Assembly (NCBI RefSeq): GCF_003918875.1
Contig: NW_025765792.1
Coordinates: 186,001 to 250,000, forward strand
Length of the DNA: 64,000 nucleotides
Direction of reading: 5' to 3'
DNA from: Haliotis rubra
Lineage: Eukaryota
Each line of letters opens with the position of its first letter. Positions within the stretch are counted from its first letter, which is position 1. The position numbers were made by a program, and so were the translations under genes. Positions 1 to 64,000 of this stretch are shown here, piece by piece. Under the pieces are notes generated by a model. It saw only the letters and a program-made list of their open reading frames with translations, was not told the origin of the DNA and ran no database searches.

Positions 1-269
1 TTCTGTATCACTGCTCAAAATCTCATATTCAACCCCAAATCTACAACAAACTTTGAGCAACACCTGTTCCCAATTTACATCAATACAGCTGGAAGAAATG
101 GTATGGCTTTGTAGAGCTACATTAATGCCTTGAACCCAACATCACAACAAATCTGAGTATAAGAAACTATGAATTGTAAAAAAAAGTCCCAATTCAAATA
201 AAGATTCTTTTCTTAGTTTGCAAGAGCCACTTTGTCTGGAATCCAAGTTATATCCCCTGTTCGACTGAC

Positions 270-3200
270 CCATCGGAGAGCTGCATGCCTGGTCAAGAAA
301 AACAGAGGGCCTTCTTCCTGTCAGAGCCCTCCACCAGGTCCTTCTTCAGACTACTTAATTGTACTGGTGGTGGTGGTAGTCCAGGCTGGCGCTCATGTCT
401 CGGCATCTGCGGCTGCATGCCTGGAATCAAGAAAAACAGAAACCTACATCAGCTGTAAAAACAAACAGGAATCCTAACTGTTTGATTGCTAACTTTCCCA
501 AATGTGTTCTAGTCCTCTAGTCCGAGACTACTTAATTGTACTGAGGACAAATACATTCGATGATAAGTCTTCACTGACTAGTAGGTTTTGATGGCGATGA
601 ATCTGAACCAGGTTTGTGACCAGGGGCTTCTTTCACGAAGCAACCTTTACTAAGGTTAACCTTAACTCCCATTCTTTAACATTGCACTAAGGTTACCTTA
701 GTGACTTACGATCACCTTAGTGCTTTGTGAAAGGAGGCCCAGGTCTCTAAGTTACAAACATTTTAATGTCATTTAAGGAGTGAGTGAGTGAGTATGGTTT
801 TACCCCGCTTTTAGCAATATTCCAGCAATGTGAAAAGAAATTGGGCCACAGGTCTCTAAGTCTTACAAACATTTTTATCTCATTGAAGGAGGACTGGCTA
901 AACACTGAGGATTATCCTCTGCACTTGTCTAAAATGAACCCATCCAAAATTTCCAATGAATATTTTGCTAAAAGAGGTAGTTCTCCCTTCCCCCACTCCC
1001 TCTGCATTAGTGTCCTACTTACTTTGCTGGAATAACAGAAGCTCTCAGTGCCTCGCCCGCAGTCCCTGGCCTGACGAGGTCTACCGAGGTCCTCATGTGT
1101 GCGCTAAACAGTCGGGTACACAGCTGCTGGAGGTACTCAGGGGTGATCTGAAACATACACAGCCATGACAGGGGACACCAAGCTGTACCTAGGGACATCA
1201 TTCTGTCGTGGGGGAGGGGACGTAAGTTTGTAGTCAGGGACACAACTCTACATGTTGTGTGACATCTCTATGATAGCCACGATGTGACAAACCACATGAA
1301 TCTGTAATAGGGGAGGGGGAATACAATGTAGTAAGGGCCATAACTCTGTACATTTAGTGGAACACATCTCTGTAGTGAATGACACAATAATGTGCCTAGG
1401 GAGCCACAAAAGAACACAACTCTTATTGGGCCCCTAAAAATATAAAACCAACCAACCAAAAGATCCTTCCTATCAAGTGACAATCAATCTTCACTACTCT
1501 CGTGGTATCACTGCCACAGATGTGCAGGCAGAACTTACAAACAAATAGAATAATTCAGCAAGGGGAAGTCATCACTTGTTTGTAACATGGAGGTCAGTTG
1601 GTTACGAGTTTAACAGGGTGTGTATGAGAGCTGTGAGTTGTGGCAGCGACAGTATAGAGAGCTCAGCAGATCGTGATCATTGTGAGGATGTAGGGTCAAG
1701 GTTGAGTTAAGTCATGTGGCTAATCTTTTGACTTAATTGGTGACACATTTTGCATTCAAAATCACTTAACAGAATAGCACCTGAAAACCCCGTCTTCTGT
1801 CAAAAGTTAAAATTGCCGCGTTTTGGTGCTGAAGGTGTTTACAATCACACAAAGATGACGTTTTGGAAAGAAATAGTATATTTGTATTGTTTTTGCAGCA
1901 TCTCCATGAGTCCAATATTCTCAAAATCATCTATGCGTTTCTTTGTTTGTAAAGTGTATAATTATTTAAGGCCTTTTCTCATGGTCAAACACGCAGTCAA
2001 ACTGTCTTGGCTACTACAATATACAATCGATTTGATACGTCATTCAATTTTAATGCGATTAATTTGAGTTAAATAGATGTCCAATGACTTGAATGTGGTG
2101 TTTCTTATCAGTCACTATCAGTGTCAATGTCTGGATCGCTGAACTGAATAGTGAAGACATCTTCACAAGAGTCAGCCATTGGGCATGTTGTACACATTTC
2201 AGTGCATGAGGGTCTGTTCTTGTGACATACAGAGAGGCTGGTAGAACATCTTGTTACAGTGCAGCCACATTTCACCAGTTGAATGATTGCAGGGGCTGGA
2301 GGAACTGTTGCGGTGACTGGTTTGAAACCGTCCAGCCATACTTTTCTGGGGAAGGAAGTTTAGTGTTGACACAGATGGCATTTTCCCAGATATATATTCT
2401 TGGAAATGCGATCTCAGCATGTCTAAATTAGTTTCAGTGGTGCAGAGGTTGGTGGAAGATTTTCTGCCTGTACTTGTTTCCTTGTGAACAACCACCAGCG
2501 TGCTTTGGAAATAATATACCCAATATATAATACACTTGAGGAACAGAGTATCTGTCTCTGTCAGTTGTGCAACTGGACAATCAGATTCCATATCGACATC
2601 TGCATGTGTAATTTTGTTGACAGAAATACATCATAAAAAAAGATTTCTCCCCACATGTATTTGATCTTTTTTTTTCAAAGGTTATAACCATTTTAGAATG
2701 ATCCTGAAATGAAAACACTTAACACTTCGAAATAAGTATATATTTCAAGGGATTTAATTGAGAGAGTGTGAAGCAGAAAATAGAGTTTTCTCCCCATCAT
2801 TTCATTATATTCTTATCTATTTTCAAAGAACTCTGCTTTTAGAAGAAAAGATTTAAACGTATTAATAAAAAATTGATAAATCATAATCTGATATTGACCA
2901 GCTACATTTTAAAATAAGGACTGCTCCCTTGCTGACTGTCTCACCAAACAGAAATAAACATCTCTTTTTAGTTTCATACATAACTGTTCTTTCACTTTTA
3001 TTAATAATTTGCATTACACTGATTTTATAAACTGAAGCAACCGCATATTTACAAAATGCACAAAACCTATATCTGCTTAAATTCGTCTGCTAGCTGCCAT
3101 TTTGAGAGAGAGGAAGTGTTCATAATTTTTTTTTTCTTGTTTGAAAAAAATATTATGGGGTTTTCTTTTAATAAAAAAAATCCATGAAATAGAGAGAAAC

Positions 3201-6200
3201 ACACTTGGATAAAGTTAATAACCTCAAACTTTAAATATTCAACTCTCCGATTATGACCTTCTGACCTTTTAGCATTGTTACCTTTTCACAACCATTTTGT
3301 ACAGTTCTCAAAAGTACTATTTGCACCATATTTGGCTTGGAACCAAACTTTTTATTAAACTAGCATGTCTGATGAATATAAAAAACACAATGTCTTGCTT
3401 TCATCACAAAACTTCCAGGGACTTGAATACTGTACCCATCCTACCACACTATCATGACAAACTGACAATTTTGACTCAAACCACATCAGTAATCACATCA
3501 ACCCATTGCAGAGAGGCATCCTTCAACACTAGGTTAGTAATGTTTAGTAATTAAGTCACATCGCTACATGAATATAGTGTTATAATATATGGAGTGTCAT
3601 GTCCATGACAACACAATCTAGTCTAACTGCAATACTGGAACTCGATTAAATTTGAATATTCATTTCATTTGAAATCAGCACTTCCTTGATAGAGGTTGAT
3701 CTGTGATTGAATTGATACAAAAATATCATTCATGTCGCAAAGTGAAAAAAAACCCCTGAGACTCATGCATAAAATATGTACCAGTACAATATATATGTAC
3801 AGGTTGACATATGCTGTCATAAAGTAATTTCAACATGTACTGAAGGCATAATTCACAAAGAGGTGCCTGAAATAAAAACAGATATACTGATATACTGCAG
3901 CACTGTAAGATCTGCTTAGATGGATGTTACTCTTGAGGTTTAGCAGTAGCAAATATTAAGAACAGAACTTGGAACAAACCAAGCTCGGGATATCCTTTGA
4001 TAGAAGTTGGTGAGTTCACCACTGCCTCCAACAGTATTTCAGTTATGTCACATCTCGGACATTTACCACTTTGGTGAAGGCCTTGAGTGTGGAGGAAGTC
4101 AAGACACACAATAAGGGGGAATCGGGGATTCCTAGGTGGAGGTTCGGGTTCTTGAACATGGGTGTGATGGTTTGAAAGTGTGGTGAGCCTGGTGGTGTGG
4201 TGGTGTGATGGAGATGTNNNNNNNNNNNNNNNNNNNNNNNNNNNNNNNNNNNNNNNNNNNNNNNNNNNNNNNNNNNNNNNNNNNNNNNNNNNNNNNNNNN
4301 NNNNNNNNNNNNNNNNNNNNNNNNNNNNNNNNNNNNNNNNNNNNNNNNNNNNNNNNNNNNNNNNNNNNNNNNNNNNNNNNNNGTGTGATGATGTGATGGT
4401 GATCTGGTGTGGCATGGTGATGTGATGTGGTGTGGCATGGTGTGGCATGATGTGTTGTGTGGTGATGTGATGGTGATGTGGTGTGGCATGGTGATGTGGC
4501 GTGGCATGACGTGACGTGACGTGTGTGGTGTGGCATGGTGATGTGTTGTGTTGTGTTGTGTGGTGTGATGTGTAGTGGTGATGTGTTGTGTTGTGTGGTG
4601 TGGCATGGTGTGATGTGATGTGGTGTGGCATGGTGATGTGTTGTGTTGTGGTATGGTATGGTGTGGTGTGATGTGGCATAATGATGTGGTGTGGTGGTGT
4701 GTGATGTGTTGTTGTGGTGATGTGTTGTGTGGTGATGTGGTGTGGTGTGGTGTGGTGTGGTGTGGTGATGTATGGTGATGTGTTGTGAATGTAGTGGCAT
4801 GGTGATGTCTTTGTGTGGTGATGTGGCATGGGTGATGTGTGGTGTGGTGATGTGTGGTGTTTAAGAAAAGGCATGCTGATTCTTTGTACATGGGTGTGTT
4901 GGTGTGGTGTGCATGGTAATATGGTGGCAGTGTGCTGCGGTGTGTGGTGTGTTGGTGTGGTGTGCATGGTAATATGGTGGCAGTGTGCTGCAGTGTGTGG
5001 TGTGTTGTGTTGTGCATGGTGTGCATGGAAATATGGTGGCAGTGTGCTGCAGTGTGTGAGTGTCGTGGTGTGGTGTGCATGGTAATATGGTGCAGTGTGT
5101 GGTGTGGTGTGTTGTGTGTGCATGGTAATATGGTGGCAGTGTGCTGCAGTGTGTGGTGTGTTGTGTGTGTGCATGGTAATATGGTGGCAGTGTGCTGCAG
5201 TGTGTGGTGTGTTGGTGTGGTGTGCATGGTAATATGGTGGTGTGCATGGTAATATGGTGGCAGTGTGCTGCATGGTGTGTGGTGTGTGGTGTGGTGTGCA
5301 TGGTGGTAATATGGTGGTAGTGTGCTGCAGTGTGTGGTGTGTTGGCGTGGTGCTTATGGTAATATGGTGGTGGTGTGCGCAGTGTGTGGTGTGTTGTTGT
5401 GTGTGCATGGTAATATGGTGGCAGTGTGCTGCAGTGTGTGGTGTGTGTGGTGTGCATGGTAACATGGTAATATGGTGGTGCTGCAGTGTGTGGTGTGTTG
5501 GTGTGGTGTGCATGGTAATATGGTGGCAGTGTGTGCAGTGTGTGGTGTGTTGTGGTGTGCTGGTAATATGGTGCTGCAGTGGTGCTGCAGTGTAGTGTGT
5601 GTGTGGTGTGTTGGTGTGGTGTGCATGGTAATATGGTGGCAGTATGCTGCTGCAGTGTGGTGTGGTGGTGTGGTGTGCATGGTAATATGTGGCAGTGTGC
5701 TGCAGTGTGTGGTGTGTTGGTGTGGTGTGTTATGTGGTAATATGGTGGCAGTGGTGCAGTATGCAGTGTGTGGTGTGGTGGTGTGGTGTGCATGGTAATA
5801 TGGTGGTAGTGTGCTGCAGTGTGTGGTGTGTGGTGTGGTGCATGGTAATATGGTGGCAGTGTGCTGCAGTGTGTGGTGGTGTGGTGTGCATGGTGGTGGT
5901 GTGCATGGTAATATGGTGGCAGTGTGCTGCAGTGTGTGGTGTGTTGGTGTGGTGTGCATGGTAATATGGTGGCAGTGTGCTGCAGTGTGTGGTGTGGTGG
6001 TGTGGTTTGCATGGTAATATGGTGGCAGTGTGCTGCAGTGTGGCATGGCGAGGCATGGTGTTATGCAGTTTTGATGTGAACAGGAGAGGTGATTCTTGTA
6101 CATGGGTTTGTTGTGTTGTGGTATGGGGGTGTGATGTAGTGTGATGTTGTGTGCATGGTGGCGTGGTGGAGGTCTGTGGTGCAGTGCTGTGGCGTGGCAT

Positions 6201-9200
6201 GGCATGGCATGGCATGACGAGGTGTGGTGTGGTGTTGTACAGCTCGATGTGAAGAGGAGTGGTGATGCGATGCAATGGTGCTGATATGATGGTGCTAATA
6301 GAATGTGATGCAATGGTGAATCTACTGACATAATGCAGACAGCTTAAATACACTGTGACACAGTACATACAAGATTTGGTGAGATTCTATCTTCAGGTGT
6401 ATATATGCAAAATACAAAGACACCTTGTTAACTCGAACATCATTAACTCACTATAACATTTAGACTGATTGACTGACTGACTGACTGAGTTTTTTTTAAG
6501 CCGCTTTTAGCAATATTCCAGCACCATCACGATGGGGGACACCAGAAATGGGCTTCACACATTGTACCCATGTGGGGATTCGAACCCGGGTCTTCGGCTT
6601 GACGAGCCAACGCTTTAACCACTAGGCTACCCCACCGCCCCTTAACATTTAGAAGTAACATGTCCTAGCATTATCTTCGTCAACAACATTTGTTAATATA
6701 AAGACAGCTATCTCGAAACTACAAAGTATTTTACACAAAGCCCATGGCAGTGTAGGAAAGATAGCCCATCCCAACGTCCGAGATGGGTGAATTTTGTGGA
6801 GGACGGGTTAAAAAAATATCTAGTCCGTCCTCATGTCGGGTCAATTTTAGCAAACCAACGACATATATATAATGATTATAACCTTTTTGAATATTTACTG
6901 CCGAAGGTGTTTCATTTATATTCGGAGGACAGGCTTGATTTTGGCAGGACTGGTAAAAAATTTGACCTGCCAGTCCTGTGGACAGGCTAGATTTTCTACA
7001 TCTTTCCTACACTGCCCATGGTCCCAAGAACATCGAGTTAACAAGGTTTGACATTGGTGAAGAAACGGCGCTTCAATGTCAGGCAAACAACTGAATGTAG
7101 CATTTATAACATGCAACATAATGTAACAATGTCTTGAAGAAGCCAAAACATAGCATGCTAATATTTAACCTGGAGAAAAGCCCTCCACATGCTTAAAATA
7201 TATTACAAATCCATCTGTAGATTTTAAGCTTTGAATGCAAGGTCTTGTTAAAACTGACATAACTCCTATCATCCAATTAAAGAATGAATTTTACGTCTTA
7301 AGTGAGAGCCATGTTCAAAATAGCTTGTGTATAAATAAATCTCAAGGCGTAACATGGAAGGACATTACGTTCAGTTGTTCAAGGACATTGTGAGAGTGGA
7401 CAAGGTCGTCAGGCCTTGCTTGCAGGTAATCTCAACTACACAATGATATAATATATGCTAGTTACTTCTTGCTGATTTCCAAACTGAAAGGCAATCGTTT
7501 TATTGGCATTAAAGAAACATAACTAATCAGTAGCAATACCAAATAATATCATACAAACTTTTAGCAAAACAAAAGGACTACTGTCACTGCCAATCTCATT
7601 CAAATCTGATCTTAGTGTTCTCTCCGACTACACCAAAAATCTGACATCATCCTAATACAGTTCACGTCAGAACAACCATTCGCAAACATTGACTTACCAG
7701 TGAAATGACTTATAGGATGTCAGTTAGGTTTACAGCACTAGATTCAAAATAGCAACTTCCATTTCCAGATCTGAGTCAGTACTTCCCATGGGATAAGGAA
7801 AGTCTTCTGTGCCAAAACCTTTAACTCGTTTGGAAACCATTATGCTAACTTCATGAGGTTGAAAGATCAGAAAACACATGCAGACTCTCAGTATCTACGT
7901 CTGGTAAAGGATGATGCTAAGATTGGTCAAGGTTCATTCTGATGTATCCTGTAACTGGATGTACTCACGTGAGTGTGTAGCAGAAGCAATCAGCAGGGGT
8001 TCAATTTTTTTTTAAAAAGCCACTTGCCACTTTACAGAATACTAACTTAACTACACAAGGTCCTATTATTTCTACTTTAATCCAATTTCTACAAGATCTA
8101 GAATGTGTACAGCCATTTAATTGTTTTAATAGGCACTTATGACATACAAAATAGTTCAAGGTATTTGTAATTATTTCACAGATCTGGGATCAAATAAGAA
8201 ATCTGCAACAAGATCCAAATGTAAAGAACAGTTGATTTATTCCTCCATCTCTGACATTTAACAGTAAAATCCTCAGAAGAAGATCAATAACACAACCAGC
8301 AGGGAAGTGTGAGTGAGTGGGTTGGGTTTTGTACCAATTTTAGCAATATCACAATATTATAGCCATATCACAGCAGGGACACTCGAAATGGGCTTCACAG
8401 ATTGTACCCATGTGTGGAGTCAAACTAGGCCTTTGGTGTGACGAGTGAACGCTTTAATCAGTAGGCTACCCCACAGCCCCACAGTGTTAGTGAGAGCTAG
8501 AAAGTAAGCACATCAGTGTTATTTCAGCCATATACTGCAATGGGACCAAGTTTGTACACATATGGAAGTACTTTTTATTCTTTCCATTTTTGGGGCTTCA
8601 ACAATACTTTTGAGATCTTTCTCTAATTTATTATATTTCTGTCTTGATGCCTGATGCTTTCAAGTTTTCTTTGAAATCTGTAAACAAGTTACAACAGGCA
8701 CAGTGATTGATGATCATTGTAACCTTAACCATCAAACAACTCAAATCTAACTGCAAATTAAAACATGCTTAAATCTAATTGCTAGATAACACACAAATAT
8801 TAGTTCATGCAAACAAATTAATTGAATCTCGCAGAGAACATGTAGAAAGAGAAGATTTGAAGTTGATGAGATATATAACCTCATGCATATTCAGCTAGAT
8901 ACTGAAGCCTTCCTTACACGCTGAATGAACGTAGTATACAAGGACTAAAGAGAACTAAAGAGAACTAAGATGCAAGAACACAATGAGAGATTATACTTAC
9001 TGTCTTGGAACTTTCCTGAAGAGTAATATTAGTACAACAGTAGACTCATCTTAGTCGTAAAGTATTGTGCATTGTGTGCAGTTGGCTCAAACAGGTGTGT
9101 CAAGCTGCAGGGTATTATAAGATATTGGAGGAACATTCATTCGCATTCTCTTCCCACAGAGGTTACTTGTCATATCTTCCTACGAACCTCTGTTCTAATA

Positions 9201-12200
9201 CGGCCCTTTTATGGTGCAAGTGTTCAGGATTCGTAATTGGTTGCAATCAGATTTAGTTGTGCAATCAGCGATGTTTCAAAAGCGATCATTCGCAAGGCCT
9301 CAGTAATTTGCATATGCTTCGGGAAAAATATAACCTCTTCCCCTGCGCGATGCGCAAATGCTTCTTCTAGACAAAACTCATTTAATGGCAGATCAATGGC
9401 GTCTCCATCGCCTTCGTTGACAACGGACAAGCTAGCCATTAAATGCCTTGTGTGTCACATCAACACAAGTCCTCGGCTGAGGAGGGATATTTGTGGCTCC
9501 ACATTTGCTTGTATTAGTCAAGCTGGATCTAAGTTGATGTAACACGTGTTCTGACTGGATAGAAAGAAGGGAGATAATTTGTTTGCGATTTTTGGCCGCT
9601 AGGGGATTTTACGAAATATGGTCGTATTAGAACAGAGGTTCATAGGAAGATATGACAAGTAACCACTGTGGGAAGAGAATGATTCATCCTAGGAACTGAC
9701 AATTTCACGTCTCTGTTGGGGGCTGGTGGGGCTGTGTGTCAAGGTTACTTACTAGGCTGAAGGGGCTCTCTGCCTGGTGGGACTGGGTGTTTGGGGGCTG
9801 GAGCTGGTGGATCTGGGTGTTTAGGGGCCAGGGCTGGTGGGGCAAGGTGCATTGGGCTGAAGCTTGGATGGGTGTCTTGGGGTTTGGGGTTTATGGGGTC
9901 TGGGTGTTTAGGGGCCAGGGCTGGTGGGGTAAGGCGCATTGGGCTGAAGCTTGGCTGGGTGTTTTGGGGCTGGGGGGTTTGGGTTTATGGGGGCTGGATG
10001 TTTAGGGGCCAGGGCTGGGCTGGTGGGGCTAGGTGCATTGGACTGAGGCTTGGCCTGGTGTCCTGGGGCTGTTGGGTCTGGATGTATTGGATCTGGGTCT
10101 GGGTGTTTAGGATCTGGGTCTGGGTATTTAGGGTCTAGGTCTGGGTGTATTAGATCTGGATCTGGGTGTTTAGGATCTGGGTATTTAGGGTCTGGGTGTT
10201 TATGGTCTGGGTCTGAGTGTAATGGGCCTGGGTCTGGGTTTTTAGGTCCTGGGTCTGGTTGTATTGGAGCTGGATCTGGGTGTTTATGGTCTTGGTCTAG
10301 GTCTGGGTATTTATGGTCTGGGTCTAGGTTTATTGGGACTGGGTCTGGGTGTTTATGGTCTGGGTCTAGGTCTGGGTATTTAGGGTCTTGGGGTATTGGG
10401 ACTGGGTCTTGGTGTTTATGGTCTGGGTCTGGGTGTTTATGGTCTGGGTCTGGGTGTTTGGGGTCTGGGTGTATTGGATCTGGGTCTGGGTGTTTATGGT
10501 CTGGGTCTGGGTGTATTGGGCCTGGGTCTTGGTGTTTATGGTCTGGGTGTTTATGGTCTGGGTATTTAGGGCCTGGGTCTAAGTCTGGGTATTTAGGGTC
10601 TGGGTCTGGGTGTATTGGGCCTGGGTCTGGGTGTTTATGGTCTGGGTCTGGGTGTATTGGGCCTGGGTCTGGGTGTTTATGGTCTGGGGTGGGACTGGGT
10701 CTGTGTATTGGGACTGGGTCTGGGTGTTTTTATGGTCTGGGTGTTTATGGTCTGGGGTCTGGGTGGGTTGGGCCTGGGTCTGGGTGTTTATGGTCTGGGT
10801 CTGGATGTATTGGGACTGGGTCTGGGTGTTTATGGTCTGGGTGTTTATGGTCTGGGTATTTAGGGCCTGGGTCTAGGTCTGGGTATTTAGGTCCTGGGTC
10901 TCGGTGTATTGGGCCTGGGTCTGGGTGTTTATGGTCTGGGTATTTAGGGCCTGGGTGTAGGTCTGGGTATTTAGAGTCTGGGTCTGGGTGTTTATGGTCT
11001 GGGTCTGGGTGTATTGGGCCTGGGTCTGGGTGTTTATGGTCTGGGTATTTAGGGCCTGGGTCTAGGTCTGGGTATTTAGGGTCTGGGTGTCTTGGGGCTG
11101 GTGGGTCAAGGTGTTTAGGGGCTAGGGCTGAGGCTGGGGTTGGGACTGGGTGTTTAGGGTCTGGGTGTGGGTCTGGGTGTCCCTACGGCAAGGGCAGGGC
11201 TGCATCTCGGCCAGTGGGGATAGGGGTGGCAGGGACTTTTTTGTGACACAATATCTATTTGCGTATTTATAAACAATCCCAGGCCCATCTGAGAATATCA
11301 AATGGTCAGCTCCAATATCATTTCCATACACAGGCAAACAATTAAACAACTGTTGTAGTCATGCATCTGAAGCTTAGAACATGCAAGCTGCATTTGTCTA
11401 CTGATCATATTTATACAATTAAAATTATGATAGAATTATTACAGAGAATGTTTTTATTGTTTTTGTTTGAACAAAATATGAGAAGCAAATGGGCTCAGCT
11501 ATTTTTGAGTTTTAAAGAATGAAAATAATTGAGGCAAAGCATTCTGCAACATCTACAAATAAATTCCACAACCGAATCTAATATGGAGATCAAATTTTCT
11601 ATATAAAAATGTTAATTAGAATTAACAATATTATCATGTGCCCAATATAAGTTGTAAAGTCAACAGTTAAAATAATGCATGAAACATGAAAACCAACTGG
11701 TGTGTGTCATTGATTAAAAATACATGCACATCTGTAAGACAGTTCAAAGCATGCACAATTTGCACTTACATGCTTAAGGAAATATTACTGTATTTCAATA
11801 TTTGTTTAACCTTATATGTGGCAAATACTCACTGGCTTCCCCTGAACGGTTGACTCAAGAGCGTCTACTAGATCGGCAGTTATTCCTATCAGGTTATGGT
11901 AGTCAGCCTGCAACATAGCATCAATAGCTGGTGTAAATGTTGATATCAACTCACCTCCCCTAATATGGTAAACTACTTCACTANNNNNNNNNNNNNNNNN
12001 NNNNNNNNNNNNNNNNNNNNNNNNNNNNNNNNNNNNNNNNNNNNNNNNNNNNNNNNNNNNNNNNNNNNNNNNNNNNNNNNNNNNNNNNNNNNNNNNNNNN
12101 NNNNNNNNNNNNNNNNNNCACTCAGCAATATTGCAATCATATGGCGGCGGTCTGTAAATAATCAAGATTTGACCAGACAATGCAGTGATCATCGGCATGA

Positions 12201-15200
12201 ACATTGATATACACAATTGGGATATGGTGACATGTGCAATCAAGTCTGCGAGCCTGACCACCTGATCCTGTTAGTCTCCTCTTATGACAAACATGGGTAA
12301 CTGAAGATCAATTCTAACCTGGATCTTCATGTCATCATAATAATCATGACAATGACAAAGACATTGTAATCATTAAGCATAATAAGTAGATTGCCTGGTG
12401 CATATAACAGATACTTTCTATTCTAATGAAGTTCCAGAGGTTAACATTGAAATCTCTAATCTGCAATAGGCCCAGGTTTCTGAGGCTAGAAAATATGACA
12501 TCAGTAAAATTCTATGAAATGAGATGACAGTGACATAATTTGCCAGTTTGGGACCCCAGGGTTTAGGCCTCGGACTCTCAGTGATTATCTAGAGACCCTT
12601 GGACCCATAAACAGACCCAGGAAACACAACCTTAGACACAAACCAATGTATCACAAAACAGGCAGTATCTTATCCCACAAAGTTATCTTTTCATGATTTA
12701 CAAATCTTCGTTAAGTAAGACATTCAAGACAATAACCAGAGAGATAAGGTAAAGAATATATATGCTTTCACTGAAGTTGGAAATGGCAGCCTGTGTTTGA
12801 CTGAACCTGGACCAGCTTCACCATTATTTGTCAGCATAAGCAAGTATCCATGCCTGCAACATAGGCAAGTATTCATGCCTGCAGCGTAAGCAAGTATCCA
12901 TGCCTTCTTCAGCAGCAATAATCCATGCCTTCAGCATAAGCAAATATCCATGCCTTCAGCATAAGCAAGTATCCATGCCTTCAGCATAAGCAAGTATCCA
13001 TGCCTTCAGCATAAGCAAGTATCAATGCCTGCATGCCTTCAGCATAAGCAAGTATCCATGCCTTCAGCATAAGCAAGTATCAATGCCTGCAGCATAAGCA
13101 AGTATCCATGCCTTCAGCATAAGCAAGTATCCATGCTTTCAGTGTAAAAGATCCATGGCTTCAGCATCTGCAATATTCCATGCCTGCAGCATGAACAAGT
13201 ATCCATGCCTTGTGCAGCAGCAATGATCCATGCCTGCAGCATGAACAAGTATCCATGCCTGCAGCAGCACTGATCCATGCCTGCAGCATCAGTAAGTATC
13301 TAAGCCCCCAGCAAATGATGCCAGATAATGAAGACACACGTTAATGACCTGAGTGTGTCCAGTGGCACACTGTACATGATCCACATCTACAAATGTGTTT
13401 CTGCATCTAGAGGGAAGTAGAATTTCGACATTGACAGCATTACCTGAACCCTGCTGTGACGTCTCATGTATGTGGAGGTCTTCTTCTCTGCATCTAGCAG
13501 CTTCTGTTGCAGCATTGACAACTGCTGTGTACCTACAACAATACACCAAAGCTGTATTTATCACCTGTGTGCTGAGAATTTGGGGAGTCTTTCGTAGTTA
13601 AATTTAGGAATCGACATATAAACCCAAAAGTACTTTGACATACTGATTAATAACTAAATGAATCATTCGGATTGTGTATAGATAACTATTACAATTCAAT
13701 GTACCATTTTTCTTTTTAATCAATTTCATGCTTTATCTGAACTAGATTGATAAAAAAGTTAGAATTTACTTTTTACTCCTTGTATTGGTACTAAATGTAA
13801 ACAATTCTGTGGCACTAAGTATACAATCAGGTTTGTAGTACTGTACTGAGAATACTGTGATAACTTACTTTTGCCAGTACCTAGACCACTTCCTCTCTGT
13901 CATATGGTTAAAGAACGGCACTCAATGTATTCTGTGTTTCTAAACTCCAGCCCATATAACATCATCAGGATGACATGAACAATAAGTCTACATATACAAG
14001 GGCAAGCAACATCGAACTGGGATTTCAGTTACAGGAGTAATTAAACATGAAACCCTACGTGATCCAGGTTGCATAGATGCCAACCCCAAAGTGTTGCAAA
14101 TAGTAGGTTCAAGGCTCAAAAATGTAATTTTTCAAGTAAAATTGATATTTTTATACTTATCCTGACTCATGATCTTTTGCTTATCTCCCTTTCCCTTGCG
14201 AAAGGTAGTGGAACACTTGAAGCCCTTGTAGTTCCCGAGTACCGCCTCCGTGGTGTAGTGGTTAGAGCGTCTGCCCGGAGTGCGGAAGGTCGCGGGTTCG
14301 ATCCCCGACCGCGTCATACCAAAAGACGTTAACATATGGTACTTGTTGGTCCCTGCCTGGTGCTCGGCATTAATGGGTACAACAAGAACTGGTCGGCTTG
14401 GAGTCGGTATAATGTGTCTGAGGGGGGTATTCATGCTTCACTGCGGCATGGTATCTCAGTGGGCTAGCACTACAAAACCAGCTTCAGTCTGTGCTAGTAC
14501 AAGCAGCCGCACATACACATACACACGCATGCACGTCATCATATGAGCGAAATATTCTCAAGCACGACGATAAACCCAATTTCACCTCACCTCACCTTGA
14601 AGTTCCCGAAGCAGACGTAAAAATACACTCACCCACGAGTTACCTCCCTTTTGCCCCTTCCCGCGCAAACAGTCATGTGACCAGCCTTACTTGTCACTCT
14701 CTCCGGTTTTTCTGCCAATGCACTTGGATCTGCTGTGAAATCCTAAGTGTTTCCAGTGGGGAGGTTGGGAGGGCTTCTCGTCATGAGTCAGGATAAGTAT
14801 AAAAATATCACTTTTACTTGAAAAATTACATATTTTTTCTTATCCTGACTCATGATCTTTAGCTTATAGAATCCTGTGGATTGGTGGTGGGTCAGGCCAC
14901 TTCCTGGATGCATCAGCTGTCCTTATATATGTCCTGTATCCCCCCCATCCCCCACCCCTAGAACTGCGAAACGGCATTTCCTTGATCCTACTCTTCCAAC
15001 TTCCGTTATAACTCGGGGGGACCACTCTCTTGTCTTACTTCAGTCTCAGACAAGTTGAATCATGTTGATTCATGTGGCTTCAGATAAACTAGTATCTTCT
15101 TATTACTAGATATCTCATAACAACCCATAGATTATGATAAGATCTTTATCATAAATGAGTTGCGACCCCTTCATGTACAGGTAAGATCTTTACGCGTACA

Positions 15201-18200
15201 GGATCTTTAATCACTCATGCTCGCCTGTCCTACAGACCGTTTGGCTCAAAAGCGGACCGATGAATTGCCATCTAACTCGAAAACTAGTAAACATAACATA
15301 CTCAATGAAACGCTGATCATAATCAAAACATCATACCCACTGTGTGAGGTTCTTGCAGAATTTTTGTCCTAAAAATAAAAAAGTTGTTTAACAAACTATC
15401 ATTAAAATATTGACACAGTTCACTGTTTGTTACGAGGGAGGAGTGCAGAGAAAGGGACAGCCAGGTGTTCAAGAAGCACATTCACAGACAAAGTTATTTA
15501 TTCATTAACCTGTGCTGTGCCGTCTCCGTCCTTGTAAATCAGTCTGAACTTCTCCTTGGAGTTCTTCTTGGGTACTAGAAAAATTGGGGAGTAGAAGCCT
15601 GGAGTAAGATGATGCCGATCTATTATCTTTACCGCCTCCTTCATAAGTAGTGAGTTGATGGCCTCTTGTAGTTTGTCTGCCTGCTCCTCTGCATACTCGA
15701 AGACCATCGGGCTGAGGGTTAGCGGAGGTGAGGCCTTGAGTTGTACTCTGTATCCTTCTCATAGTACTTGGGAGATGTAGTTGTCCTCTAGTATTCGCCA
15801 ATTATTCCAGTACCTTTGTAGACGTCCACCCACTGTCGATGGTTTTACTGGAACGGCTGGGGGTGGAAGACTCCAGTCGTTCTGAACCCTGATATCAACG
15901 TCTAGTTCCTCTGGATCCTCTGGGAGTGTGGCCTCTCCCTGAGTTTCCTCTGTAATTCCCGGCTGGGGGACAAAAAGATCCTTTGCCGCCTCTGAAGCTG
16001 GAGTACTTCTTCTCCTTTGTCTTCTGTATGCCGGAATATTTGGACTTCCTGTAGGTGGTAGTTCGTCAAACAGCTGTCCTGCTGTGACCGTTGCAGGAGA
16101 CGATCTAGTAGTTGTAGACGTCGATTGAGTCGCTGATCTCGTAGGTACTTCAGGTAGAAGTAGTGGGGGATCATCAAAAACGTCTACTTAATGTGGAGGT
16201 AATATCTCTTCGTTGAAAGATTTCTGATGCGTTGACTTACTAGCCCGCGTAGATTTACCCTCCGATCTGGTAACAGATGCTTTCTTCTGCGATGTAGAAG
16301 AGGATGACGTCTTTTTCTTAGCTTGAGTTGGAGTCAACTGTGTTGTAGCCGATCTCTTCTTAGCCCCCGTACCAGCAGACTGCCCCTGCAACGTACTGAA
16401 CATAGCACCAGTATCATGAACTTCAGCAGTAGCAAGCAACATACGGTTTGTAGGCTGATCTCCTGTTTTATCAGCCGTGACTTGAGATGACTTCCTCACC
16501 CGATCCATGGCACGTCTATAGATATCAGAAAAATATTGATTAAATTGTAGATTTGATAATTCAACACAATAAGTACAGCGCAAGCTGGAAGAACATGGCT
16601 TTATGCACGAGGGGCATTGGGGGTGAGGATCAGCCACGGATAACCTGTGGCTGCAAACACTGCAAGATTTCATGAAACGTAAACAAAGTTACATAACGAT
16701 GAAAATGAAATTAATTCAAAATAATTTTACAAATATTTTACATATAATACAAAGTAGTTATTGCCAAATCCATACCCAGCGTAATTTTGAAGAACAGGAT
16801 CTAAATAAAAAGGATATAATGCCGTATATGGGACTACAGTGCTTGCCCAACCATCCACTTGGGTGAAAAAAGGGAGAGAGTGACAAGTAAGGCTGGTCAC
16901 ATGACTGTTTGTGCGGGAAAGGGCAAAAGGGAGGTAACTCGTGGGTGAGTGTATTTTTACGTCCGCTTCGGGAACTTCAAGGGATTCAAGTGTTCCACTA
17001 CCATTCGCAAGGGAAAGGGAGATAAGCAAAAGATCATGAGTCAGGAGAAGAAAACATTTAGTAGTCTGGCCATAAAATAAGTAGTCAAATAAATACTTAA
17101 AATCATGATTGATTCTGAGAAAGATAATACGACACTAATCAAGAGTGAAGCTTTAATTTCACATACCTCCATCAGGAGATTTCCAAATTATCAGCATTAC
17201 ATTTCTTCTTCTTGTCCCTTTTTGGCAAAAATGCATTTAATTGACAAAAATATATGTTCACGCCATAGCAAGGATTATGATTTTGGTACTTCTGTGAGAG
17301 CAGTTGGGTAATTATGCCAGATTAAGGATTGTGATTTTGGTAAATCTGACACACCAAGGATTATGATCAGGGTAATTCTGGGATTCAACCACAGAACCAG
17401 TGGATCCCGACTACTAGGGGACACAACTCTGTAGTTTATTGCTGAGACATAGACAGCTGGTAGTGTATGTTGTATAAGACATTGCAAAGGATACATATAA
17501 ATCAAACAGCCTTGGCTGTGGTGTGGAGTTTAAAGCTAATGTCAGGAATTTGTCCAGTCGAACTTCGAGGTCTTTTATCCAAGTGTCCTGTAATGAAAAT
17601 AGTTGATAATGACCAAATATCTCCAGGTTTCCAAACATGAGTGAGTGTTTGGTTTTATGTCGCTTTTTGCAATATTCCAACAATATCACCAGATATGTTG
17701 GGGACACCAGAAATGGGTTTCACACATTGTGCCCATGTGGGGAATCGAACCTGGGTCTTTAGGGTGACAAGCAAACGCCTTAACCAGTAGGCTCCAAAAT
17801 GAATGGCTACACTGTTTAAATTTTTTATTAAGACAAGCAAACCCTTAAAGCTCAGGGGGCGGTGGGGTAGCCTAGTGGTTAAAGCGTTGGCTCGTCACGC
17901 CGAAAACCCGGGTTTGAATCCCCACATGGGTACAATGTGTGAAGCCCATTTCTGGTGTCCCCCGCCGTGATGTTGCTGGAATATTGCTAAAAGCGGCGTA
18001 AAAGCCAAACTCAGTCAGTCAGTTAAAAGCTCAGAAAGCAGAATCAGGACTCAATATCAGAGAAAAAGAAATATCAGGAATGCTTACCACTGGTTACATG
18101 AAGTTTTACCATAAACCAATCAAGCGATGTTAATGTAATAATGAGCAAACGTGAACCACAACAGGATGTATTCACAATGTTTAAAATGTTAAATGGAACA

Positions 18201-20112
18201 TCATGTCAGCATTGAAAGTACAAACTCACCGAAAACAGTTCCTTGTATGAAGGGTGCTCCTTTGGTTTGGGGACAAATGGGAGGGCATAGAAAGGCAGGA
18301 ATTCTGTAGTCTGACTTAGAGTTGATCCTCTTGTCTCTAGGTAGGTCTTGAACTCGCCCATGTTGACCTCAACTTCAGACTAGGAACACAAGCAAAAAGT
18401 GGAACTTGCTGCACAGAATTTTAGTAATGTAAGGGAGATAACTCTCTTATTTCTCCAGCCATATGATGGCAATCTGTAAATAACTTTGTCTAGACCAGAT
18501 AATCCAGTGACTGACATCAAGAGCATCAATCTAGCAAACTGTGATACGATGACAAGTGTCAACCAAGTCAGTGAGTCTGATCACTTGCTCCAGTCAGTAA
18601 CCTCTTACAACAAGTATGGGTTGCTAAAAACAAATTCACACCCAGATATTCATGTGTAATAAAACTCTATTACAATTCTCACAAGCCCCAGTCAGCATTA
18701 TACATAAGTAAATAATGTGTTTACAACAAAGATTAATTTCACTTTAAATGTTGAAACACCAAAGAGCACAACTTTTATTAAAATCTGATTTCTGTCTATT
18801 CCAAAATGCTGTCTAAAGCAGCTTTGATTCCATGTCCGACTTAATTCCTGCTTAAACAGTTCCCACTGTAGAGTGTAGTACTAAAACATTTCAATAAACA
18901 ATCACCTGTGGACCTTTGTGCTTCATGGGATACACAGCAAAATAGATATTGAGGTAGAACTCCAATTTCTGGGCCACTGAGTCCTCATCCCGCACAGTTG
19001 ATGGTAGAAAGTCTGTCCACTGCTCAAAGAATATCCTCCGCTTTCCTTGGCGAAAATGATCCATCATTTCATTCTGCAAAAACAAGAACACTGCCTTATC
19101 AGGACCTGCTCAGAGGCTGACATGCAACCTCAAGTCTGCAAAATTTGTCAGTTCAAAATCAAAAATGGTAACTAAACAGTTTCTCTTGTGCACATACAAT
19201 CATAACTAATGAGATTCTTTGGTCAGGGAGACTGAGACTGGTTGAACTGGTTACTAGACCAAAAAAGTGCAAGACTATGTTTTCTGTGCTTGTACTGATT
19301 GTTAAAACACCTCTGAATATATAAACTCTAAAGATTTCGTAAGTCTGGAATCCTTGATAAAACCCAGACATTATGGTATGGACAGTAAGCTACAACCATC
19401 ATCAGATATGTGACATAAGTCAAATGTTTAAAGGGGCATTTGTTGTGCTTTCAGGAGTTATCAAATACCTGAAAAAATGTCTAAGACAATGTGAGTGTCC
19501 TAGAAAATGAACCGATCAGAACGTAAATAAATCATATCATGCACAAGTTTCCTTTCAGTCTCTTACTTGAACAGTTTGAAGTTTCTTGTTGGACTTGGGT
19601 CTGACATCTTGTGTACTAATTGGTTTTCCCTTCTCACTACATTCATCTTCAAATGTGCTGACAGATCTGTCAAAATCTCCAAAAGTCAGATACTGAAACA
19701 TAAGAGTTTAGCTCCATATGAAACTGTCAAAGAATTGCAAGTGTATGTTATTCGTAGTATAATTAACATTGATGAAAGTATAATAGTGGCAGTTGCATGG
19801 AAATAAAATCAAAACATGTTTAATAAGATCTCAACCTAATAATAATTACATAGAGGCAAAAAGAAATTTCTACTTGTTCTAAAGATACTGTGAACTAGTA
19901 TAAAGGGGTCCAACGGTCAAGACAAGACCCTTCCTCATTGTCCTTGGGTAGTTTGAGGCCATATTCACATGGGCGGATGATTTAAGGATTTCCTGATAAT
20001 ACCTGCAAACAATTCCAAAACAAAATGACAAAATCTAAAATCAGTGTCTCACCTCTCTTATGATGCCATTCAGCTCACCCTCAAAAGCCACAACTGACAG
20101 GTTTCCTGACAT
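270..20112 (-). CDS. ARMC9: LisH domain-containing ARMC9 (ciliary protein), N-terminal 10 coding exons; gene probably continues left of the window
   Basis: Hand-spliced exons with consistent phases: 20112-20053 ([20 protein letters not shown]), 19692-19567 ([18 protein letters not shown]), 19073-18906 ([15 protein letters not shown]), 18379-18230 ([28 protein letters not shown]), 17587-17495, 13896-13869 (28 nt), 13532-13444 ([19 protein letters not shown]), 11907-11833 ([18 protein letters not shown]), 1147-1023 ([15 protein letters not shown]...RPGTA), 420-270 (disrupted; [20 protein letters not shown]). Motifs are collinear with vertebrate ARMC9 as recalled. Confidence 0.92.
4185..6240. 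repeat. Complex GT-rich minisatellite (about 50-bp unit with core GCATGGTAATATGGTGGCAGTGTGCTGCAG) with N-gap
   Basis: Visible tandem units. Explains the His/Thr-rich and Val/Cys/Trp-rich ORFs. Confidence 0.95.
6748..7014. mobile_element. MITE with CAGTGTAGGAAAGAT termini
   Basis: TIRs flanked by the direct repeat CCCATGG. A similar element (CAGTATATGGAATAAG) lies near 61156-61393. Confidence 0.7.
9144..9681. mobile_element. Non-autonomous element with about 62-bp terminal inverted repeats
   Basis: 9144-9205 is the reverse complement of 9620-9681 with 3 mismatches. Confidence 0.75.
9720..11180. repeat. G-rich (GGGTCT)-based higher-order tandem repeat
   Basis: Units GGGTCT, GGGTGT, TTATGG and ATTGGG in a 6-nt register. 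Confidence 0.95.
12830..13290. repeat. 25-bp minisatellite CAGCATAAGCAAGTATCCATGCCTT
   Basis: Tandem copies, degenerating at the edges. Confidence 0.95.
14122..17055 (-). mobile_element. DIRS1-type retrotransposon, internally deleted, non-autonomous
   Basis: Long inverted terminal repeats (16866-17055 versus 14122-14711, the latter SINE-interrupted). Internal complementary region near 14780-14855 joins copies of both termini. Gag zinc finger [17 protein letters not shown] (16673-16188). RT N-terminus [12 protein letters not shown] and [16 protein letters not shown] (about 15850-15530). No RNase H or tyrosine recombinase seen. Confidence 0.85.
14239..14594 (+). mobile_element. tRNA-derived SINE family A (Meta-domain-like), full length, inserted in the DIRS ITR
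   Basis: A box (GTGGTGTAGTGG), B box (GGTTCGATCCC), core GTCATACCAAAAGACGTTAA..CCCTGCCTGG, (CACCT)n tail, 15-bp TSD ccttgwagttcccga. Other copies near 27632-27942, 45624-45948 and 56076-56411. Confidence 0.85.
17855..18022 (+). mobile_element. Short tRNA-derived SINE family B (about 170-185 bp), representative copy
   Basis: GGGGTAGCCTAGTGGTTAAAGCG...GGGTTTGAATCCCC head, GCTGGAATATTGCT tail with (ACTC/AGTC)n, TSD aaagctcag. Other copies near 6470-6641, 8310-8479, 17640-17795, 28718-28880, 41725-41885, 54520-54688, 55420-55593, 57350-57511, 60250-60393 and 63940-64000. Confidence 0.88.
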
Positions 20113-20119
20113 GTCTCTT

Positions 20120-22041
20120 CTGTATTACACGATCAAATGCTGAATAAAAATATTCGACACTGTAAGTTTTCATGTTATGTATACCCATTTCAAAGGAATA
20201 AACATGATAAAGCTGTCATTACATCTCTGAGCTGTACTAGGCATGTCACGATATATATCATAAATTTTAATTTTTTATACTGTATCTGCAAACTGCTTAA
20301 TATGAACATAACTTAATAATTCACTGCCACGACAATTTTACATTTGTATAGATTATTTTGGATAAGATAGACAATGTGAAGGAATAACTTTCAATTTTTA
20401 AATCTTTCAAATGATCAGCCTAGTTGACATTATTAATGACAGATCTAGACAGAAATACTTTTATCCACGTACATAGAACGTAACTGATTTTGATGCAGAC
20501 AGTTCCATATTATACATCCTGGAAGTCTCATATTTACAATGCATTCGGTCCTATTATGCGAGTCTGTGCTTGTGGCAACCGTAAATTTTAGCATTGTACT
20601 GGACTTCTGAGATAATACATTCTTCGCGTTGTTGTCTTAGTCAGACAACAATGTTTGACCACTTACATGTTACAGCAATTCAAGTCCTATCTATTTAAAT
20701 CCTCATAATCGGCTTATATATCCGTCTGACAGCTGTTTATAAGAAACGCGCACTTGGAATCCAGTAAACATTAAAAGACCGCAGTAAATATTTATAGGAT
20801 CGGAGCAAGTATGACGTTAGTTATTTCCTGTCAGTCATTGTTAAAACTGGCGAATAAAAAAACCCAGATTATGATTCAAAAAAAATCTTACTCGTGTTAT
20901 ATGATCGTCAGGGCTTTGGCCTATGTATTTTTTCTGACAGATTATGATTTTGACCTTCATGTGGAGTTGCCTCCCTTCAATCAATTTTCGATCAAGGACA
21001 AGACTTAGTGTGCGAAGGTAGTTTATTAAGATTGCTGTCGATAAGCAAGAACGTTTAATGCAGTCACAGATTAGATGTTTTTAGTGTAATAAGTCCGATG
21101 AAATACAATAACTATTCGTATCTTGCACGTGTAATTACTTATGCGATGTTACAACTTTGTTTGAGAATCTCCAAGTCGAGAACAGATTGACTGCGTTATT
21201 CTCTTGTTTATTATCATATCATATGTTTGGACTTATTTAAGAACAATATGTGGGTTGTATGTTTCAGTATACAGAAAAGTACTTGGGGTACACATCTGTA
21301 GTACCCGTGCTGCACTACTGATTCACTGTTTAGCCCTTGATGAAAGAAAGAAATGTTAAAAATGTTTTGTTGTCAGATTTATGTATTAGAGAAAAACATC
21401 AAGGATTCCATGACACCACCAATGCCCTTGCACAATCCTCAACCCCCAATTGTCAACTCAAAAACTGATTGTGGTTAAGATGATGGATATTCAGTTTCCT
21501 TCTACTTATATCGTGAGACTTTGACTAAAGTGACATTATCATATTGCAGTGATGCTTTACATATAAATCTGCACTGAACTAGATCATTAATGCCAGTACA
21601 TGTGTACTTCAGTTTGGCTTTCCCACATTATTGCTGAAGGTGTCATTGTTGGCATGGTTACTACAGATATGTACCTGAGGTACATAAACAAAGTCCAAAT
21701 TCAGACATATGATGGTACTCTAAACGATGGACAAGTCCATTTTTCTCAACCCAAAACTGAGACTGCCTCATGCTGTACTTCACTTTCATCTGATTTTGAG
21801 TGATACAGTGCATCGCAAAATATTGTCATTGTGAAGAAAAATATATTTGGATGGATATTTTAGTGCTATAGAAATAGGGCTAAAAATTGGCCCCCCTCAG
21901 GACCAGGGTGTTCATCATAATAAAATGACATACATTTGACAGATAAGGATGCAGCCCAAGCCTACAACCCTGTTTTCAGCCTAATTCACTCATTGAATTC
22001 ATACACTGAATAACATTTATCGATGGGCTTTTTGTTTTCAG
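20120..22041. promoter_or_regulatory. Divergent 5' region of ARMC9 and fumarase copy 1 (UTR exons, probable shared promoter)
   Basis: Both ATG exons are preceded by acceptors (TACAG|AAGAGACATG on minus; TTTTGTTTTCAG|ATG on plus), so upstream non-coding exons are likely. Candidate donors near 20667 (minus, GTAAGT) and 21018 (plus, GTAGTT). Confidence 0.5.
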
Positions 22042-25000
22042 ATGCTTGGGTCAGGGGTCAGAGGTCGTGCCCTGCAGGGGGCGTGGCATGTTATTCAAAA
22101 CCAACTGCGACAGGTACAGACGAGTGGTGTACAAGCAGCAGCGGCTGCCGACGTCAAGCCATTCTTCTACCAGGATATCTTTGAACATGAGAAGAAAGCA
22201 GAAGTCCCATGGAAAAAGTTATCAGGTTTGTTTTGAAAAAAAATAATTCTTTTTTCAATTTTGTCCACTGGGAAGAGAGCATATGCCGCATGGAAAAATT
22301 GACTGTTTTGTCTTCAAAATTTGTATTTGTCATATTAGATTTGAATTTATCTGTTTGGTTGTCAGTTTCCAAGGGTAGTCTAAATTAACAGAAAAAAACA
22401 ACACCACTCCTGGTACTCAGAATTATCAACAGATGAAGAATCCACAGACTGAGAGAGTATTGCTAAGAATAGATTAAAACTAGAAAGACTTTCATTCTAA
22501 TGAAGTTCAGACAGTTGAAATGAATTTGCTTCAACAGGTTCTCAGAATGGGTATATTCCAAAACACTGACACAAACTCTTTTATTTTTTTACATAAATTC
22601 TCATGATTGAATTGAGCAATGTCTTTTACATGTCCCCTCCAATCATGGACATTTTGTCATTCTACATGTTATTTGTATGTGGTGACAATGTCAATGTTTT
22701 CGTCCTTGTAGGCGACTATGTATCGACGTTTGATGTGAAGGGAAGGAAGGTTCTTCACATACAACCTGAAGCCTTGACCTTGCTGGCAGAGAATGCCATG
22801 ATTGACATTTCTCATCTCCTTCGACCCGGACATCTCCAGGTGATATGATCACAACAATATTTCTGTTTCATAATTTTATCTGATTTCTTTTTTTGATGTT
22901 TTTGTACAGTTTTTACATTTCTACATGGTAGATTTCATCTAACATAATCACAATGATAAGTTCTTGGTATGCACAAGGGACATAACTCTGTTCACTGAAT
23001 TCTGGCACCTTCAGGGAAAGGGTCAATGGTGCCCCTCCCATCCCTTGTCTTTGTGGACAAGGACACAGATCATCACTACTTCAACTTTTTATAATTTATT
23101 CAGATACAGTCAAATCCCGATGAGTCGAATCGCTGGGGATCAAGTAATAAATTCGACTTATCGATGTATTCGAGACATAGGTATGTCTATGAGGGTAGAA
23201 AAAAAGATGATCCAGTCCTAATTCCTCTGCCTAAGCATTTGTTTATCTAATGATTTCCATATCACTAATAGGGACACCTTATCAGTTCCAGTCTGATTAG
23301 CACAGACAGTAATTTCCGTAAAATCACTAATCTGCCTTTTGAACTCACCCGTCAATGGCGGAAAGGTGTGAGCCGCGCTGGTTTGTTAATTGGATCAGTT
23401 TGCTACACCAGACAATTTCTCATTGACTGACTTCGGCTTATGTATACAAGATTGCTGTTGTTTGAATCTCATGGGACCAAATTTCCTTCTCGAGTCATCG
23501 TGTGTATTTATGAGACGAATTCGTGTAACCGGTATTCAAATGATGACAACTATAACAGTGAATGGTCAGGACCGACAGGTACTTTTGAGTTTTGCATAAT
23601 ATTCGAGACAGCGGCATTCGACTCATCGGGATTTGACTGTATTTTGCTCCATTGGTGTGGTGCCTCTGCAGCGAGATCTGACTAACTAATGGTCTGTTTT
23701 GTGTTTTGTTTTCCAGCAACTGTCAAATATCCTAAAAGATCCTGACGCCTCCAGTAACGACAAGTTTGTGGCTCTGGAACTGTTGAAGAATGCAAATGTT
23801 GCAGCTGGGATGGTGCTGCCTGGTTGCCAAGATACAGGAACAGCTATCTGCATTGGTAGGTATTCAATTTTCCAATCTCAGTAATAACTTCACTGTTCCA
23901 GGGTAGGGTTTCAACGAGCAGCATCATTTGATTACTCATATCTTGACTCTGCTGTTATTTTGAATCATTGCTGAAGAAAATATGAGTGGAATGAATTGGT
24001 GTACTCTTTCCATTGTCATGGTAGATGTATACAAATCAAATATGAATAGCATTTGGGGTACTTGGGATATTGAACAGATTAAGAGTTATCTCCCTTGTAC
24101 CACAAACTCTCATGTAGTTATTCCCTGTGTCCGTGTGTTTGTGCCTGTCTGTTTTGAGGACTGCTAGTACTGTTATTGTGAATAATGTGAACAGTGTTCT
24201 TAATTAAGTGACTCTCAGTGTTTGAGTTCGAATCCTGGATGGGACTCAACTGAACAAAAGGACTAGAATCAGTACTTTATCGAGAAAGTGTAATCCAAAA
24301 ATATGACATATACTCATGGAAACAAATAAGGGAACACATGAAAGTACAAGTGTTCCTTTATTCTTTTCCAGGTTTCTTCACAAGGTATGTATTGCACTGT
24401 GAGTGAAATTCTGGAAATAGATAAAGGAACACTTGTACTTTCATGTGTTCCCTTATTTGTTTCTATGAGTATATGTTAAACATGATTATGTCTTTAGTCT
24501 TGCAGCAGAGTTTTGCTAAGGCCATCATGGTGATGTCTTTCATTGTTTTCCTCCAGGTAAGAAAGGTCAGTATGTGTGGACAGAGGGGAGGGATGAGGAT
24601 GCTCTTTCAAGAGGGGTATACAACACTTACACCAAGAGGAACCTCAGGTATTCCCAGGTAATAATTGAACTGTGATGGACTGTGTATTGATTAACTATTA
24701 ACAGGGAATTTTTGGTTACTTCTCAGTTTGCCTTAAACATGCCCTGAGCTTTTTATGATAGTGCCATAGGTTCTGAAACACTTATCCCTTGCACTCTCGC
24801 ATGAATCTCCTCCTAGGTGGCACCACTGGACATGTTTAAAGAGGTCAACACGAAGACAAACCTTCCTGCCCAGATCGAGCTGTACGCCACAGATTCCTCT
24901 CAGTATGACTTCCTGTTTATGGCCAAGGGAGGTGGCTCGGCCAACAAGACATTTCTCTATCAACAAACAAAGGCATTGCTGAATCCTGAAAGACTTATGA

Positions 25001-28000
25001 AGTTTGTAGATGAAAAAATTAAGGTCAGTAATCAATATATGTGAGAAATGTTCATTGATGCCTCAACAGTTATAGGTGCGAGGTTTGACATGTTTGAAAG
25101 AACATGTGTTTCCTGCATTCTTTCAAAATCATGTATATTTTCATCCAGCTGGCAAAGTTTATATCTTTAGTGACGTGCTGAAAATTAAAATTTAGTTAAC
25201 CTGGGAATTAGCATCTGATTCGTTTGACCAAAAAAGCACAGGCAATGGCGCTTCATCTTTTTGGTAAGGGTCATGAAAAATTGTACAAGGACTTAATGAG
25301 AGACTTCTTAAAACTTGACAAGCTGGAGGGAAGGATCATGATTTTTGGTAACTTAGTGCAACAAATACTCTCCTTTTTCTTTTGGCAGACATTAGGTACA
25401 GCTGCCTGCCCTCCCTATCATCTGGCCATCGTGATTGGAGGAACGTCAGCAGAGCTCACACTGAAGACCGTCAAACTGGCCTCCACACGATACCTGGATA
25501 CTCTCCCCTCTTCAGGTAATGATACGTTATAGGGATAACATTGTTCTGTAGCTTTGTGTGGCCTGTGAACTTTTGGTAACAAATTTTGGAGGTTCCAGGT
25601 CATCCCACTAGATGAAGATTTCAAACCAAAACCTTGTTTAAACCAAACCATACTGTTTGAGTTAAACCATACTGACTCACATGTTTTTCATTTATCAGGC
25701 AATGACCATGGCAGAGCTTTTCGTGACCTTGAACTGGAGCAGCAAATCCACAAACTGACTCAGAAAATGGGGATTGGTGCTCAGTTTGGCGGCAAATATT
25801 TCTGTCATGATGTGCGAGTCATCCGCCTACCGAGACATGGAGCTTCCTGCCCTGTGGGCATAGGGGTGTCGTGTTCAGCAGACAGACAGGTAAGGCTTGT
25901 TAGTTGGGTTGGTTAGGTAGCGAGGTGGCTAAAGTGTTTAACGCGTGAGACCTAAGTTCGAATCCTCTTTTGAGTCCCACTGGCTTGTCGTTGATGGAAC
26001 CACATTCAGTCAGATTTTCTATTTCTCAGAAAGTATCCTCAACATATTTTAGCAAGATGGCTTCTTCTTTAGGCACTTGGCAAAATAACAGAAGAGGGCG
26101 TGTTTCTGGAACAGCTGGAGACTGATCCCATCAAGTATCTTCCTGAGGTGGAGGCAGAGGACCTGGGAGGAGAGGTTGTGCAGGTAACATATTGTACCAG
26201 ATGGCTCAACTCAAACACAAATACCTGTGAAGATCCGGGTTAGAACTGGTTTTCAGCAACCCATGCTTGACGTAAGAGGCGACGAATGCTGTCAGGTGTT
26301 CAGGCTTGCTGACCTGGTTGATACATTTCATCGTATCCCAGTTGTGCAGATCGATGCTCACGCTGTTGAATCACTGGATTGTCTGGTCCAGACTTGATTA
26401 TTTACAGACCGCCCCCTTATAGCTGGAATATTGGTGAGTGTGGCGTTAAACAACATAAATCAAACACAAAACTATATGTGTTCTTATAAATCTACCAATA
26501 ACTGAAAAATTAAGAAAAAAATGTATTTGTTTTCCTGATATCCTGACTCATCATATTTTACACTTTGATCACAGAACCCAAAATGTGCCTCTTTACCGGC
26601 AGAGCAGCCACTGCCCTTGGTTACCAATCAGAGTTGTCTGTCCTTGATCCTCACTGCCTTCTCATTGCACAAGAGGATATTACTGTAATGAATATCTAAA
26701 TTCATGTAAAATTGTTGATCTGACCATGGGGCTTTTCAGATTGATTACACATTAAACCATTGTAAACACAGAATCGACGATAAATATGTAGCAGGTCAGA
26801 ATAGAGGTCACGCCTCAAATGAAAAAGTTTTAAAACTGCTGGGGATCTCTAATGGCAAATTACTTAATGAAATATAATTTCAAAATGTCAGTTAAATCAA
26901 TAAATGGAAAACCAACAATGCAGGATAATGAGTATGGCTGAGTCTCATTTCAAGCATATCAATTATCCTTGTGTAACCACGCCCATTTCTGGTGTCGCCC
27001 CGCCGTGATATTGCTAAAATCGGCGTAAAATCATACTTGCTCATTCCTTGTGTAACCACGCCCATTTTTGGTGCCCCCTGCCGTGATATTGCTAAAATCG
27101 GCGTAAAATCATACTTGCTCATTCCTTGTGTAACCATGCCCATGTTCAGTTTGGGGCTAGTTTTTTGGTGAAAGGTAACTTATTTTGCATTAATTGTGTC
27201 AGCAGCCTGATACTGAACATGAAACCCAACAAAAATTGTGACAACTTATGTTATTTAGGTGATTACCTTTGAATGTTGAATAAAAGACTTATGTCCCAGT
27301 GACTATATTGGAGGGTTCGGGGTTAACATTTGTTGCTACTAGACTAGTGGACTGGTGGGTCTTTAAATTTACTAGACCTGACCTAATGTCAACTAGATCA
27401 TACTGTTGGAAGACAAAACAAGCTTATTTTTATTATCAGCAGGATTATAGTACATACTAGAAGAACAAAGTATATTAAACACTAAACTATGTGATAATTG
27501 TTGCTTTCTTTTGTATATTATGAATACTGTATACCTTAACTTTTGATTTTCTGAAGAACGTTTATCATTAAACAGTAGCTTTTATTGTCTTTTTTACACT
27601 TGAATAAGCTTAATAACAGTCTTTGTAATAGTAAGGTCGTGGGTTTGATCCCCGACCGCGTCATACCAAAAGACGTTAAAATATGGTACTTGTTGGTCCC
27701 TGCCTGGTGCTCGACATTAATGGGTACAACAAGGACTGGTCGGCTCGGAGTCAGTATACTGTTTCTGAGTGGGGTATTCATGCTTCACTGCGGCATGGAA
27801 TCTCAGTGAACTAGCACTATAAAACCAGCTTCAGTCTGGGCTAGTACAAGCAGCCGCACATACACATACACTCGCATGCACGTCGTCATATGAGCGGAAT
27901 ATTCTCAAGCACGACGTTAAACCCAATTTCACCTTACCTCACCTTTGTAATAGTCATTATAATAGATGACGCATGGAAGATTTTTAAAAACGAATCAAAT

Positions 28001-30814
28001 ACAGTGATTTGAAACAGCATTCATTAACAATCTACACAACCAGTTGGGCTATCCAGACATGAATTTAACTAGACTGGACCAGCCATTTGCTGGACAATGT
28101 GTCGTGTGGATGTGCCTTAGTGTCGAACCCTGTATTGATCATCTTGTATCCCAGGTTGATCTGAACCGACCAATGAGCGAGGTGCTGCAACAACTTAACC
28201 AGTGTCCAATCAAAACTCGTCTGACGCTGACAGGGACGCTGGTGGTTGCGAGGGACATCGCCCACGCCAAGCTGCAGGAGAGGTTAGACAAGGGGGAAGA
28301 GATGCCCCAGTATATGAAGGACCACCCTGTGTACTATGCTGGGCCTGCCAAAACACCTGAGGTAAGGGGGGATAACTCTGCAATATTGACCATGAGTGGT
28401 ATCATTGCACAAATCTAGGGATAATTTTGTTGCATCGTGACCTGGGTTCGAATCCCAATTTGGGTACAATATGTATGGATTCTATTCTTGTTGTTCCCTT
28501 CTCTGTTATCTCTGGAAATTATTGCGAGAAATACACAAAGTATATATTGAATGTACATAAAAGATTGATGCCTATTTAACAGTATGTGTAGCAGTCCAGT
28601 TGAGAAGTGGTAGAAACAGGTGTTAACTGATTCTTCATCCAATCATTTGTATCAATGCTCCAGTCTTCATTCTCCAGACTGAAAGTTTTGAAACCAAGAT
28701 TTCATCTCAATTTTTCAGGGGCCGGTGGGACAGCCTAGTGTTTAAAGTGTTCGCTCGAAGATTTGGTTTTTTTATTCCCCATATTGGTAAAATGTGTAAA
28801 GCCTATTTCTGGTGTCCCCGCCGTGATATTGCTGGAATATTGTTAAAAGCAGCGTAAAACCATACTAACTCACTCACTCACTGACTGAGACTGACTGACT
28901 GACTGACTGACTCAATTCATCAGCACTATGCTTGTGCAGAAACAAGTAGCACAACTGGAGTATTTTGTCATTAAACAACAAACACATAATATGTTTGAAC
29001 CAGACATTTATATTCTCTCATCCAGGGATATGCAAGTGGATCGTTTGGACCCACGACAGCGGGCAGGATGGACTCCTATGTGAACTCGTTCCAGGCTGCT
29101 GGGGAAGCAAGGTCATGTTGGCCAAGGGCAACCGGAGTCGCCAGGTGAGTTCGGAGGGATAGGGAATTTACCGTTTGATTCTTAAAATAACCTTCAGGAA
29201 TTGGAAATGGATTTATCTATCTCAATGAAGTTGATTGGACAAACTTTTCAAGTTACAATTGCTTATTGTCTAGTTCATCATCAAGAAGGCCAAAAGTATT
29301 TCTCCTTACGGCCAAAAGTATTTCTCCTTACTGGCATACTTAAGTTTCTATATCTAACAACCAGCGTTGGAAGAGTGTCCACACAGGTAACCAAACTCCA
29401 TGTCCACATAGGTTGCCTATTTCCATCTCCACGAAGATAACCAACCTACACAGATAACTAAACTCTACGTTCACACAGATAACTAAACTCTGTGTTCACT
29501 CAGATGACTAAACTCTATGTTCACACAGATAACTAAACTCTATGTTCACACAGATAACTAAACTCTATGTTCACACAGATATCTAAACTCTGTGTTCACT
29601 CAGATAACTAAACTCTATGTTCACACAGATAACTAAACTCTATGTTCACACAGATAACTAAACTCTGTGTTCACTCAGATAACTAAACTCTATGTTCACT
29701 CAGATAACTAAACTCTATGTTCACTCAGATAACTAAACTCTATGTTCACTCAGATAACTAAACTCTATGTTCACACAGATAACTAAACTCAGACTCAGAT
29801 ACTAAACTCTATGTTCACACAGATAACTAAACTCTATGTTCACACAGATAACTAAACTCTATGTTCACACAGATAACTAAACTCTATGTTCACACAGATA
29901 ACTAAACTCTATGTTCACACAGATAACTAAACTCTGTGTTCACTCAGATAACTAAACTCTATGTTCACACCTGAATGTTCATACAGGTAACTAAAGCATG
30001 CAAGACCCATGGAGGGTTCTACCTGGGATCCATCGGGGGTCCAGCAGCCATTTTGGCCCAGAACTGTATCAAGAATGTCGAAGTCCTTGAATATCCTGAA
30101 CTTGGTAAGTTGTTAACCCCTTTCCCAAAACAAAGGTAGAGTAATGACAGAAGTCTTGCTCAGTATGACGTGAGAAAATGGAAGACTATAGCCTACTGGG
30201 TACCGCCTTGTTAGAAGGTTGTACACAGAGCCACTTATACCTGTGCCTTGCCTCTAGAAGGTTGTACACAGAAGCCACTTGGAGTATACATGGGCCTGTG
30301 ACATTGCCTCTAGCGGCGTAAAACCAAACTCAGTCAGTCTAAAAGGGGAGGATAATCATTAATTGCCTGCTTGATATGCTTGATAAAGTGTGAGTTGATG
30401 TGAGTGAGTGTGAGAATGACTTAAATGCTACTTGAAAGGACTGACAAGCCAAGGGATTTTGGGGTTTATGGCAGTGTTATCTTTTGTGAGCATTTGACAT
30501 TTTTGTCAAAGCTGGTTATTTGGTTTGTTATCTAACGCCACACACAGCAATATTGCACAGCTATATTGCGACTGTCTGTAAATAATCAGGAGTCAGGACC
30601 AGACAATCCAGTGATCAACAGCATGAGCATCAATCTACGCAATTGGTTTTGTCAAGGCAAAAGTATCTATGAAAGTTTTCATTTGGCAGTAATCCACCGT
30701 GGTTGTTTTGCAGGTATGGAGGCAATATGGCGAGTGGAGGTGGAGAATTTCCCAGCATTCATTGTGGTGGACAATAAAGGAAATGACTTTTTCCAGGAAT
30801 GGCAGCTGGAGTAA
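22042..30814 (+). CDS. fumA: Class I [4Fe-4S] fumarate hydratase (FumA/FumB-like), mitochondrial precursor, copy 1; 1-nt deletion in exon 10 as assembled
   Basis: 12 GT-AG exons: 22042-22225, 22712-22839, 23717-23855, 24557-24657, 24817-25023, 25389-25515, 25699-25889, 26073-26183, 28155-28361, 29026-29144, 29987-30104, 30714-30814. Motifs [92 protein letters not shown]. Exon 10 is 119 nt versus 120 nt in copy 2. Confidence 0.95.
23107..23639. mobile_element. Tc1/mariner (pogo/Tigger-like) MITE
   Basis: TIR CAGTCAAATCCCGATGAGTCGAAT with TA duplication. The paralogous intron in copy 2 (about 40385) has the empty TA site. Confidence 0.9.
26967..27143. repeat. Tandem duplication (about 79 bp) containing the SINE-B 3' portion
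   Basis: CCTTGTGTAACCACGCCCATTT..GATATTGCTAAAATCGGCGTAAAATCATACTTGCTCATT occurs twice, plus a partial third copy. Confidence 0.75.
29376..29970 (+). repeat. 25-bp minisatellite ATGTTCACACAGATAACTAAACTCT, intron 10 of copy 1
   Basis: About 20 homogeneous units abutting exon 11. Confidence 0.95.
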
Positions 30815-31611
30815 TGTGACTGGTGTAACCTAGGGCAACAGTATTCTTGATGGATGCTTTGTGGAGGACACATACTTGATGGAGATGGATGGTTCATGAA
30901 TTCATGCTTCATATGAAATTATACTAAGAAATACTTGTCAAGAAGGGTACTTAGTATATTGTAAAGGATACTTTAAAAATACTTCCCACAGAATAATACT
31001 TCATGAATAATTTATAATTTTCTTGATTCATTGAGATACTCATTGAATATTAAGAGGATTCATGAATAATTCATTAAAGATTCTTCATGAATACCTTAAA
31101 AGGATTCTTTCTGAGTATCTTATAAGGAGTTGCCATGATTGCTTTATGGATTCTTCATAAATACTTCATAAAGATTTCATAAATACAGCAAAAAACTTCA
31201 GTAAGAACTCTTTGTAAATATTTCATCAGAATTCTTCATGAACACTTCCATGAGAATCCTTCTGGAATAATTCCATACAGATTCTTCAATATTTTGGAAT
31301 GGATTCATAATGATTCATAATGAATATTTCCAAAAGGATTCTTCATGAATACTTAAAGAATGAATACTTTATGATGATATTTCATGAATACTGAACAAGT
31401 ACTGATGAGTAAACTGCACAGGGTTTGTGATACTGTTGATGGTTATTAGAGTGTGAATGATCAGTGATTGGATTATGGAGACCTTAGAGAATTAAACATG
31501 TATATTGTTGTTCTAACACTTAGTTTACTTTTCTATTTGAGTTTCCCAAAACATTTTGTTTCCCACAAACCCAAGTGGGAAAGGTGCATGGGTTATAAAA
31601 CTGTATTCAAT

Positions 31612-32210
31612 ACAAAGCTTTATCTAGGGAAGGCGCAGGGCCCAGTCGATTTTGGTGACCTTCACATAACTTTCAAGGTCATGTCGACACTTTGAAGATT
31701 TCAGCATGTAAACCTGCATGTTAAGCTATCTCAAGAACCGTTCACTGGATTTTCTTCATATTTGAAACCAAGCTTTATCTAGGTAAGGCGCAGGGCCCAG
31801 TCAATTTTGGTGACCTTCACATAATTTTCAAGGTCATGGCGACACTTTGAAGATTTCAGCACGTAAACCTGCATGTTAAGCTAGCTCAAGAACCGTTCAC
31901 TGGATTTTCTTCATATTTGAAACCAAGCTTTTATTTTGACCTTCACTTATTTTTCAAGGTCACAGAGACACTTTGAAGATTTCAGCATATTAACCTGCAG
32001 GTTATGCTTGTCAGCGAGATACCTCAAGAACCATTCACTGGAGTTTCTTCATCTTTGACACCAAACTTCATCCAGGGAAGGCGCAGGGCCCAGTCGATTT
32101 GGTGACCTTCACTTAATTTTCAAGGTCACAGTGACACTTTGAAGATTTCAGCATGTTAACCTGAATTGTCAGCAAGATATTTCAAGAACGGTTCACTGGT
32201 TTTTCTTCAA
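31612..32210. repeat. About 155-165-bp tandem repeat with TGACCTT..AAGGTCA hairpins
   Basis: About 4 units of GGCGCAGGGCCCAGTCGATTTTGGTGACCTTCAC..TTTCAAGGTCA. A related sequence lies at about 58170-58380. Confidence 0.75.
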
Positions 32211-32219
32211 AGACTTTCA

Positions 32220-34187
32220 AGACTTCCCTTAAATGTTTTTCAAAAAGCAATTTCTTTAGTACTATTTTTGCATATTTCATACACTAAGAGCAAAGGGATA
32301 ACTGAACCTGAAAACCTTTTCTACATTGGTTCCCCAAAAGGCTCTGAAGCCCAGGAATGAGAAGCTTCACGAACGTTCGACATGGGGAATTGACTTACTG
32401 AAGTCCTCTGAAAATCAACAACAAACATTAACACAATTTGGTGACAATCTATATGTTCAAGAAACACTCATTACATCTTGTGGCCAGTTTGTGAGTTCTA
32501 TGTATGTACCAAATAATCCAGTGATGTCTGTAGATGATACAAGATATTGAATGAAAACCTCCCACCAACATCCAACAGTCTAAAACATCACATTGAGCGA
32601 GTAAACTACCAAGTCCATGTTTGGAAACAGTCTCTGAACCAATCATGAACATTCCTTCACCAGTTGACCATGCTTGGGGCATTTGTGATGGTCAGCTTAT
32701 CCCTATTCTGATGTCGAGAGATCCTGCTCCCCGTGGATTGGTTGAACTGACATCGTGTAAATGCAAAAAGTCAGCATGCCAGCAGAAAGAATGATATAGT
32801 GTGTACAGAGGCATGTCTTTTTGTATGGCAGGTGATTGTTGCCCGAACACCTTTGACTTGTTGCCAGTAGATGACTCCGATTCTGACATGAGTGAGTGAG
32901 TGAGTTTAGTTTTACACACTCAGCAATATTCCAGCTATATGGCGGCGATCTGTAAATAATCGTGTCTGGACCAGACAATCCAGGGATCAACAGCATGAAC
33001 ATCAATCTACGCAATAGGGATACGATGACATGTGTCAACCCAGTCAGCGAACCTGACAACCAGATCCCGTTAGTCGCCTCTTACGACAAGCATGGGTTAT
33101 TGAAGATCAATTCTAACCCGGATCTTCACAGGTCCGATTCTGACATGAAGTAAAATATGAAATGAAAGAAAGTGAAAAGGAGGGTTAATTGCAAGCTTAT
33201 GGATGTATCAAATGTGATTAAAAGTTATCTGATAGAACAATTTGAATAGCTACAACCAAAGCTTAGACGTAGTTATCGGCCATGAAGCATAGTTTTCAAA
33301 CACTTTTGGATAATGTTATTTCATCAAATATTTTAGGAGTGTAAAGGTTTGATTGACCATATCATTGACATTTAGCTCTATTCCTATACTGTATTAAACA
33401 TTAGACACCAAATAAGTTGTTTGGATTTCATATCAGTACAAATTTAGTCCTCCACTAAGTATATGTAGTTAAACTACAATGGCGGCCATTTTGAATTCTG
33501 GGTAATATGTAAAAATTGCTGATAACATGCCGTCACTCTAGAAGTAAAGAGAAAACAAAAACAACTTGTTTTAGTAACAAAAATAATGTTAACTGCCATT
33601 AAATAAATCACCCTCACACATTTCCATGAAAAGTCGGAGAATCGTTAAAATACCCGTCTCAAAGAATAAGACTGTAAAAATTAAATTACCACGATATGAC
33701 CATACAAAATGACTTGTTTTGTGCCCAAGCCATCACTCTAGGAGAAACAAGTGTCAAAAAACATCACAAGTATCAACTTTGGATGTAAATGGAAACATTC
33801 GGTGTTCATTTTTATGTAAATTTAAGTGCTGAGAAGGCAAAACACGACAAAACAAAATGGCGGCCATTTTGATTTTTCAAAATACAATTATGTCAAATAA
33901 TTTCACAAATACACAAAAGTCAAAATGAAAGTGATCAGATTGATTGTAGTAAAACTATCGATGATTAACTTTGAGGTGTTGTCGGGCAGCAAACCAAACG
34001 CGACGAAAATGCTCGCAGACCCCCACCACATATAATGACCCGTAAAAAAACCCTGATACCACAATCTGAGAGTATTACAGGCCTTTCCATGAGCCCAAGA
34101 CATCATACTAACTGAAAATAGTATCAAACAAAATCAGTACTGGGGAGGCTACGATTTGAAATTTTTCAGCTGCCTCCTCCTGGACTA
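32220..34187 (+). mobile_element. Degenerate 3' part of an Academ-like DNA transposon
   Basis: Broken frames give LPPTSNSLKHHIERVNYQVHVWKQS..PSPVDHAWG..PAPRGLVELTSCKCKKSAC..CTEACL..CCPN (Cys-rich C-terminus). Terminus reads TAGTCCAGGAGGAGGC on minus at 34187. The superfamily assignment is from recall. Confidence 0.55.
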
Positions 34188-34946
34188 TTAGGAGCCTGTA
34201 CGACATTCGGAGTGCTGACTGACTGACTATCCTGAATCACAACTTTTTGAAACATGATATAATGGATCAAACAAAGTATACATCCACACACAAAACAGTC
34301 ATATATGTGCTTTCATTGTATTCTAAAAAGTGACAAACAACTGCCCAAATCTGATAGCCAGCGCGGATGCATATTTTAATCCCAGCTTAGGGCGAAGTCC
34401 AGCTGTGACGTCATAGTCATGAGACGACGGCCATTTTCCTTTGCTTACAGTGTTTATATCCAATCGTTGTTCGGCATTCTAGAAGTTGGTGAGTCCAAAA
34501 TGAAACATACAACTTTATGGATGACAACTTCTTGTTTATTGCATAGAACTGATTACATACCATTGGCCCTTGAAGAGTTAATCAAACTATAGACTCTATC
34601 AAATCACCCCATCAGCTTGTTACGTAACACTGAATGAATCGGGCAAGTGTTAAGGGTTAGGTCAGTTTTAATTGACTGATAAAACATGACATACTACATT
34701 AAAACATCTTGAGTCTTCCGTAAATATACAATGGAAAAACAAGTAAAAGTTCTGATTAAGGTAAGAGTTTTTTAAAACACTGGAGTGGTGGGTGCGTCCG
34801 TACACTCAGCTTGCTCGTGAGGGACTGAGACCGGGTAAAAACTCCGTGCAGCTTATGCGTCTCTCGAGCGCTGTTCGGCAGCTCCGGGCGCCGCCGGAGG
34901 TTACCGAGTTAAATCCAAATAAATATATTTATATACGCCTTTGTTT

Positions 34947-35120
34947 CATGGGCGGATCCAGGAATTTTGAAAGGGGGGTGGGGGTAGGGGGTGGTTTCGA
35001 ACCCCCTGACACCCCCCACCGCCCCTTGGCTTCGCCAACGCAAAAAAATCTTTAATGTGGTCTTAAGTCATTTTCAAGGGGGTGGGATGGGGGGTCGAAA
35101 CCCCCCTAGATCCGCCCATG
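34947..35120. mobile_element. MITE with 5-bp TSD (hAT5-like)
   Basis: TIR CATGGGCGGATC, TSD TGTTT. Confidence 0.7.
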
Positions 35121-35405
35121 TGTTTATTATCGTATTTGAAATAGATTAATTGTAATGCTTTGTCACAAATATGACCTTGCATACTTGAAACCCTTGTATG
35201 TGTCTGATTCCGCAGGAAAGCAGTATATTAGATTGTATGTGCAGAGTGTTTATACAACAATAAGGATAGGATATACATGATAGGATTGATTGGAAGCCAC
35301 TTATGAAAACAATGATAGGAAAACACACACCAACACATGTACAGTGATTAGGAGCAACATGGGAAAGCATGTAAATGTTACCTTCCAACTTCTAAATGCC
35401 CATCA

Positions 35406-35641
35406 CCCGTGAAGGTCCGGGTTAGAATTGATCTTCAGTAACCCATGCTTGTCGTAAGAGGCGACTAATGGGATCGGGTGGTCAGGCTCGCTGACTGGGT
35501 TGACACATGTCATCGTATCCCAATTGCATAGATCGACGCTAAAGGTGTTGATCACTGGATTGTCTGATTATCTACACACCGCCGCCATATAGCTGGAATA
35601 TTAAAAATTGCTGAGTGCGGCGTAAATCTAAACTCACTCAC
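35406..35641 (+). mobile_element. SINE-like family C (about 240 bp, no tRNA head), representative copy
   Basis: Starts CCCGTGAAGRTCCGGGTTAGAA, has a 15-bp TSD tctaaatgcccatca, and shares its 3' tail with family B. Other copies near 12121-12330, 18440-18655, 26223-26455, 32890-33132, 37627-37863, 39105-39341, 47012-47245, 52630-52897, 52927-53168, 56525-56840, 57012-57237 and 59254-59500. Confidence 0.85.
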
Positions 35642-35921
35642 TCTAAATGCCCATCAAGCATCTAAGTTCATTTTCATGAAAACAGTCCTAATGTTAGGAC
35701 ATTATATATACTCCTCCGAAGTCAGTTATCGACATGTTCGTGTTCCGTGATACCCTGGATTTCAGCTTCGTCACACACATATGCGTCTATTTGTTGTAGT
35801 TCCTGACAGCATTTACTTTCTAAACCTGTAGGCGTAGGTACACACGCCCCAGTCACACCTAAAATATAAAACACAGCTGTCTGAATAAGACTTTCCGTGT
35901 CATGATTTTTCAACGACGATA

Positions 35922-36695
35922 ATTCCCTATTCGCCTACAGTTAAGGCGAGTTGGATGTAGGCGAATTAGGAAGAGGCGTAATGAAAATTAACTGGCCTTA
36001 CACATATTCAGCCATACCAATATGAGCCCTTGGAATTAATTCATTTAGATGTCGGGAGAAATAAATGTTATTTAAACTATTTACTGTATTGTAGTTGTGG
36101 TGTAAAAATGCGAGATTTGAGTAATACTGATTTCTATTCACATACTTCTGTCAACGCGTGGTATATGGTCGACCGGTTGAGCAGGGTGTTTCCTACGAGC
36201 GGCATTATCCTGCTCGCGCACGTCCTACACTGGCAGTCGGAATACGGGACTCGTACTCTGTTTTTCTTCAAATACACATGTAGATGTGAGTATATATAGT
36301 TTTTGAGAACATTGGACAGGCGATGACTCAACAACGGACAGATAGAAAAACAATAGCACTTCCTTGACCAGTTGATGTGATGGCAGACAAGGCCAAGGGG
36401 GGTGACCAGTTAAGGTTATAAATGTCCTATACAGTAATTATTTGCCTGACAAGTCAATGTACAATGCGGAAGTGATAAGGATTGCATAGAATACAGATTA
36501 GCATCATATTAATAATTACAATAAAGTCGCCCATGTCTTGAGTACATAGTTTTTACTTTTTAAATATTTGGACGATGGCTGTCCTGAATTAGTCACTATA
36601 ACACTTCCAACTGTAAGTGTAAGTTCTGATTTCGTCAACTTCACAATTCGCCTACATCCCAACTCGCCTTCACTAAGCAGTGTAGGCGAATAGGA
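35922..36695. mobile_element. Inverted-repeat element
   Basis: CCTATTCGCCTACA..AAGGCGAGTTGGATGTAGGCGAATT is mirrored at about 36645-36693. Confidence 0.6.
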
Positions 36696-37068
36696 CAGCA
36701 TAAACAACCTTTGAAAATAACGAGTTCGTCAGAGAATATACTTCAAGAGCATTAGAAAGATGCTTTAATTGAATTGTTCACATGAAACAGTGTGCTTGCA
36801 AAGAAAATGTCAATTCTTTACGTAACATGTAAATCAAAACGAGAAACATTTTTGAAAGGTGTTTGTTTTACAGATCGTTGTTTTTGAAGTGGGTTGAAAC
36901 ATCCTGAAGGTGATATGTTGTTTTTAAAGTGGGGGGCGTGTCTTTGGTTAGCTTTTTAAGGAATACATTGTTTTCGCAACAATAAAAAGAGATGGAAATT
37001 AGTTAGAAGTATCTGTTGGATTTATACATTTTAATCCACTTCTCAGAGGGATTAAGTAAATATGTACT

Positions 37069-38052
37069 ATGCAGAGGGTATTTAAGTTAATATTTCCAAA
37101 TTACGATCAGTCTGAATGTCACTCCAGAGAGCAGAGTTTGTTGTCCCAGCGAGGAGGTCAGCAAGTTTTACATGTTGGTCATCGTTACCGTCTGAACGGG
37201 AAGACTCAAGCTGCCATATGCTGGATATGTGTTGTTGGGGGATGCAAGGGGAAGTGCAGCACCATCGGTGAATTCATTCACACAACTATTCCCCATACCC
37301 ATCCGCCGCTAGACAATGAAGATCAGGTTTCTTAGCAGAATCCGAAACAAGATGAGGTCAGATATTGCTCCTGCCAAGACCATCTACAACGAAGAACTGG
37401 CCAATATAGACAATGATGATACTGCTGCAACAGCGCCGTCCTTAGAGACGTTCAAGTCTGAACGTTTTAATCTGACATGTACCGTCATCAGTCAAAAGTC
37501 TTTCCTCTTCTACCAAGAAACCTGGAAGACGTCGATCTACAATGAGTTTGGACAGAGACCACGACGGAAGACAGTTCCTGGCTGCAGATGACGGCGAAAG
37601 CGAGAAGATTCTTGTGTTTTCCAGAAAGTGAGTGAACTTTGTTTTACGCCGCACTCAGCAATATTCCAGCTATATGGCAGCGGTCTGTAAATAATCGAGT
37701 CTGGACCAGACAATCCAGTGATCAACAGCATGAGCACTGCACAATTGGGAACCGATGACATGTGTCAACCAAGTCAGCGAGCCTGACCACCCGATCCCGT
37801 TAGTCGCCTCTTGCGACAAGCATGGGTTACTGAAGATCAATTCTAACCCGAACATTCACGGGTGTTTCCACAACAGACATGCTTGAGATGCTTAGTGAAT
37901 CGGACACATTTTACATGGATGGTACTTTCTACGTGTGCCCCGGCTTGTGGTGACAAGTGTATGTGATTCACTGTCTAAGAGGGAACATTATGTCTCATGT
38001 GGCATATTCTCTCCTCCCCAAGAAGTCTAGAGAAGTATATGTGCGTCTCTAA
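37069..38052 (+). pseudogene. Mutator/MULE transposase remnant (FLYWCH plus DDE start), SINE-interrupted
   Basis: SQRGGQQVLHVGHRY...WICVVGGCKG..HTHPP, then KILVFS..FYMDGTFYVCPGLW*QVYVIH..YSLLPKKSREVY, with frameshifts and stops. Confidence 0.8.
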
Positions 38053-38860
38053 CATTCTCAAGACATTGACATTGACCACATTTGGAGTAGAACTGTCAGT
38101 TTGATGATTGCTGTAGGGGTCGTTGTCGGCACGGGTACCACAGACACCCGAGGTACGTTTCTGTATACAGAAATGTACATAATCAAGTCAAATTCAGAAA
38201 CGTACTTGGTGCCCCAAACGATGGATGAGTCCATTTTTCTAAACCCAAAATCTAGAAAATCTACCGCTTCATGCTGTACTTTCCTTTTGCTTGATTTCGA
38301 GTGATACTGTGCCTCGCGACTTGAATATTCATCCTTGTGTATGCTTGTTCTTATATAAGCAGTCCAATGAATCGCATACAGTATGACAGTTCTAATGAAG
38401 AAAACGGTGCAGTGCATAATGGAATCGTCCTAGGGTACATTTCTGTATTCTAATTTTGGCTTGGGTCCATATCTGTGTACTGAAACGTACCTGGGGTACA
38501 TATCTGTAGTCCCCTTGCCAACGACCCCTTCAACCACATTAGCCAGTAGAGTGTATCTTGAATCGACTTTGATGAATTCTCTTCGCCCGTTCATTATGTC
38601 TTTGTTTCAGAAGGGATGTCATCATCTCTATTGCACCATTATTTTATTCAGCACAGACTCTCACTTACAAGAGAAGTTGATTTCGATGTTTATTTTAGTG
38701 CCATACAAAATTACAAATAGGGCTAAAATTGGCAGTATGCTTGTATTCATAAATATAAAAAGAGAAACATTTGACAGATAAGGATGCAGGCCTATAAAGC
38801 CTTATTCACTCATTCGCTCAAGCACTGAACAACATTTATCGATGGGCATTTTGTTTTCAG

Positions 38861-41800
38861 ATGCTTGGGTCAGGGGTCAGAGGTCGTGCCCTGCAGGGGG
38901 CGTGGCAAGTTATTCAGAACCACCTGCGACAGATACAGACGAGTGGTGTACAAGCAGCAGCGGCTGCCGACGTCAAGCCATTCTTCTACCAGGATATCTT
39001 TGAACATGAGAAGAAAGCAGAAGTCCCATGGAAAAGGTTGTCAGGTTTGTCTTCAAAAGTTCAATTTGTCTTATTTGATTTGAATTTATCTGCTCGGTTG
39101 TCGGATAAGTTTAGTTTTACGCCGCGCTCAGCAATATTCCAGCTATATGGCGGCGTTCTGTAAATAATCGAATCTGGACCAGACAATCCAGTGATCAACA
39201 GCATGAGCATCGATCTACGCAATTGGGAACCGATGACATGTGTCAACCAAGTCAGCGAGCCTGTCCACCCGATCCTGTTAGTCGCCTCTTACGACAAACA
39301 TGGGTTACTGAAGATCAATTCTAACCCGGATCTTCACGGGTATTAAAACCAGAAAGGCTTTCTTTTTAATAAAGTTCAGACAGTTGAAATGAATTTGCTT
39401 CAACGAAGTTCTCAAAATGGGTATATTCCAAAACACCGGCACATACGCTTTTATTTTTCACATAAATTCTCATGATTGAATTGCGCAATGTTTTTACATG
39501 CCCCCTCCAATCATGGACATTTTGTCATTCTACATGTTATTTGTATGTGGTGACAATGTCATTGTTTTCGTCCTTGTAGGCGACTATGTATCGACGTTTG
39601 ATGTGAAGGGAAGGAAGGTTCTTCACATACAACCTGAAGCCTTGACCTTGCTGGCAGAGAATGCCATGATTGACATTTCTCATCTCCTTCGACCCGGACA
39701 TCTCCAGGTGATATGATCACAACAATATTTCTGTTTCATAATTTTATCTGATTTTTTTTTTAATGTTTTGAAGCATTTGATATGCAAGATTGGAATGGGG
39801 AATTGGTAAATATTCTTATGTACAAAATTGCTGACCCCCAACCCTAGTACATGTGTACAAAACTGATTACCCCCGTCCCCAGAACAAAATTGGTGACACC
39901 CCCCTTAAAATCATCACAAATCCCCCCACCCCAAGCCATAAATTATAAACGGTCCCTAAATATATACAATTTATAGTTATAATTTTCAATTCATCTACAA
40001 TATAGATTTCATCTGACATAGTCGCAATCATAGGTTTCTGTTGTACATGTTGTACACAAGGGACGCAACTCTGTACAGCGAATTGTGGCACCTCTGAGGA
40101 AAGGGTCAGTGATGCCCCTCCCATCCCTTGTTTTGATGGACAAGGTCACATATCATCAGTACTTCAACTCCTCTTACTAAAATCAGATATTTTGCTCCTT
40201 TCAGGTGTGATGTTAGTACAGTCATCTAACATAATCATAATGATAAGTTCTTGGTATGCACAAGGGACATAACTCTGTTCACTGAATTCTGGCACCTTCA
40301 GGGAAAGGGCCAATAGTGCCCATCCCATGTCTTTGTGGACAAGGACACAGATCATCACTACTTCAACTTTTTTTTATTTATTCAGATATTTTCCTCCATT
40401 GGTGTGGTGCCTTTGCAGTGAGATCTGACTAACTAATGGTCTGTTTTGTGTTTTTATTGCAGCAACTGTCAAATATCCTTAAAGATCCTGACGCCTCCAG
40501 TAACGACAAGTTTGTGGCTCTGGAACTGTTGAAGAATGCAAATGTTGCAGCTGGGATGGTACTGCCTGGTTGCCAAGATACAGGAACAGCTATCTGCATT
40601 GGTAGGTATTCAATTTCTTCACTATTCCAGAGTAAGGTTTCAATGGGCAGAATCATTTCATTACTCATATCTTGACTTGGCCGATTTTGAATCATTGCTG
40701 AAGAAAATATGAGTAGAATGAATTGGTGTACTCTTTCCATTGCCATGTAGTTGTATACAAATCAAACATCAATAGCATTTGGGGTACTTGGGCTATCACA
40801 AGGCCCCCAGAAACGTCCGGTCAGACCACCAACATCTCTTGACTGTTCCAAGAACTAAACTGAAACTCTTTGGTGAAAAGGCTTCAGTGCATCAGTCCCA
40901 ATACTTTGGAACACTCTCCCTCCTGCCATAAAGAATTCACCAACTATTGTCTCTTTTAAGTCCCAGTTAAAAACCCACCTGTTTGCTAAATATTACTCTG
41001 AGTGATCTCTTCCAGTCCTGTTGAGACGTGTTTTACTGTTTGTACAGTATATCAAGTTTGTAGTGTGACAGTATATCAAGCGCTTTGAGCATGCATGCTG
41101 GATGGACTATAGCGCTATACAGGGGCGTAGGAACGGGGGGGCGCTTGGGTGGGCTTAGCCCCCAACTTTTTAAAACGAAACCATATCTACTTTACCATAA
41201 CTACAATTTCATTTTGATTTTCAATACTTTTCATAAATTGGCCCCCCACTCTGATAACCGTTCCTACGCCCCTGCTATACAAATACCCCTATATATTGAT
41301 CAGATTTAGAGTTATCTCCCTTCCACAATACACCCTCATTCCCTGTGTCCGTGTGTTTGTGTGTGTCTGTTATGAGGACTGCTTGTACATGTACTGTTAT
41401 TGTGAACAATATGAACAGGGCTCTTAGGTAAGTGACTCTCAGAGTTTGAGTTCGAATCCCGGATGGGACTCAACCTAACAGAAGTACTAGAATCAGTACT
41501 TTATTGAGAAAGTGTAATCCCAAATATCACATATGTTAAACTTGAATATGTCCTTGGTCTTGCAGCAGGTCTTGGCTAAGGCCATCATGGTGATGTCTTT
41601 CAATGTTTGCCTCCAGGTAAGAAAGGTCAGTATGTGTGGACAGAGGGGAGGGATGAGGATGCTCTTTCAAGAGGGGTATACAACACTTACACCAAGAGGA
41701 ACCTCAGGTATTCCCAGGTAATAATGAGTGAGTGAGTGAGATTAGTTTCATGCCGCTTTTAGCAATATTCCAGAAATATCACAGCGGGGAACACCGGAAA

Positions 41801-44800
41801 TGGGCTTCACACATTGTACCCATGAAGGGAATCGAACCCAGATCTTCAGTGTGACGCTTTAACCACTAGGCTACCCCACCGTCCCTGGTAATAATTGACA
41901 GATGAACTGTGTATTGATAAACCATTAACAAGAAATGTTTGGTTACTTTTAAGTTTTCCTTAAATATGCAGTGAGCTTTTCTAATTTGGCTGCTGGTTCT
42001 AAAACACTCACCTCTTACACTCTCATATGAATATCCACCTAGATGGCGCCACTGGACATGTTTAAAGAGGTCAACACGAAGACAAACCTTCCTGCCCAGA
42101 TCGAGCTGTACGCCACAGATTCCTCTCAGTATGACTTCCTGTTTATGGCCAAGGGAGGTGGCTCGGCCAACAAGACATTCCTCTATCAACAAACAAAGGC
42201 GTTGCTGAATCCTGAAAGACTTATGAAGTTTGTAGATGAAAAAATTAAGGTCAGTAATCAATATATGTGAGAAATGTAACATATGTTATATTTGGGATTA
42301 CACTTTCTCAGTAAAGTACAGATTCTAGTACTTTTTAAGGTTGAGTCCCATCCGGGATTCGAACCCACACCCTCAGAGTCAGGCCCCTAATCGCCAGCAC
42401 ACAATGTCAGACGCCTAGACCGCTCAGCCACCGTGGCTTCCACAAAAATGGAAGTCGGACAACTGGTAGTCCAGACTGCGGACTTTGTGTACCCCTCTGA
42501 TAAGTGTCAGCCGCTGTGGCTGAGCGGTCGATACGATGTGATTCTGAAGAATCTGCTCACGGTAATAAAGGGCATTAACTCTCTCTTGACAAACATGAAG
42601 GCAGTCCCGTGATTGTAATTTATTCCACCTTAGACCATGACACTCCCCGCACCCAAAGGTCTGTCTGAACCACACACTCCTCAGCATAACGTTCACCACG
42701 TCTACACCAAACACATAATCGTCCGTCAGCATTACATAGATGAAGACGTGACTCGTCAGTGACTACCACACCATGCTATTGTTGTAACCTTTACTGAAAA
42801 TGCCTGCTAGCCCATTGTATACGCTCATTACGGTGTCTGTCAGTCAGAATTGGTCCAACGTAAGGACGTCGAGTATGGAGCCCTGTAGCGTGAAAACGGC
42901 GTCGCATGGAGTCATCGCTGATGACCCCAACGTCAACCCTGAACTAGTTCAGCAGTCCTGGCAGTCGGCAGTGTTCAATCACCGATATGGACAAGGTGAA
43001 TATGGCGATCCTGATGGAACGTCGTAACACGTTGTTGCCAACGTCATTGAAGGTCACGGGTGCTGCCTGTCTACTGATGTCGTCTATGAAGCCTAATGAT
43101 GGTGGAGTGGCCAAGTCCAAGTTGTCGAGCAGCATTCCTGCTGCTGGTGCCATCCTGAATCATGCCTAGTGCACGTTCTCCTTTGTGAGGTGTTAACCTC
43201 GGCATCTCTGTCCTCGTTTCACAATCGTTAGTGAAGCAATGAGAATCGGTTCTCATACACCTGCTTTTAATGTCACAGTCGGTATGATTTCAGAATGAAA
43301 TTCGCGCTTCTTTCATGGCGTGGCTGCATGTTGATGCAAGTTGAGTCATACTGTGGACAGGAATTTGCTTCTAAACCATTTTTTTCAACTGGACATGCCC
43401 TTCGACTTCATGTTAGTTATATTCATTGATCATTGTCATGCTGAAATCCATCTTGATGAAAATATGGACAATTTTAGACTGGTGCGTTTTCAATGATATT
43501 CAGTATATTTGAGCAACAGACGCCGGTCAGTTATGATTGGTGATACTAAATCTGAAAGTATCACGCTACTCTGTGGGGTTCCCCAAGGATCTGTGCTAGG
43601 TCCAGTCCTGTTTGTGATGTACACAAGTAGTCTCAGCTCCAGCATCAGACAGTATGGGCTGAACCACCATGCATATGCTGACGACACCCAGCTTTATCAA
43701 GGTTTCAAAGCAAGCGAAACAGTCGATGCACTTGTAAGATATACTGATTGCACTAAATCAATAAAAACATGGATGACATCAAACATATTAAAACGATGGA
43801 AACACTGAGGCCTTACTCGTTGGACCCAGACAGCGCATTCAACAGTGGAAAATCATGTCAGTGGGTGTTGGAGACCTGGGTGTCATCTTTGATTCTCCCT
43901 TGTCAATGGAAGCCCTAGTTATCAAGTGTGCCAGACCTGCTACTTCCATCTAAGAACTATTGGTAATATTCGCCATCTTATTACCACAGACGTAACAAAG
44001 ACACTAGTCCAACTACTCGTGATGTCCCGCATTGACTACAGCAACAGTCCGTTGTATGGTTTGAGTCAGGAACTGCTGAACAAACTCCAGAAGGTACAAA
44101 ATAGGGCAGCTCGTATTGTGAGATGTCACATAACACAGGTATTGATGTCCCTACACTGGCTTCCAATAGAAGCCCGGATCCACTTCAAGATCTTGTGTTT
44201 TGCCTACCACTGTTTGAATGGTACATCACCGAGCTATCTATCAGAACAGATCTCTCCATACCAGCCTTCACGATGTCTAAGGTCTGAAAACCAATGCCTA
44301 CTTGCAGAACCAAACTCACGACTAAAATCCTACGGCAACAGATCGTTTCAAGTAGCAGCATCTCAGTTATGGAACTCACTACCTCAGAACATAAAAGAAT
44401 CCCCCACCCTTGAGACATTCAAAACCAACCTAAAACCTTTCTCTTCAGAAAGTTCTATCCCCACGAACTATCTCCTCCCGTGAACTTCTCATCTGTGACT
44501 ATTGTAGCGCCTTGAGCATGCACCTTTGTGGATGGAACCCAGCGCAATATAAATAGACATTATTATTATTGTTATTATATGAATGAATATGTATCACTTG
44601 TTGAAAGGACAGGTGTTTTTTGCATTGTTTCAATATAATGTATATTTTCATCTGGTTGGCAAAGTGAACATAAGGCCTAAAAAGAAAAATGTTGTGGTTC
44701 CGATTACCCGACCGACCCTGGTGCCGACCCTATTTTTAAAAAAAAATATAATAAGCGTTCAGATACCATTGCTTTTTCCAGGCACCGACGGACATCGGTC

Positions 44801-47800
44801 ATTCTGGTAGTGAAAGTTGACATGGTGGCCGCAAGCTTGATTAAATACACAATTAAACATTGATAAATGTGTTATTAGTTTGTACTTTACTTCTAAAAAA
44901 AGTAAAAAAATATATTAAAAATTCCTATCTACCCAAATTTTAAAGAGCTGTAATCGGAACCACAACATTTTTTATTTGGCCAAAGTGACATGTAGAATAT
45001 TGAAAGTTGGTTACTGATTGGGTTCAGATTCTGTGACCAAAAATATATTGCTTTTTGACAATGTAATTGTCTAGTTTCTTGTAGATATTGTATCTATTTT
45101 ATGCATACTTTACCATGTTTTCAGATTTCTCATTTGAAACCAAATAGTCATTTGCATGATAATTACAATGTTAAAATATGAAATGTTTTTTTCTGAACAG
45201 TTAGGGACAGGTCCTTTATTGTAAGGGGAACAAATTGGGCAGGGTAGAAATATGACTGTCTCAAGGGAAAGTGATCTAAAATAATATGGATAGTTGGGAG
45301 GTTCAGGAAAAATGGACATTTTATGACAAAATGTACAGTTCTTTTCTATTTCGTCTTTTTGGTGAGGGTCATGAAAATTTGTACAAGGACATAGGGAAAG
45401 TCATCCCAAAACTTGACAAGCTTGAGGGGAGGATAATGATTTGTAGTATTTCAGTGCAACAAAAGCCTCTGACTCTTTCTTCTTCCAGACATTAGGTACA
45501 GCTGCCTGCCCTCCCTATCATCTGGCCATCGTGATTGGAGGAACGTCAGCAGAACTCACATTGAAGACCGTCAAACTGGCCTCCACACGATACCTGGATA
45601 CTCTCCCCTTGTCAGGTAATGATGGTGGTGGTGGAATTGGGTTTAACGCCGTGCTTGAGAATATTTCGCTCACATGACGACGTGCATGCGTGTGTATGTG
45701 TTTGTGTGGCTGCTTGCACTAGCCCAGACTGAAGCTGGTTTTATAGTGCTAGCCCACTGAGATACCATGCCGCAGTGAAGCATGAATACCCCACTCAGAC
45801 ACATTATATTGACTCCGAGCCGACCAGTCCTTGTTGTACCCATTAATGCCGAGCGCCAGGCAGGGACCAACAAGTACCATATTTTAACGTCTTTTTGGTG
45901 TGAGGAGACCATGGATCGAACCTGCGACCTTCCGCTCTCCAGGCGGACGTCAGGTAATGATACGTTATAGGGATAACATTGTTCTGTAACTTTGTGTGGC
46001 CTGGGAACCTTTGGTAACAAATTTTGGAGGTTCCAGGGTATCCGACTAGATGAAGATTTCAAACCAAAACCTTTTTGATGCAGAGTAAACCATACTCACT
46101 CACATGTTTTTCATTTATCAGGCAATGACCATGGCAGAGCTTTTCGTGACCTTGAACTGGAGCAGCAAATCCACAAACTGACTCAGAAAATGGGGATTGG
46201 TGCTCAGTTTGGCGGCAAATATTTCTGTCATGATGTGCGAGTCATCCGCCTACCGAGACATGGAGCTTCCTGCCCTGTGGGTATAGGGGTGTCGTGTTCA
46301 GCAGACAGACAGGTAAGGCTTGTTAGTTGGGATGGTAAGGTAGCGAGGTGGTTAAAATGTTTAACGATGAGACCTAAGTTCGAATCCTGTTTTGAGTCCC
46401 TCTGAATTGTCGTTGATGGAAACACATTGAGAAGGGCTGCAACGATTTGGTTCATCGGAAATCGAATCTGACACCTTAGTTTCGATTTTCAGTAACCATT
46501 ATCACTATTTCGATTCGATATTTGAGTGATGTTCTGTGTTTAAACATCATATCGTATATATATGAAAAAGGTTACATCATTTACATTCCTGATTTTCTAG
46601 TGAAATCTTGGAAAAAGTTTTCAGTGTGATAAGTGTTTTTAAATAAACTCTGAAATCTGATGTTTTACTTGTATGAAGAATCGAATCGAAAATGATCGAA
46701 TCGAGGGTCCAATATCTGGAAAGCTCGTAAAACTAAAATCAGAATGACAAGGTCTGGGTGAATCGTTCGCAGCCCGAACATTGAAGTGCAGCCCTAACAG
46801 AGATTTTCTATTTCTCAGAAAGTATCCTCAACATATTTTAGCAAGATTGCTTCTTCTTTAGGCACTTGGCAAAATAACAGAAGAGGGCGTGTTTCTTGAA
46901 CAGCTGGAGACTGATCCCATCAAGTATCTTCCTGAGGTGGAGGCAGAGGACCTGGGAGGAGAGGTTGTGCAGGTAACATATTGTACCAGATGGCTCAACT
47001 CAAACACTAATACCTGTGAAGATCTGGGTTAGAACTGGTTTTCAGCAACCCATGCTTGTCGTAAAAGGTGACTAATTGGATCGGGTGGTCAGGCTTGCTG
47101 ACTTGGTTGATACATCGTATCCCAGTTGCGTAGATTGATGCTCACGCTGTTGATCACCGGATTGCCTGATCTAGACTTCGTTATTTACAGGCCGACTCCA
47201 TATAGCTAGGATTTTCGTGAGTGTGGCGTTGAAGAACAAAACAAACAAAGCAGGTCAGAATAGAGGTTACATCTCAAATGAAAATGTTGTTTAAGCTGTT
47301 GGGGATCCCTAATGGCAAATTAAATAATGAAATATAATTTCAAATCTGTTAAATTAATGAATATGAAACCAACAAAGCAGGAGTCTGGTTGAGTCTTATC
47401 TATCTCCGTTATCCTTGTGTAACCGTAAAGAAATATACAGTGAAAGGGGAAGAAATATTACATCAATGCGTTAAGCAGTAGAGCTGAAACGGTATGCTCT
47501 TCACGGTACGGTATGTAGCATTTATTAAGAGAATTTAACATTTTCCTTCCATTGTTGGTACGGGTCTCGCTCAGTTCATCTCAAATCTAAAATAGACAAA
47601 ATTGTTAACACTGCAAGTAAAATCGCTGGAGTCAGATTTGAATTTTTATCATCAATATATGAGCGGCAACTCGTGAATCAAGCTGTAAAAATCATATCTG
47701 ACCGTACTCACTGCTTAAATTCGGAATACAACCTCCTCCCTTCAGGCCGCCGCTACAAAGTTCCAATTGTGAAAACTAAGAGAGACCGTACATCCTTTAT

Positions 47801-50800
47801 TCCAAGTACCATATCTCTCTTAAACAAATGCGAAGATACCTAAATCAAAGAATTTATGTAAATATGTTTGGTATCTCTCTAATGTGTCAGTAGCTCTGCT
47901 GATGTAACACAAATTCCTGAAAAGGCATTAGAGTATTATTCTATACCATTCTATTCTATCTTCACGGTTCAGTCTGTTTCGGTTCGGTATATGATAACTT
48001 ACTTCCAGGAAAAAAAACGGCCGTCGAGCAAAGAAATACATAGATTTTGACAAAGTGATTCGATTTCTAGACATTTTAGAAAAGGTTTAAAATATCAATA
48101 AAATGACGGTACGAAAACCGAAAATACTGAATTTTTAGATTGCATTACGGTGTAGTACCTAAACCGAGGGCAAAATACAGCGGTTCTACTAATACTGCAG
48201 TTTACCGTTTCACCCCTATTAAGAAGGGTTTAGTTGTTAACTGTGATGTCAATAGAGCAGCTGTCAGTTTGCAAATGGCAATAGTTGGCATCCTTAGAAT
48301 ACCCATGAAGCTTTTCAAGATAATACAAATATACTATTAGTCTGAAACACAATTAGGAATTGTTCCGTGAAGTTCAAAATAGTAGCTGCTTAGAGGATTG
48401 TGAAATTAATTATGTATGCATTCTCATTTGCAAACCGATATTCAGTCACTGAACTAAAAATTTGTGAAGCATGTAATTTCTTATCTACGTTCTGTACTCT
48501 CTCTCTTATGCTCGACAGCAGAGTGGAAACAAACTGTAACTGAAGTTTTTTGCCTCTCGTGTACCATTCGCCCGAACACACCCTGCTGCACCCATATCTA
48601 GACAGTCTGGCAGCTCCTGAAAAGCGTGAAGCTTGTCCTAAGATTGACCATGTGATCCCTTTGTGTAGTTATTCTTTTTCTTGTCGCACTAGGGTGCTGA
48701 TGTGCTGTGAACTGTGGCAAATGAACTGACTTAAATAACCCTTAACATCATTGGGAAAGAAGATTCAACGTCAAGAAAAAGAAAAGATTGCATGGACTGC
48801 AAGAAGACGTTCTCCATCTCGGACCCACATGCATCCTGCATTGACTGCAATGGTCTTTGAGATTGGAAGACCAGGTACCGCCTATGCGCCAAGTTGAATG
48901 ATAACAACTTTGCTAACTATACTCCAGACATAAGTCAGATGAATCAGGCTCCACTTCAGCTTAGAGATCGGAGAAAGAAAGATCTGATAAGAAGTCACAC
49001 AGAGCTTCCTCTTTGATGTCTGATTTTCTGGATGCACCTTACTTAAGTGAGTATTTGAGACGAAGCAGATGCAGCAATCAGAAACGCCCGCTAAATCAGA
49101 CCTCATGGGACAAACGCTACAGAGTAGACCTGTTTCGCCAACCATGGTCGAGTCCTTGCCTATTCAACGGGATCATCCATGACTTATCTACCAATGTGGA
49201 GAGAGATACTCAGTTCCAAGTCTCGGTCAAACTTCTGAAACTACAGAGGATGCAAGTACAAGACTCAGATGCCTGGATCAGTATGTTGAGACAAATCCCG
49301 ACTTATGAGATTCCTTTCGGGGCAGAAACTGCAGAGTTTTCCTGGGTCATAGCGAAAAATCAACTGCCAGGGCAACCGGATAGACTCTTCACTTTACCGC
49401 CATTGTCCACCATACTCGGGCCTGACGATACTCTGTCCAGTAAGAGCTCTGAGGATACACATCGCTGCCTCGCAAGACTGTCGCAGGTTACATAATCGCA
49501 TGTTTATCCCGCTCTCAACAGCCTCTAGAGCAGAAGTCTCCCACACCATGTTGGCCTTCTGTATGAGATCAACCATCCTCTAGGCCTTCGCCAGGTTCCC
49601 CGTCCAGCTGCGTCGAACCCTCATGAGACTCGGGCCTAGCATCTACAATGGATTTTCACAGCAGCTATTCGTTGACATCTATTATGGAGGGATGTTTCTG
49701 GACATCAGAGACAGTCTTTGTCCCCCACTACGTACGAGACCTCTCAGTGACTGATGTAGAAGGACTCCATCAGTTTGGGCCCTTTTTACTGGCGCATCAG
49801 CTGTCCTTGGCCCAACAACACAGACAGTGTAACGTTATCCTCTGTCCATGGAATCGGTGTTACCTTGTAAAAGTGAATCAAGGTGTCTTCATACGACTTC
49901 ATCTTGGTCCTACTTTCCTTGGGCATGGATCTTCCTCGCCTAGAACCACACTGGAGTATTGCAGTGCATTCATCGCTGGGCAACTTCATCATAGACTGAG
50001 AGGCCAGTCTTGTACTACGATGCAGAGGTGATTGACACTCATACTCGTTGACCTCCACCCTAGCAAGCAATCACGTCAGTGGAGTATGAATACCGAATTT
50101 CAGTGGATTCCGATGCGCTCTGTTCCTGGCTGCCGGACATATCCTTGATCAAGCTTAAGCAAAGGAGCATGGGTCATTCGATGAATGTTAAACAGTTGAG
50201 ATAACCGAACCGTCCGCCTTTCGCCGTTATATGTGATCGCAGGGGTGGTTTCGAAGCAGGGGCTGGCCTGACTAGAGTCACAAGACAAGAAGAAAGTCAG
50301 GGAAACTTGTCTGACAAATGATACAGTGTGAAACGCACATAAACACGCACAGCCAATGTCAAATTGATCATTGCTGACACCTTTTCATGATTTTTGCTGC
50401 CCATGTTTAGTTTTGGGCTAGTTTCTCGGTGAAAGGTTACTTTATTTTGCACAAATCGTGTTGGCAGAAATGCTTTGTAAACTGCCTGAAACCGAACATG
50501 AAACACGACAACAATGGTGACAACTAATGTTATTTAGGTGACTACCATTGACTGGCGAATACAAGACTTATATCCCAATGACTACTTTGCCCATCTTGTA
50601 CCCCATGTTTTATAGGTTGATCTGAACCGACCAATGAGCGAGGTGCTGCAACAACTTAACGAGTATCCAATCAAAACTCGTCTGACGCTAACAGGGACGC
50701 TGGTGGTTGCGAGGGACATCGCCCATGCCAAGCTGCAGGAGAGGTTAGACAAAGGGGAAGGGATGCCCCAGTATATGAAGGACCACCCATTGTACTATGC

Positions 50801-53800
50801 TGGGCCTGCCAAAACACCTGAGGTAAGGGAAAAAACTCTGGAATAAAGACCATGATCGGTAGCATTGCACAAATACACGGATATTTTTGTTGCATCTTGA
50901 CCAGATTTCGAATTCCAATTTGGGATTTAATTCTTCCTGATATCTCTGGAATATTGAGAAAAATATACAAATATATAATAAATGTACATAAAAGACTGAT
51001 GCCTATTTAACAGTATGTGTAGCAGTCCAGTTGAGAAGTGGTCAGAACAAGTGTCAGCTGATTCTTCTTCCAACCATTTGTATCAATGTTCCAGTCTTCA
51101 TTCTCCCGACAGTGAATGTTTTGTAGCCAAGATTTCATCACAATTCTTCAGCACTATGCTTGTGCAGAAATGAGTAGCACAACAGTAGTATTGTGTCATT
51201 AAACAAAAAACAAATAATATGTATGAACCGGACATTTATTTTCTCTGATCCAGGGGTATGCAAGTGGATCATTTGGCCCCACATCAGCGGGCAGGATGGA
51301 CTCCTATGCAAACTCGTTCCTTGCAGCAGGGGGAAGCAAGGTCATGTTGGCCAAGGGCAACCGCAGTCGCCTGGTCAGTTAGGAGGGATAGGGAGTTTGC
51401 CAACTGTAAACCTCAAATCTTTCATGCTCAATGTTCGATTCTTAAAATAACTTTCAGGAATTGGAAATGGTTTTATATCTCTCAATGAAGTTCATGGGAC
51501 AAACTTTTCAAGTTACATTGGCTTCTTGTCTAGTCCATCATCAAGGTTTTCTTCTCAAGTATTTCTTCTTGTTGGGATTCTTAAGTTTCTATATCTAACA
51601 ACCAGTGTTAGGGGTTGTCCACACAGGTAACCAAACTCCCTGTCCACGCAGGTAACCAAACTCCCTTTCTGAACAGGTAACCAAACTCCATGTCAACACA
51701 GGTTACCAACTTCACTGTCCACAGAGGTAACTAAACTGCATGTCCACGCAGGTTACCAAACTCCATGTCCGAACATGTAACCAAATTACAAAACTCCATG
51801 TCCACACAGGTAACCAATTTCCATGTCCACACAGGTTACCAAACTCCATGTCTACACAGGTAACCAAATTCCATGTCCACACAGGTTACCAAACTCCATG
51901 TACACAGGTAACCAAACTCCATGTCTACACAGGTAACCAAATTCCATGTCCACACAGATAACCAAACTCCCTGTGCACGCAGGTAACCAAACTCCCTCTC
52001 TGAACAGGTAACCAAACTCCATGTCTACACAGGTTACCAAATTCACTGTCCACAGAGGTAACTAAACTGCATGTCCATGGAGGTTACCAAACTCCATGTC
52101 CGAACATGTAACCAAATTACAAAACTCCATGTCCACACAGGTAACCAAATTCCATGTCCACACAGGTAACCAAACTCCATGTCCAAACAGGTAACAAACA
52201 CTAAGTCCACACAGGTAACAAACCTCCATGTTCATACAGGTAACGAAAGCATGCAAGACCCACGGAGGGTTCTACCTGGCATCCGTCGGGGGCCCAGCAG
52301 CCATTCTGGCCCAGAACTACATAAAAAATGTCGAAGTCCTTGAATATCCTGAACTTGGTAAGTTGTTAACCCCTTTCCCAAAACAATTGTATGGAACTGA
52401 CAGATGTAAGTCCATATTAAACTGCATTCGATTACAATAATCATAGCTCTTCAAACCCAGGGTTTCAATCTACAACGCCGTGTTTTCAATATGATGATCA
52501 TTACTATATATTAATGTCTCGGCCTGAGGACTGACTAAATGAATCAGGGCTCAGGACAATATGGAAATATTCATAAACTTGTGTTGCATCAGAACCACGA
52601 ACTGGACCAATGGTCACAAAGATCATGTATGAGTGAGTGAGTTTAGTTTTACGCCGCACTCAGCAATATTCCAGCTATATGGCGGCGGTCTGTAAATAAT
52701 CGAGTCTGGACCAGACAATCCAGTGATCAACTGCATGAGCATCGATCTGCGCAATTGGGAACCGATGACATTTGTCAACCAAGTCAGCGAAACTGACCAC
52801 CCGATCCCGTTAGTCGCCTCTTACGACAAGATAGTCGCCTTTTTATGGCAAGCACATGGGTTGCTGAAGACCTATTCTACCCCGGATCTTCACGGGTCAA
52901 GATCATGTATAGTCTGATGTGAAAATAGTGACTGAGTTTAGTTTTACGCCGCACTCAGCAATATTGCAACTATGTGATGGCGGTCTGTAAGTAATCGAGT
53001 CTGGACCAGACAATCCAGTGATCAACAGCATGAGCATCGATCTGCGCAATTGGGAACCGATGACATGTGTCAACCAGGCCAGCGAGCCTGACCACCTGAT
53101 CGCATTAGTCCCCTCCTACGACAAGCATGGGTTACTGAAGGTTCATTCTAACCCGGACCTTCACGGGTCTGATGTGAAAATATGGAAGACTGTACTCTAC
53201 ATAACATATGTTATATTTGGGATTACACTTTCTTAGTAAGGTACAAATTCTAGTACTTTTTGTTGGGTTGAGTCCCATCCGGGATTTGAACCCACACCCT
53301 CAGAGTTTGGCACCTAATCACCAGCACATAAAGTCAGCCGCCTAACCCACTAAGCCACTAAGACTTCCACCAAAATGGAAGTCGGACAACTGGTAGTCTA
53401 GACTGCGGACTTTGTGTACCCCTCTGATATGTTTATACTCTACGGCTTTGAACCAAGTTTAGAGGTTGTACACAGAGCCACATATGCAACTGTGACATTG
53501 CCTCTAAGAGATGAGGACAATCATTAACGGCCTGCTTGATAAAATGTGCGTTCTAGAATGACTTCAATGCTACTTGAAAGGACTGACAAGCCAAGAGATA
53601 TTAAGGCAGCGTAATCCTTTGTCAGTATTCAACATTTTTTTCAAGGTAAAAGTGTCAGAGAAAGTTTTCATTTGGCAGTAATCCACCGTGGTTGTTTTGC
53701 AGGTATGGAGGCAATATGGCGAGTGGAGGTAGAGAATTTCCCAGCATTCATTGTGGTGGACAATAAAGGAAATGACTTTTTCCAGGAATGGCAGCTGGAG

Positions 53801-53803
53801 TAA
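38861..53803 (+). CDS. fumA: Class I [4Fe-4S] fumarate hydratase, mitochondrial precursor, copy 2 (intact, 577 aa)
   Basis: 12 exons: 38861-39044, 39580-39707, 40463-40601, 41617-41717, 42043-42249, 45489-45615, 46122-46312, 46862-46972, 50616-50822, 51254-51373, 52240-52357, 53703-53803. Total 1734 nt in one open frame. Same intron positions as copy 1, and all three Fe-S cysteine motifs are retained. Confidence 0.96.
40795..41119 (+). mobile_element. LINE (L2-like) 3' fragment
   Basis: FGEKASVH../[27 protein letters not shown], plus a tail like that of the 43.5-kb LINE. Confidence 0.7.
41120..41274. mobile_element. MITE with 5-bp TSD (hAT5-like)
   Basis: TIR CAGGGGCGTAGGAACGG, TSD CTATA. 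Nested at the end of a LINE tail. Confidence 0.75.
42277..42500 (-). mobile_element. Dispersed repeat family D with an internal tRNA-like segment
   Basis: Near-identical copy at about 53200-53430, partial copies at 24205-24310 and 41425-41537. Contains GGTGGCTGAGCGG...GGGTTCGAATCCC box motifs. Confidence 0.65.
42590..43205 (-). pseudogene. Tc1-family transposase remnant
   Basis: [50 protein letters not shown]: a Tc1-type HTH N-terminus followed by stops. Confidence 0.75.
43478..44578 (+). mobile_element. 5'-truncated L2/CR1-group LINE (RT C-terminal half)
   Basis: [52 protein letters not shown], with frameshifts and a (TAT)n tail. Confidence 0.92.
45624..45948 (-). mobile_element. SINE family A copy at the exon-6 donor of fumarase copy 2
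   Basis: Reverse complement of family A. 13-bp TSD GTCAGGTAATGAT (45611-45623, 45949-45961). Absent from copy 1. Confidence 0.88.
47500..47960 (+). mobile_element. LINE 3' fragment (Rex1/Babar-like)
   Basis: [14 protein letters not shown]...[32 protein letters not shown]. Confidence 0.6.
48600..50300 (-). mobile_element. Decayed retroelement-like insertion (possible gag), copy-2-specific
   Basis: More GC-rich than the flanks, broken ORFs, degenerate knuckle [15 protein letters not shown]. Absent from copy 1 intron 8. Confidence 0.35.
51615..52235 (+). repeat. 25-bp minisatellite ATGTCCACACAGGTAACCAAACTCC, intron 10 of copy 2
   Basis: More than 20 units abutting exon 11. Confidence 0.95.
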
Positions 53804-55634
53804 TGTGACTGGTGTAACCTAGGGCAAGAGGATTCTTGATGGATGCTTTGTGGTGGAGACACACTTGTTGGAGATGGATGGTTCATTAATTCATGCTTCA
53901 TATGAAATGATACTGAGAAATACTTGTGAAGCGGGAAGCTGAGTGTTTTGTAAGGGATACTTTTAAAATTACTTAACGCAGAATGATGTTTCATGCATAC
54001 TCTATGAATTACTTAATTCGTGAAGATACTGATTAAATATTTAGATGATTCTTCATGAATATCTTGACATGGATTCCCTTGAAAGATTTTACGGATTCTT
54101 GTGAATACTGCATAAAGATTTCATAAATACAGCATAAGAATTCTTCCCAAGTACTTCAATAAGAAATCTTTGTAAATATTTCAATCAGGATTCTTCATGA
54201 ACACTTCAAGGAATACTTCCACACAGATTCTTTATTTTTCGATATTTTGTAAGGAGTCACATTTCAAAAGGATTCCTTATAATACTTCAAGAATAAATAA
54301 TGAGTGAGTTCAGTTTTACGACTCGCTCAGCAATATTCCAGCTATATGGCAGCGGTCTGTAAATAATTGAGTCTGGACCAGACAATCAAGTGATCAACAG
54401 CATGAGCACAGATCCACCCAATTGGGTGAGTGAGTGAGTTTAGTTTTACGCGCACTCAGCAATATTCCAGCTATATGGCGGTGGTATTACGCAATTGAGG
54501 GCCGATGACATGTATTCACTGACTGACTGACTGAGTTTGGTTTTACGCCGCTTTAAGCAATATTCCAGCAACATCACGGCGGGGGACACCAGAAATGGGC
54601 TTCACACATTGTGCCCATGTGGGGATTCGAACCCGGGTCTTCGGCGTGACGAGCTAACGCTTTAACCATTAGGCTACCCCACCGCCCCGACATGTATTCA
54701 AGAATAAATACTTTATGATGATTTTTAATAAGTACCTATGCCCAAACTGAACAGGGTTTGTGATACTGTTGACATGTTTGAGTGTGAATGATCAGTGATT
54801 GTACTTTAAAGAATTAAACATATATATTGTTGTTCAAATACTAAGTGTACTTGTCTATTTAAGTTTCACAAAACATTTTGTTTCCAACAAACCTAAGTGG
54901 GAAAGGTGCATGGGTTATAATACTGGTGTATATCTGAGAAATTTCAGATATACTTTCATGAAAGAATTCAAACAAATTGAGGTTTGACTATTGAAATCAA
55001 AGGGATTGTTTTGTATTTGTTTAATGCACCACTCTGCAGTAAATGACTAACAGTCTGGATGTGATGACTCACACATCCATATCATGCATACATGGCTGGG
55101 GAACAGTCCAAACACAGAATTTCCACTGACTCACTGATATTTTGTGCAAATGCAATCAATGTTGAGTGAGTGAGTTTAGTAAACACTGCTTTTAGTAACA
55201 TACCAGAAATGGGCTTCACATTGTACCTATGAGGGGAAACAAACCTAGGTCATCCTCATGACGAGCAAACCCTTTAACCACTAAGCTACCCCATCACCCC
55301 TCAATGTTAATGTCTCAGTGGTTCAAGTCTCCTGTCATCTGCAATATGCTTATGCCCACTACTAGAAACATGTTGCATCCAGTCCATACTTGATGTCCCC
55401 ATTGTTTTCAGTATTTTACTGACTGACTGACTAACTGTGTATACCTTTACCCCACTTTTAGCAATATTCTAGCAATATCACGGCGGGGGACACCAGAAAT
55501 GAGCTTCACACATTATGCCCATGTGTGCAATCAAACCCGGGCTTCAGCGTGCCGAGTGAACGCTTTAACCACTAGGCTACCCCACCTCTCCCTCAGTATT
55601 TTAACAAACAAACCAATTATAAATGTAAAGCCAA

Positions 55635-55640
55635 TTTATT
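55635..55640 (-). promoter_or_regulatory. Putative polyadenylation signal of MRPL47
   Basis: AATAAA on the minus strand starting 17 nt after the stop codon. Confidence 0.55.
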
Positions 55641-55656
55641 CAATCTAACTACCAGT

Positions 55657-58600
55657 TTAGTTCTCAGTGTTTTGTAAATGTGGGAACATCTTCAGCAACT
55701 TCTTCCTCTGAAACCTCTTCCTCCGCAGCTCATTCATCTGCTTCCTCTTCATCTTTTCTTTGTACAACATGAGGTACAGCCCCATTGACTTCCTGTATGG
55801 AGGATACAACAAGCGATATGTGGGGTTAAGTTCTTTCGGCATCGGGTGTTCACGGAATTTTTTGAACCCTCTCAGTCCGAAAAAGTTACGAACATAGTCG
55901 CCAGTTGGGGATCCTGTTGTCCCCGTTTCTAGTAGATTGAAAGCTTCGTTCCTCTCCTTCACAACAGACAGCAAATTCTCCATGCTTTCATCAACCTGTC
56001 AAGTGAAAATGAGAGATAGTATAATATTCATTGTATACATTTTGTATTACATTGAGTGAGGTGCGTTTAATGGTTTGAGGTTAATTTGGGTTTAACGTCG
56101 TACTTAAGAATATTTCGCTCATATGACGACGTGCATGCGTGTGTATGTGTATGTGCAGCTGCTTGTACTAGCCCAGACTTAACCTTGTTTTATAGTGCTA
56201 GCCCACTGAGATACCATGCTGCAGTGAAGCATGAATACCCCACTCAGACACATTAAACTGACTCCGAGCCGACCAGTCCTTGTTGTACCCATTAATGCCA
56301 AGCGCCAGGCAGGGACCAACAAGTACCATATTTTAACGTCTTTTGGTGTGAGGCGGTCAGGGATCCAACCCATGACCAGACTGACGCTCTGACAACTACA
56401 CCACAGAGGCGATTTAATATTTTGAACAGGATTCCAGATACATCACAACATCACATCCAAATTGGGAGAACAGTGCAAATTCATGCAGGTTTCCTATTTT
56501 TACCACTTCGGTGAATACCATGGATTGGTTTGTTGTTTAACGCCACACTCTGCAATATATGGCGGCAGTCTGTAAAATAATTGAGTCTGATCCAGACCAT
56601 CAAGTGATCAACAATATGAGCATCGATCTACGCAATTGGGTTACGATGATGTGTATCAAACAAATCAGCGAGCCTGACCACCTGGGACCCGTTCCTCAAA
56701 GCAATGTGTATTCACGACAGTTGTAAGTCTATGTTAAAGTATGGGACCTGATCATCTTGATCGCTTTGAAGAAGTCACCCTTATGACAAGCATATGACAA
56801 GCATGGGTTACTACCAATTCTAAACCAGATCTTCACGGGTAGAATACCATGGGTATGGTTCTGACAAACACAATCAGGATAACCTGAATTATAACCCACA
56901 GTAATAGGTTTCTGGTGTGCTCAAGGGAAGTAACTCTGGACAGTGAACTGTGGCACTGGTCAAGCCATGTTCCCATTCACATAAGAAAGGAACATATTTC
57001 ACTGGTCAAATGTTTGTTGTTTAACGCCACAATAAGGAAGTTTTAAGCTCTAAGGCATCAGTCTGTAAATAATCAGGTATAGACCATACAATCCAGTGAT
57101 TAACATAATGAGTATCTATCTAGATAAGGATAACATGCCTCAACCAAGTCAGTGAGTCTGACCACTTGATCCCATTAGCCGTCTCTTAGGACAAGCATGG
57201 ATTGCTGAAGACCAGTTCTAACCTGAATCTTTACTGGTCAAATGTTGAAAGCACAGTTCCTGAATTACCACAGAAAAATTGTTAGATGACGGTTTCCAGG
57301 TCAGGAATTTGTCAGATCAAGTGTCACAGGTGATTTGTACATATTTTACAGTGAGTGAGTTGGGTTTTATGCTTCTTTTAGCAATATTCCATGAATATCA
57401 CGGCAGGGGACACCAGAAATGGGCTTCACACATTGTGCCCATGTGGGGAATCGAACCCGGGCCTTCAGCATGATGAGCGAATGCTTTAACCACTAGGCTA
57501 CCACACTGCCCTACATATTTTACAAGCTGCATGAGCTTGTCGCCCATGCGATGAGTGTACATAAGGTCCAACTTGTAAATTCTCAAAACTCCAGCAAACG
57601 ACATTTATTGGTTAAATATATCATCACAAGTTTACAAGCTACAAAGATGTATTTTGCTGTGTGCTGATGTATTTAACACTGCATTCAATAACAATCCAGC
57701 TATACGATGGCAGTCAAGAAAACACAATCCACTGACGGACAGGTGTCTATTAATAATCGAGACAACAAGTGTTTGCCACTAACATGGCAATGTCCCCCGC
57801 CGCTAAAGAAGAATGAAATATAACATATTTGCTAGTTTGTATCTTTTGGTCACATAGAAGATTACCTTTTGGGTGATGGAGTTTTTAGTCATGGTCACTT
57901 CTCAGAATGTTCTCCTAACTCTGAAGATATTCCAGGAATATACAGATGTAGTAGACCTGAATACTATTATGTAGATGCAGATGCACATATCCACTGTCAG
58001 TATCAGTGTGTATTAGAGCTGGACGGGACCAAACTTTCTATCCCAGGCACCCCACCCCCTATTACTCTACCCTACCCTGTTACCCATTATGTTAATTCCT
58101 GAAATCAAATTGGTAAGAAAAGGCAATATATTCTTCAGCTCGGAGGCTAAAATGTGGTGCAACATTTTATGAGATATCGCGTTTACATAAGTTTGAAAAG
58201 TGGTCCAAGTGTCGTGGTGATCTTGAAAATAAGGTCATAGTCACCAAAATTGACTGGTGTCTGTGTAATCCCCCAATGTAGGCTATCACCAAATTTGAAG
58301 ACATTGGGTACAACAGTGCTTGAGATATTGCATTTACAAGAGTTTGAAAAGTGGTCGAAATGTCGTGGTGACCTTGAAGATAACCCACCTTATCGATCCT
58401 CTCTGGGTTCGGAAGCAGGGCACACAGCCTCTTGTATTCAGCCTCCATCGTGAGCAGCATGTTCCTCTCCTTCAGCAACACGTACCACAGTTTGTGGAGG
58501 TCATCGTTACTCTTGATTCGCAGCTCATCCTTCTTCCAAGGTCGACCTACAGAAGAGTGAGTGAGTGAGTTGGGTTTAACACCAATTCCAACCACTGGCC

Positions 58601-61600
58601 CTCATGTCTTTGCGAGGATTAAAGATTTAAAAAATATATAAAAAATTTGAGATGACCCCCAACTCGAAATGCTTCACAGTACGATGACAATGCCAGTGAC
58701 TTTGGTGTACCTGACCCTTCTGCTTTGCCGATCACTAAGCTACCACTGCATGCAATCGCTTCGACCAAACCCCGTTTTGTGCGGACATATCGTCATCCAT
58801 TTGTGACTAGATCGTTTAGCTGAGGGACAAAATCGGGTTTAAATGACTTGCAGAAATAACAATAGACATTTGATAGGTGTCTTGAGTGGTGATTGATAGG
58901 CCAATCATCCATGATTATGTTTACATTACGTTTTAATCGATTTCATGCGATGGTAACATAGCTATCGGCAAAGCAGGCGGGTGGAGTGCACCGAAGTGTC
59001 CGTCTTTGTCATGATGAATCGTACTGTGAAGCAATTCGAGTCGAGGGTCATGTCAAAAACAATATTCCAGTTATATCACTGCCTGTCAGCTTAATGTGGG
59101 AGAAAAGACATTTACCTCAGGCGTCAGACATTTTCCACTTTTTGTGCAAACCCATTAGGCATGGTGCTGACACACAAAGAAATGTTCCACAAAATAAACC
59201 TAGTATAACAGTTTTCTTAAATAACTGAGCTCCTAAACATAATTACCCTGCTATACCCGTGAAGGTCTGGGTTAGAATTGATCTTCAATAACCCATGCTT
59301 GTCGTAAGAGGCGACTAACGGGTTCGGGTGGTCAGGCTCGCTGACTTGGTTGACACATGTCGTCGGTTCCTAATTGTGCAGATCGATACTCATGCTGTTG
59401 ATCACTGGATTGTCTGGTCCAGATTCGATTATTTATAGACCACTGCCACATGGCTGGAATATTGCTGGAATATTGCTGAGTGCGACGTAAAAAAAACCTC
59501 ACTCTCTCTGCTACATTTGGAACTTCTTACCAACTTTGACTTTTTCTTCTGCCCAGTGTTTTCTTTCATCAAGAAATTCAGACAGATCTTGACGACGTAT
59601 ACTTGTGTGAAAGCCTGCTAGTTGTGTCGGCTGGCTGAATCTGTAACAGAAATAACACCACAACTGTAGTACTGTTTCCTGTTTGATAATTGAGAGAGTG
59701 AGTGAATTTGTATGAATGCTGCTTATGTCATGCCATTTGATACTCCTAGGTACATACTTAGGTTGAACTGGGATTGAAATACAAGATCAATGCCTTCCTG
59801 CATGCACAGTGTGCAAAATTTACACTGGTCCTGTGGTCCCTGGCAAATAAAAATTCATCAGGACCATTAAATGATTAGTTCGCAGTGGTCCTGGTGGCCA
59901 GTGAATTTTGTATTGATGGTTAAGTAAATCTACGAATGTTATTTTGGACCAGTGAAGTACAGACAGGACCACCAATTATTGCCTACTCACTGGTCCTGTG
60001 GTCTAGTGGGAAGTTTTGAAAGGTTTCTTTCCCTGCATGCACAAGGGATCCAAATCCACACAAATAATTGAGTATACAATCAGGCCACTCGTGACGCATT
60101 GAGCTAAAAAGATTGAGTAATGGCCATAGCTAGCTTTTTTAGATATTGCTTTTGAAAATCAGAATTGAACTTCTTTAAAAACATGGGCTGCCTTCAGTGT
60201 GGGGAACAAGCAAGTGAAGTTTTAGTTTCAGTGCTTTTCAGTGAACAAGTGAATGCATATGGTTTTATCAGGTATGCCATCAATAGCAATGACACCTGAA
60301 AAGGACTTCATACATTGCACCCATGTGGGGAATCAAACTCGGATCTTCGGCGTTATGAGCCAACGCATTAACCACCAGGCTACCCCACTGCCCCTCATGC
60401 AAGTGAAGTTAAGTTTCATTGGTTCAGTACTTTTCAGTGAGCAAGTGAGTGTGTATGGTTTTTAGTGGTGGTCCGATTAATTGAAATAATCGAAGATTGG
60501 TCGCAGTGACTAAACGACCAAGCAATCGATCATGTTTTCTCATAGTTGAACACAAACAATTCTGGAACACTTGTTTTCATTAACAGTATTTTTCACTAGG
60601 TTGGTTTTGTCTGTTATATTTCATAAGCTCTACAAGCTTGTGATTGAATTTATCTTAAAGACTCTAAGAAATTTATGTTCCTAACATACCAGTCATCCTT
60701 TAAAGACGTGAAATTTTGCAACAAAAACCCCTAAAGAACTACATGTTTTTTTCCTTATTTTTGTGCATTAACAAATTTCATAAATGACGCTAACCAATTG
60801 TTTTCGATGATTGATCGGTTGTAATGAACCAATCATCAATTATGAGATTTAATCAATTCCCAACACTAATGGTTTTATCGGGTATTCCATCAGTAGCATT
60901 ATAATAACACCTGAAAACGGCTTCATACATTGCACCCATACATAGCATTTGTAAAGGTGGATTGTAAAAATAAGGTTTGAAAAATGGGAGGAACAAGAAA
61001 GACGTTTTAGCTTCACCGAGTGAGTTTGGTTTTAAGCTGCTCCTTGCAATATTCCTCCATTATCACTGGAACAGGCTTCACACTCAGTACCCATATGGGG
61101 AATCGAACCTGAGTATTCACTGTCATGATCAAGGGGCTATCACAATGTTTATGCCAGTATATGGAATAAGGCCCGTCCGACCGCCAGAGACGGGCTAGGT
61201 TTCTGCCGGACGGTCTAATTTTACAGATAACCAGCCCAATGGACGGGTGAAAAAAAATAATTCAGATAACAGGTCAATTGGCACTGTCTATTTAGTATTA
61301 AAGAAGGACTGGTTAAATCTCTTCTGGGCTGGTAAGTTTTTGAAGTTACCAGCACAGATGTCTGGCTGGGTTTTGGGCTTATTTCATACACTGGTTATGC
61401 CTGAGTACCAGGCCAGAGACTGAAACTTGGAGTACCTGCGTACAATGCCCAATTCAGCTGCACTGATCATGGGATCATGGTAAAGGTATGATACACTTCT
61501 AACAAAACTACTGGACAATTTGCTGAAACTGTTGTCATTCGAGCCAATTCAATTCTATTTCCTGAGACTGTTGGCATTGTTGCTAATTCATAACAACATT

Positions 61601-62009
61601 GAGATACTAGTATCTGAATGCAATTCTAATCTTAGTCTCTAAAACAACACGACAACCTATATTTCGCTTGTGTTTCGAAAAGATTTCGTCCAAGATTTCC
61701 CCATAGTGGCCTCTATTCATTTCTTTAGTCGATTTCCTGATAAATGTTTTATCAAATGAAATCAATCGGTTAAAAATGCCAACTGGTGCAAATGATTCCT
61801 CACTGATTATGAATATGAACAGGAACCTGTTGTTTTAGCCAGCACGCAACATACTTGTCAAGACACACGCACCTGTTACATTTACATGTGAGAGATGACT
61901 GCAGCAAAAGCTTTGTATTTGATTCAACATTGATCAACAGCGGCTGGAGCCTGACCGATAATATTCTTAAAACTGAAGACATGTTCTTCAGCAGTGCCAT
62001 GGTTTTCAT
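55657..62009 (-). CDS. MRPL47: Mitochondrial ribosomal protein L47 (uL29m), 4 exons, about 247 aa
   Basis: Exons 62009-61873, 59640-59531 ([28 protein letters not shown]), 58546-58389 ([32 protein letters not shown]...PERIDK), 55995-55657 ([25 protein letters not shown]). Phases are consistent. Confidence 0.95.
58651..59051. mobile_element. MITE in MRPL47 intron 2
   Basis: ATGACCC..CTCGAA.TGCTTCACAGTACGAT at the left end and its reverse complement at about 59018-59051. Confidence 0.65.
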
Positions 62010-62476
62010 GTACGGGTAAATTCCGCTTTCATTCGCCTACAAATCTGTTCATATTTTAAGATATAAAGGGGCGCAACTGTCGCGGAACATGTCATTCATG
62101 GCTTTTGTACTACTCCTCGGCAGGGTATGTTCAATGCATCTCCTGCATGTTCTTCACAAAATACCACTGTAAAGAGTACCATGAAGGTCAAGCTTAATGT
62201 ACTATCTGTGTAACGCTTATATTATATTAAAGGTACATGTACCGAACCTTTTTGTTTTTAAAAAGATATTTCAATGACAAAAAGTTTTGAAATACAAATT
62301 CAAGATAGCACATACACGTATATTGTTTTGTAATAAGGTTTTGCATTATTTTATAGAATACATCAAGTAAAAGACATACATATTTTATTAGTTTTGAGGG
62401 CATTAGTACGTATGCACCACATGTGTTTCAGCCATTTTCACCGAGTGAGTTAGTTCACATCGGAAAATAAGGGAAA
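62010..62476. promoter_or_regulatory. Putative bidirectional promoter, MRPL47/PHB2
   Basis: Only 467 bp separate the divergent ATGs. YY1-like CAGCCATTTT near 62429. Confidence 0.65.
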
Positions 62477-62606
62477 ATGGACCCGAAAAAGCTTGGGGAT
62501 CTGATGGGGAGGTTAAGGTCAGGTGGAAAGGGAGCTGGAACAGGAATTGGTTTGCTGGCAGCTGCAGGTGGCATTGCATACGGCATCGCTCAATCACTTT
62601 ACACAG
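62477..62606 (+). CDS. PHB2: Prohibitin-2, first coding exon; gene continues beyond the window
   Basis: MDPKKLGDLMGRLRSGGKGAGTGIGLLAAAGGIAYGIAQSLYT plus a phase-1 G. Resembles the PHB2 N-terminus as recalled (DLAGRL...G.G...LLLGAGAVAYGVRESVFTV). Ends at a CAG|GCGAGT donor. Not in the ORF track. Confidence 0.88.
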
Positions 62607-64000
62607 GCGAGTTACCTTGACCGCTGCGGTTCAGAACCGACCTCTTGCAGTTCAATTTTTAATTTTGGAGAAGTGTTTGATTTGATTTTTGTTGGTGTCC
62701 GGGGGTCTATTGCCGGCTTTTAAACACGTGAAGCTATGGAGTTGTTTGACACGTGTTGTAATGGCAGTGGAAAGGTTTAAAAACGTGTGAAATATTAGAT
62801 GATGCAGTGTTACATCATTCAACTTTCAAGTCGATTTCAATCTAGAAAAGATGTCATAGCATAATGGTGGAATTCATGTAAATTACGCGAAAAGTAGCAG
62901 AATAGTTAGGTGTTAAAAGTTATATCTTCAATGACTTCATTAGCCGTGAAGAACCATTGGCAGTGACAACTTTAGCGAAGATACATAGTGCATCTTTGTA
63001 CATCTTAATTGATGTGTGACTGGATGACTAGGAGATGTAACAAGAACCAGATTCTCCATTGTCAACGATGGACCCCCGACATTCTAATGCAATTTTTCTT
63101 GAACATTACCACGTAATACTACTCTTATTTGTAACCTTGTTAGTGTACAAAAATCCATCTAATGCTATTTTAACTCCTCCCGTATCACTCTTCAGTACTT
63201 CCATTTTGGAACACTGATAAAAACTGTCATGATTACAGACACATTTATACAATTTATCAATGCAGCCAGTGGCCTCTGTTACGAAAACATGCTAATCGAC
63301 TTGCTACATATAACTGGTGAAAAAGGGTAGCGATAACATATAAAAATGGGATTTTATCCAATGTTGGTCATTTTGGTGTGGGATTTTGTCCAAAGAAATT
63401 TTGTCCTATGTGTCTGGGTAGGATTTTGTCCGTCCCCCCACTCACATGTGTGCGAGTGCTATGTATCTTAGTTAAAGTTGTCTGTGTATGTGAGCGCTAT
63501 GTATCTTTGCTATGAAAATTTCAGCTTGCACCCAACATATTCAAGTTACCAGAAATGATAATGAAAAAGGTGGAAGTCACAAACTGCTTGGTGATCCCTG
63601 CTTATAACATCTTTTATCAGGCATTTTTTTGGGGGGGAAATAATGAAGTTTCATCCCATATTTGATTGACTTGAAAAAGTCATTCATTTCCTTCCCTTGT
63701 AAATGGAGATGGTATCATCCATACGATGTGTCCATCGTGACACCTGCGGTATTATTGTCTGATTGAGAAGTTATTGAATAAGAAAGTCCTCCAGTCCAAG
63801 TGTTGATCACAAAATATGTTGTTTCCGTAAAGAACTCGGTTGCTTCTATCATGGCTATTGGTACTTGGCACTACAGCTTTGTCTTTTGTTTTTCTCCTTT
63901 AATACCCGTGTGTGTGTGCCTGCCTGCGTGTGGGTGGATTGGTTGCCTGGTCACGCCGAAGAGACCCCCGACATGGGTACAATGCCTTAACCCATTTCTG

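What the first reader, a model, noticed from the sequence alone, without database searches (positions are those of the whole stretch)
22042..53803. Intron-containing, mitochondrially targeted class I (Fe-S) fumarate hydratase, tandemly duplicated in an animal genome
Seen: two 12-exon genes whose mature region closely matches bacterial FumA/FumB, with all three cluster cysteines (PGCQDTG, ACPPY, GASCPVG). The N-terminal extension is Arg-rich and acid-free ([22 protein letters not shown]). Known: vertebrates use class II (FumC-type) FH, while oxygen-labile class I FH occurs in bacteria, protists and some invertebrates such as trematodes. Inference: a two-gene class I system could serve hypoxic malate dismutation in an intertidal mollusc. 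Eleven spliceosomal introns and flanking animal genes exclude contamination and recent HGT.
Basis: partly seen in the sequence, partly recalled or inferred. Interest (0 to 1): 0.8.

Follow-up and report, generated by a model that had tools for sequence, protein, structure and literature searches.

The report
Abalone tandem Fe-S fumarase gene pair
An abalone-like mollusc genome carries two neighbouring, intron-containing genes for the iron-sulfur (class I) type of fumarase, probably mitochondrial, but this enzyme type is already catalogued in a minority of animals, so the locus is a well-documented ordinary case.

Summary
Two head-to-tail genes on the + strand (22042-30814 and 38861-53803) each have 12 coding exons with GT-AG introns. 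Each encodes a 577-aa single-chain class I fumarate hydratase, 65-66% identical to E. coli FumA, with all three cluster cysteines and the known catalytic residues.

Copy A as assembled lacks one G in a G-run in exon 10, which shifts the frame. Every DNA and RNA contig laid there carries the extra G, so this is an assembly error. A spliced 2.1-kb RNA contig of copy-A type shows that A is expressed.

The copies are real paralogs under purifying selection (dN/dS 0.16). Copy B evolves faster (11 of 14 polarised changes) and its expression is untested.

These are the only class I loci in the 1.38-Gb genome, which also has a class II fumarase. Two other intron-bearing genomes share the 12-exon layout, and the group forms a eukaryote-like clade, so contamination and recent transfer are excluded.

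Class I fumarase in animals is already reported (81 of 1,277 proteomes; a Biomphalaria RefSeq protein seen by proteomics). The hypoxia idea is untested.

Verdict: new member of a known kind, low-to-moderate interest. The same scan noted the C-terminal paralog divergence on this window.

The parts
22042..22225 (+). Copy A exon 1 (start codon, presequence-like N-terminus)
   Evidence: The ATG directly follows an AG acceptor; GT donor; translation [16 protein letters not shown]....
22712..22839 (+). Copy A exon 2
   Evidence: Junction search against FumA; identical to copy B exon 2.
23717..23855 (+). Copy A exon 3 (PGCQDTG: cluster Cys139, Gln140, Asp141)
   Evidence: tblastn and junction search; PF05681.
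24557..24657 (+). Copy A exon 4
24817..25023 (+). Copy A exon 5 (KGGGS motif)
25389..25515 (+). Copy A exon 6 (AACPPY: cluster Cys258)
   Evidence: covered by the spliced RNA contig, X25 record 15 (table 8).
25699..25889 (+). Copy A exon 7 (RHGASCPVG: His and cluster Cys352)
26073..26183 (+). Copy A exon 8 (inter-domain linker)
   Evidence: Sensitive tblastn and junction search. The RNA contig has 110 nt between its exon 7 and exon 9 pieces.
28155..28361 (+). Copy A exon 9 (start of Fumerase_C domain)
29026..29144 (+). Copy A exon 10 (GPTTAGRMD). The assembly lacks one G after 29100.
   Evidence: 1-nt gap relative to copy B. The extra G is present in all laid DNA and RNA contigs (table 4).
29987..30104 (+). 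Copy A exon 11
30714..30814 (+). Copy A exon 12 with stop codon
38861..39044 (+). Copy B exon 1
39580..39707 (+). Copy B exon 2
40463..40601 (+). Copy B exon 3 (PGCQDTG)
41617..41717 (+). Copy B exon 4
42043..42249 (+). Copy B exon 5
45489..45615 (+). Copy B exon 6 (AACPPY)
46122..46312 (+). Copy B exon 7 (GASCPVG)
46862..46972 (+). Copy B exon 8
50616..50822 (+). Copy B exon 9
51254..51373 (+). Copy B exon 10 (GPTSAGRMD: Thr to Ser at the second Thr)
52240..52357 (+). Copy B exon 11
53703..53803 (+). Copy B exon 12 with stop codon
21680..31603 (+). Duplicated block A (gene plus about 360 nt upstream and about 800 nt downstream)
   Evidence: Self-blastn.
38175..54925 (+). Duplicated block B
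   Evidence: Self-blastn.
55657..58595 (-). Neighbouring nuclear gene for mitochondrial ribosomal protein L47 (at least two exons)
   Evidence: PF06984, E 1.5e-21, on the ORF 58167-58595. The ORF 55657-55983 looks to me like the L47 C-terminal tail but has no Pfam match.

Best explanation
These are two genuine, tandemly duplicated nuclear genes of an abalone-like gastropod. Another agent's note names the genome Haliotis rubra. Each encodes a single-chain class I fumarate hydratase.

Inferred from family knowledge: the 35-residue Arg-rich amphipathic N-terminus is removed on import into mitochondria. The mature enzyme dimerises and binds a [4Fe-4S] cluster through Cys139, Cys258 and Cys352. The cluster's free iron, with Asp141/His (acid) and Thr475/Arg (base), interconverts fumarate and L-malate.

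Shown here: the gene structure, intact frames, conserved residues, purifying selection, and splicing and expression of the copy-A type.

Inferred: mitochondrial location, activity, and any role in the TCA cycle or in hypoxic malate-to-fumarate flux.

Copy B is an intact, faster-evolving paralog. It arose after the split from the nearest other sampled species, or was homogenised with copy A by gene conversion in its 5' half.
For: - Pfam Fumerase and Fumerase_C hit only these two loci in the genome.
- There are 12 exons per copy, all with GT-AG introns at homologous sites.
- The proteins are 65-66% identical to E. coli FumA over 541 aligned residues.
- The exons score best against the NCBIfam single-chain class I FH models.
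- The best PDB matches are the Leishmania major FH structures 6mso and 5l2r.
- The cluster cysteines, KGGGS, the catalytic Asp/His/Thr/Arg and the Lys of LAKGNRS (my mapping to LmFH-2 K491, a position named in 10.1101/2022.09.03.506457) are present (residue roles from bioRxiv 10.1101/2022.09.03.506457).
- The exon-10 frameshift is absent from all laid contigs. A 2,123-nt RNA contig is spliced at exons 6-12 and carries copy-A letters in exons 10 and 11.
- dN/dS is 0.16, and dS reaches 0.19 in exons 9-12.
- Introns are only 73-93% identical where alignable and differ in length up to about 9-fold.
- Outside the duplicated blocks, the flanks share only dispersed repeats.
- MRPL47 lies next door.
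- L104 and L109 have the same 12-exon layout at 80% and 76% identity.
- In the tree, A and B are sisters (99). They join L104 (97), L109 (99) and three presequence-bearing or long-contig proteins (95).
- The N-terminus has 3 Arg and no acidic residue before D37. Its hydrophobic moment of 0.62-0.68 is above the maximum of the mature part.
Against: - Copy B expression was not seen. In the two RNA-type runs, only one contig, of A type, covers exon 9. B-type exons 10 and 11 would have fallen below the 93% likeness cut, so this is weak.
- No independent reads were laid on copy B, and depth could not be used because the runs are contigs only.
- The RNA and part of the DNA evidence comes from 'organism B', a different species label from the best DNA holder.
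- Mitochondrial targeting rests on simple composition and hydrophobic-moment measures, not a trained predictor.
- Enzyme activity is inferred from homology only.
Confidence: 0.85

Rival explanations
1. The duplication is an assembly artefact: two divergent haplotypes of one gene were placed in tandem.
For: The genome is a long-read assembly of a polymorphic mollusc, and the best public DNA run holds only 46% of the 31-mers. It contains at least one homopolymer error in this very gene. In X1, contigs shared by both copies have about twice the word depth of copy-A-only contigs (table 8). That fits two alleles as well as two paralogs.
Against: - dS is 0.19 in exons 9-12, and introns are 73-93% identical with large insertions. 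This is far beyond ordinary allelic divergence.
- The block boundaries are sharp, with 7 kb of unrelated spacer and no gap (N) between the copies.
- Contigs of a second species label are almost pure copy-A type in exons 10 and 11: 1 difference each, against 13 and 10 between A and B. The A/B split is therefore older than that species split.
- No third locus exists elsewhere in the assembly.
Confidence: 0.06
2. Copy B is real but is a silent or decaying duplicate on its way to becoming a pseudogene. Only copy A does the work.
For: - 11 of 14 polarisable amino-acid differences are derived in B. Several fall at positions invariant from E. coli to the other animals: T476S, V484A, Q488L, G519A, I521V.
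- Only about 360 nt upstream of the ATG is duplicated.
- Only A-type RNA contigs were seen.
Against: - B has an intact 577-codon frame and all 22 splice sites.
- The pairwise dN/dS of 0.16 is too low if one branch were neutral.
- All cluster ligands and the catalytic base and acid are kept, and T-to-S keeps the hydroxyl.
- The RNA test could not detect B in exons 10 and 11.
Confidence: 0.2
3. Copy B is a functionally diverged isoform, with altered substrate range, kinetics or oxygen tolerance. It would form a two-enzyme system tuned to normoxia versus hypoxia.
For: B-derived changes cluster in the C-terminal domain, including the Thr that contacts the substrate carboxylate. E. coli keeps paired class I enzymes, FumA and FumB, for different oxygen regimes (my knowledge).
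Against: dN/dS is the same in the two halves (0.17 and 0.15). The C-terminal clustering simply follows the higher dS there, which suggests that gene conversion homogenised the 5' half. There is no expression or biochemical evidence, and no sign of positive selection.
Confidence: 0.1
4. The genes are bacterial contamination or a recent horizontal transfer.
For: Identity to some bacteria (up to 72%) is close to the identity to the other intron-bearing homologs (76-80%).
Against: - There are eleven GT-AG introns per gene, and spliced RNA confirms six of them.
- GC content is like the surroundings.
- SINEs lie inside the introns, and MRPL47 is next door.
- The same intron positions occur in two other genomes, and the group forms a supported clade.
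Confidence: 0.01

Closest known systems
E. coli FumA/FumB (single-chain class I fumarate hydratase, NCBIfam NF011919/NF011920)
   Same: Colinear over 541 residues at 65-66% identity with only one 1-residue internal gap. It has the same two domains, the three cluster cysteines and the KGGGS motif.
   Different: The abalone proteins add a 35-residue presequence-like N-terminus and lack the last 7 residues of FumA. The genes have 11 introns. In the tree they group with Alphaproteobacteria, Actinomycetota and Myxococcota rather than with Enterobacteriaceae.
Leishmania major fumarate hydratases LmFH-1 (mitochondrial, PDB 6mso) and LmFH-2 (cytosolic, 5l2r)
   Same: These are the best solved-structure matches. 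The active-site stretch [18 protein letters not shown] and [17 protein letters not shown] are nearly identical. They are also a two-gene class I set in a eukaryote (bioRxiv 10.1101/158956).
   Different: In kinetoplastids the two genes encode one mitochondrial and one cytosolic enzyme. Here both copies carry the same presequence-like N-terminus. Copy B has Ser at the position of LmFH-2 Thr468.
Class I FH annotated in other animals, e.g. [quoted passage not shown]
   Same: It is a gastropod nuclear class I FH, detected at protein level in hemocytes (PMC6281880). Class I FH is reported in 81 of 1,277 animal proteomes (PMC13655608).
   Different: I could not fetch that sequence for comparison. 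I did not find a tandem pair with asymmetric divergence described in the papers searched.
Class II fumarate hydratase (FumC / human FH)
   Same: It catalyses the same reaction. A multi-exon class II gene is also present in this genome at C1180:136.9-148.3 kb.
   Different: It has an unrelated fold and no Fe-S cluster. There is no similarity to the window.

Membership tests
Class I (Fe-S) fumarate hydratase, single-chain FumA/FumB type | Fumerase (PF05681) N-terminal domain and Fumerase_C (PF05683) C-terminal domain in one polypeptide | tested here: met
   Both domains are tiled exon by exon in each copy, in order, on one strand. The spliced proteins align end to end with FumA.
Class I (Fe-S) fumarate hydratase, single-chain FumA/FumB type | Three conserved cysteines that ligate the [4Fe-4S] cluster | tested here: met
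   C139 (PGCQDTG), C258 (AACPPY) and C352 (GASCPVG) in both copies align with the corresponding cysteines of E. coli FumA. They correspond by motif to LmFH-2 C133/C252/C346 (my knowledge).
Class I (Fe-S) fumarate hydratase, single-chain FumA/FumB type | Catalytic and substrate-binding residues (LmFH-2 D135, H334, T467, R421, R471, K491, Q134, R173; KGXGS motif) | tested here: met
   All are present in both copies by alignment and motif. Roles are taken from bioRxiv 10.1101/2022.09.03.506457. Copy B has Ser at the neighbouring T468 position.
Class I (Fe-S) fumarate hydratase, single-chain FumA/FumB type | Closer to fumarate hydratase models than to the two-subunit enzymes or L-tartrate dehydratase | tested here: met
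   Exons score 46-118 bits on NF011919/NF011920, against 22-56 bits on the TtdA/TtdB and two-subunit models.
Class I (Fe-S) fumarate hydratase, single-chain FumA/FumB type | Bound oxygen-labile [4Fe-4S] cluster and fumarase activity | not testable with these tools
   This needs purified protein, anaerobic reconstitution, UV-vis/EPR and an activity assay.
Mitochondrially imported matrix protein | Cleavable N-terminal presequence: positively charged, amphipathic, lacking acidic residues | tested here: inconclusive
   The extension is 35 residues relative to FumA, with 3 Arg and no acidic residue before D37. The 18-residue hydrophobic moment of 0.62-0.68 exceeds the maximum of the mature part, 0.55. 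Presequence-like N-termini also occur in L109, P0157 and P0058. No trained predictor or experiment was available.
True tandem gene duplicate (not haplotig) | Both copies present on one chromosome at full single-copy depth | not testable with these tools
Indirect evidence (divergence, sharp boundaries, an A/B split older than the species split) favours true paralogs.

The most novel reading that the evidence does not exclude
In abalone the class I Fe-S enzyme, not the class II enzyme, is the mitochondrial fumarase. The tandem pair has begun to split into a conserved housekeeping copy (A) and a faster-evolving copy (B). Copy B's C-terminal-domain changes, including Thr-to-Ser at a substrate-carboxylate contact, would then adapt it to reverse (malate-to-fumarate) flux or a different oxygen regime during hypoxia.
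Probability: 0.1. Interest if true: 0.55.

Novelty: new member of a known kind. Interest (0 to 1): 0.25.

Why it matters
It documents cleanly that a mollusc keeps an oxygen-sensitive bacterial-type fumarase as an ordinary, intron-rich, expressed nuclear gene alongside the class II enzyme. It also shows that the gene has duplicated and is diverging asymmetrically. This is a useful data point for two questions: why some animal lineages retained class I fumarase while vertebrates, arthropods and fungi lost it, and how anaerobic mitochondrial metabolism works in molluscs. It does not open a new question, because the presence of class I fumarase in a minority of animals, often with predicted mitochondrial targeting, is already published. 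It also flags a homopolymer error in the reference assembly that would make copy A look like a pseudogene.

Tried and rejected
1. I aligned the 12 exon translations to E. coli FumA, hoping to build a full-length profile without typing the spliced protein. MAFFT scattered the short pieces, so I abandoned the alignment.
2. The exhaustive representative search with exon 5 returned mostly exon-sized fragments and no named close ortholog, because the library is clustered at 50% identity. The listing of cluster members gave no organism names.
3. Exact look-ups of three window exon ORFs, two specific to copy B and one to copy A, found nothing on record. So there is no independent assembly evidence for B.
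4. A paper search for the assembly size did not identify the organism. The species name rests on another agent's note and my memory.
5. I did not find the first exon of the class II FH gene, so I cannot say whether that enzyme has its own presequence.
6. The JBC version of the Plasmodium FH paper is not held, and its Table 1 is an image in the preprint. I therefore could not read which animals it lists.
7. Depth from read laying was not used as copy number, because the runs are contigs.
Full report
**What is there**

The window is G000:C902:186001-250000 of a 1.378-Gb, 2,855-contig genome. A self-comparison shows two colinear blocks on the + strand, about 21680-31603 and 38175-54925. Outside these blocks the flanks share only dispersed repeats.

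Pfam Fumerase (PF05681) and Fumerase_C (PF05683) match exon-sized pieces in both blocks and nowhere else in the genome. I used E. coli FumA (taken from NC_000913) as a guide for tblastn and a junction search. This gave 12 coding exons per copy, every intron GT...AG, with junctions at homologous places in the two copies.

Copy B (38861-53803) reads through as 577 codons. Both proteins align with FumA over 541 residues at 65-66% identity, with one single-residue gap. They contain PGCQDTG, AACPPY and GASCPVG (the three cluster cysteines). They also contain [30 protein letters not shown] and LAKGNRS.

The exons score best on NCBIfam's single-chain class I FH models. Their best solved-structure matches are the Leishmania major enzymes 6mso and 5l2r.

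**A frameshift that is not real**

Copy A as assembled is one base short in exon 10: 119 nt against 120 nt, with a G-run of 4 instead of 5 after 29100. This shifts the frame and gives an early stop.

I laid the contigs of four public runs on 25300-31300. The insertion 'G behind 29100' is carried at the full depth of DNA runs X1 (108.3 of 108.3) and X5 (41 of 41) and of RNA-type run X25 (18.4 of 18.4). In X24 one contig carries it (table 4).

The X5 and X25 pieces over exon 10 differ from copy A at 5 and 1 letters. Copy B differs from copy A at 13 letters there, so these pieces are copy-A type. The frameshift is a homopolymer error of the assembly, and copy A is intact.

**Expression and splicing**

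X25 record 15 is a 2,123-nt contig. It lies on exons 6, 7, 9, 10, 11 and 12 of copy A with contiguous record coordinates, and it leaves 110 nt for exon 8 (table 8).

This confirms six introns. It also shows that a copy-A-type mRNA exists in 'organism B', a species label different from that of the best DNA holder.

The 758 nt before exon 6 equal exons 1-5 almost exactly. The contig therefore starts about 1 nt before the ATG, which directly follows an AG acceptor. I infer an upstream non-coding exon.

Copy B expression was not tested. B-type exons 10 and 11 fall below the 93% likeness cut I used. In exon 9, where B-type contigs could have been laid, only an A-type RNA contig was seen.

**Are the two copies real paralogs?**

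There are 50 exon substitutions and 17 amino-acid differences between the copies. Overall dS is 0.084 and dN/dS is 0.16. dS is 0.042 in exons 1-8 and 0.19 in exons 9-12, with the same dN/dS in both halves. I read this as gene conversion having homogenised the 5' half.

Introns are only partly alignable, 73-93% identical where they align, and differ in length up to about 9-fold. The blocks have sharp ends, are separated by 7 kb of unrelated spacer, and have no assembly gap between them.

Contigs of a second species label are nearly pure A type in exons 10 and 11, so the A/B split predates that species split. Together these points make a haplotig artefact unlikely (about 6%).

**Asymmetric divergence**

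I polarised the differences with two outgroup genes. Eleven of the 14 resolvable changes are derived in copy B and three in copy A.

The B-derived changes include T476S. This is the second Thr of GPTT, LmFH-2 T468 by my offset from the PDB chain numbering. It corresponds to MjFH Thr81, which the paper lists among residues in close contact with the substrate carboxyl groups. The proposed catalytic base T467 is kept (bioRxiv 10.1101/2022.09.03.506457).

Copy B keeps all splice sites, its reading frame and its cluster ligands. It could be a relaxed or mildly diverged paralog. There is no evidence of positive selection.

**Host context and relatives**

Downstream on the minus strand lies MRPL47 (PF06984, E 1.5e-21). 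The genome also has a multi-exon class II fumarase at C1180:136.9-148.3 kb.

The exhaustive search with exon 5 found many exon-sized ORFs. Two of their contigs are L104 (ENA ERZ21930238, a 422-kb contig) and L109 (ENA ERZ24900295, a 705-kb contig). Each carries a complete gene with the same 12-exon layout, at 80% and 76% protein identity. A metagenome contig, L110, has a homolog with short GC-rich introns mostly at other positions.

I built a quick maximum-likelihood tree with 74 named bacterial sequences chosen by similarity to exon 9, so it is a biased sample. In it, A and B are sisters (99). They are then joined by L104 (97), L109 (99) and three unnamed proteins (95). Two of those three have presequence-like N-termini.

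This clade sits in an unresolved group with Alphaproteobacteria, Actinomycetota and Myxococcota, away from enterobacterial FumA. Contamination and recent transfer are excluded. The deeper origin is not resolved here.

**Targeting**

Relative to FumA there is a 35-residue N-terminal extension. It has three Arg and no acidic residue before D37. Its 18-residue hydrophobic moment is 0.62-0.68, above the maximum of 0.55 in the mature part. This fits a mitochondrial presequence, but it is not a trained prediction.

**What is known already**

A 2026 survey found class I fumarase in 81 of 1,277 animal proteomes (PMC13655608). An earlier catalogue states that class I FH occurs sparsely in multicellular eukaryotes and usually alongside class II. 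It adds that in many such organisms the class I enzyme is the one predicted to be mitochondrial (bioRxiv 10.1101/158956).

Another agent's note identifies this genome as Haliotis rubra and says that another gene of it is already in RefSeq (s1-344790). I did not verify this, but it agrees with my memory of that assembly's size.

**Verdict**

This is a correct and carefully described observation of an ordinary member of a known, patchily distributed animal gene family.

Three details are new here:
- the tandem pair;
- its asymmetric divergence, with signs of gene conversion;
- an assembly error that mimics a pseudogene.

The hypoxia and malate-dismutation reading remains speculation.

Noticed in passing
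window 29097-29101: The reference assembly has a G-run one base too short inside exon 10 of copy A. All laid public contigs carry the extra G. Automated annotation could mark this gene as a pseudogene or 'low quality protein'.
   Followed up: yes
window 28229, 28328-28329 (copy A exon 9): In DNA run X1 the only contig over exon 9 carries copy-B letters at 3 of the 8 A/B-diagnostic sites on an otherwise A-type background. Its word depth is about twice that of A-only contigs. This suggests ongoing gene conversion or shared polymorphism between the paralogs.
   Followed up: partly
window 29376-29970 and 51616-52248: There is a minisatellite-like array in intron 10 of both copies, seen as many staggered self-matches at 70-76% identity.
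   Followed up: no
window 26220-26451, 32887-33138, 35405-35643, 37627-37866, 39108-39344, 47009-47229, 52624-53173: Copies of one SINE-like repeat of about 230 nt lie in both orientations, inside introns of both genes and in the spacer. The same places have extremely high word depth in all runs.
   Followed up: no
window 3927-6368 and 9791-11246: These are long low-complexity arrays with strong GC skew; their ORFs translate as His/Thr/Pro-rich or Gly/Ser/Cys-rich strings. Each array lies at or near a masked N run (4218-4382 within the first, 11984-12118 about 700 nt beyond the second). I did not fill or look up the N runs.
   Followed up: no
G000:C1180:130.8-148.3 kb (L018-L023): This is the class II (FumC-type) fumarate hydratase gene of the same genome, with multiple exons. 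The exon encoding KTLRVERDSFGELKVP starts at an AG acceptor, so the start codon and any presequence lie in an upstream exon that I did not find.
   Followed up: partly
window 22041/22042 and 38860/38861: In both copies the start codon directly follows a polypyrimidine-AG acceptor, and the RNA contig begins about 1 nt before the ATG. A non-coding 5' exon is therefore likely. Only about 360 nt upstream is shared between the copies, so copy B may use a different promoter or 5' exon.
   Followed up: partly
L110 (JGI metagenome 3300048856): This is a class I FH homolog with short GC-rich introns whose read-through translates as HTHTH strings. Most introns sit at positions different from the animal-type genes, but one seems to share the position of intron 5. 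It is probably from a protist or alga.
   Followed up: no

What the first reader, a model, noticed from the sequence alone, without database searches (positions are those of the whole stretch)
50616..52357. Paralog divergence clusters in the C-terminal domain, including GPTT to GPTS in copy 2: possible neofunctionalisation
Seen (hand alignment): exons 2-8 (about 334 codons) differ by 2 residues and exon 12 by none, but exons 9-11 (about 148 codons) differ by 11. Copy 2 changes [16 protein letters not shown] to [16 protein letters not shown] (Ser codon 51284-51286), NRSRQ to NRSRL, and LGSIGG to LASVGG. At these positions copy 1 matches E. coli FumA as recalled. Known: the PTTxxR and AKG motifs line the substrate pocket, and this family includes mesaconase and D-tartrate dehydratase activities. 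Inference: altered specificity or kinetics; alternatively, gene conversion homogenised only the 5' exons.
Basis: partly seen in the sequence, partly recalled or inferred. Interest (0 to 1): 0.78.

Follow-up and report, generated by a model that had tools for sequence, protein, structure and literature searches.

The report
Mosaic tandem class I fumarase paralogs
Two neighbouring copies of an iron-sulfur fumarase gene in an animal genome stay nearly identical, probably by copying sequence from each other, except in two small active-site exons where copy 2 has drifted; this is a fairly ordinary pattern and does not show a new enzyme function.

Summary
Two tandem 12-exon class I (FumA-type) fumarate hydratase genes differ by 2 residues in exons 2-8, 11 in exons 9-11 and 0 in exon 12. 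Copy 2 carries GPTS, NRSRL and LASVGG at the stated coordinates.

The cluster follows silent divergence. dS is 0.04 in exons 2-8 and 0.21 in exons 9-11 (0.30-0.39 in exons 10-11). The ratio of replacement to silent changes is the same inside and outside the cluster. Public contigs also show exon 9 and exon 12 differences swapped between the copies in other samples, which fits ongoing gene conversion.

The stable island is only exon 10, intron 10 (a minisatellite) and exon 11. All 7 replacements there are derived in copy 2, and 5 hit residues at least 94% conserved in homologues. One is Thr to Ser at the position of Leishmania FH Thr468, a substrate-carboxylate ligand (Thr in 199 of 199 homologues). 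So constraint on copy 2 is relaxed or shifted, but a new function is unproven.

All contigs from four public runs carry that G, so it is probably an assembly error. Both copies are transcribed.

The parts
22042..30814 (+). Copy 1 of the class I fumarate hydratase gene, start codon to stop. Its 12 coding exons are 22042-22225, 22712-22839, 23717-23855, 24557-24657, 24817-25023, 25389-25515, 25699-25889, 26073-26183, 28155-28361, 29026-29144, 29987-30104 and 30714-30814.
   Evidence: Pfam PF05681 and PF05683 match exon by exon. A spliced 1965-nt RNA contig covers exons 9-12 (record 24).
38861..53803 (+). Copy 2 of the gene, with an intact 577-codon reading frame. Its 12 coding exons are 38861-39044, 39580-39707, 40463-40601, 41617-41717, 42043-42249, 45489-45615, 46122-46312, 46862-46972, 50616-50822, 51254-51373, 52240-52357 and 53703-53803.
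   Evidence: NCBIfam FumA-type matches for single exons. A copy 2-type exon 11 contig occurs in RNA-like run X24 (record 21).
29101..29104 (+). G-run in copy 1 exon 10 that is one G shorter than in copy 2 (51329-51333). It frameshifts copy 1 as assembled.
   Evidence: Every contig of four runs puts the extra G in at this place (table 4), so it is probably a homopolymer assembly error.
50616..50822 (+). Copy 2 exon 9 (copy 1: 28155-28361). It has 4 residue differences, dS 0.09. Their states are swapped between copies in other samples.
   Evidence: (places 28200, 28204, 28229, 28328-28329).
51254..51373 (+). Copy 2 exon 10 (copy 1: 29026-29144). It carries T476S (codon 51284-51286), V484A, Q488L and Q505L, with dS 0.39.
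51616..52248 (+). 25-nt minisatellite filling intron 10 of copy 2 (copy 1: 29376-29970). It lies between the two diverged exons and cannot be aligned as orthologous sequence. It may act as a barrier to conversion tracts.
52240..52357 (+). Copy 2 exon 11 (copy 1: 29987-30104). It carries G519A, I521V and C532Y, with dS 0.30. The two exon types are distinct in both DNA runs.
   Evidence: (records 4, 5, 14, 20, 21).
53703..53803 (+). Copy 2 exon 12 with its stop codon (copy 1: 30714-30814). It has no residue difference and one silent difference, which is not fixed in other samples.
   Evidence: place 30742.

Best explanation
The locus is a lineage-specific tandem pair of single-subunit [4Fe-4S] class I fumarate hydratase genes in an animal genome that also has the usual class II enzyme. 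Short gene-conversion tracts centred on exons keep exons 1-9 and 12 nearly identical. A segment of about 1.2 kb (exon 10, the minisatellite intron 10, exon 11) has escaped homogenisation and keeps an older divergence. The amino-acid cluster is mainly a by-product of this mosaic history. Within the island, only copy 2 has changed, and its changes are mostly conservative ones at otherwise near-invariant positions, including Thr to Ser at the second Thr of GPTT. This points to relaxed or slightly shifted constraint on a redundant duplicate. Copy 2 most likely still hydrates fumarate, with at most modestly changed kinetics. The mosaic silent divergence, the polarity of the changes, the intact frames and the transcription are shown. 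Conversion as the cause, and retained fumarase activity in copy 2, are inferred.
For: - Only two class I FH loci exist in the 1.38-Gb assembly, and both are in this window. A class II FH lies on another contig.
- dS is 0.041 in exons 2-8, 0.214 in exons 9-11 (0.39 in exon 10, 0.30 in exon 11) and 0.056 in exon 12. Omega is 0.08-0.16.
- Silent changes are enriched 8-fold in exons 10-11 (p = 4e-7), while N:S is the same as elsewhere (p = 1.0).
- Flanking-intron divergence is roughly uniform (0.15 against 0.12). Synonymous sites are below it in exons 1-9 and 12 (p = 3e-6) and above it in exons 10-11 (p = 0.009).
- In public contigs, the exon 9 and exon 12 differences appear in swapped or mosaic combinations, on single contigs at roughly summed depth. 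Exons 10 and 11 form two distinct contig types in both DNA runs.
- All 7 exon 10-11 changes are derived in copy 2. The homologue counts are T476 199/199, V484 185/187, Q488 148/152, G519 156/157 and I521 147/156.
- E. coli FumA, FumB and even TtdB keep PTT.
- The cluster cysteines and the Asp/His pair are kept.
- Copy 2 has an intact frame and canonical splice sites, and its exon 11 type occurs in an RNA-like run.
Against: - Heterogeneity in dS could partly reflect local mutation-rate variation rather than conversion.
- Introns near the homogenised exons are more diverged than those exons' synonymous sites. Long conversion tracts are therefore excluded, and selection on synonymous sites cannot be ruled out.
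- Exon 10-11 synonymous divergence exceeds that of their own flanking introns. This is what selection against conversion of these exons would also produce.
- Five hits at near-invariant residues in one copy are more than unchanged constraint would allow.
- The contig evidence comes from Logan contigs, not raw reads, and the depth-based inference of collapse is indirect.
Confidence: 0.62

Rival explanations
1. Copy 2 is functionally diverged, and selection maintains that divergence. Its exon 10-11 residues, including Ser at the carboxylate-binding Thr position, change kinetics, substrate preference (for example mesaconate or D-tartrate) or regulation. Selection removes conversion tracts that would erase them, which creates an island of divergence.
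For: - The asymmetry is 7:0, and 5 of the 7 changes hit sites at least 94% conserved.
- The changed Thr corresponds to Leishmania FH Thr468 and MjFH Thr81. That residue hydrogen-bonds a substrate carboxylate, and a non-polar mutation there abolishes activity.
- Synonymous divergence in exons 10-11 exceeds that of their flanking introns (p = 0.009).
- The copy 2 exon 11 type is shared by two organism labels.
- Copy 2 is intact and transcribed.
- RNA-like runs differ in which paralog's words they hold.
- The family is known to be promiscuous for mesaconate and D-tartrate.
Against: - Omega is about 0.13 pairwise, and about 0.3 at most on the copy 2 branch. N:S equals that of the rest of the gene.
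- The hits are random with respect to conservation (P = 0.49), as expected from relaxation.
- Only one of the nine substrate-contacting residues changes, and it keeps its hydroxyl.
- No known family member with another specificity has Ser there. TtdB also keeps TT.
- I521V is not fixed: a contig in run X1 lacks 4 of the 10 exon 11 differences.
- The minisatellite offers a purely mechanical barrier to conversion.
Confidence: 0.22
2. Copy 2 is a redundant duplicate that is losing function. The hits at invariant residues are the first steps of decay, and the enzyme is already impaired.
For: - Replacements fall on near-invariant residues at random with respect to conservation.
- Copy 1 matches the family consensus at 49 of 50 conserved exon 10-11 sites, against 45 of 50 for copy 2.
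- Some RNA-like runs hold copy 1 words but almost no copy 2 words.
Against: - Copy 2 has an intact 577-codon frame, canonical splice sites, and all cluster and catalytic residues.
- About three quarters of the expected neutral replacements are missing, so omega is well below 1.
- Copy 2 is transcribed.
- Copy 2 exon 11 is identical between the window and organism B.
- Most of the changes are chemically conservative.
Confidence: 0.1
3. Copy 1 is the pseudogene, because of the frameshift in exon 10, and copy 2 is the only working gene. In that case the differences reflect decay of copy 1.
For: The window sequence lacks one G at 29101-29104. This shifts the frame and brings an early stop.
Against: - Every contig covering the site in four runs has the extra G. 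These runs include two DNA-like and two RNA-like runs from two organism labels (table 4).
- A spliced copy 1 mRNA contig carries the intact frame (record 24).
- Copy 1 keeps the ancestral residue at all 7 exon 10-11 sites.
Confidence: 0.04
4. The two copies are diverged haplotypes of one gene that the assembly wrongly placed in tandem.
For: - DNA runs show the two exon 10-11 types at roughly equal depth.
- One RNA-like run shows only the copy 1 type. Both observations would also fit alleles.
Against: - Both copies lie in one gap-free stretch. The only N runs are at 4218-4382 and 11984-12118.
- The copies have different intron lengths and SINE insertions, and a non-homologous spacer of about 8 kb separates them.
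- The 5' flanks are largely unalignable.
Confidence: 0.03

Closest known systems
E. coli FumA / FumB (single-subunit class I fumarate hydratases; NCBIfam NF011919 / NF011920)
   Same: Both window copies are about 66% identical to them over about 538 residues. Single exons match the FumA-type models. The N-terminal Fumerase and C-terminal Fumerase_C domains are in the same order. Copy 1 shares the PTT, V, Q, NRSxQ and LGSIGG states.
   Different: The window genes belong to an animal and have 12 coding exons. They have an N-terminal extension of about 38 residues that looks like a mitochondrial presequence; this is an inference and was not tested. Copy 2 has PTS, A484, L488, L505, A519, V521 and Y532.
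Leishmania major fumarate hydratase 2 (PDB 5L2R and mutant series 6UNZ-6UQN)
   Same: Exons align without gaps to the solved chain. Cys133, Cys252, Cys346, Gln134, Asp135, His334, Thr467, Arg471 and Lys491 are all conserved in both copies. The numbering comes from a chain offset of 36, which was checked on six residues.
   Different: Copy 2 has Ser at the Thr468 position. The paper read here reports a non-polar substitution of the equivalent MjFH Thr81, which was inactive, but no Thr-to-Ser variant.
E. coli TtdB (L(+)-tartrate dehydratase beta subunit)
   Same: It is a distant member of the same C-terminal domain family and keeps the GPTT motif.
   Different: It is the separate beta subunit of a two-subunit enzyme and is much more diverged. 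It gives no precedent for Ser at this position, so PTS does not point to a tartrate-type specificity.
Class I FH genes of other animals (Arion vulgaris, Solemya velum, Dicrocoelium dendriticum entries; exon-level ORFs in public contigs)
   Same: They are 77-83% identical in the C-terminal domain. They share intron positions at the exon 9 and exon 11 borders. The literature already lists class I FH as sparsely present in multicellular eukaryotes alongside class II.
   Different: All sampled relatives carry the copy 1-type states (PTT, LGSIGG, QNC). The copy 2 type was seen only in the window and its close relatives.

Membership tests
Single-subunit class I (FumA-type) fumarate hydratase | N-terminal Fumerase domain (PF05681) and C-terminal Fumerase_C domain (PF05683) in one polypeptide | tested here: met
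   Exon-wise matches over the Pfam cut-offs for both copies, in collinear order. The exons join into one 577-codon frame in copy 2.
Single-subunit class I (FumA-type) fumarate hydratase | Best match to FumA/FumB-type models rather than to two-subunit FH or TtdAB models | tested here: met
   NF011919 / NF011920 are the top hits for every exon tested, far above the TtdB and two-subunit models. The whole-protein cut-off could not be applied to single exons.
Single-subunit class I (FumA-type) fumarate hydratase | Three cysteines that bind the [4Fe-4S] cluster (LmFH Cys133, Cys252, Cys346) | tested here: met
   Aligned to the PDB 5L2R chain at positions 169, 288 and 382, which is native numbering plus 36. 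The two copies do not differ at these three cysteines.
Single-subunit class I (FumA-type) fumarate hydratase | Catalytic and substrate-binding residues (Gln134, Asp135, His334, Thr467, Thr468, Arg471, Lys491) | tested here: inconclusive
   All are present in copy 1. Copy 2 keeps them all except Thr468, which is Ser. The hydroxyl is retained, but the effect is unknown.
Single-subunit class I (FumA-type) fumarate hydratase | Oxygen-sensitive fumarate/malate interconversion activity | not testable with these tools
   This needs anaerobic enzyme assays.
Paralog pair undergoing interlocus gene conversion | Mosaic silent-site divergence along the gene | tested here: met
   pS is 0.05 in exons 1-9 and 12 against 0.27 in exons 10-11 (Fisher p = 4e-7).
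Paralog pair undergoing interlocus gene conversion | Paralog-specific variants found on the other paralog's background in other individuals | tested here: inconclusive
   The exon 9 places 28200, 28204, 28328 and 28329 and the exon 12 place 30742 show copy 2 letters on otherwise copy 1-type or collapsed contigs. These are contigs only, with no phased reads.
Paralog pair undergoing interlocus gene conversion | Paralogs group by species rather than by copy in the converted parts | not tested
   No close outgroup DNA could be fetched.

The most novel reading that the evidence does not exclude
Copy 2 is a selection-maintained enzyme variant of an animal class I fumarate hydratase. Ser replaces an otherwise invariant substrate-binding Thr, alongside four other changes at near-invariant sites. 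The two active-site exons are shielded from the gene conversion that homogenises the rest of the pair. This island of divergence would mark a real shift in kinetics, substrate preference or oxygen tolerance, possibly coupled to different expression of the two copies.
Probability: 0.2. Interest if true: 0.55.

Novelty: new member of a known kind. Interest (0 to 1): 0.3.

Why it matters
If copy 2 were shown to differ in function, it would be a natural experiment at an invariant active-site residue of class I fumarases. It would also be a tidy example of selection resisting gene conversion in an animal metabolic gene. On the present evidence it is mainly a caution. A cluster of amino-acid differences between young paralogs can simply follow mosaic silent divergence, and a hand alignment can pass over an assembly frameshift. 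The pair could serve as a small test case for conversion-aware dN/dS analysis.

Tried and rejected
- **Copy 1 as a pseudogene.** Rejected. All contigs in four runs restore the missing G, and a spliced mRNA contig exists.
- **Exact-product look-up of the copy 2 exon 9 ORF, to fetch related contigs.** Nothing is on record.
- **Search for copy 2-type exon 11 ORFs in other taxa.** 139 hits were found. All those inspected are copy 1-type (LGSIGG, QNC), and none is close enough to serve as a DNA outgroup.
- **Representative-library search with exon 9.** It gave many exon-level fragments and bacterial full-length proteins. These were useful for conservation counts but not for branch-specific dS.
- **Branch-specific dN/dS and GENECONV-type tests with outgroups.** Not possible without close outgroup DNA.
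- **Structure tools for the full protein.** I therefore did not fold the protein or measure distances for the seven sites. Mapping is by sequence alignment to PDB chains only.
- **PTS as a mimic of a known alternative-specificity relative.** Rejected. FumB and TtdB keep PTT.
- **Long-tract conversion of a 5' block.** Rejected. Introns next to the homogenised exons are 7-27% diverged.
- **Earlier notes of the scan near this place.** They gave nothing on the paralog divergence itself.
Full report
**What is there**

The window (contig C902 of a 1.38-Gb, 2855-contig eukaryotic assembly) holds the only two class I fumarate hydratase loci of the genome. Pfam Fumerase and Fumerase_C match exon by exon in two collinear series. 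A class II fumarase lies on another contig.

I rebuilt both genes from peptide anchors and GT-AG sites.
- Each gene has 12 coding exons.
- Copy 1 spans 22042-30814 and copy 2 spans 38861-53803. Both are on the + strand, with a spacer of about 8 kb.
- Copy 2 reads as an intact 577-codon frame.
- Single exons hit the FumA-type NCBIfam models first.
- The proteins are about 66% identical to E. coli FumA and FumB.
- Alignment to the Leishmania major FH chains (5L2R series) places Cys133, Cys252, Cys346, Gln134, Asp135 and His334 in both copies.
- Closest named eukaryotic homologues in the searches are from molluscs (Arion, Solemya) and a flatworm.
- Exon-level ORFs from many public contigs share the exon 9 and exon 11 borders.
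- The literature already records class I FH as sparsely present in multicellular eukaryotes, usually beside class II.

**Check of the observation**

| Region | Codons | Residue differences |
|---|---|---|
| Exon 1 | 61 | 4 |
| Exons 2-8 | 335 | 2 |
| Exons 9-11 | 147 | 11 |
| Exon 12 | 33 | 0 |

- GPTT to GPTS (TCA at 51284-51286), V484A, Q488L, Q505L (NRSRQ to NRSRL), and G519A with I521V (LGSIGG to LASVGG) are all present. There is also C532Y.
- E. coli FumA and FumB, taken from an annotated record rather than from memory, match copy 1 at these exon 10-11 positions.

- Copy 1 exon 10 is 119 nt, against 120 nt in copy 2.
- One G is missing from a G-run (29101-29104, against GGGGG at 51329-51333). 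As assembled, copy 1 shifts frame after ...SFQAAG and soon reaches a stop.
- I laid Logan contigs of four public runs on 28100-30850. Every contig covering the place puts the G back:
  - X1: 177.3 + 96.9 of 274.1 depth
  - X2: 100.6 of 100.6
  - X6: 33.9 of 33.9
  - X24: 15.5 of 15.5
- One 1965-nt contig of X6 is a spliced exon 9-10-11-12 copy 1 transcript with four mismatches.
- The frameshift is therefore most likely a homopolymer error of the assembly, or at most a private variant. Copy 1 is expressed with an open frame.

**Is the cluster more than mosaic divergence?**

Nei-Gojobori estimates:

| Region | dS | dN |
|---|---|---|
| Exons 2-8 | 0.041 | 0.0033 |
| Exons 9-11 | 0.214 | 0.035 |
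| Exon 9 alone | 0.09 | - |
| Exon 10 alone | 0.39 | - |
| Exon 11 alone | 0.30 | - |
| Exon 12 | 0.056 | 0 |

- Silent changes are 8-fold enriched in exons 10-11 (Fisher p = 4e-7).
- The ratio of replacement to silent changes is the same there as elsewhere: 7.5:15.5 against 10.5:16.5 (p = 1.0). For exons 9-11 against exons 2-8, p = 0.28-0.72.
- Omega is about 0.13-0.16 throughout.

**Evidence on conversion**

- Flanking-intron divergence is roughly uniform along the gene, 0.15 around exons 10-11 and 0.12 around the others.
- Synonymous sites lie well below that level in exons 1-9 and 12 (p = 3e-6) and above it in exons 10-11 (p = 0.009).
- Homogenisation is therefore centred on exons and uses short tracts. 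It is not a 5' block.
- The contigs add direct hints of exchange:
  - In X2 and X24, the exon 9 places 28200 and 28204 (Q412E, C413Y) carry copy 2 letters on otherwise copy 1-type contigs.
  - In X1, 28328 and 28329 (V455L) do so.
  - The single exon 12 difference (30742) is the copy 2 letter in three of the four runs.
  - In both DNA-like runs, exon 9 is a single contig at about the summed depth of the two exon 11 contigs, as if the copies were identical there. This last point is an inference from depth.
- Exons 10 and 11, by contrast, form two distinct contig types in X1 and X2.
- The stable paralog-specific island is therefore exon 10, intron 10 and exon 11, not exons 9-11. Intron 10 is a 25-nt minisatellite in both copies and cannot be aligned as orthologous sequence.

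**Polarity and conservation**

In up to 269 homologues gathered, the copy 1 residue dominates at most of the changed exon 10-11 positions:

| Position | Copy 1 residue | Homologues with it |
|---|---|---|
| 476 | Thr | 199/199 |
| 484 | Val | 185/187 |
| 488 | Gln | 148/152 |
| 519 | Gly | 156/157 |
| 521 | Ile | 147/156 |
| 532 | Cys | 125/154 |
| 505 | Gln | 102/165 |

- All seven exon 10-11 changes are derived in copy 2 (7:0, p = 0.016).
- Five fall on the 50 of 79 sites that are at least 94% conserved. This is what random hits would give (P = 0.49). Copy 1 matches the consensus at 49 of these 50 sites, and copy 2 at 45.
- In exon 9 the polarity is mixed. C413 and E445 are derived in copy 1, and L455 is derived in copy 2.
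- No other taxon sampled has the copy 2 type.
- Organism B shares all 10 copy 2 exon 11 letters with the window. An X1 contig has 6 of them and lacks I521V.

**Structural meaning**

- With a chain offset of 36, checked on Cys133, Cys252, Cys346, His334, Arg471 and Lys491, Ser476 sits at LmFH Thr468.
- In the paper read, Thr467 is the proposed catalytic base.
- Thr468 (MjFH Thr81) is one of nine residues within hydrogen-bond distance of malate. It contacts a carboxylate, and replacing it with a non-polar residue abolished activity.
- Ser keeps the hydroxyl. None of the other six changes is among those nine residues.
- E. coli TtdB also keeps PTT, so PTS does not resemble a known alternative specificity.

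**Reading**

- The amino-acid cluster is mainly the shadow of a mosaic history, with conversion everywhere but one short island.
- On top of that, copy 2 alone has accepted changes at sites the family otherwise never changes. About three quarters of the expected neutral replacements are still removed.
- This fits relaxed or slightly shifted constraint on an expressed, intact duplicate.
- A selection-protected functional variant is not excluded. The excess of silent divergence in exons 10-11 over their own introns and the 7:0 asymmetry point that way. The minisatellite offers a mechanical alternative, and no test here shows positive selection.

**Expression note**

- RNA-like runs X6-X10 hold about 17% of the words of the copy 1 exon 9-11 region but are not among the holders of the copy 2 region.
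- X24-X27 hold 23-28% of the copy 2 region.
- X24 contains both exon 11 types.
- This may reflect different expression of the copies or copy-number variation. It was not resolved.

**Limits**

- All read evidence is from assembled contigs of coded runs. Only the one read-laying run was used on copy 1.
- No close outgroup DNA was available, so silent changes could not be assigned to branches.
- The full spliced protein could not be passed to the folding tools.

Noticed in passing
window 29101-29104: Copy 1 exon 10 has a G-run one base shorter than copy 2, which frameshifts the gene as assembled. All public contigs laid there carry the extra G, so this is probably a homopolymer assembly error. 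Other homopolymer errors may exist in this assembly.
   Followed up: yes
window 29376-29970 and 51616-52248: A 25-nt minisatellite (about 24 copies) fills intron 10 of both paralogs. Its unit resembles the exon 11 acceptor region, and the arrays differ between the copies. It lies exactly between the two unhomogenised exons.
   Followed up: partly
runs X6-X10 against X24-X27: RNA-like runs of one study split into two groups. One group holds copy 1 exon words only, and the other also holds copy 2 words. This may reflect tissue- or stage-specific expression, or presence/absence of copy 2.
   Followed up: partly
window 28229: The window has G here in copy 1, but all four runs and copy 2 have A. 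It is either a private variant or another assembly error.
   Followed up: no
window 22028-22041 and 38847-38860: Both start codons are directly preceded by a good splice-acceptor sequence (pyrimidine tract followed by cag). An untranslated upstream exon is therefore likely. The 5' flanks of the two copies are largely unalignable, so their promoters may differ.
   Followed up: no
window 4893-6042 and 10073-11172: Long G/T-rich minisatellites (units of about 53 nt and 21 nt) with strong GC skew. They lie near the two N runs (4218-4382 and 11984-12118).
   Followed up: no
window 52632-52830, 52927-53125, 37627-37820, 39108-39297, 32887-33090 and others: Many copies of one SINE-like element of about 200 nt (80-95% alike) sit in introns and spacers. 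They account for much of the length difference between the paralogs' introns.
   Followed up: no
G000:C1180:148183-148341: A class II fumarase (FumaraseC_C domain) is present elsewhere in the genome, so the class I pair is not the only fumarase.
   Followed up: partly
window 12831-13300: A 25-nt tandem repeat array (about 19 copies) lies upstream of copy 1.
   Followed up: no
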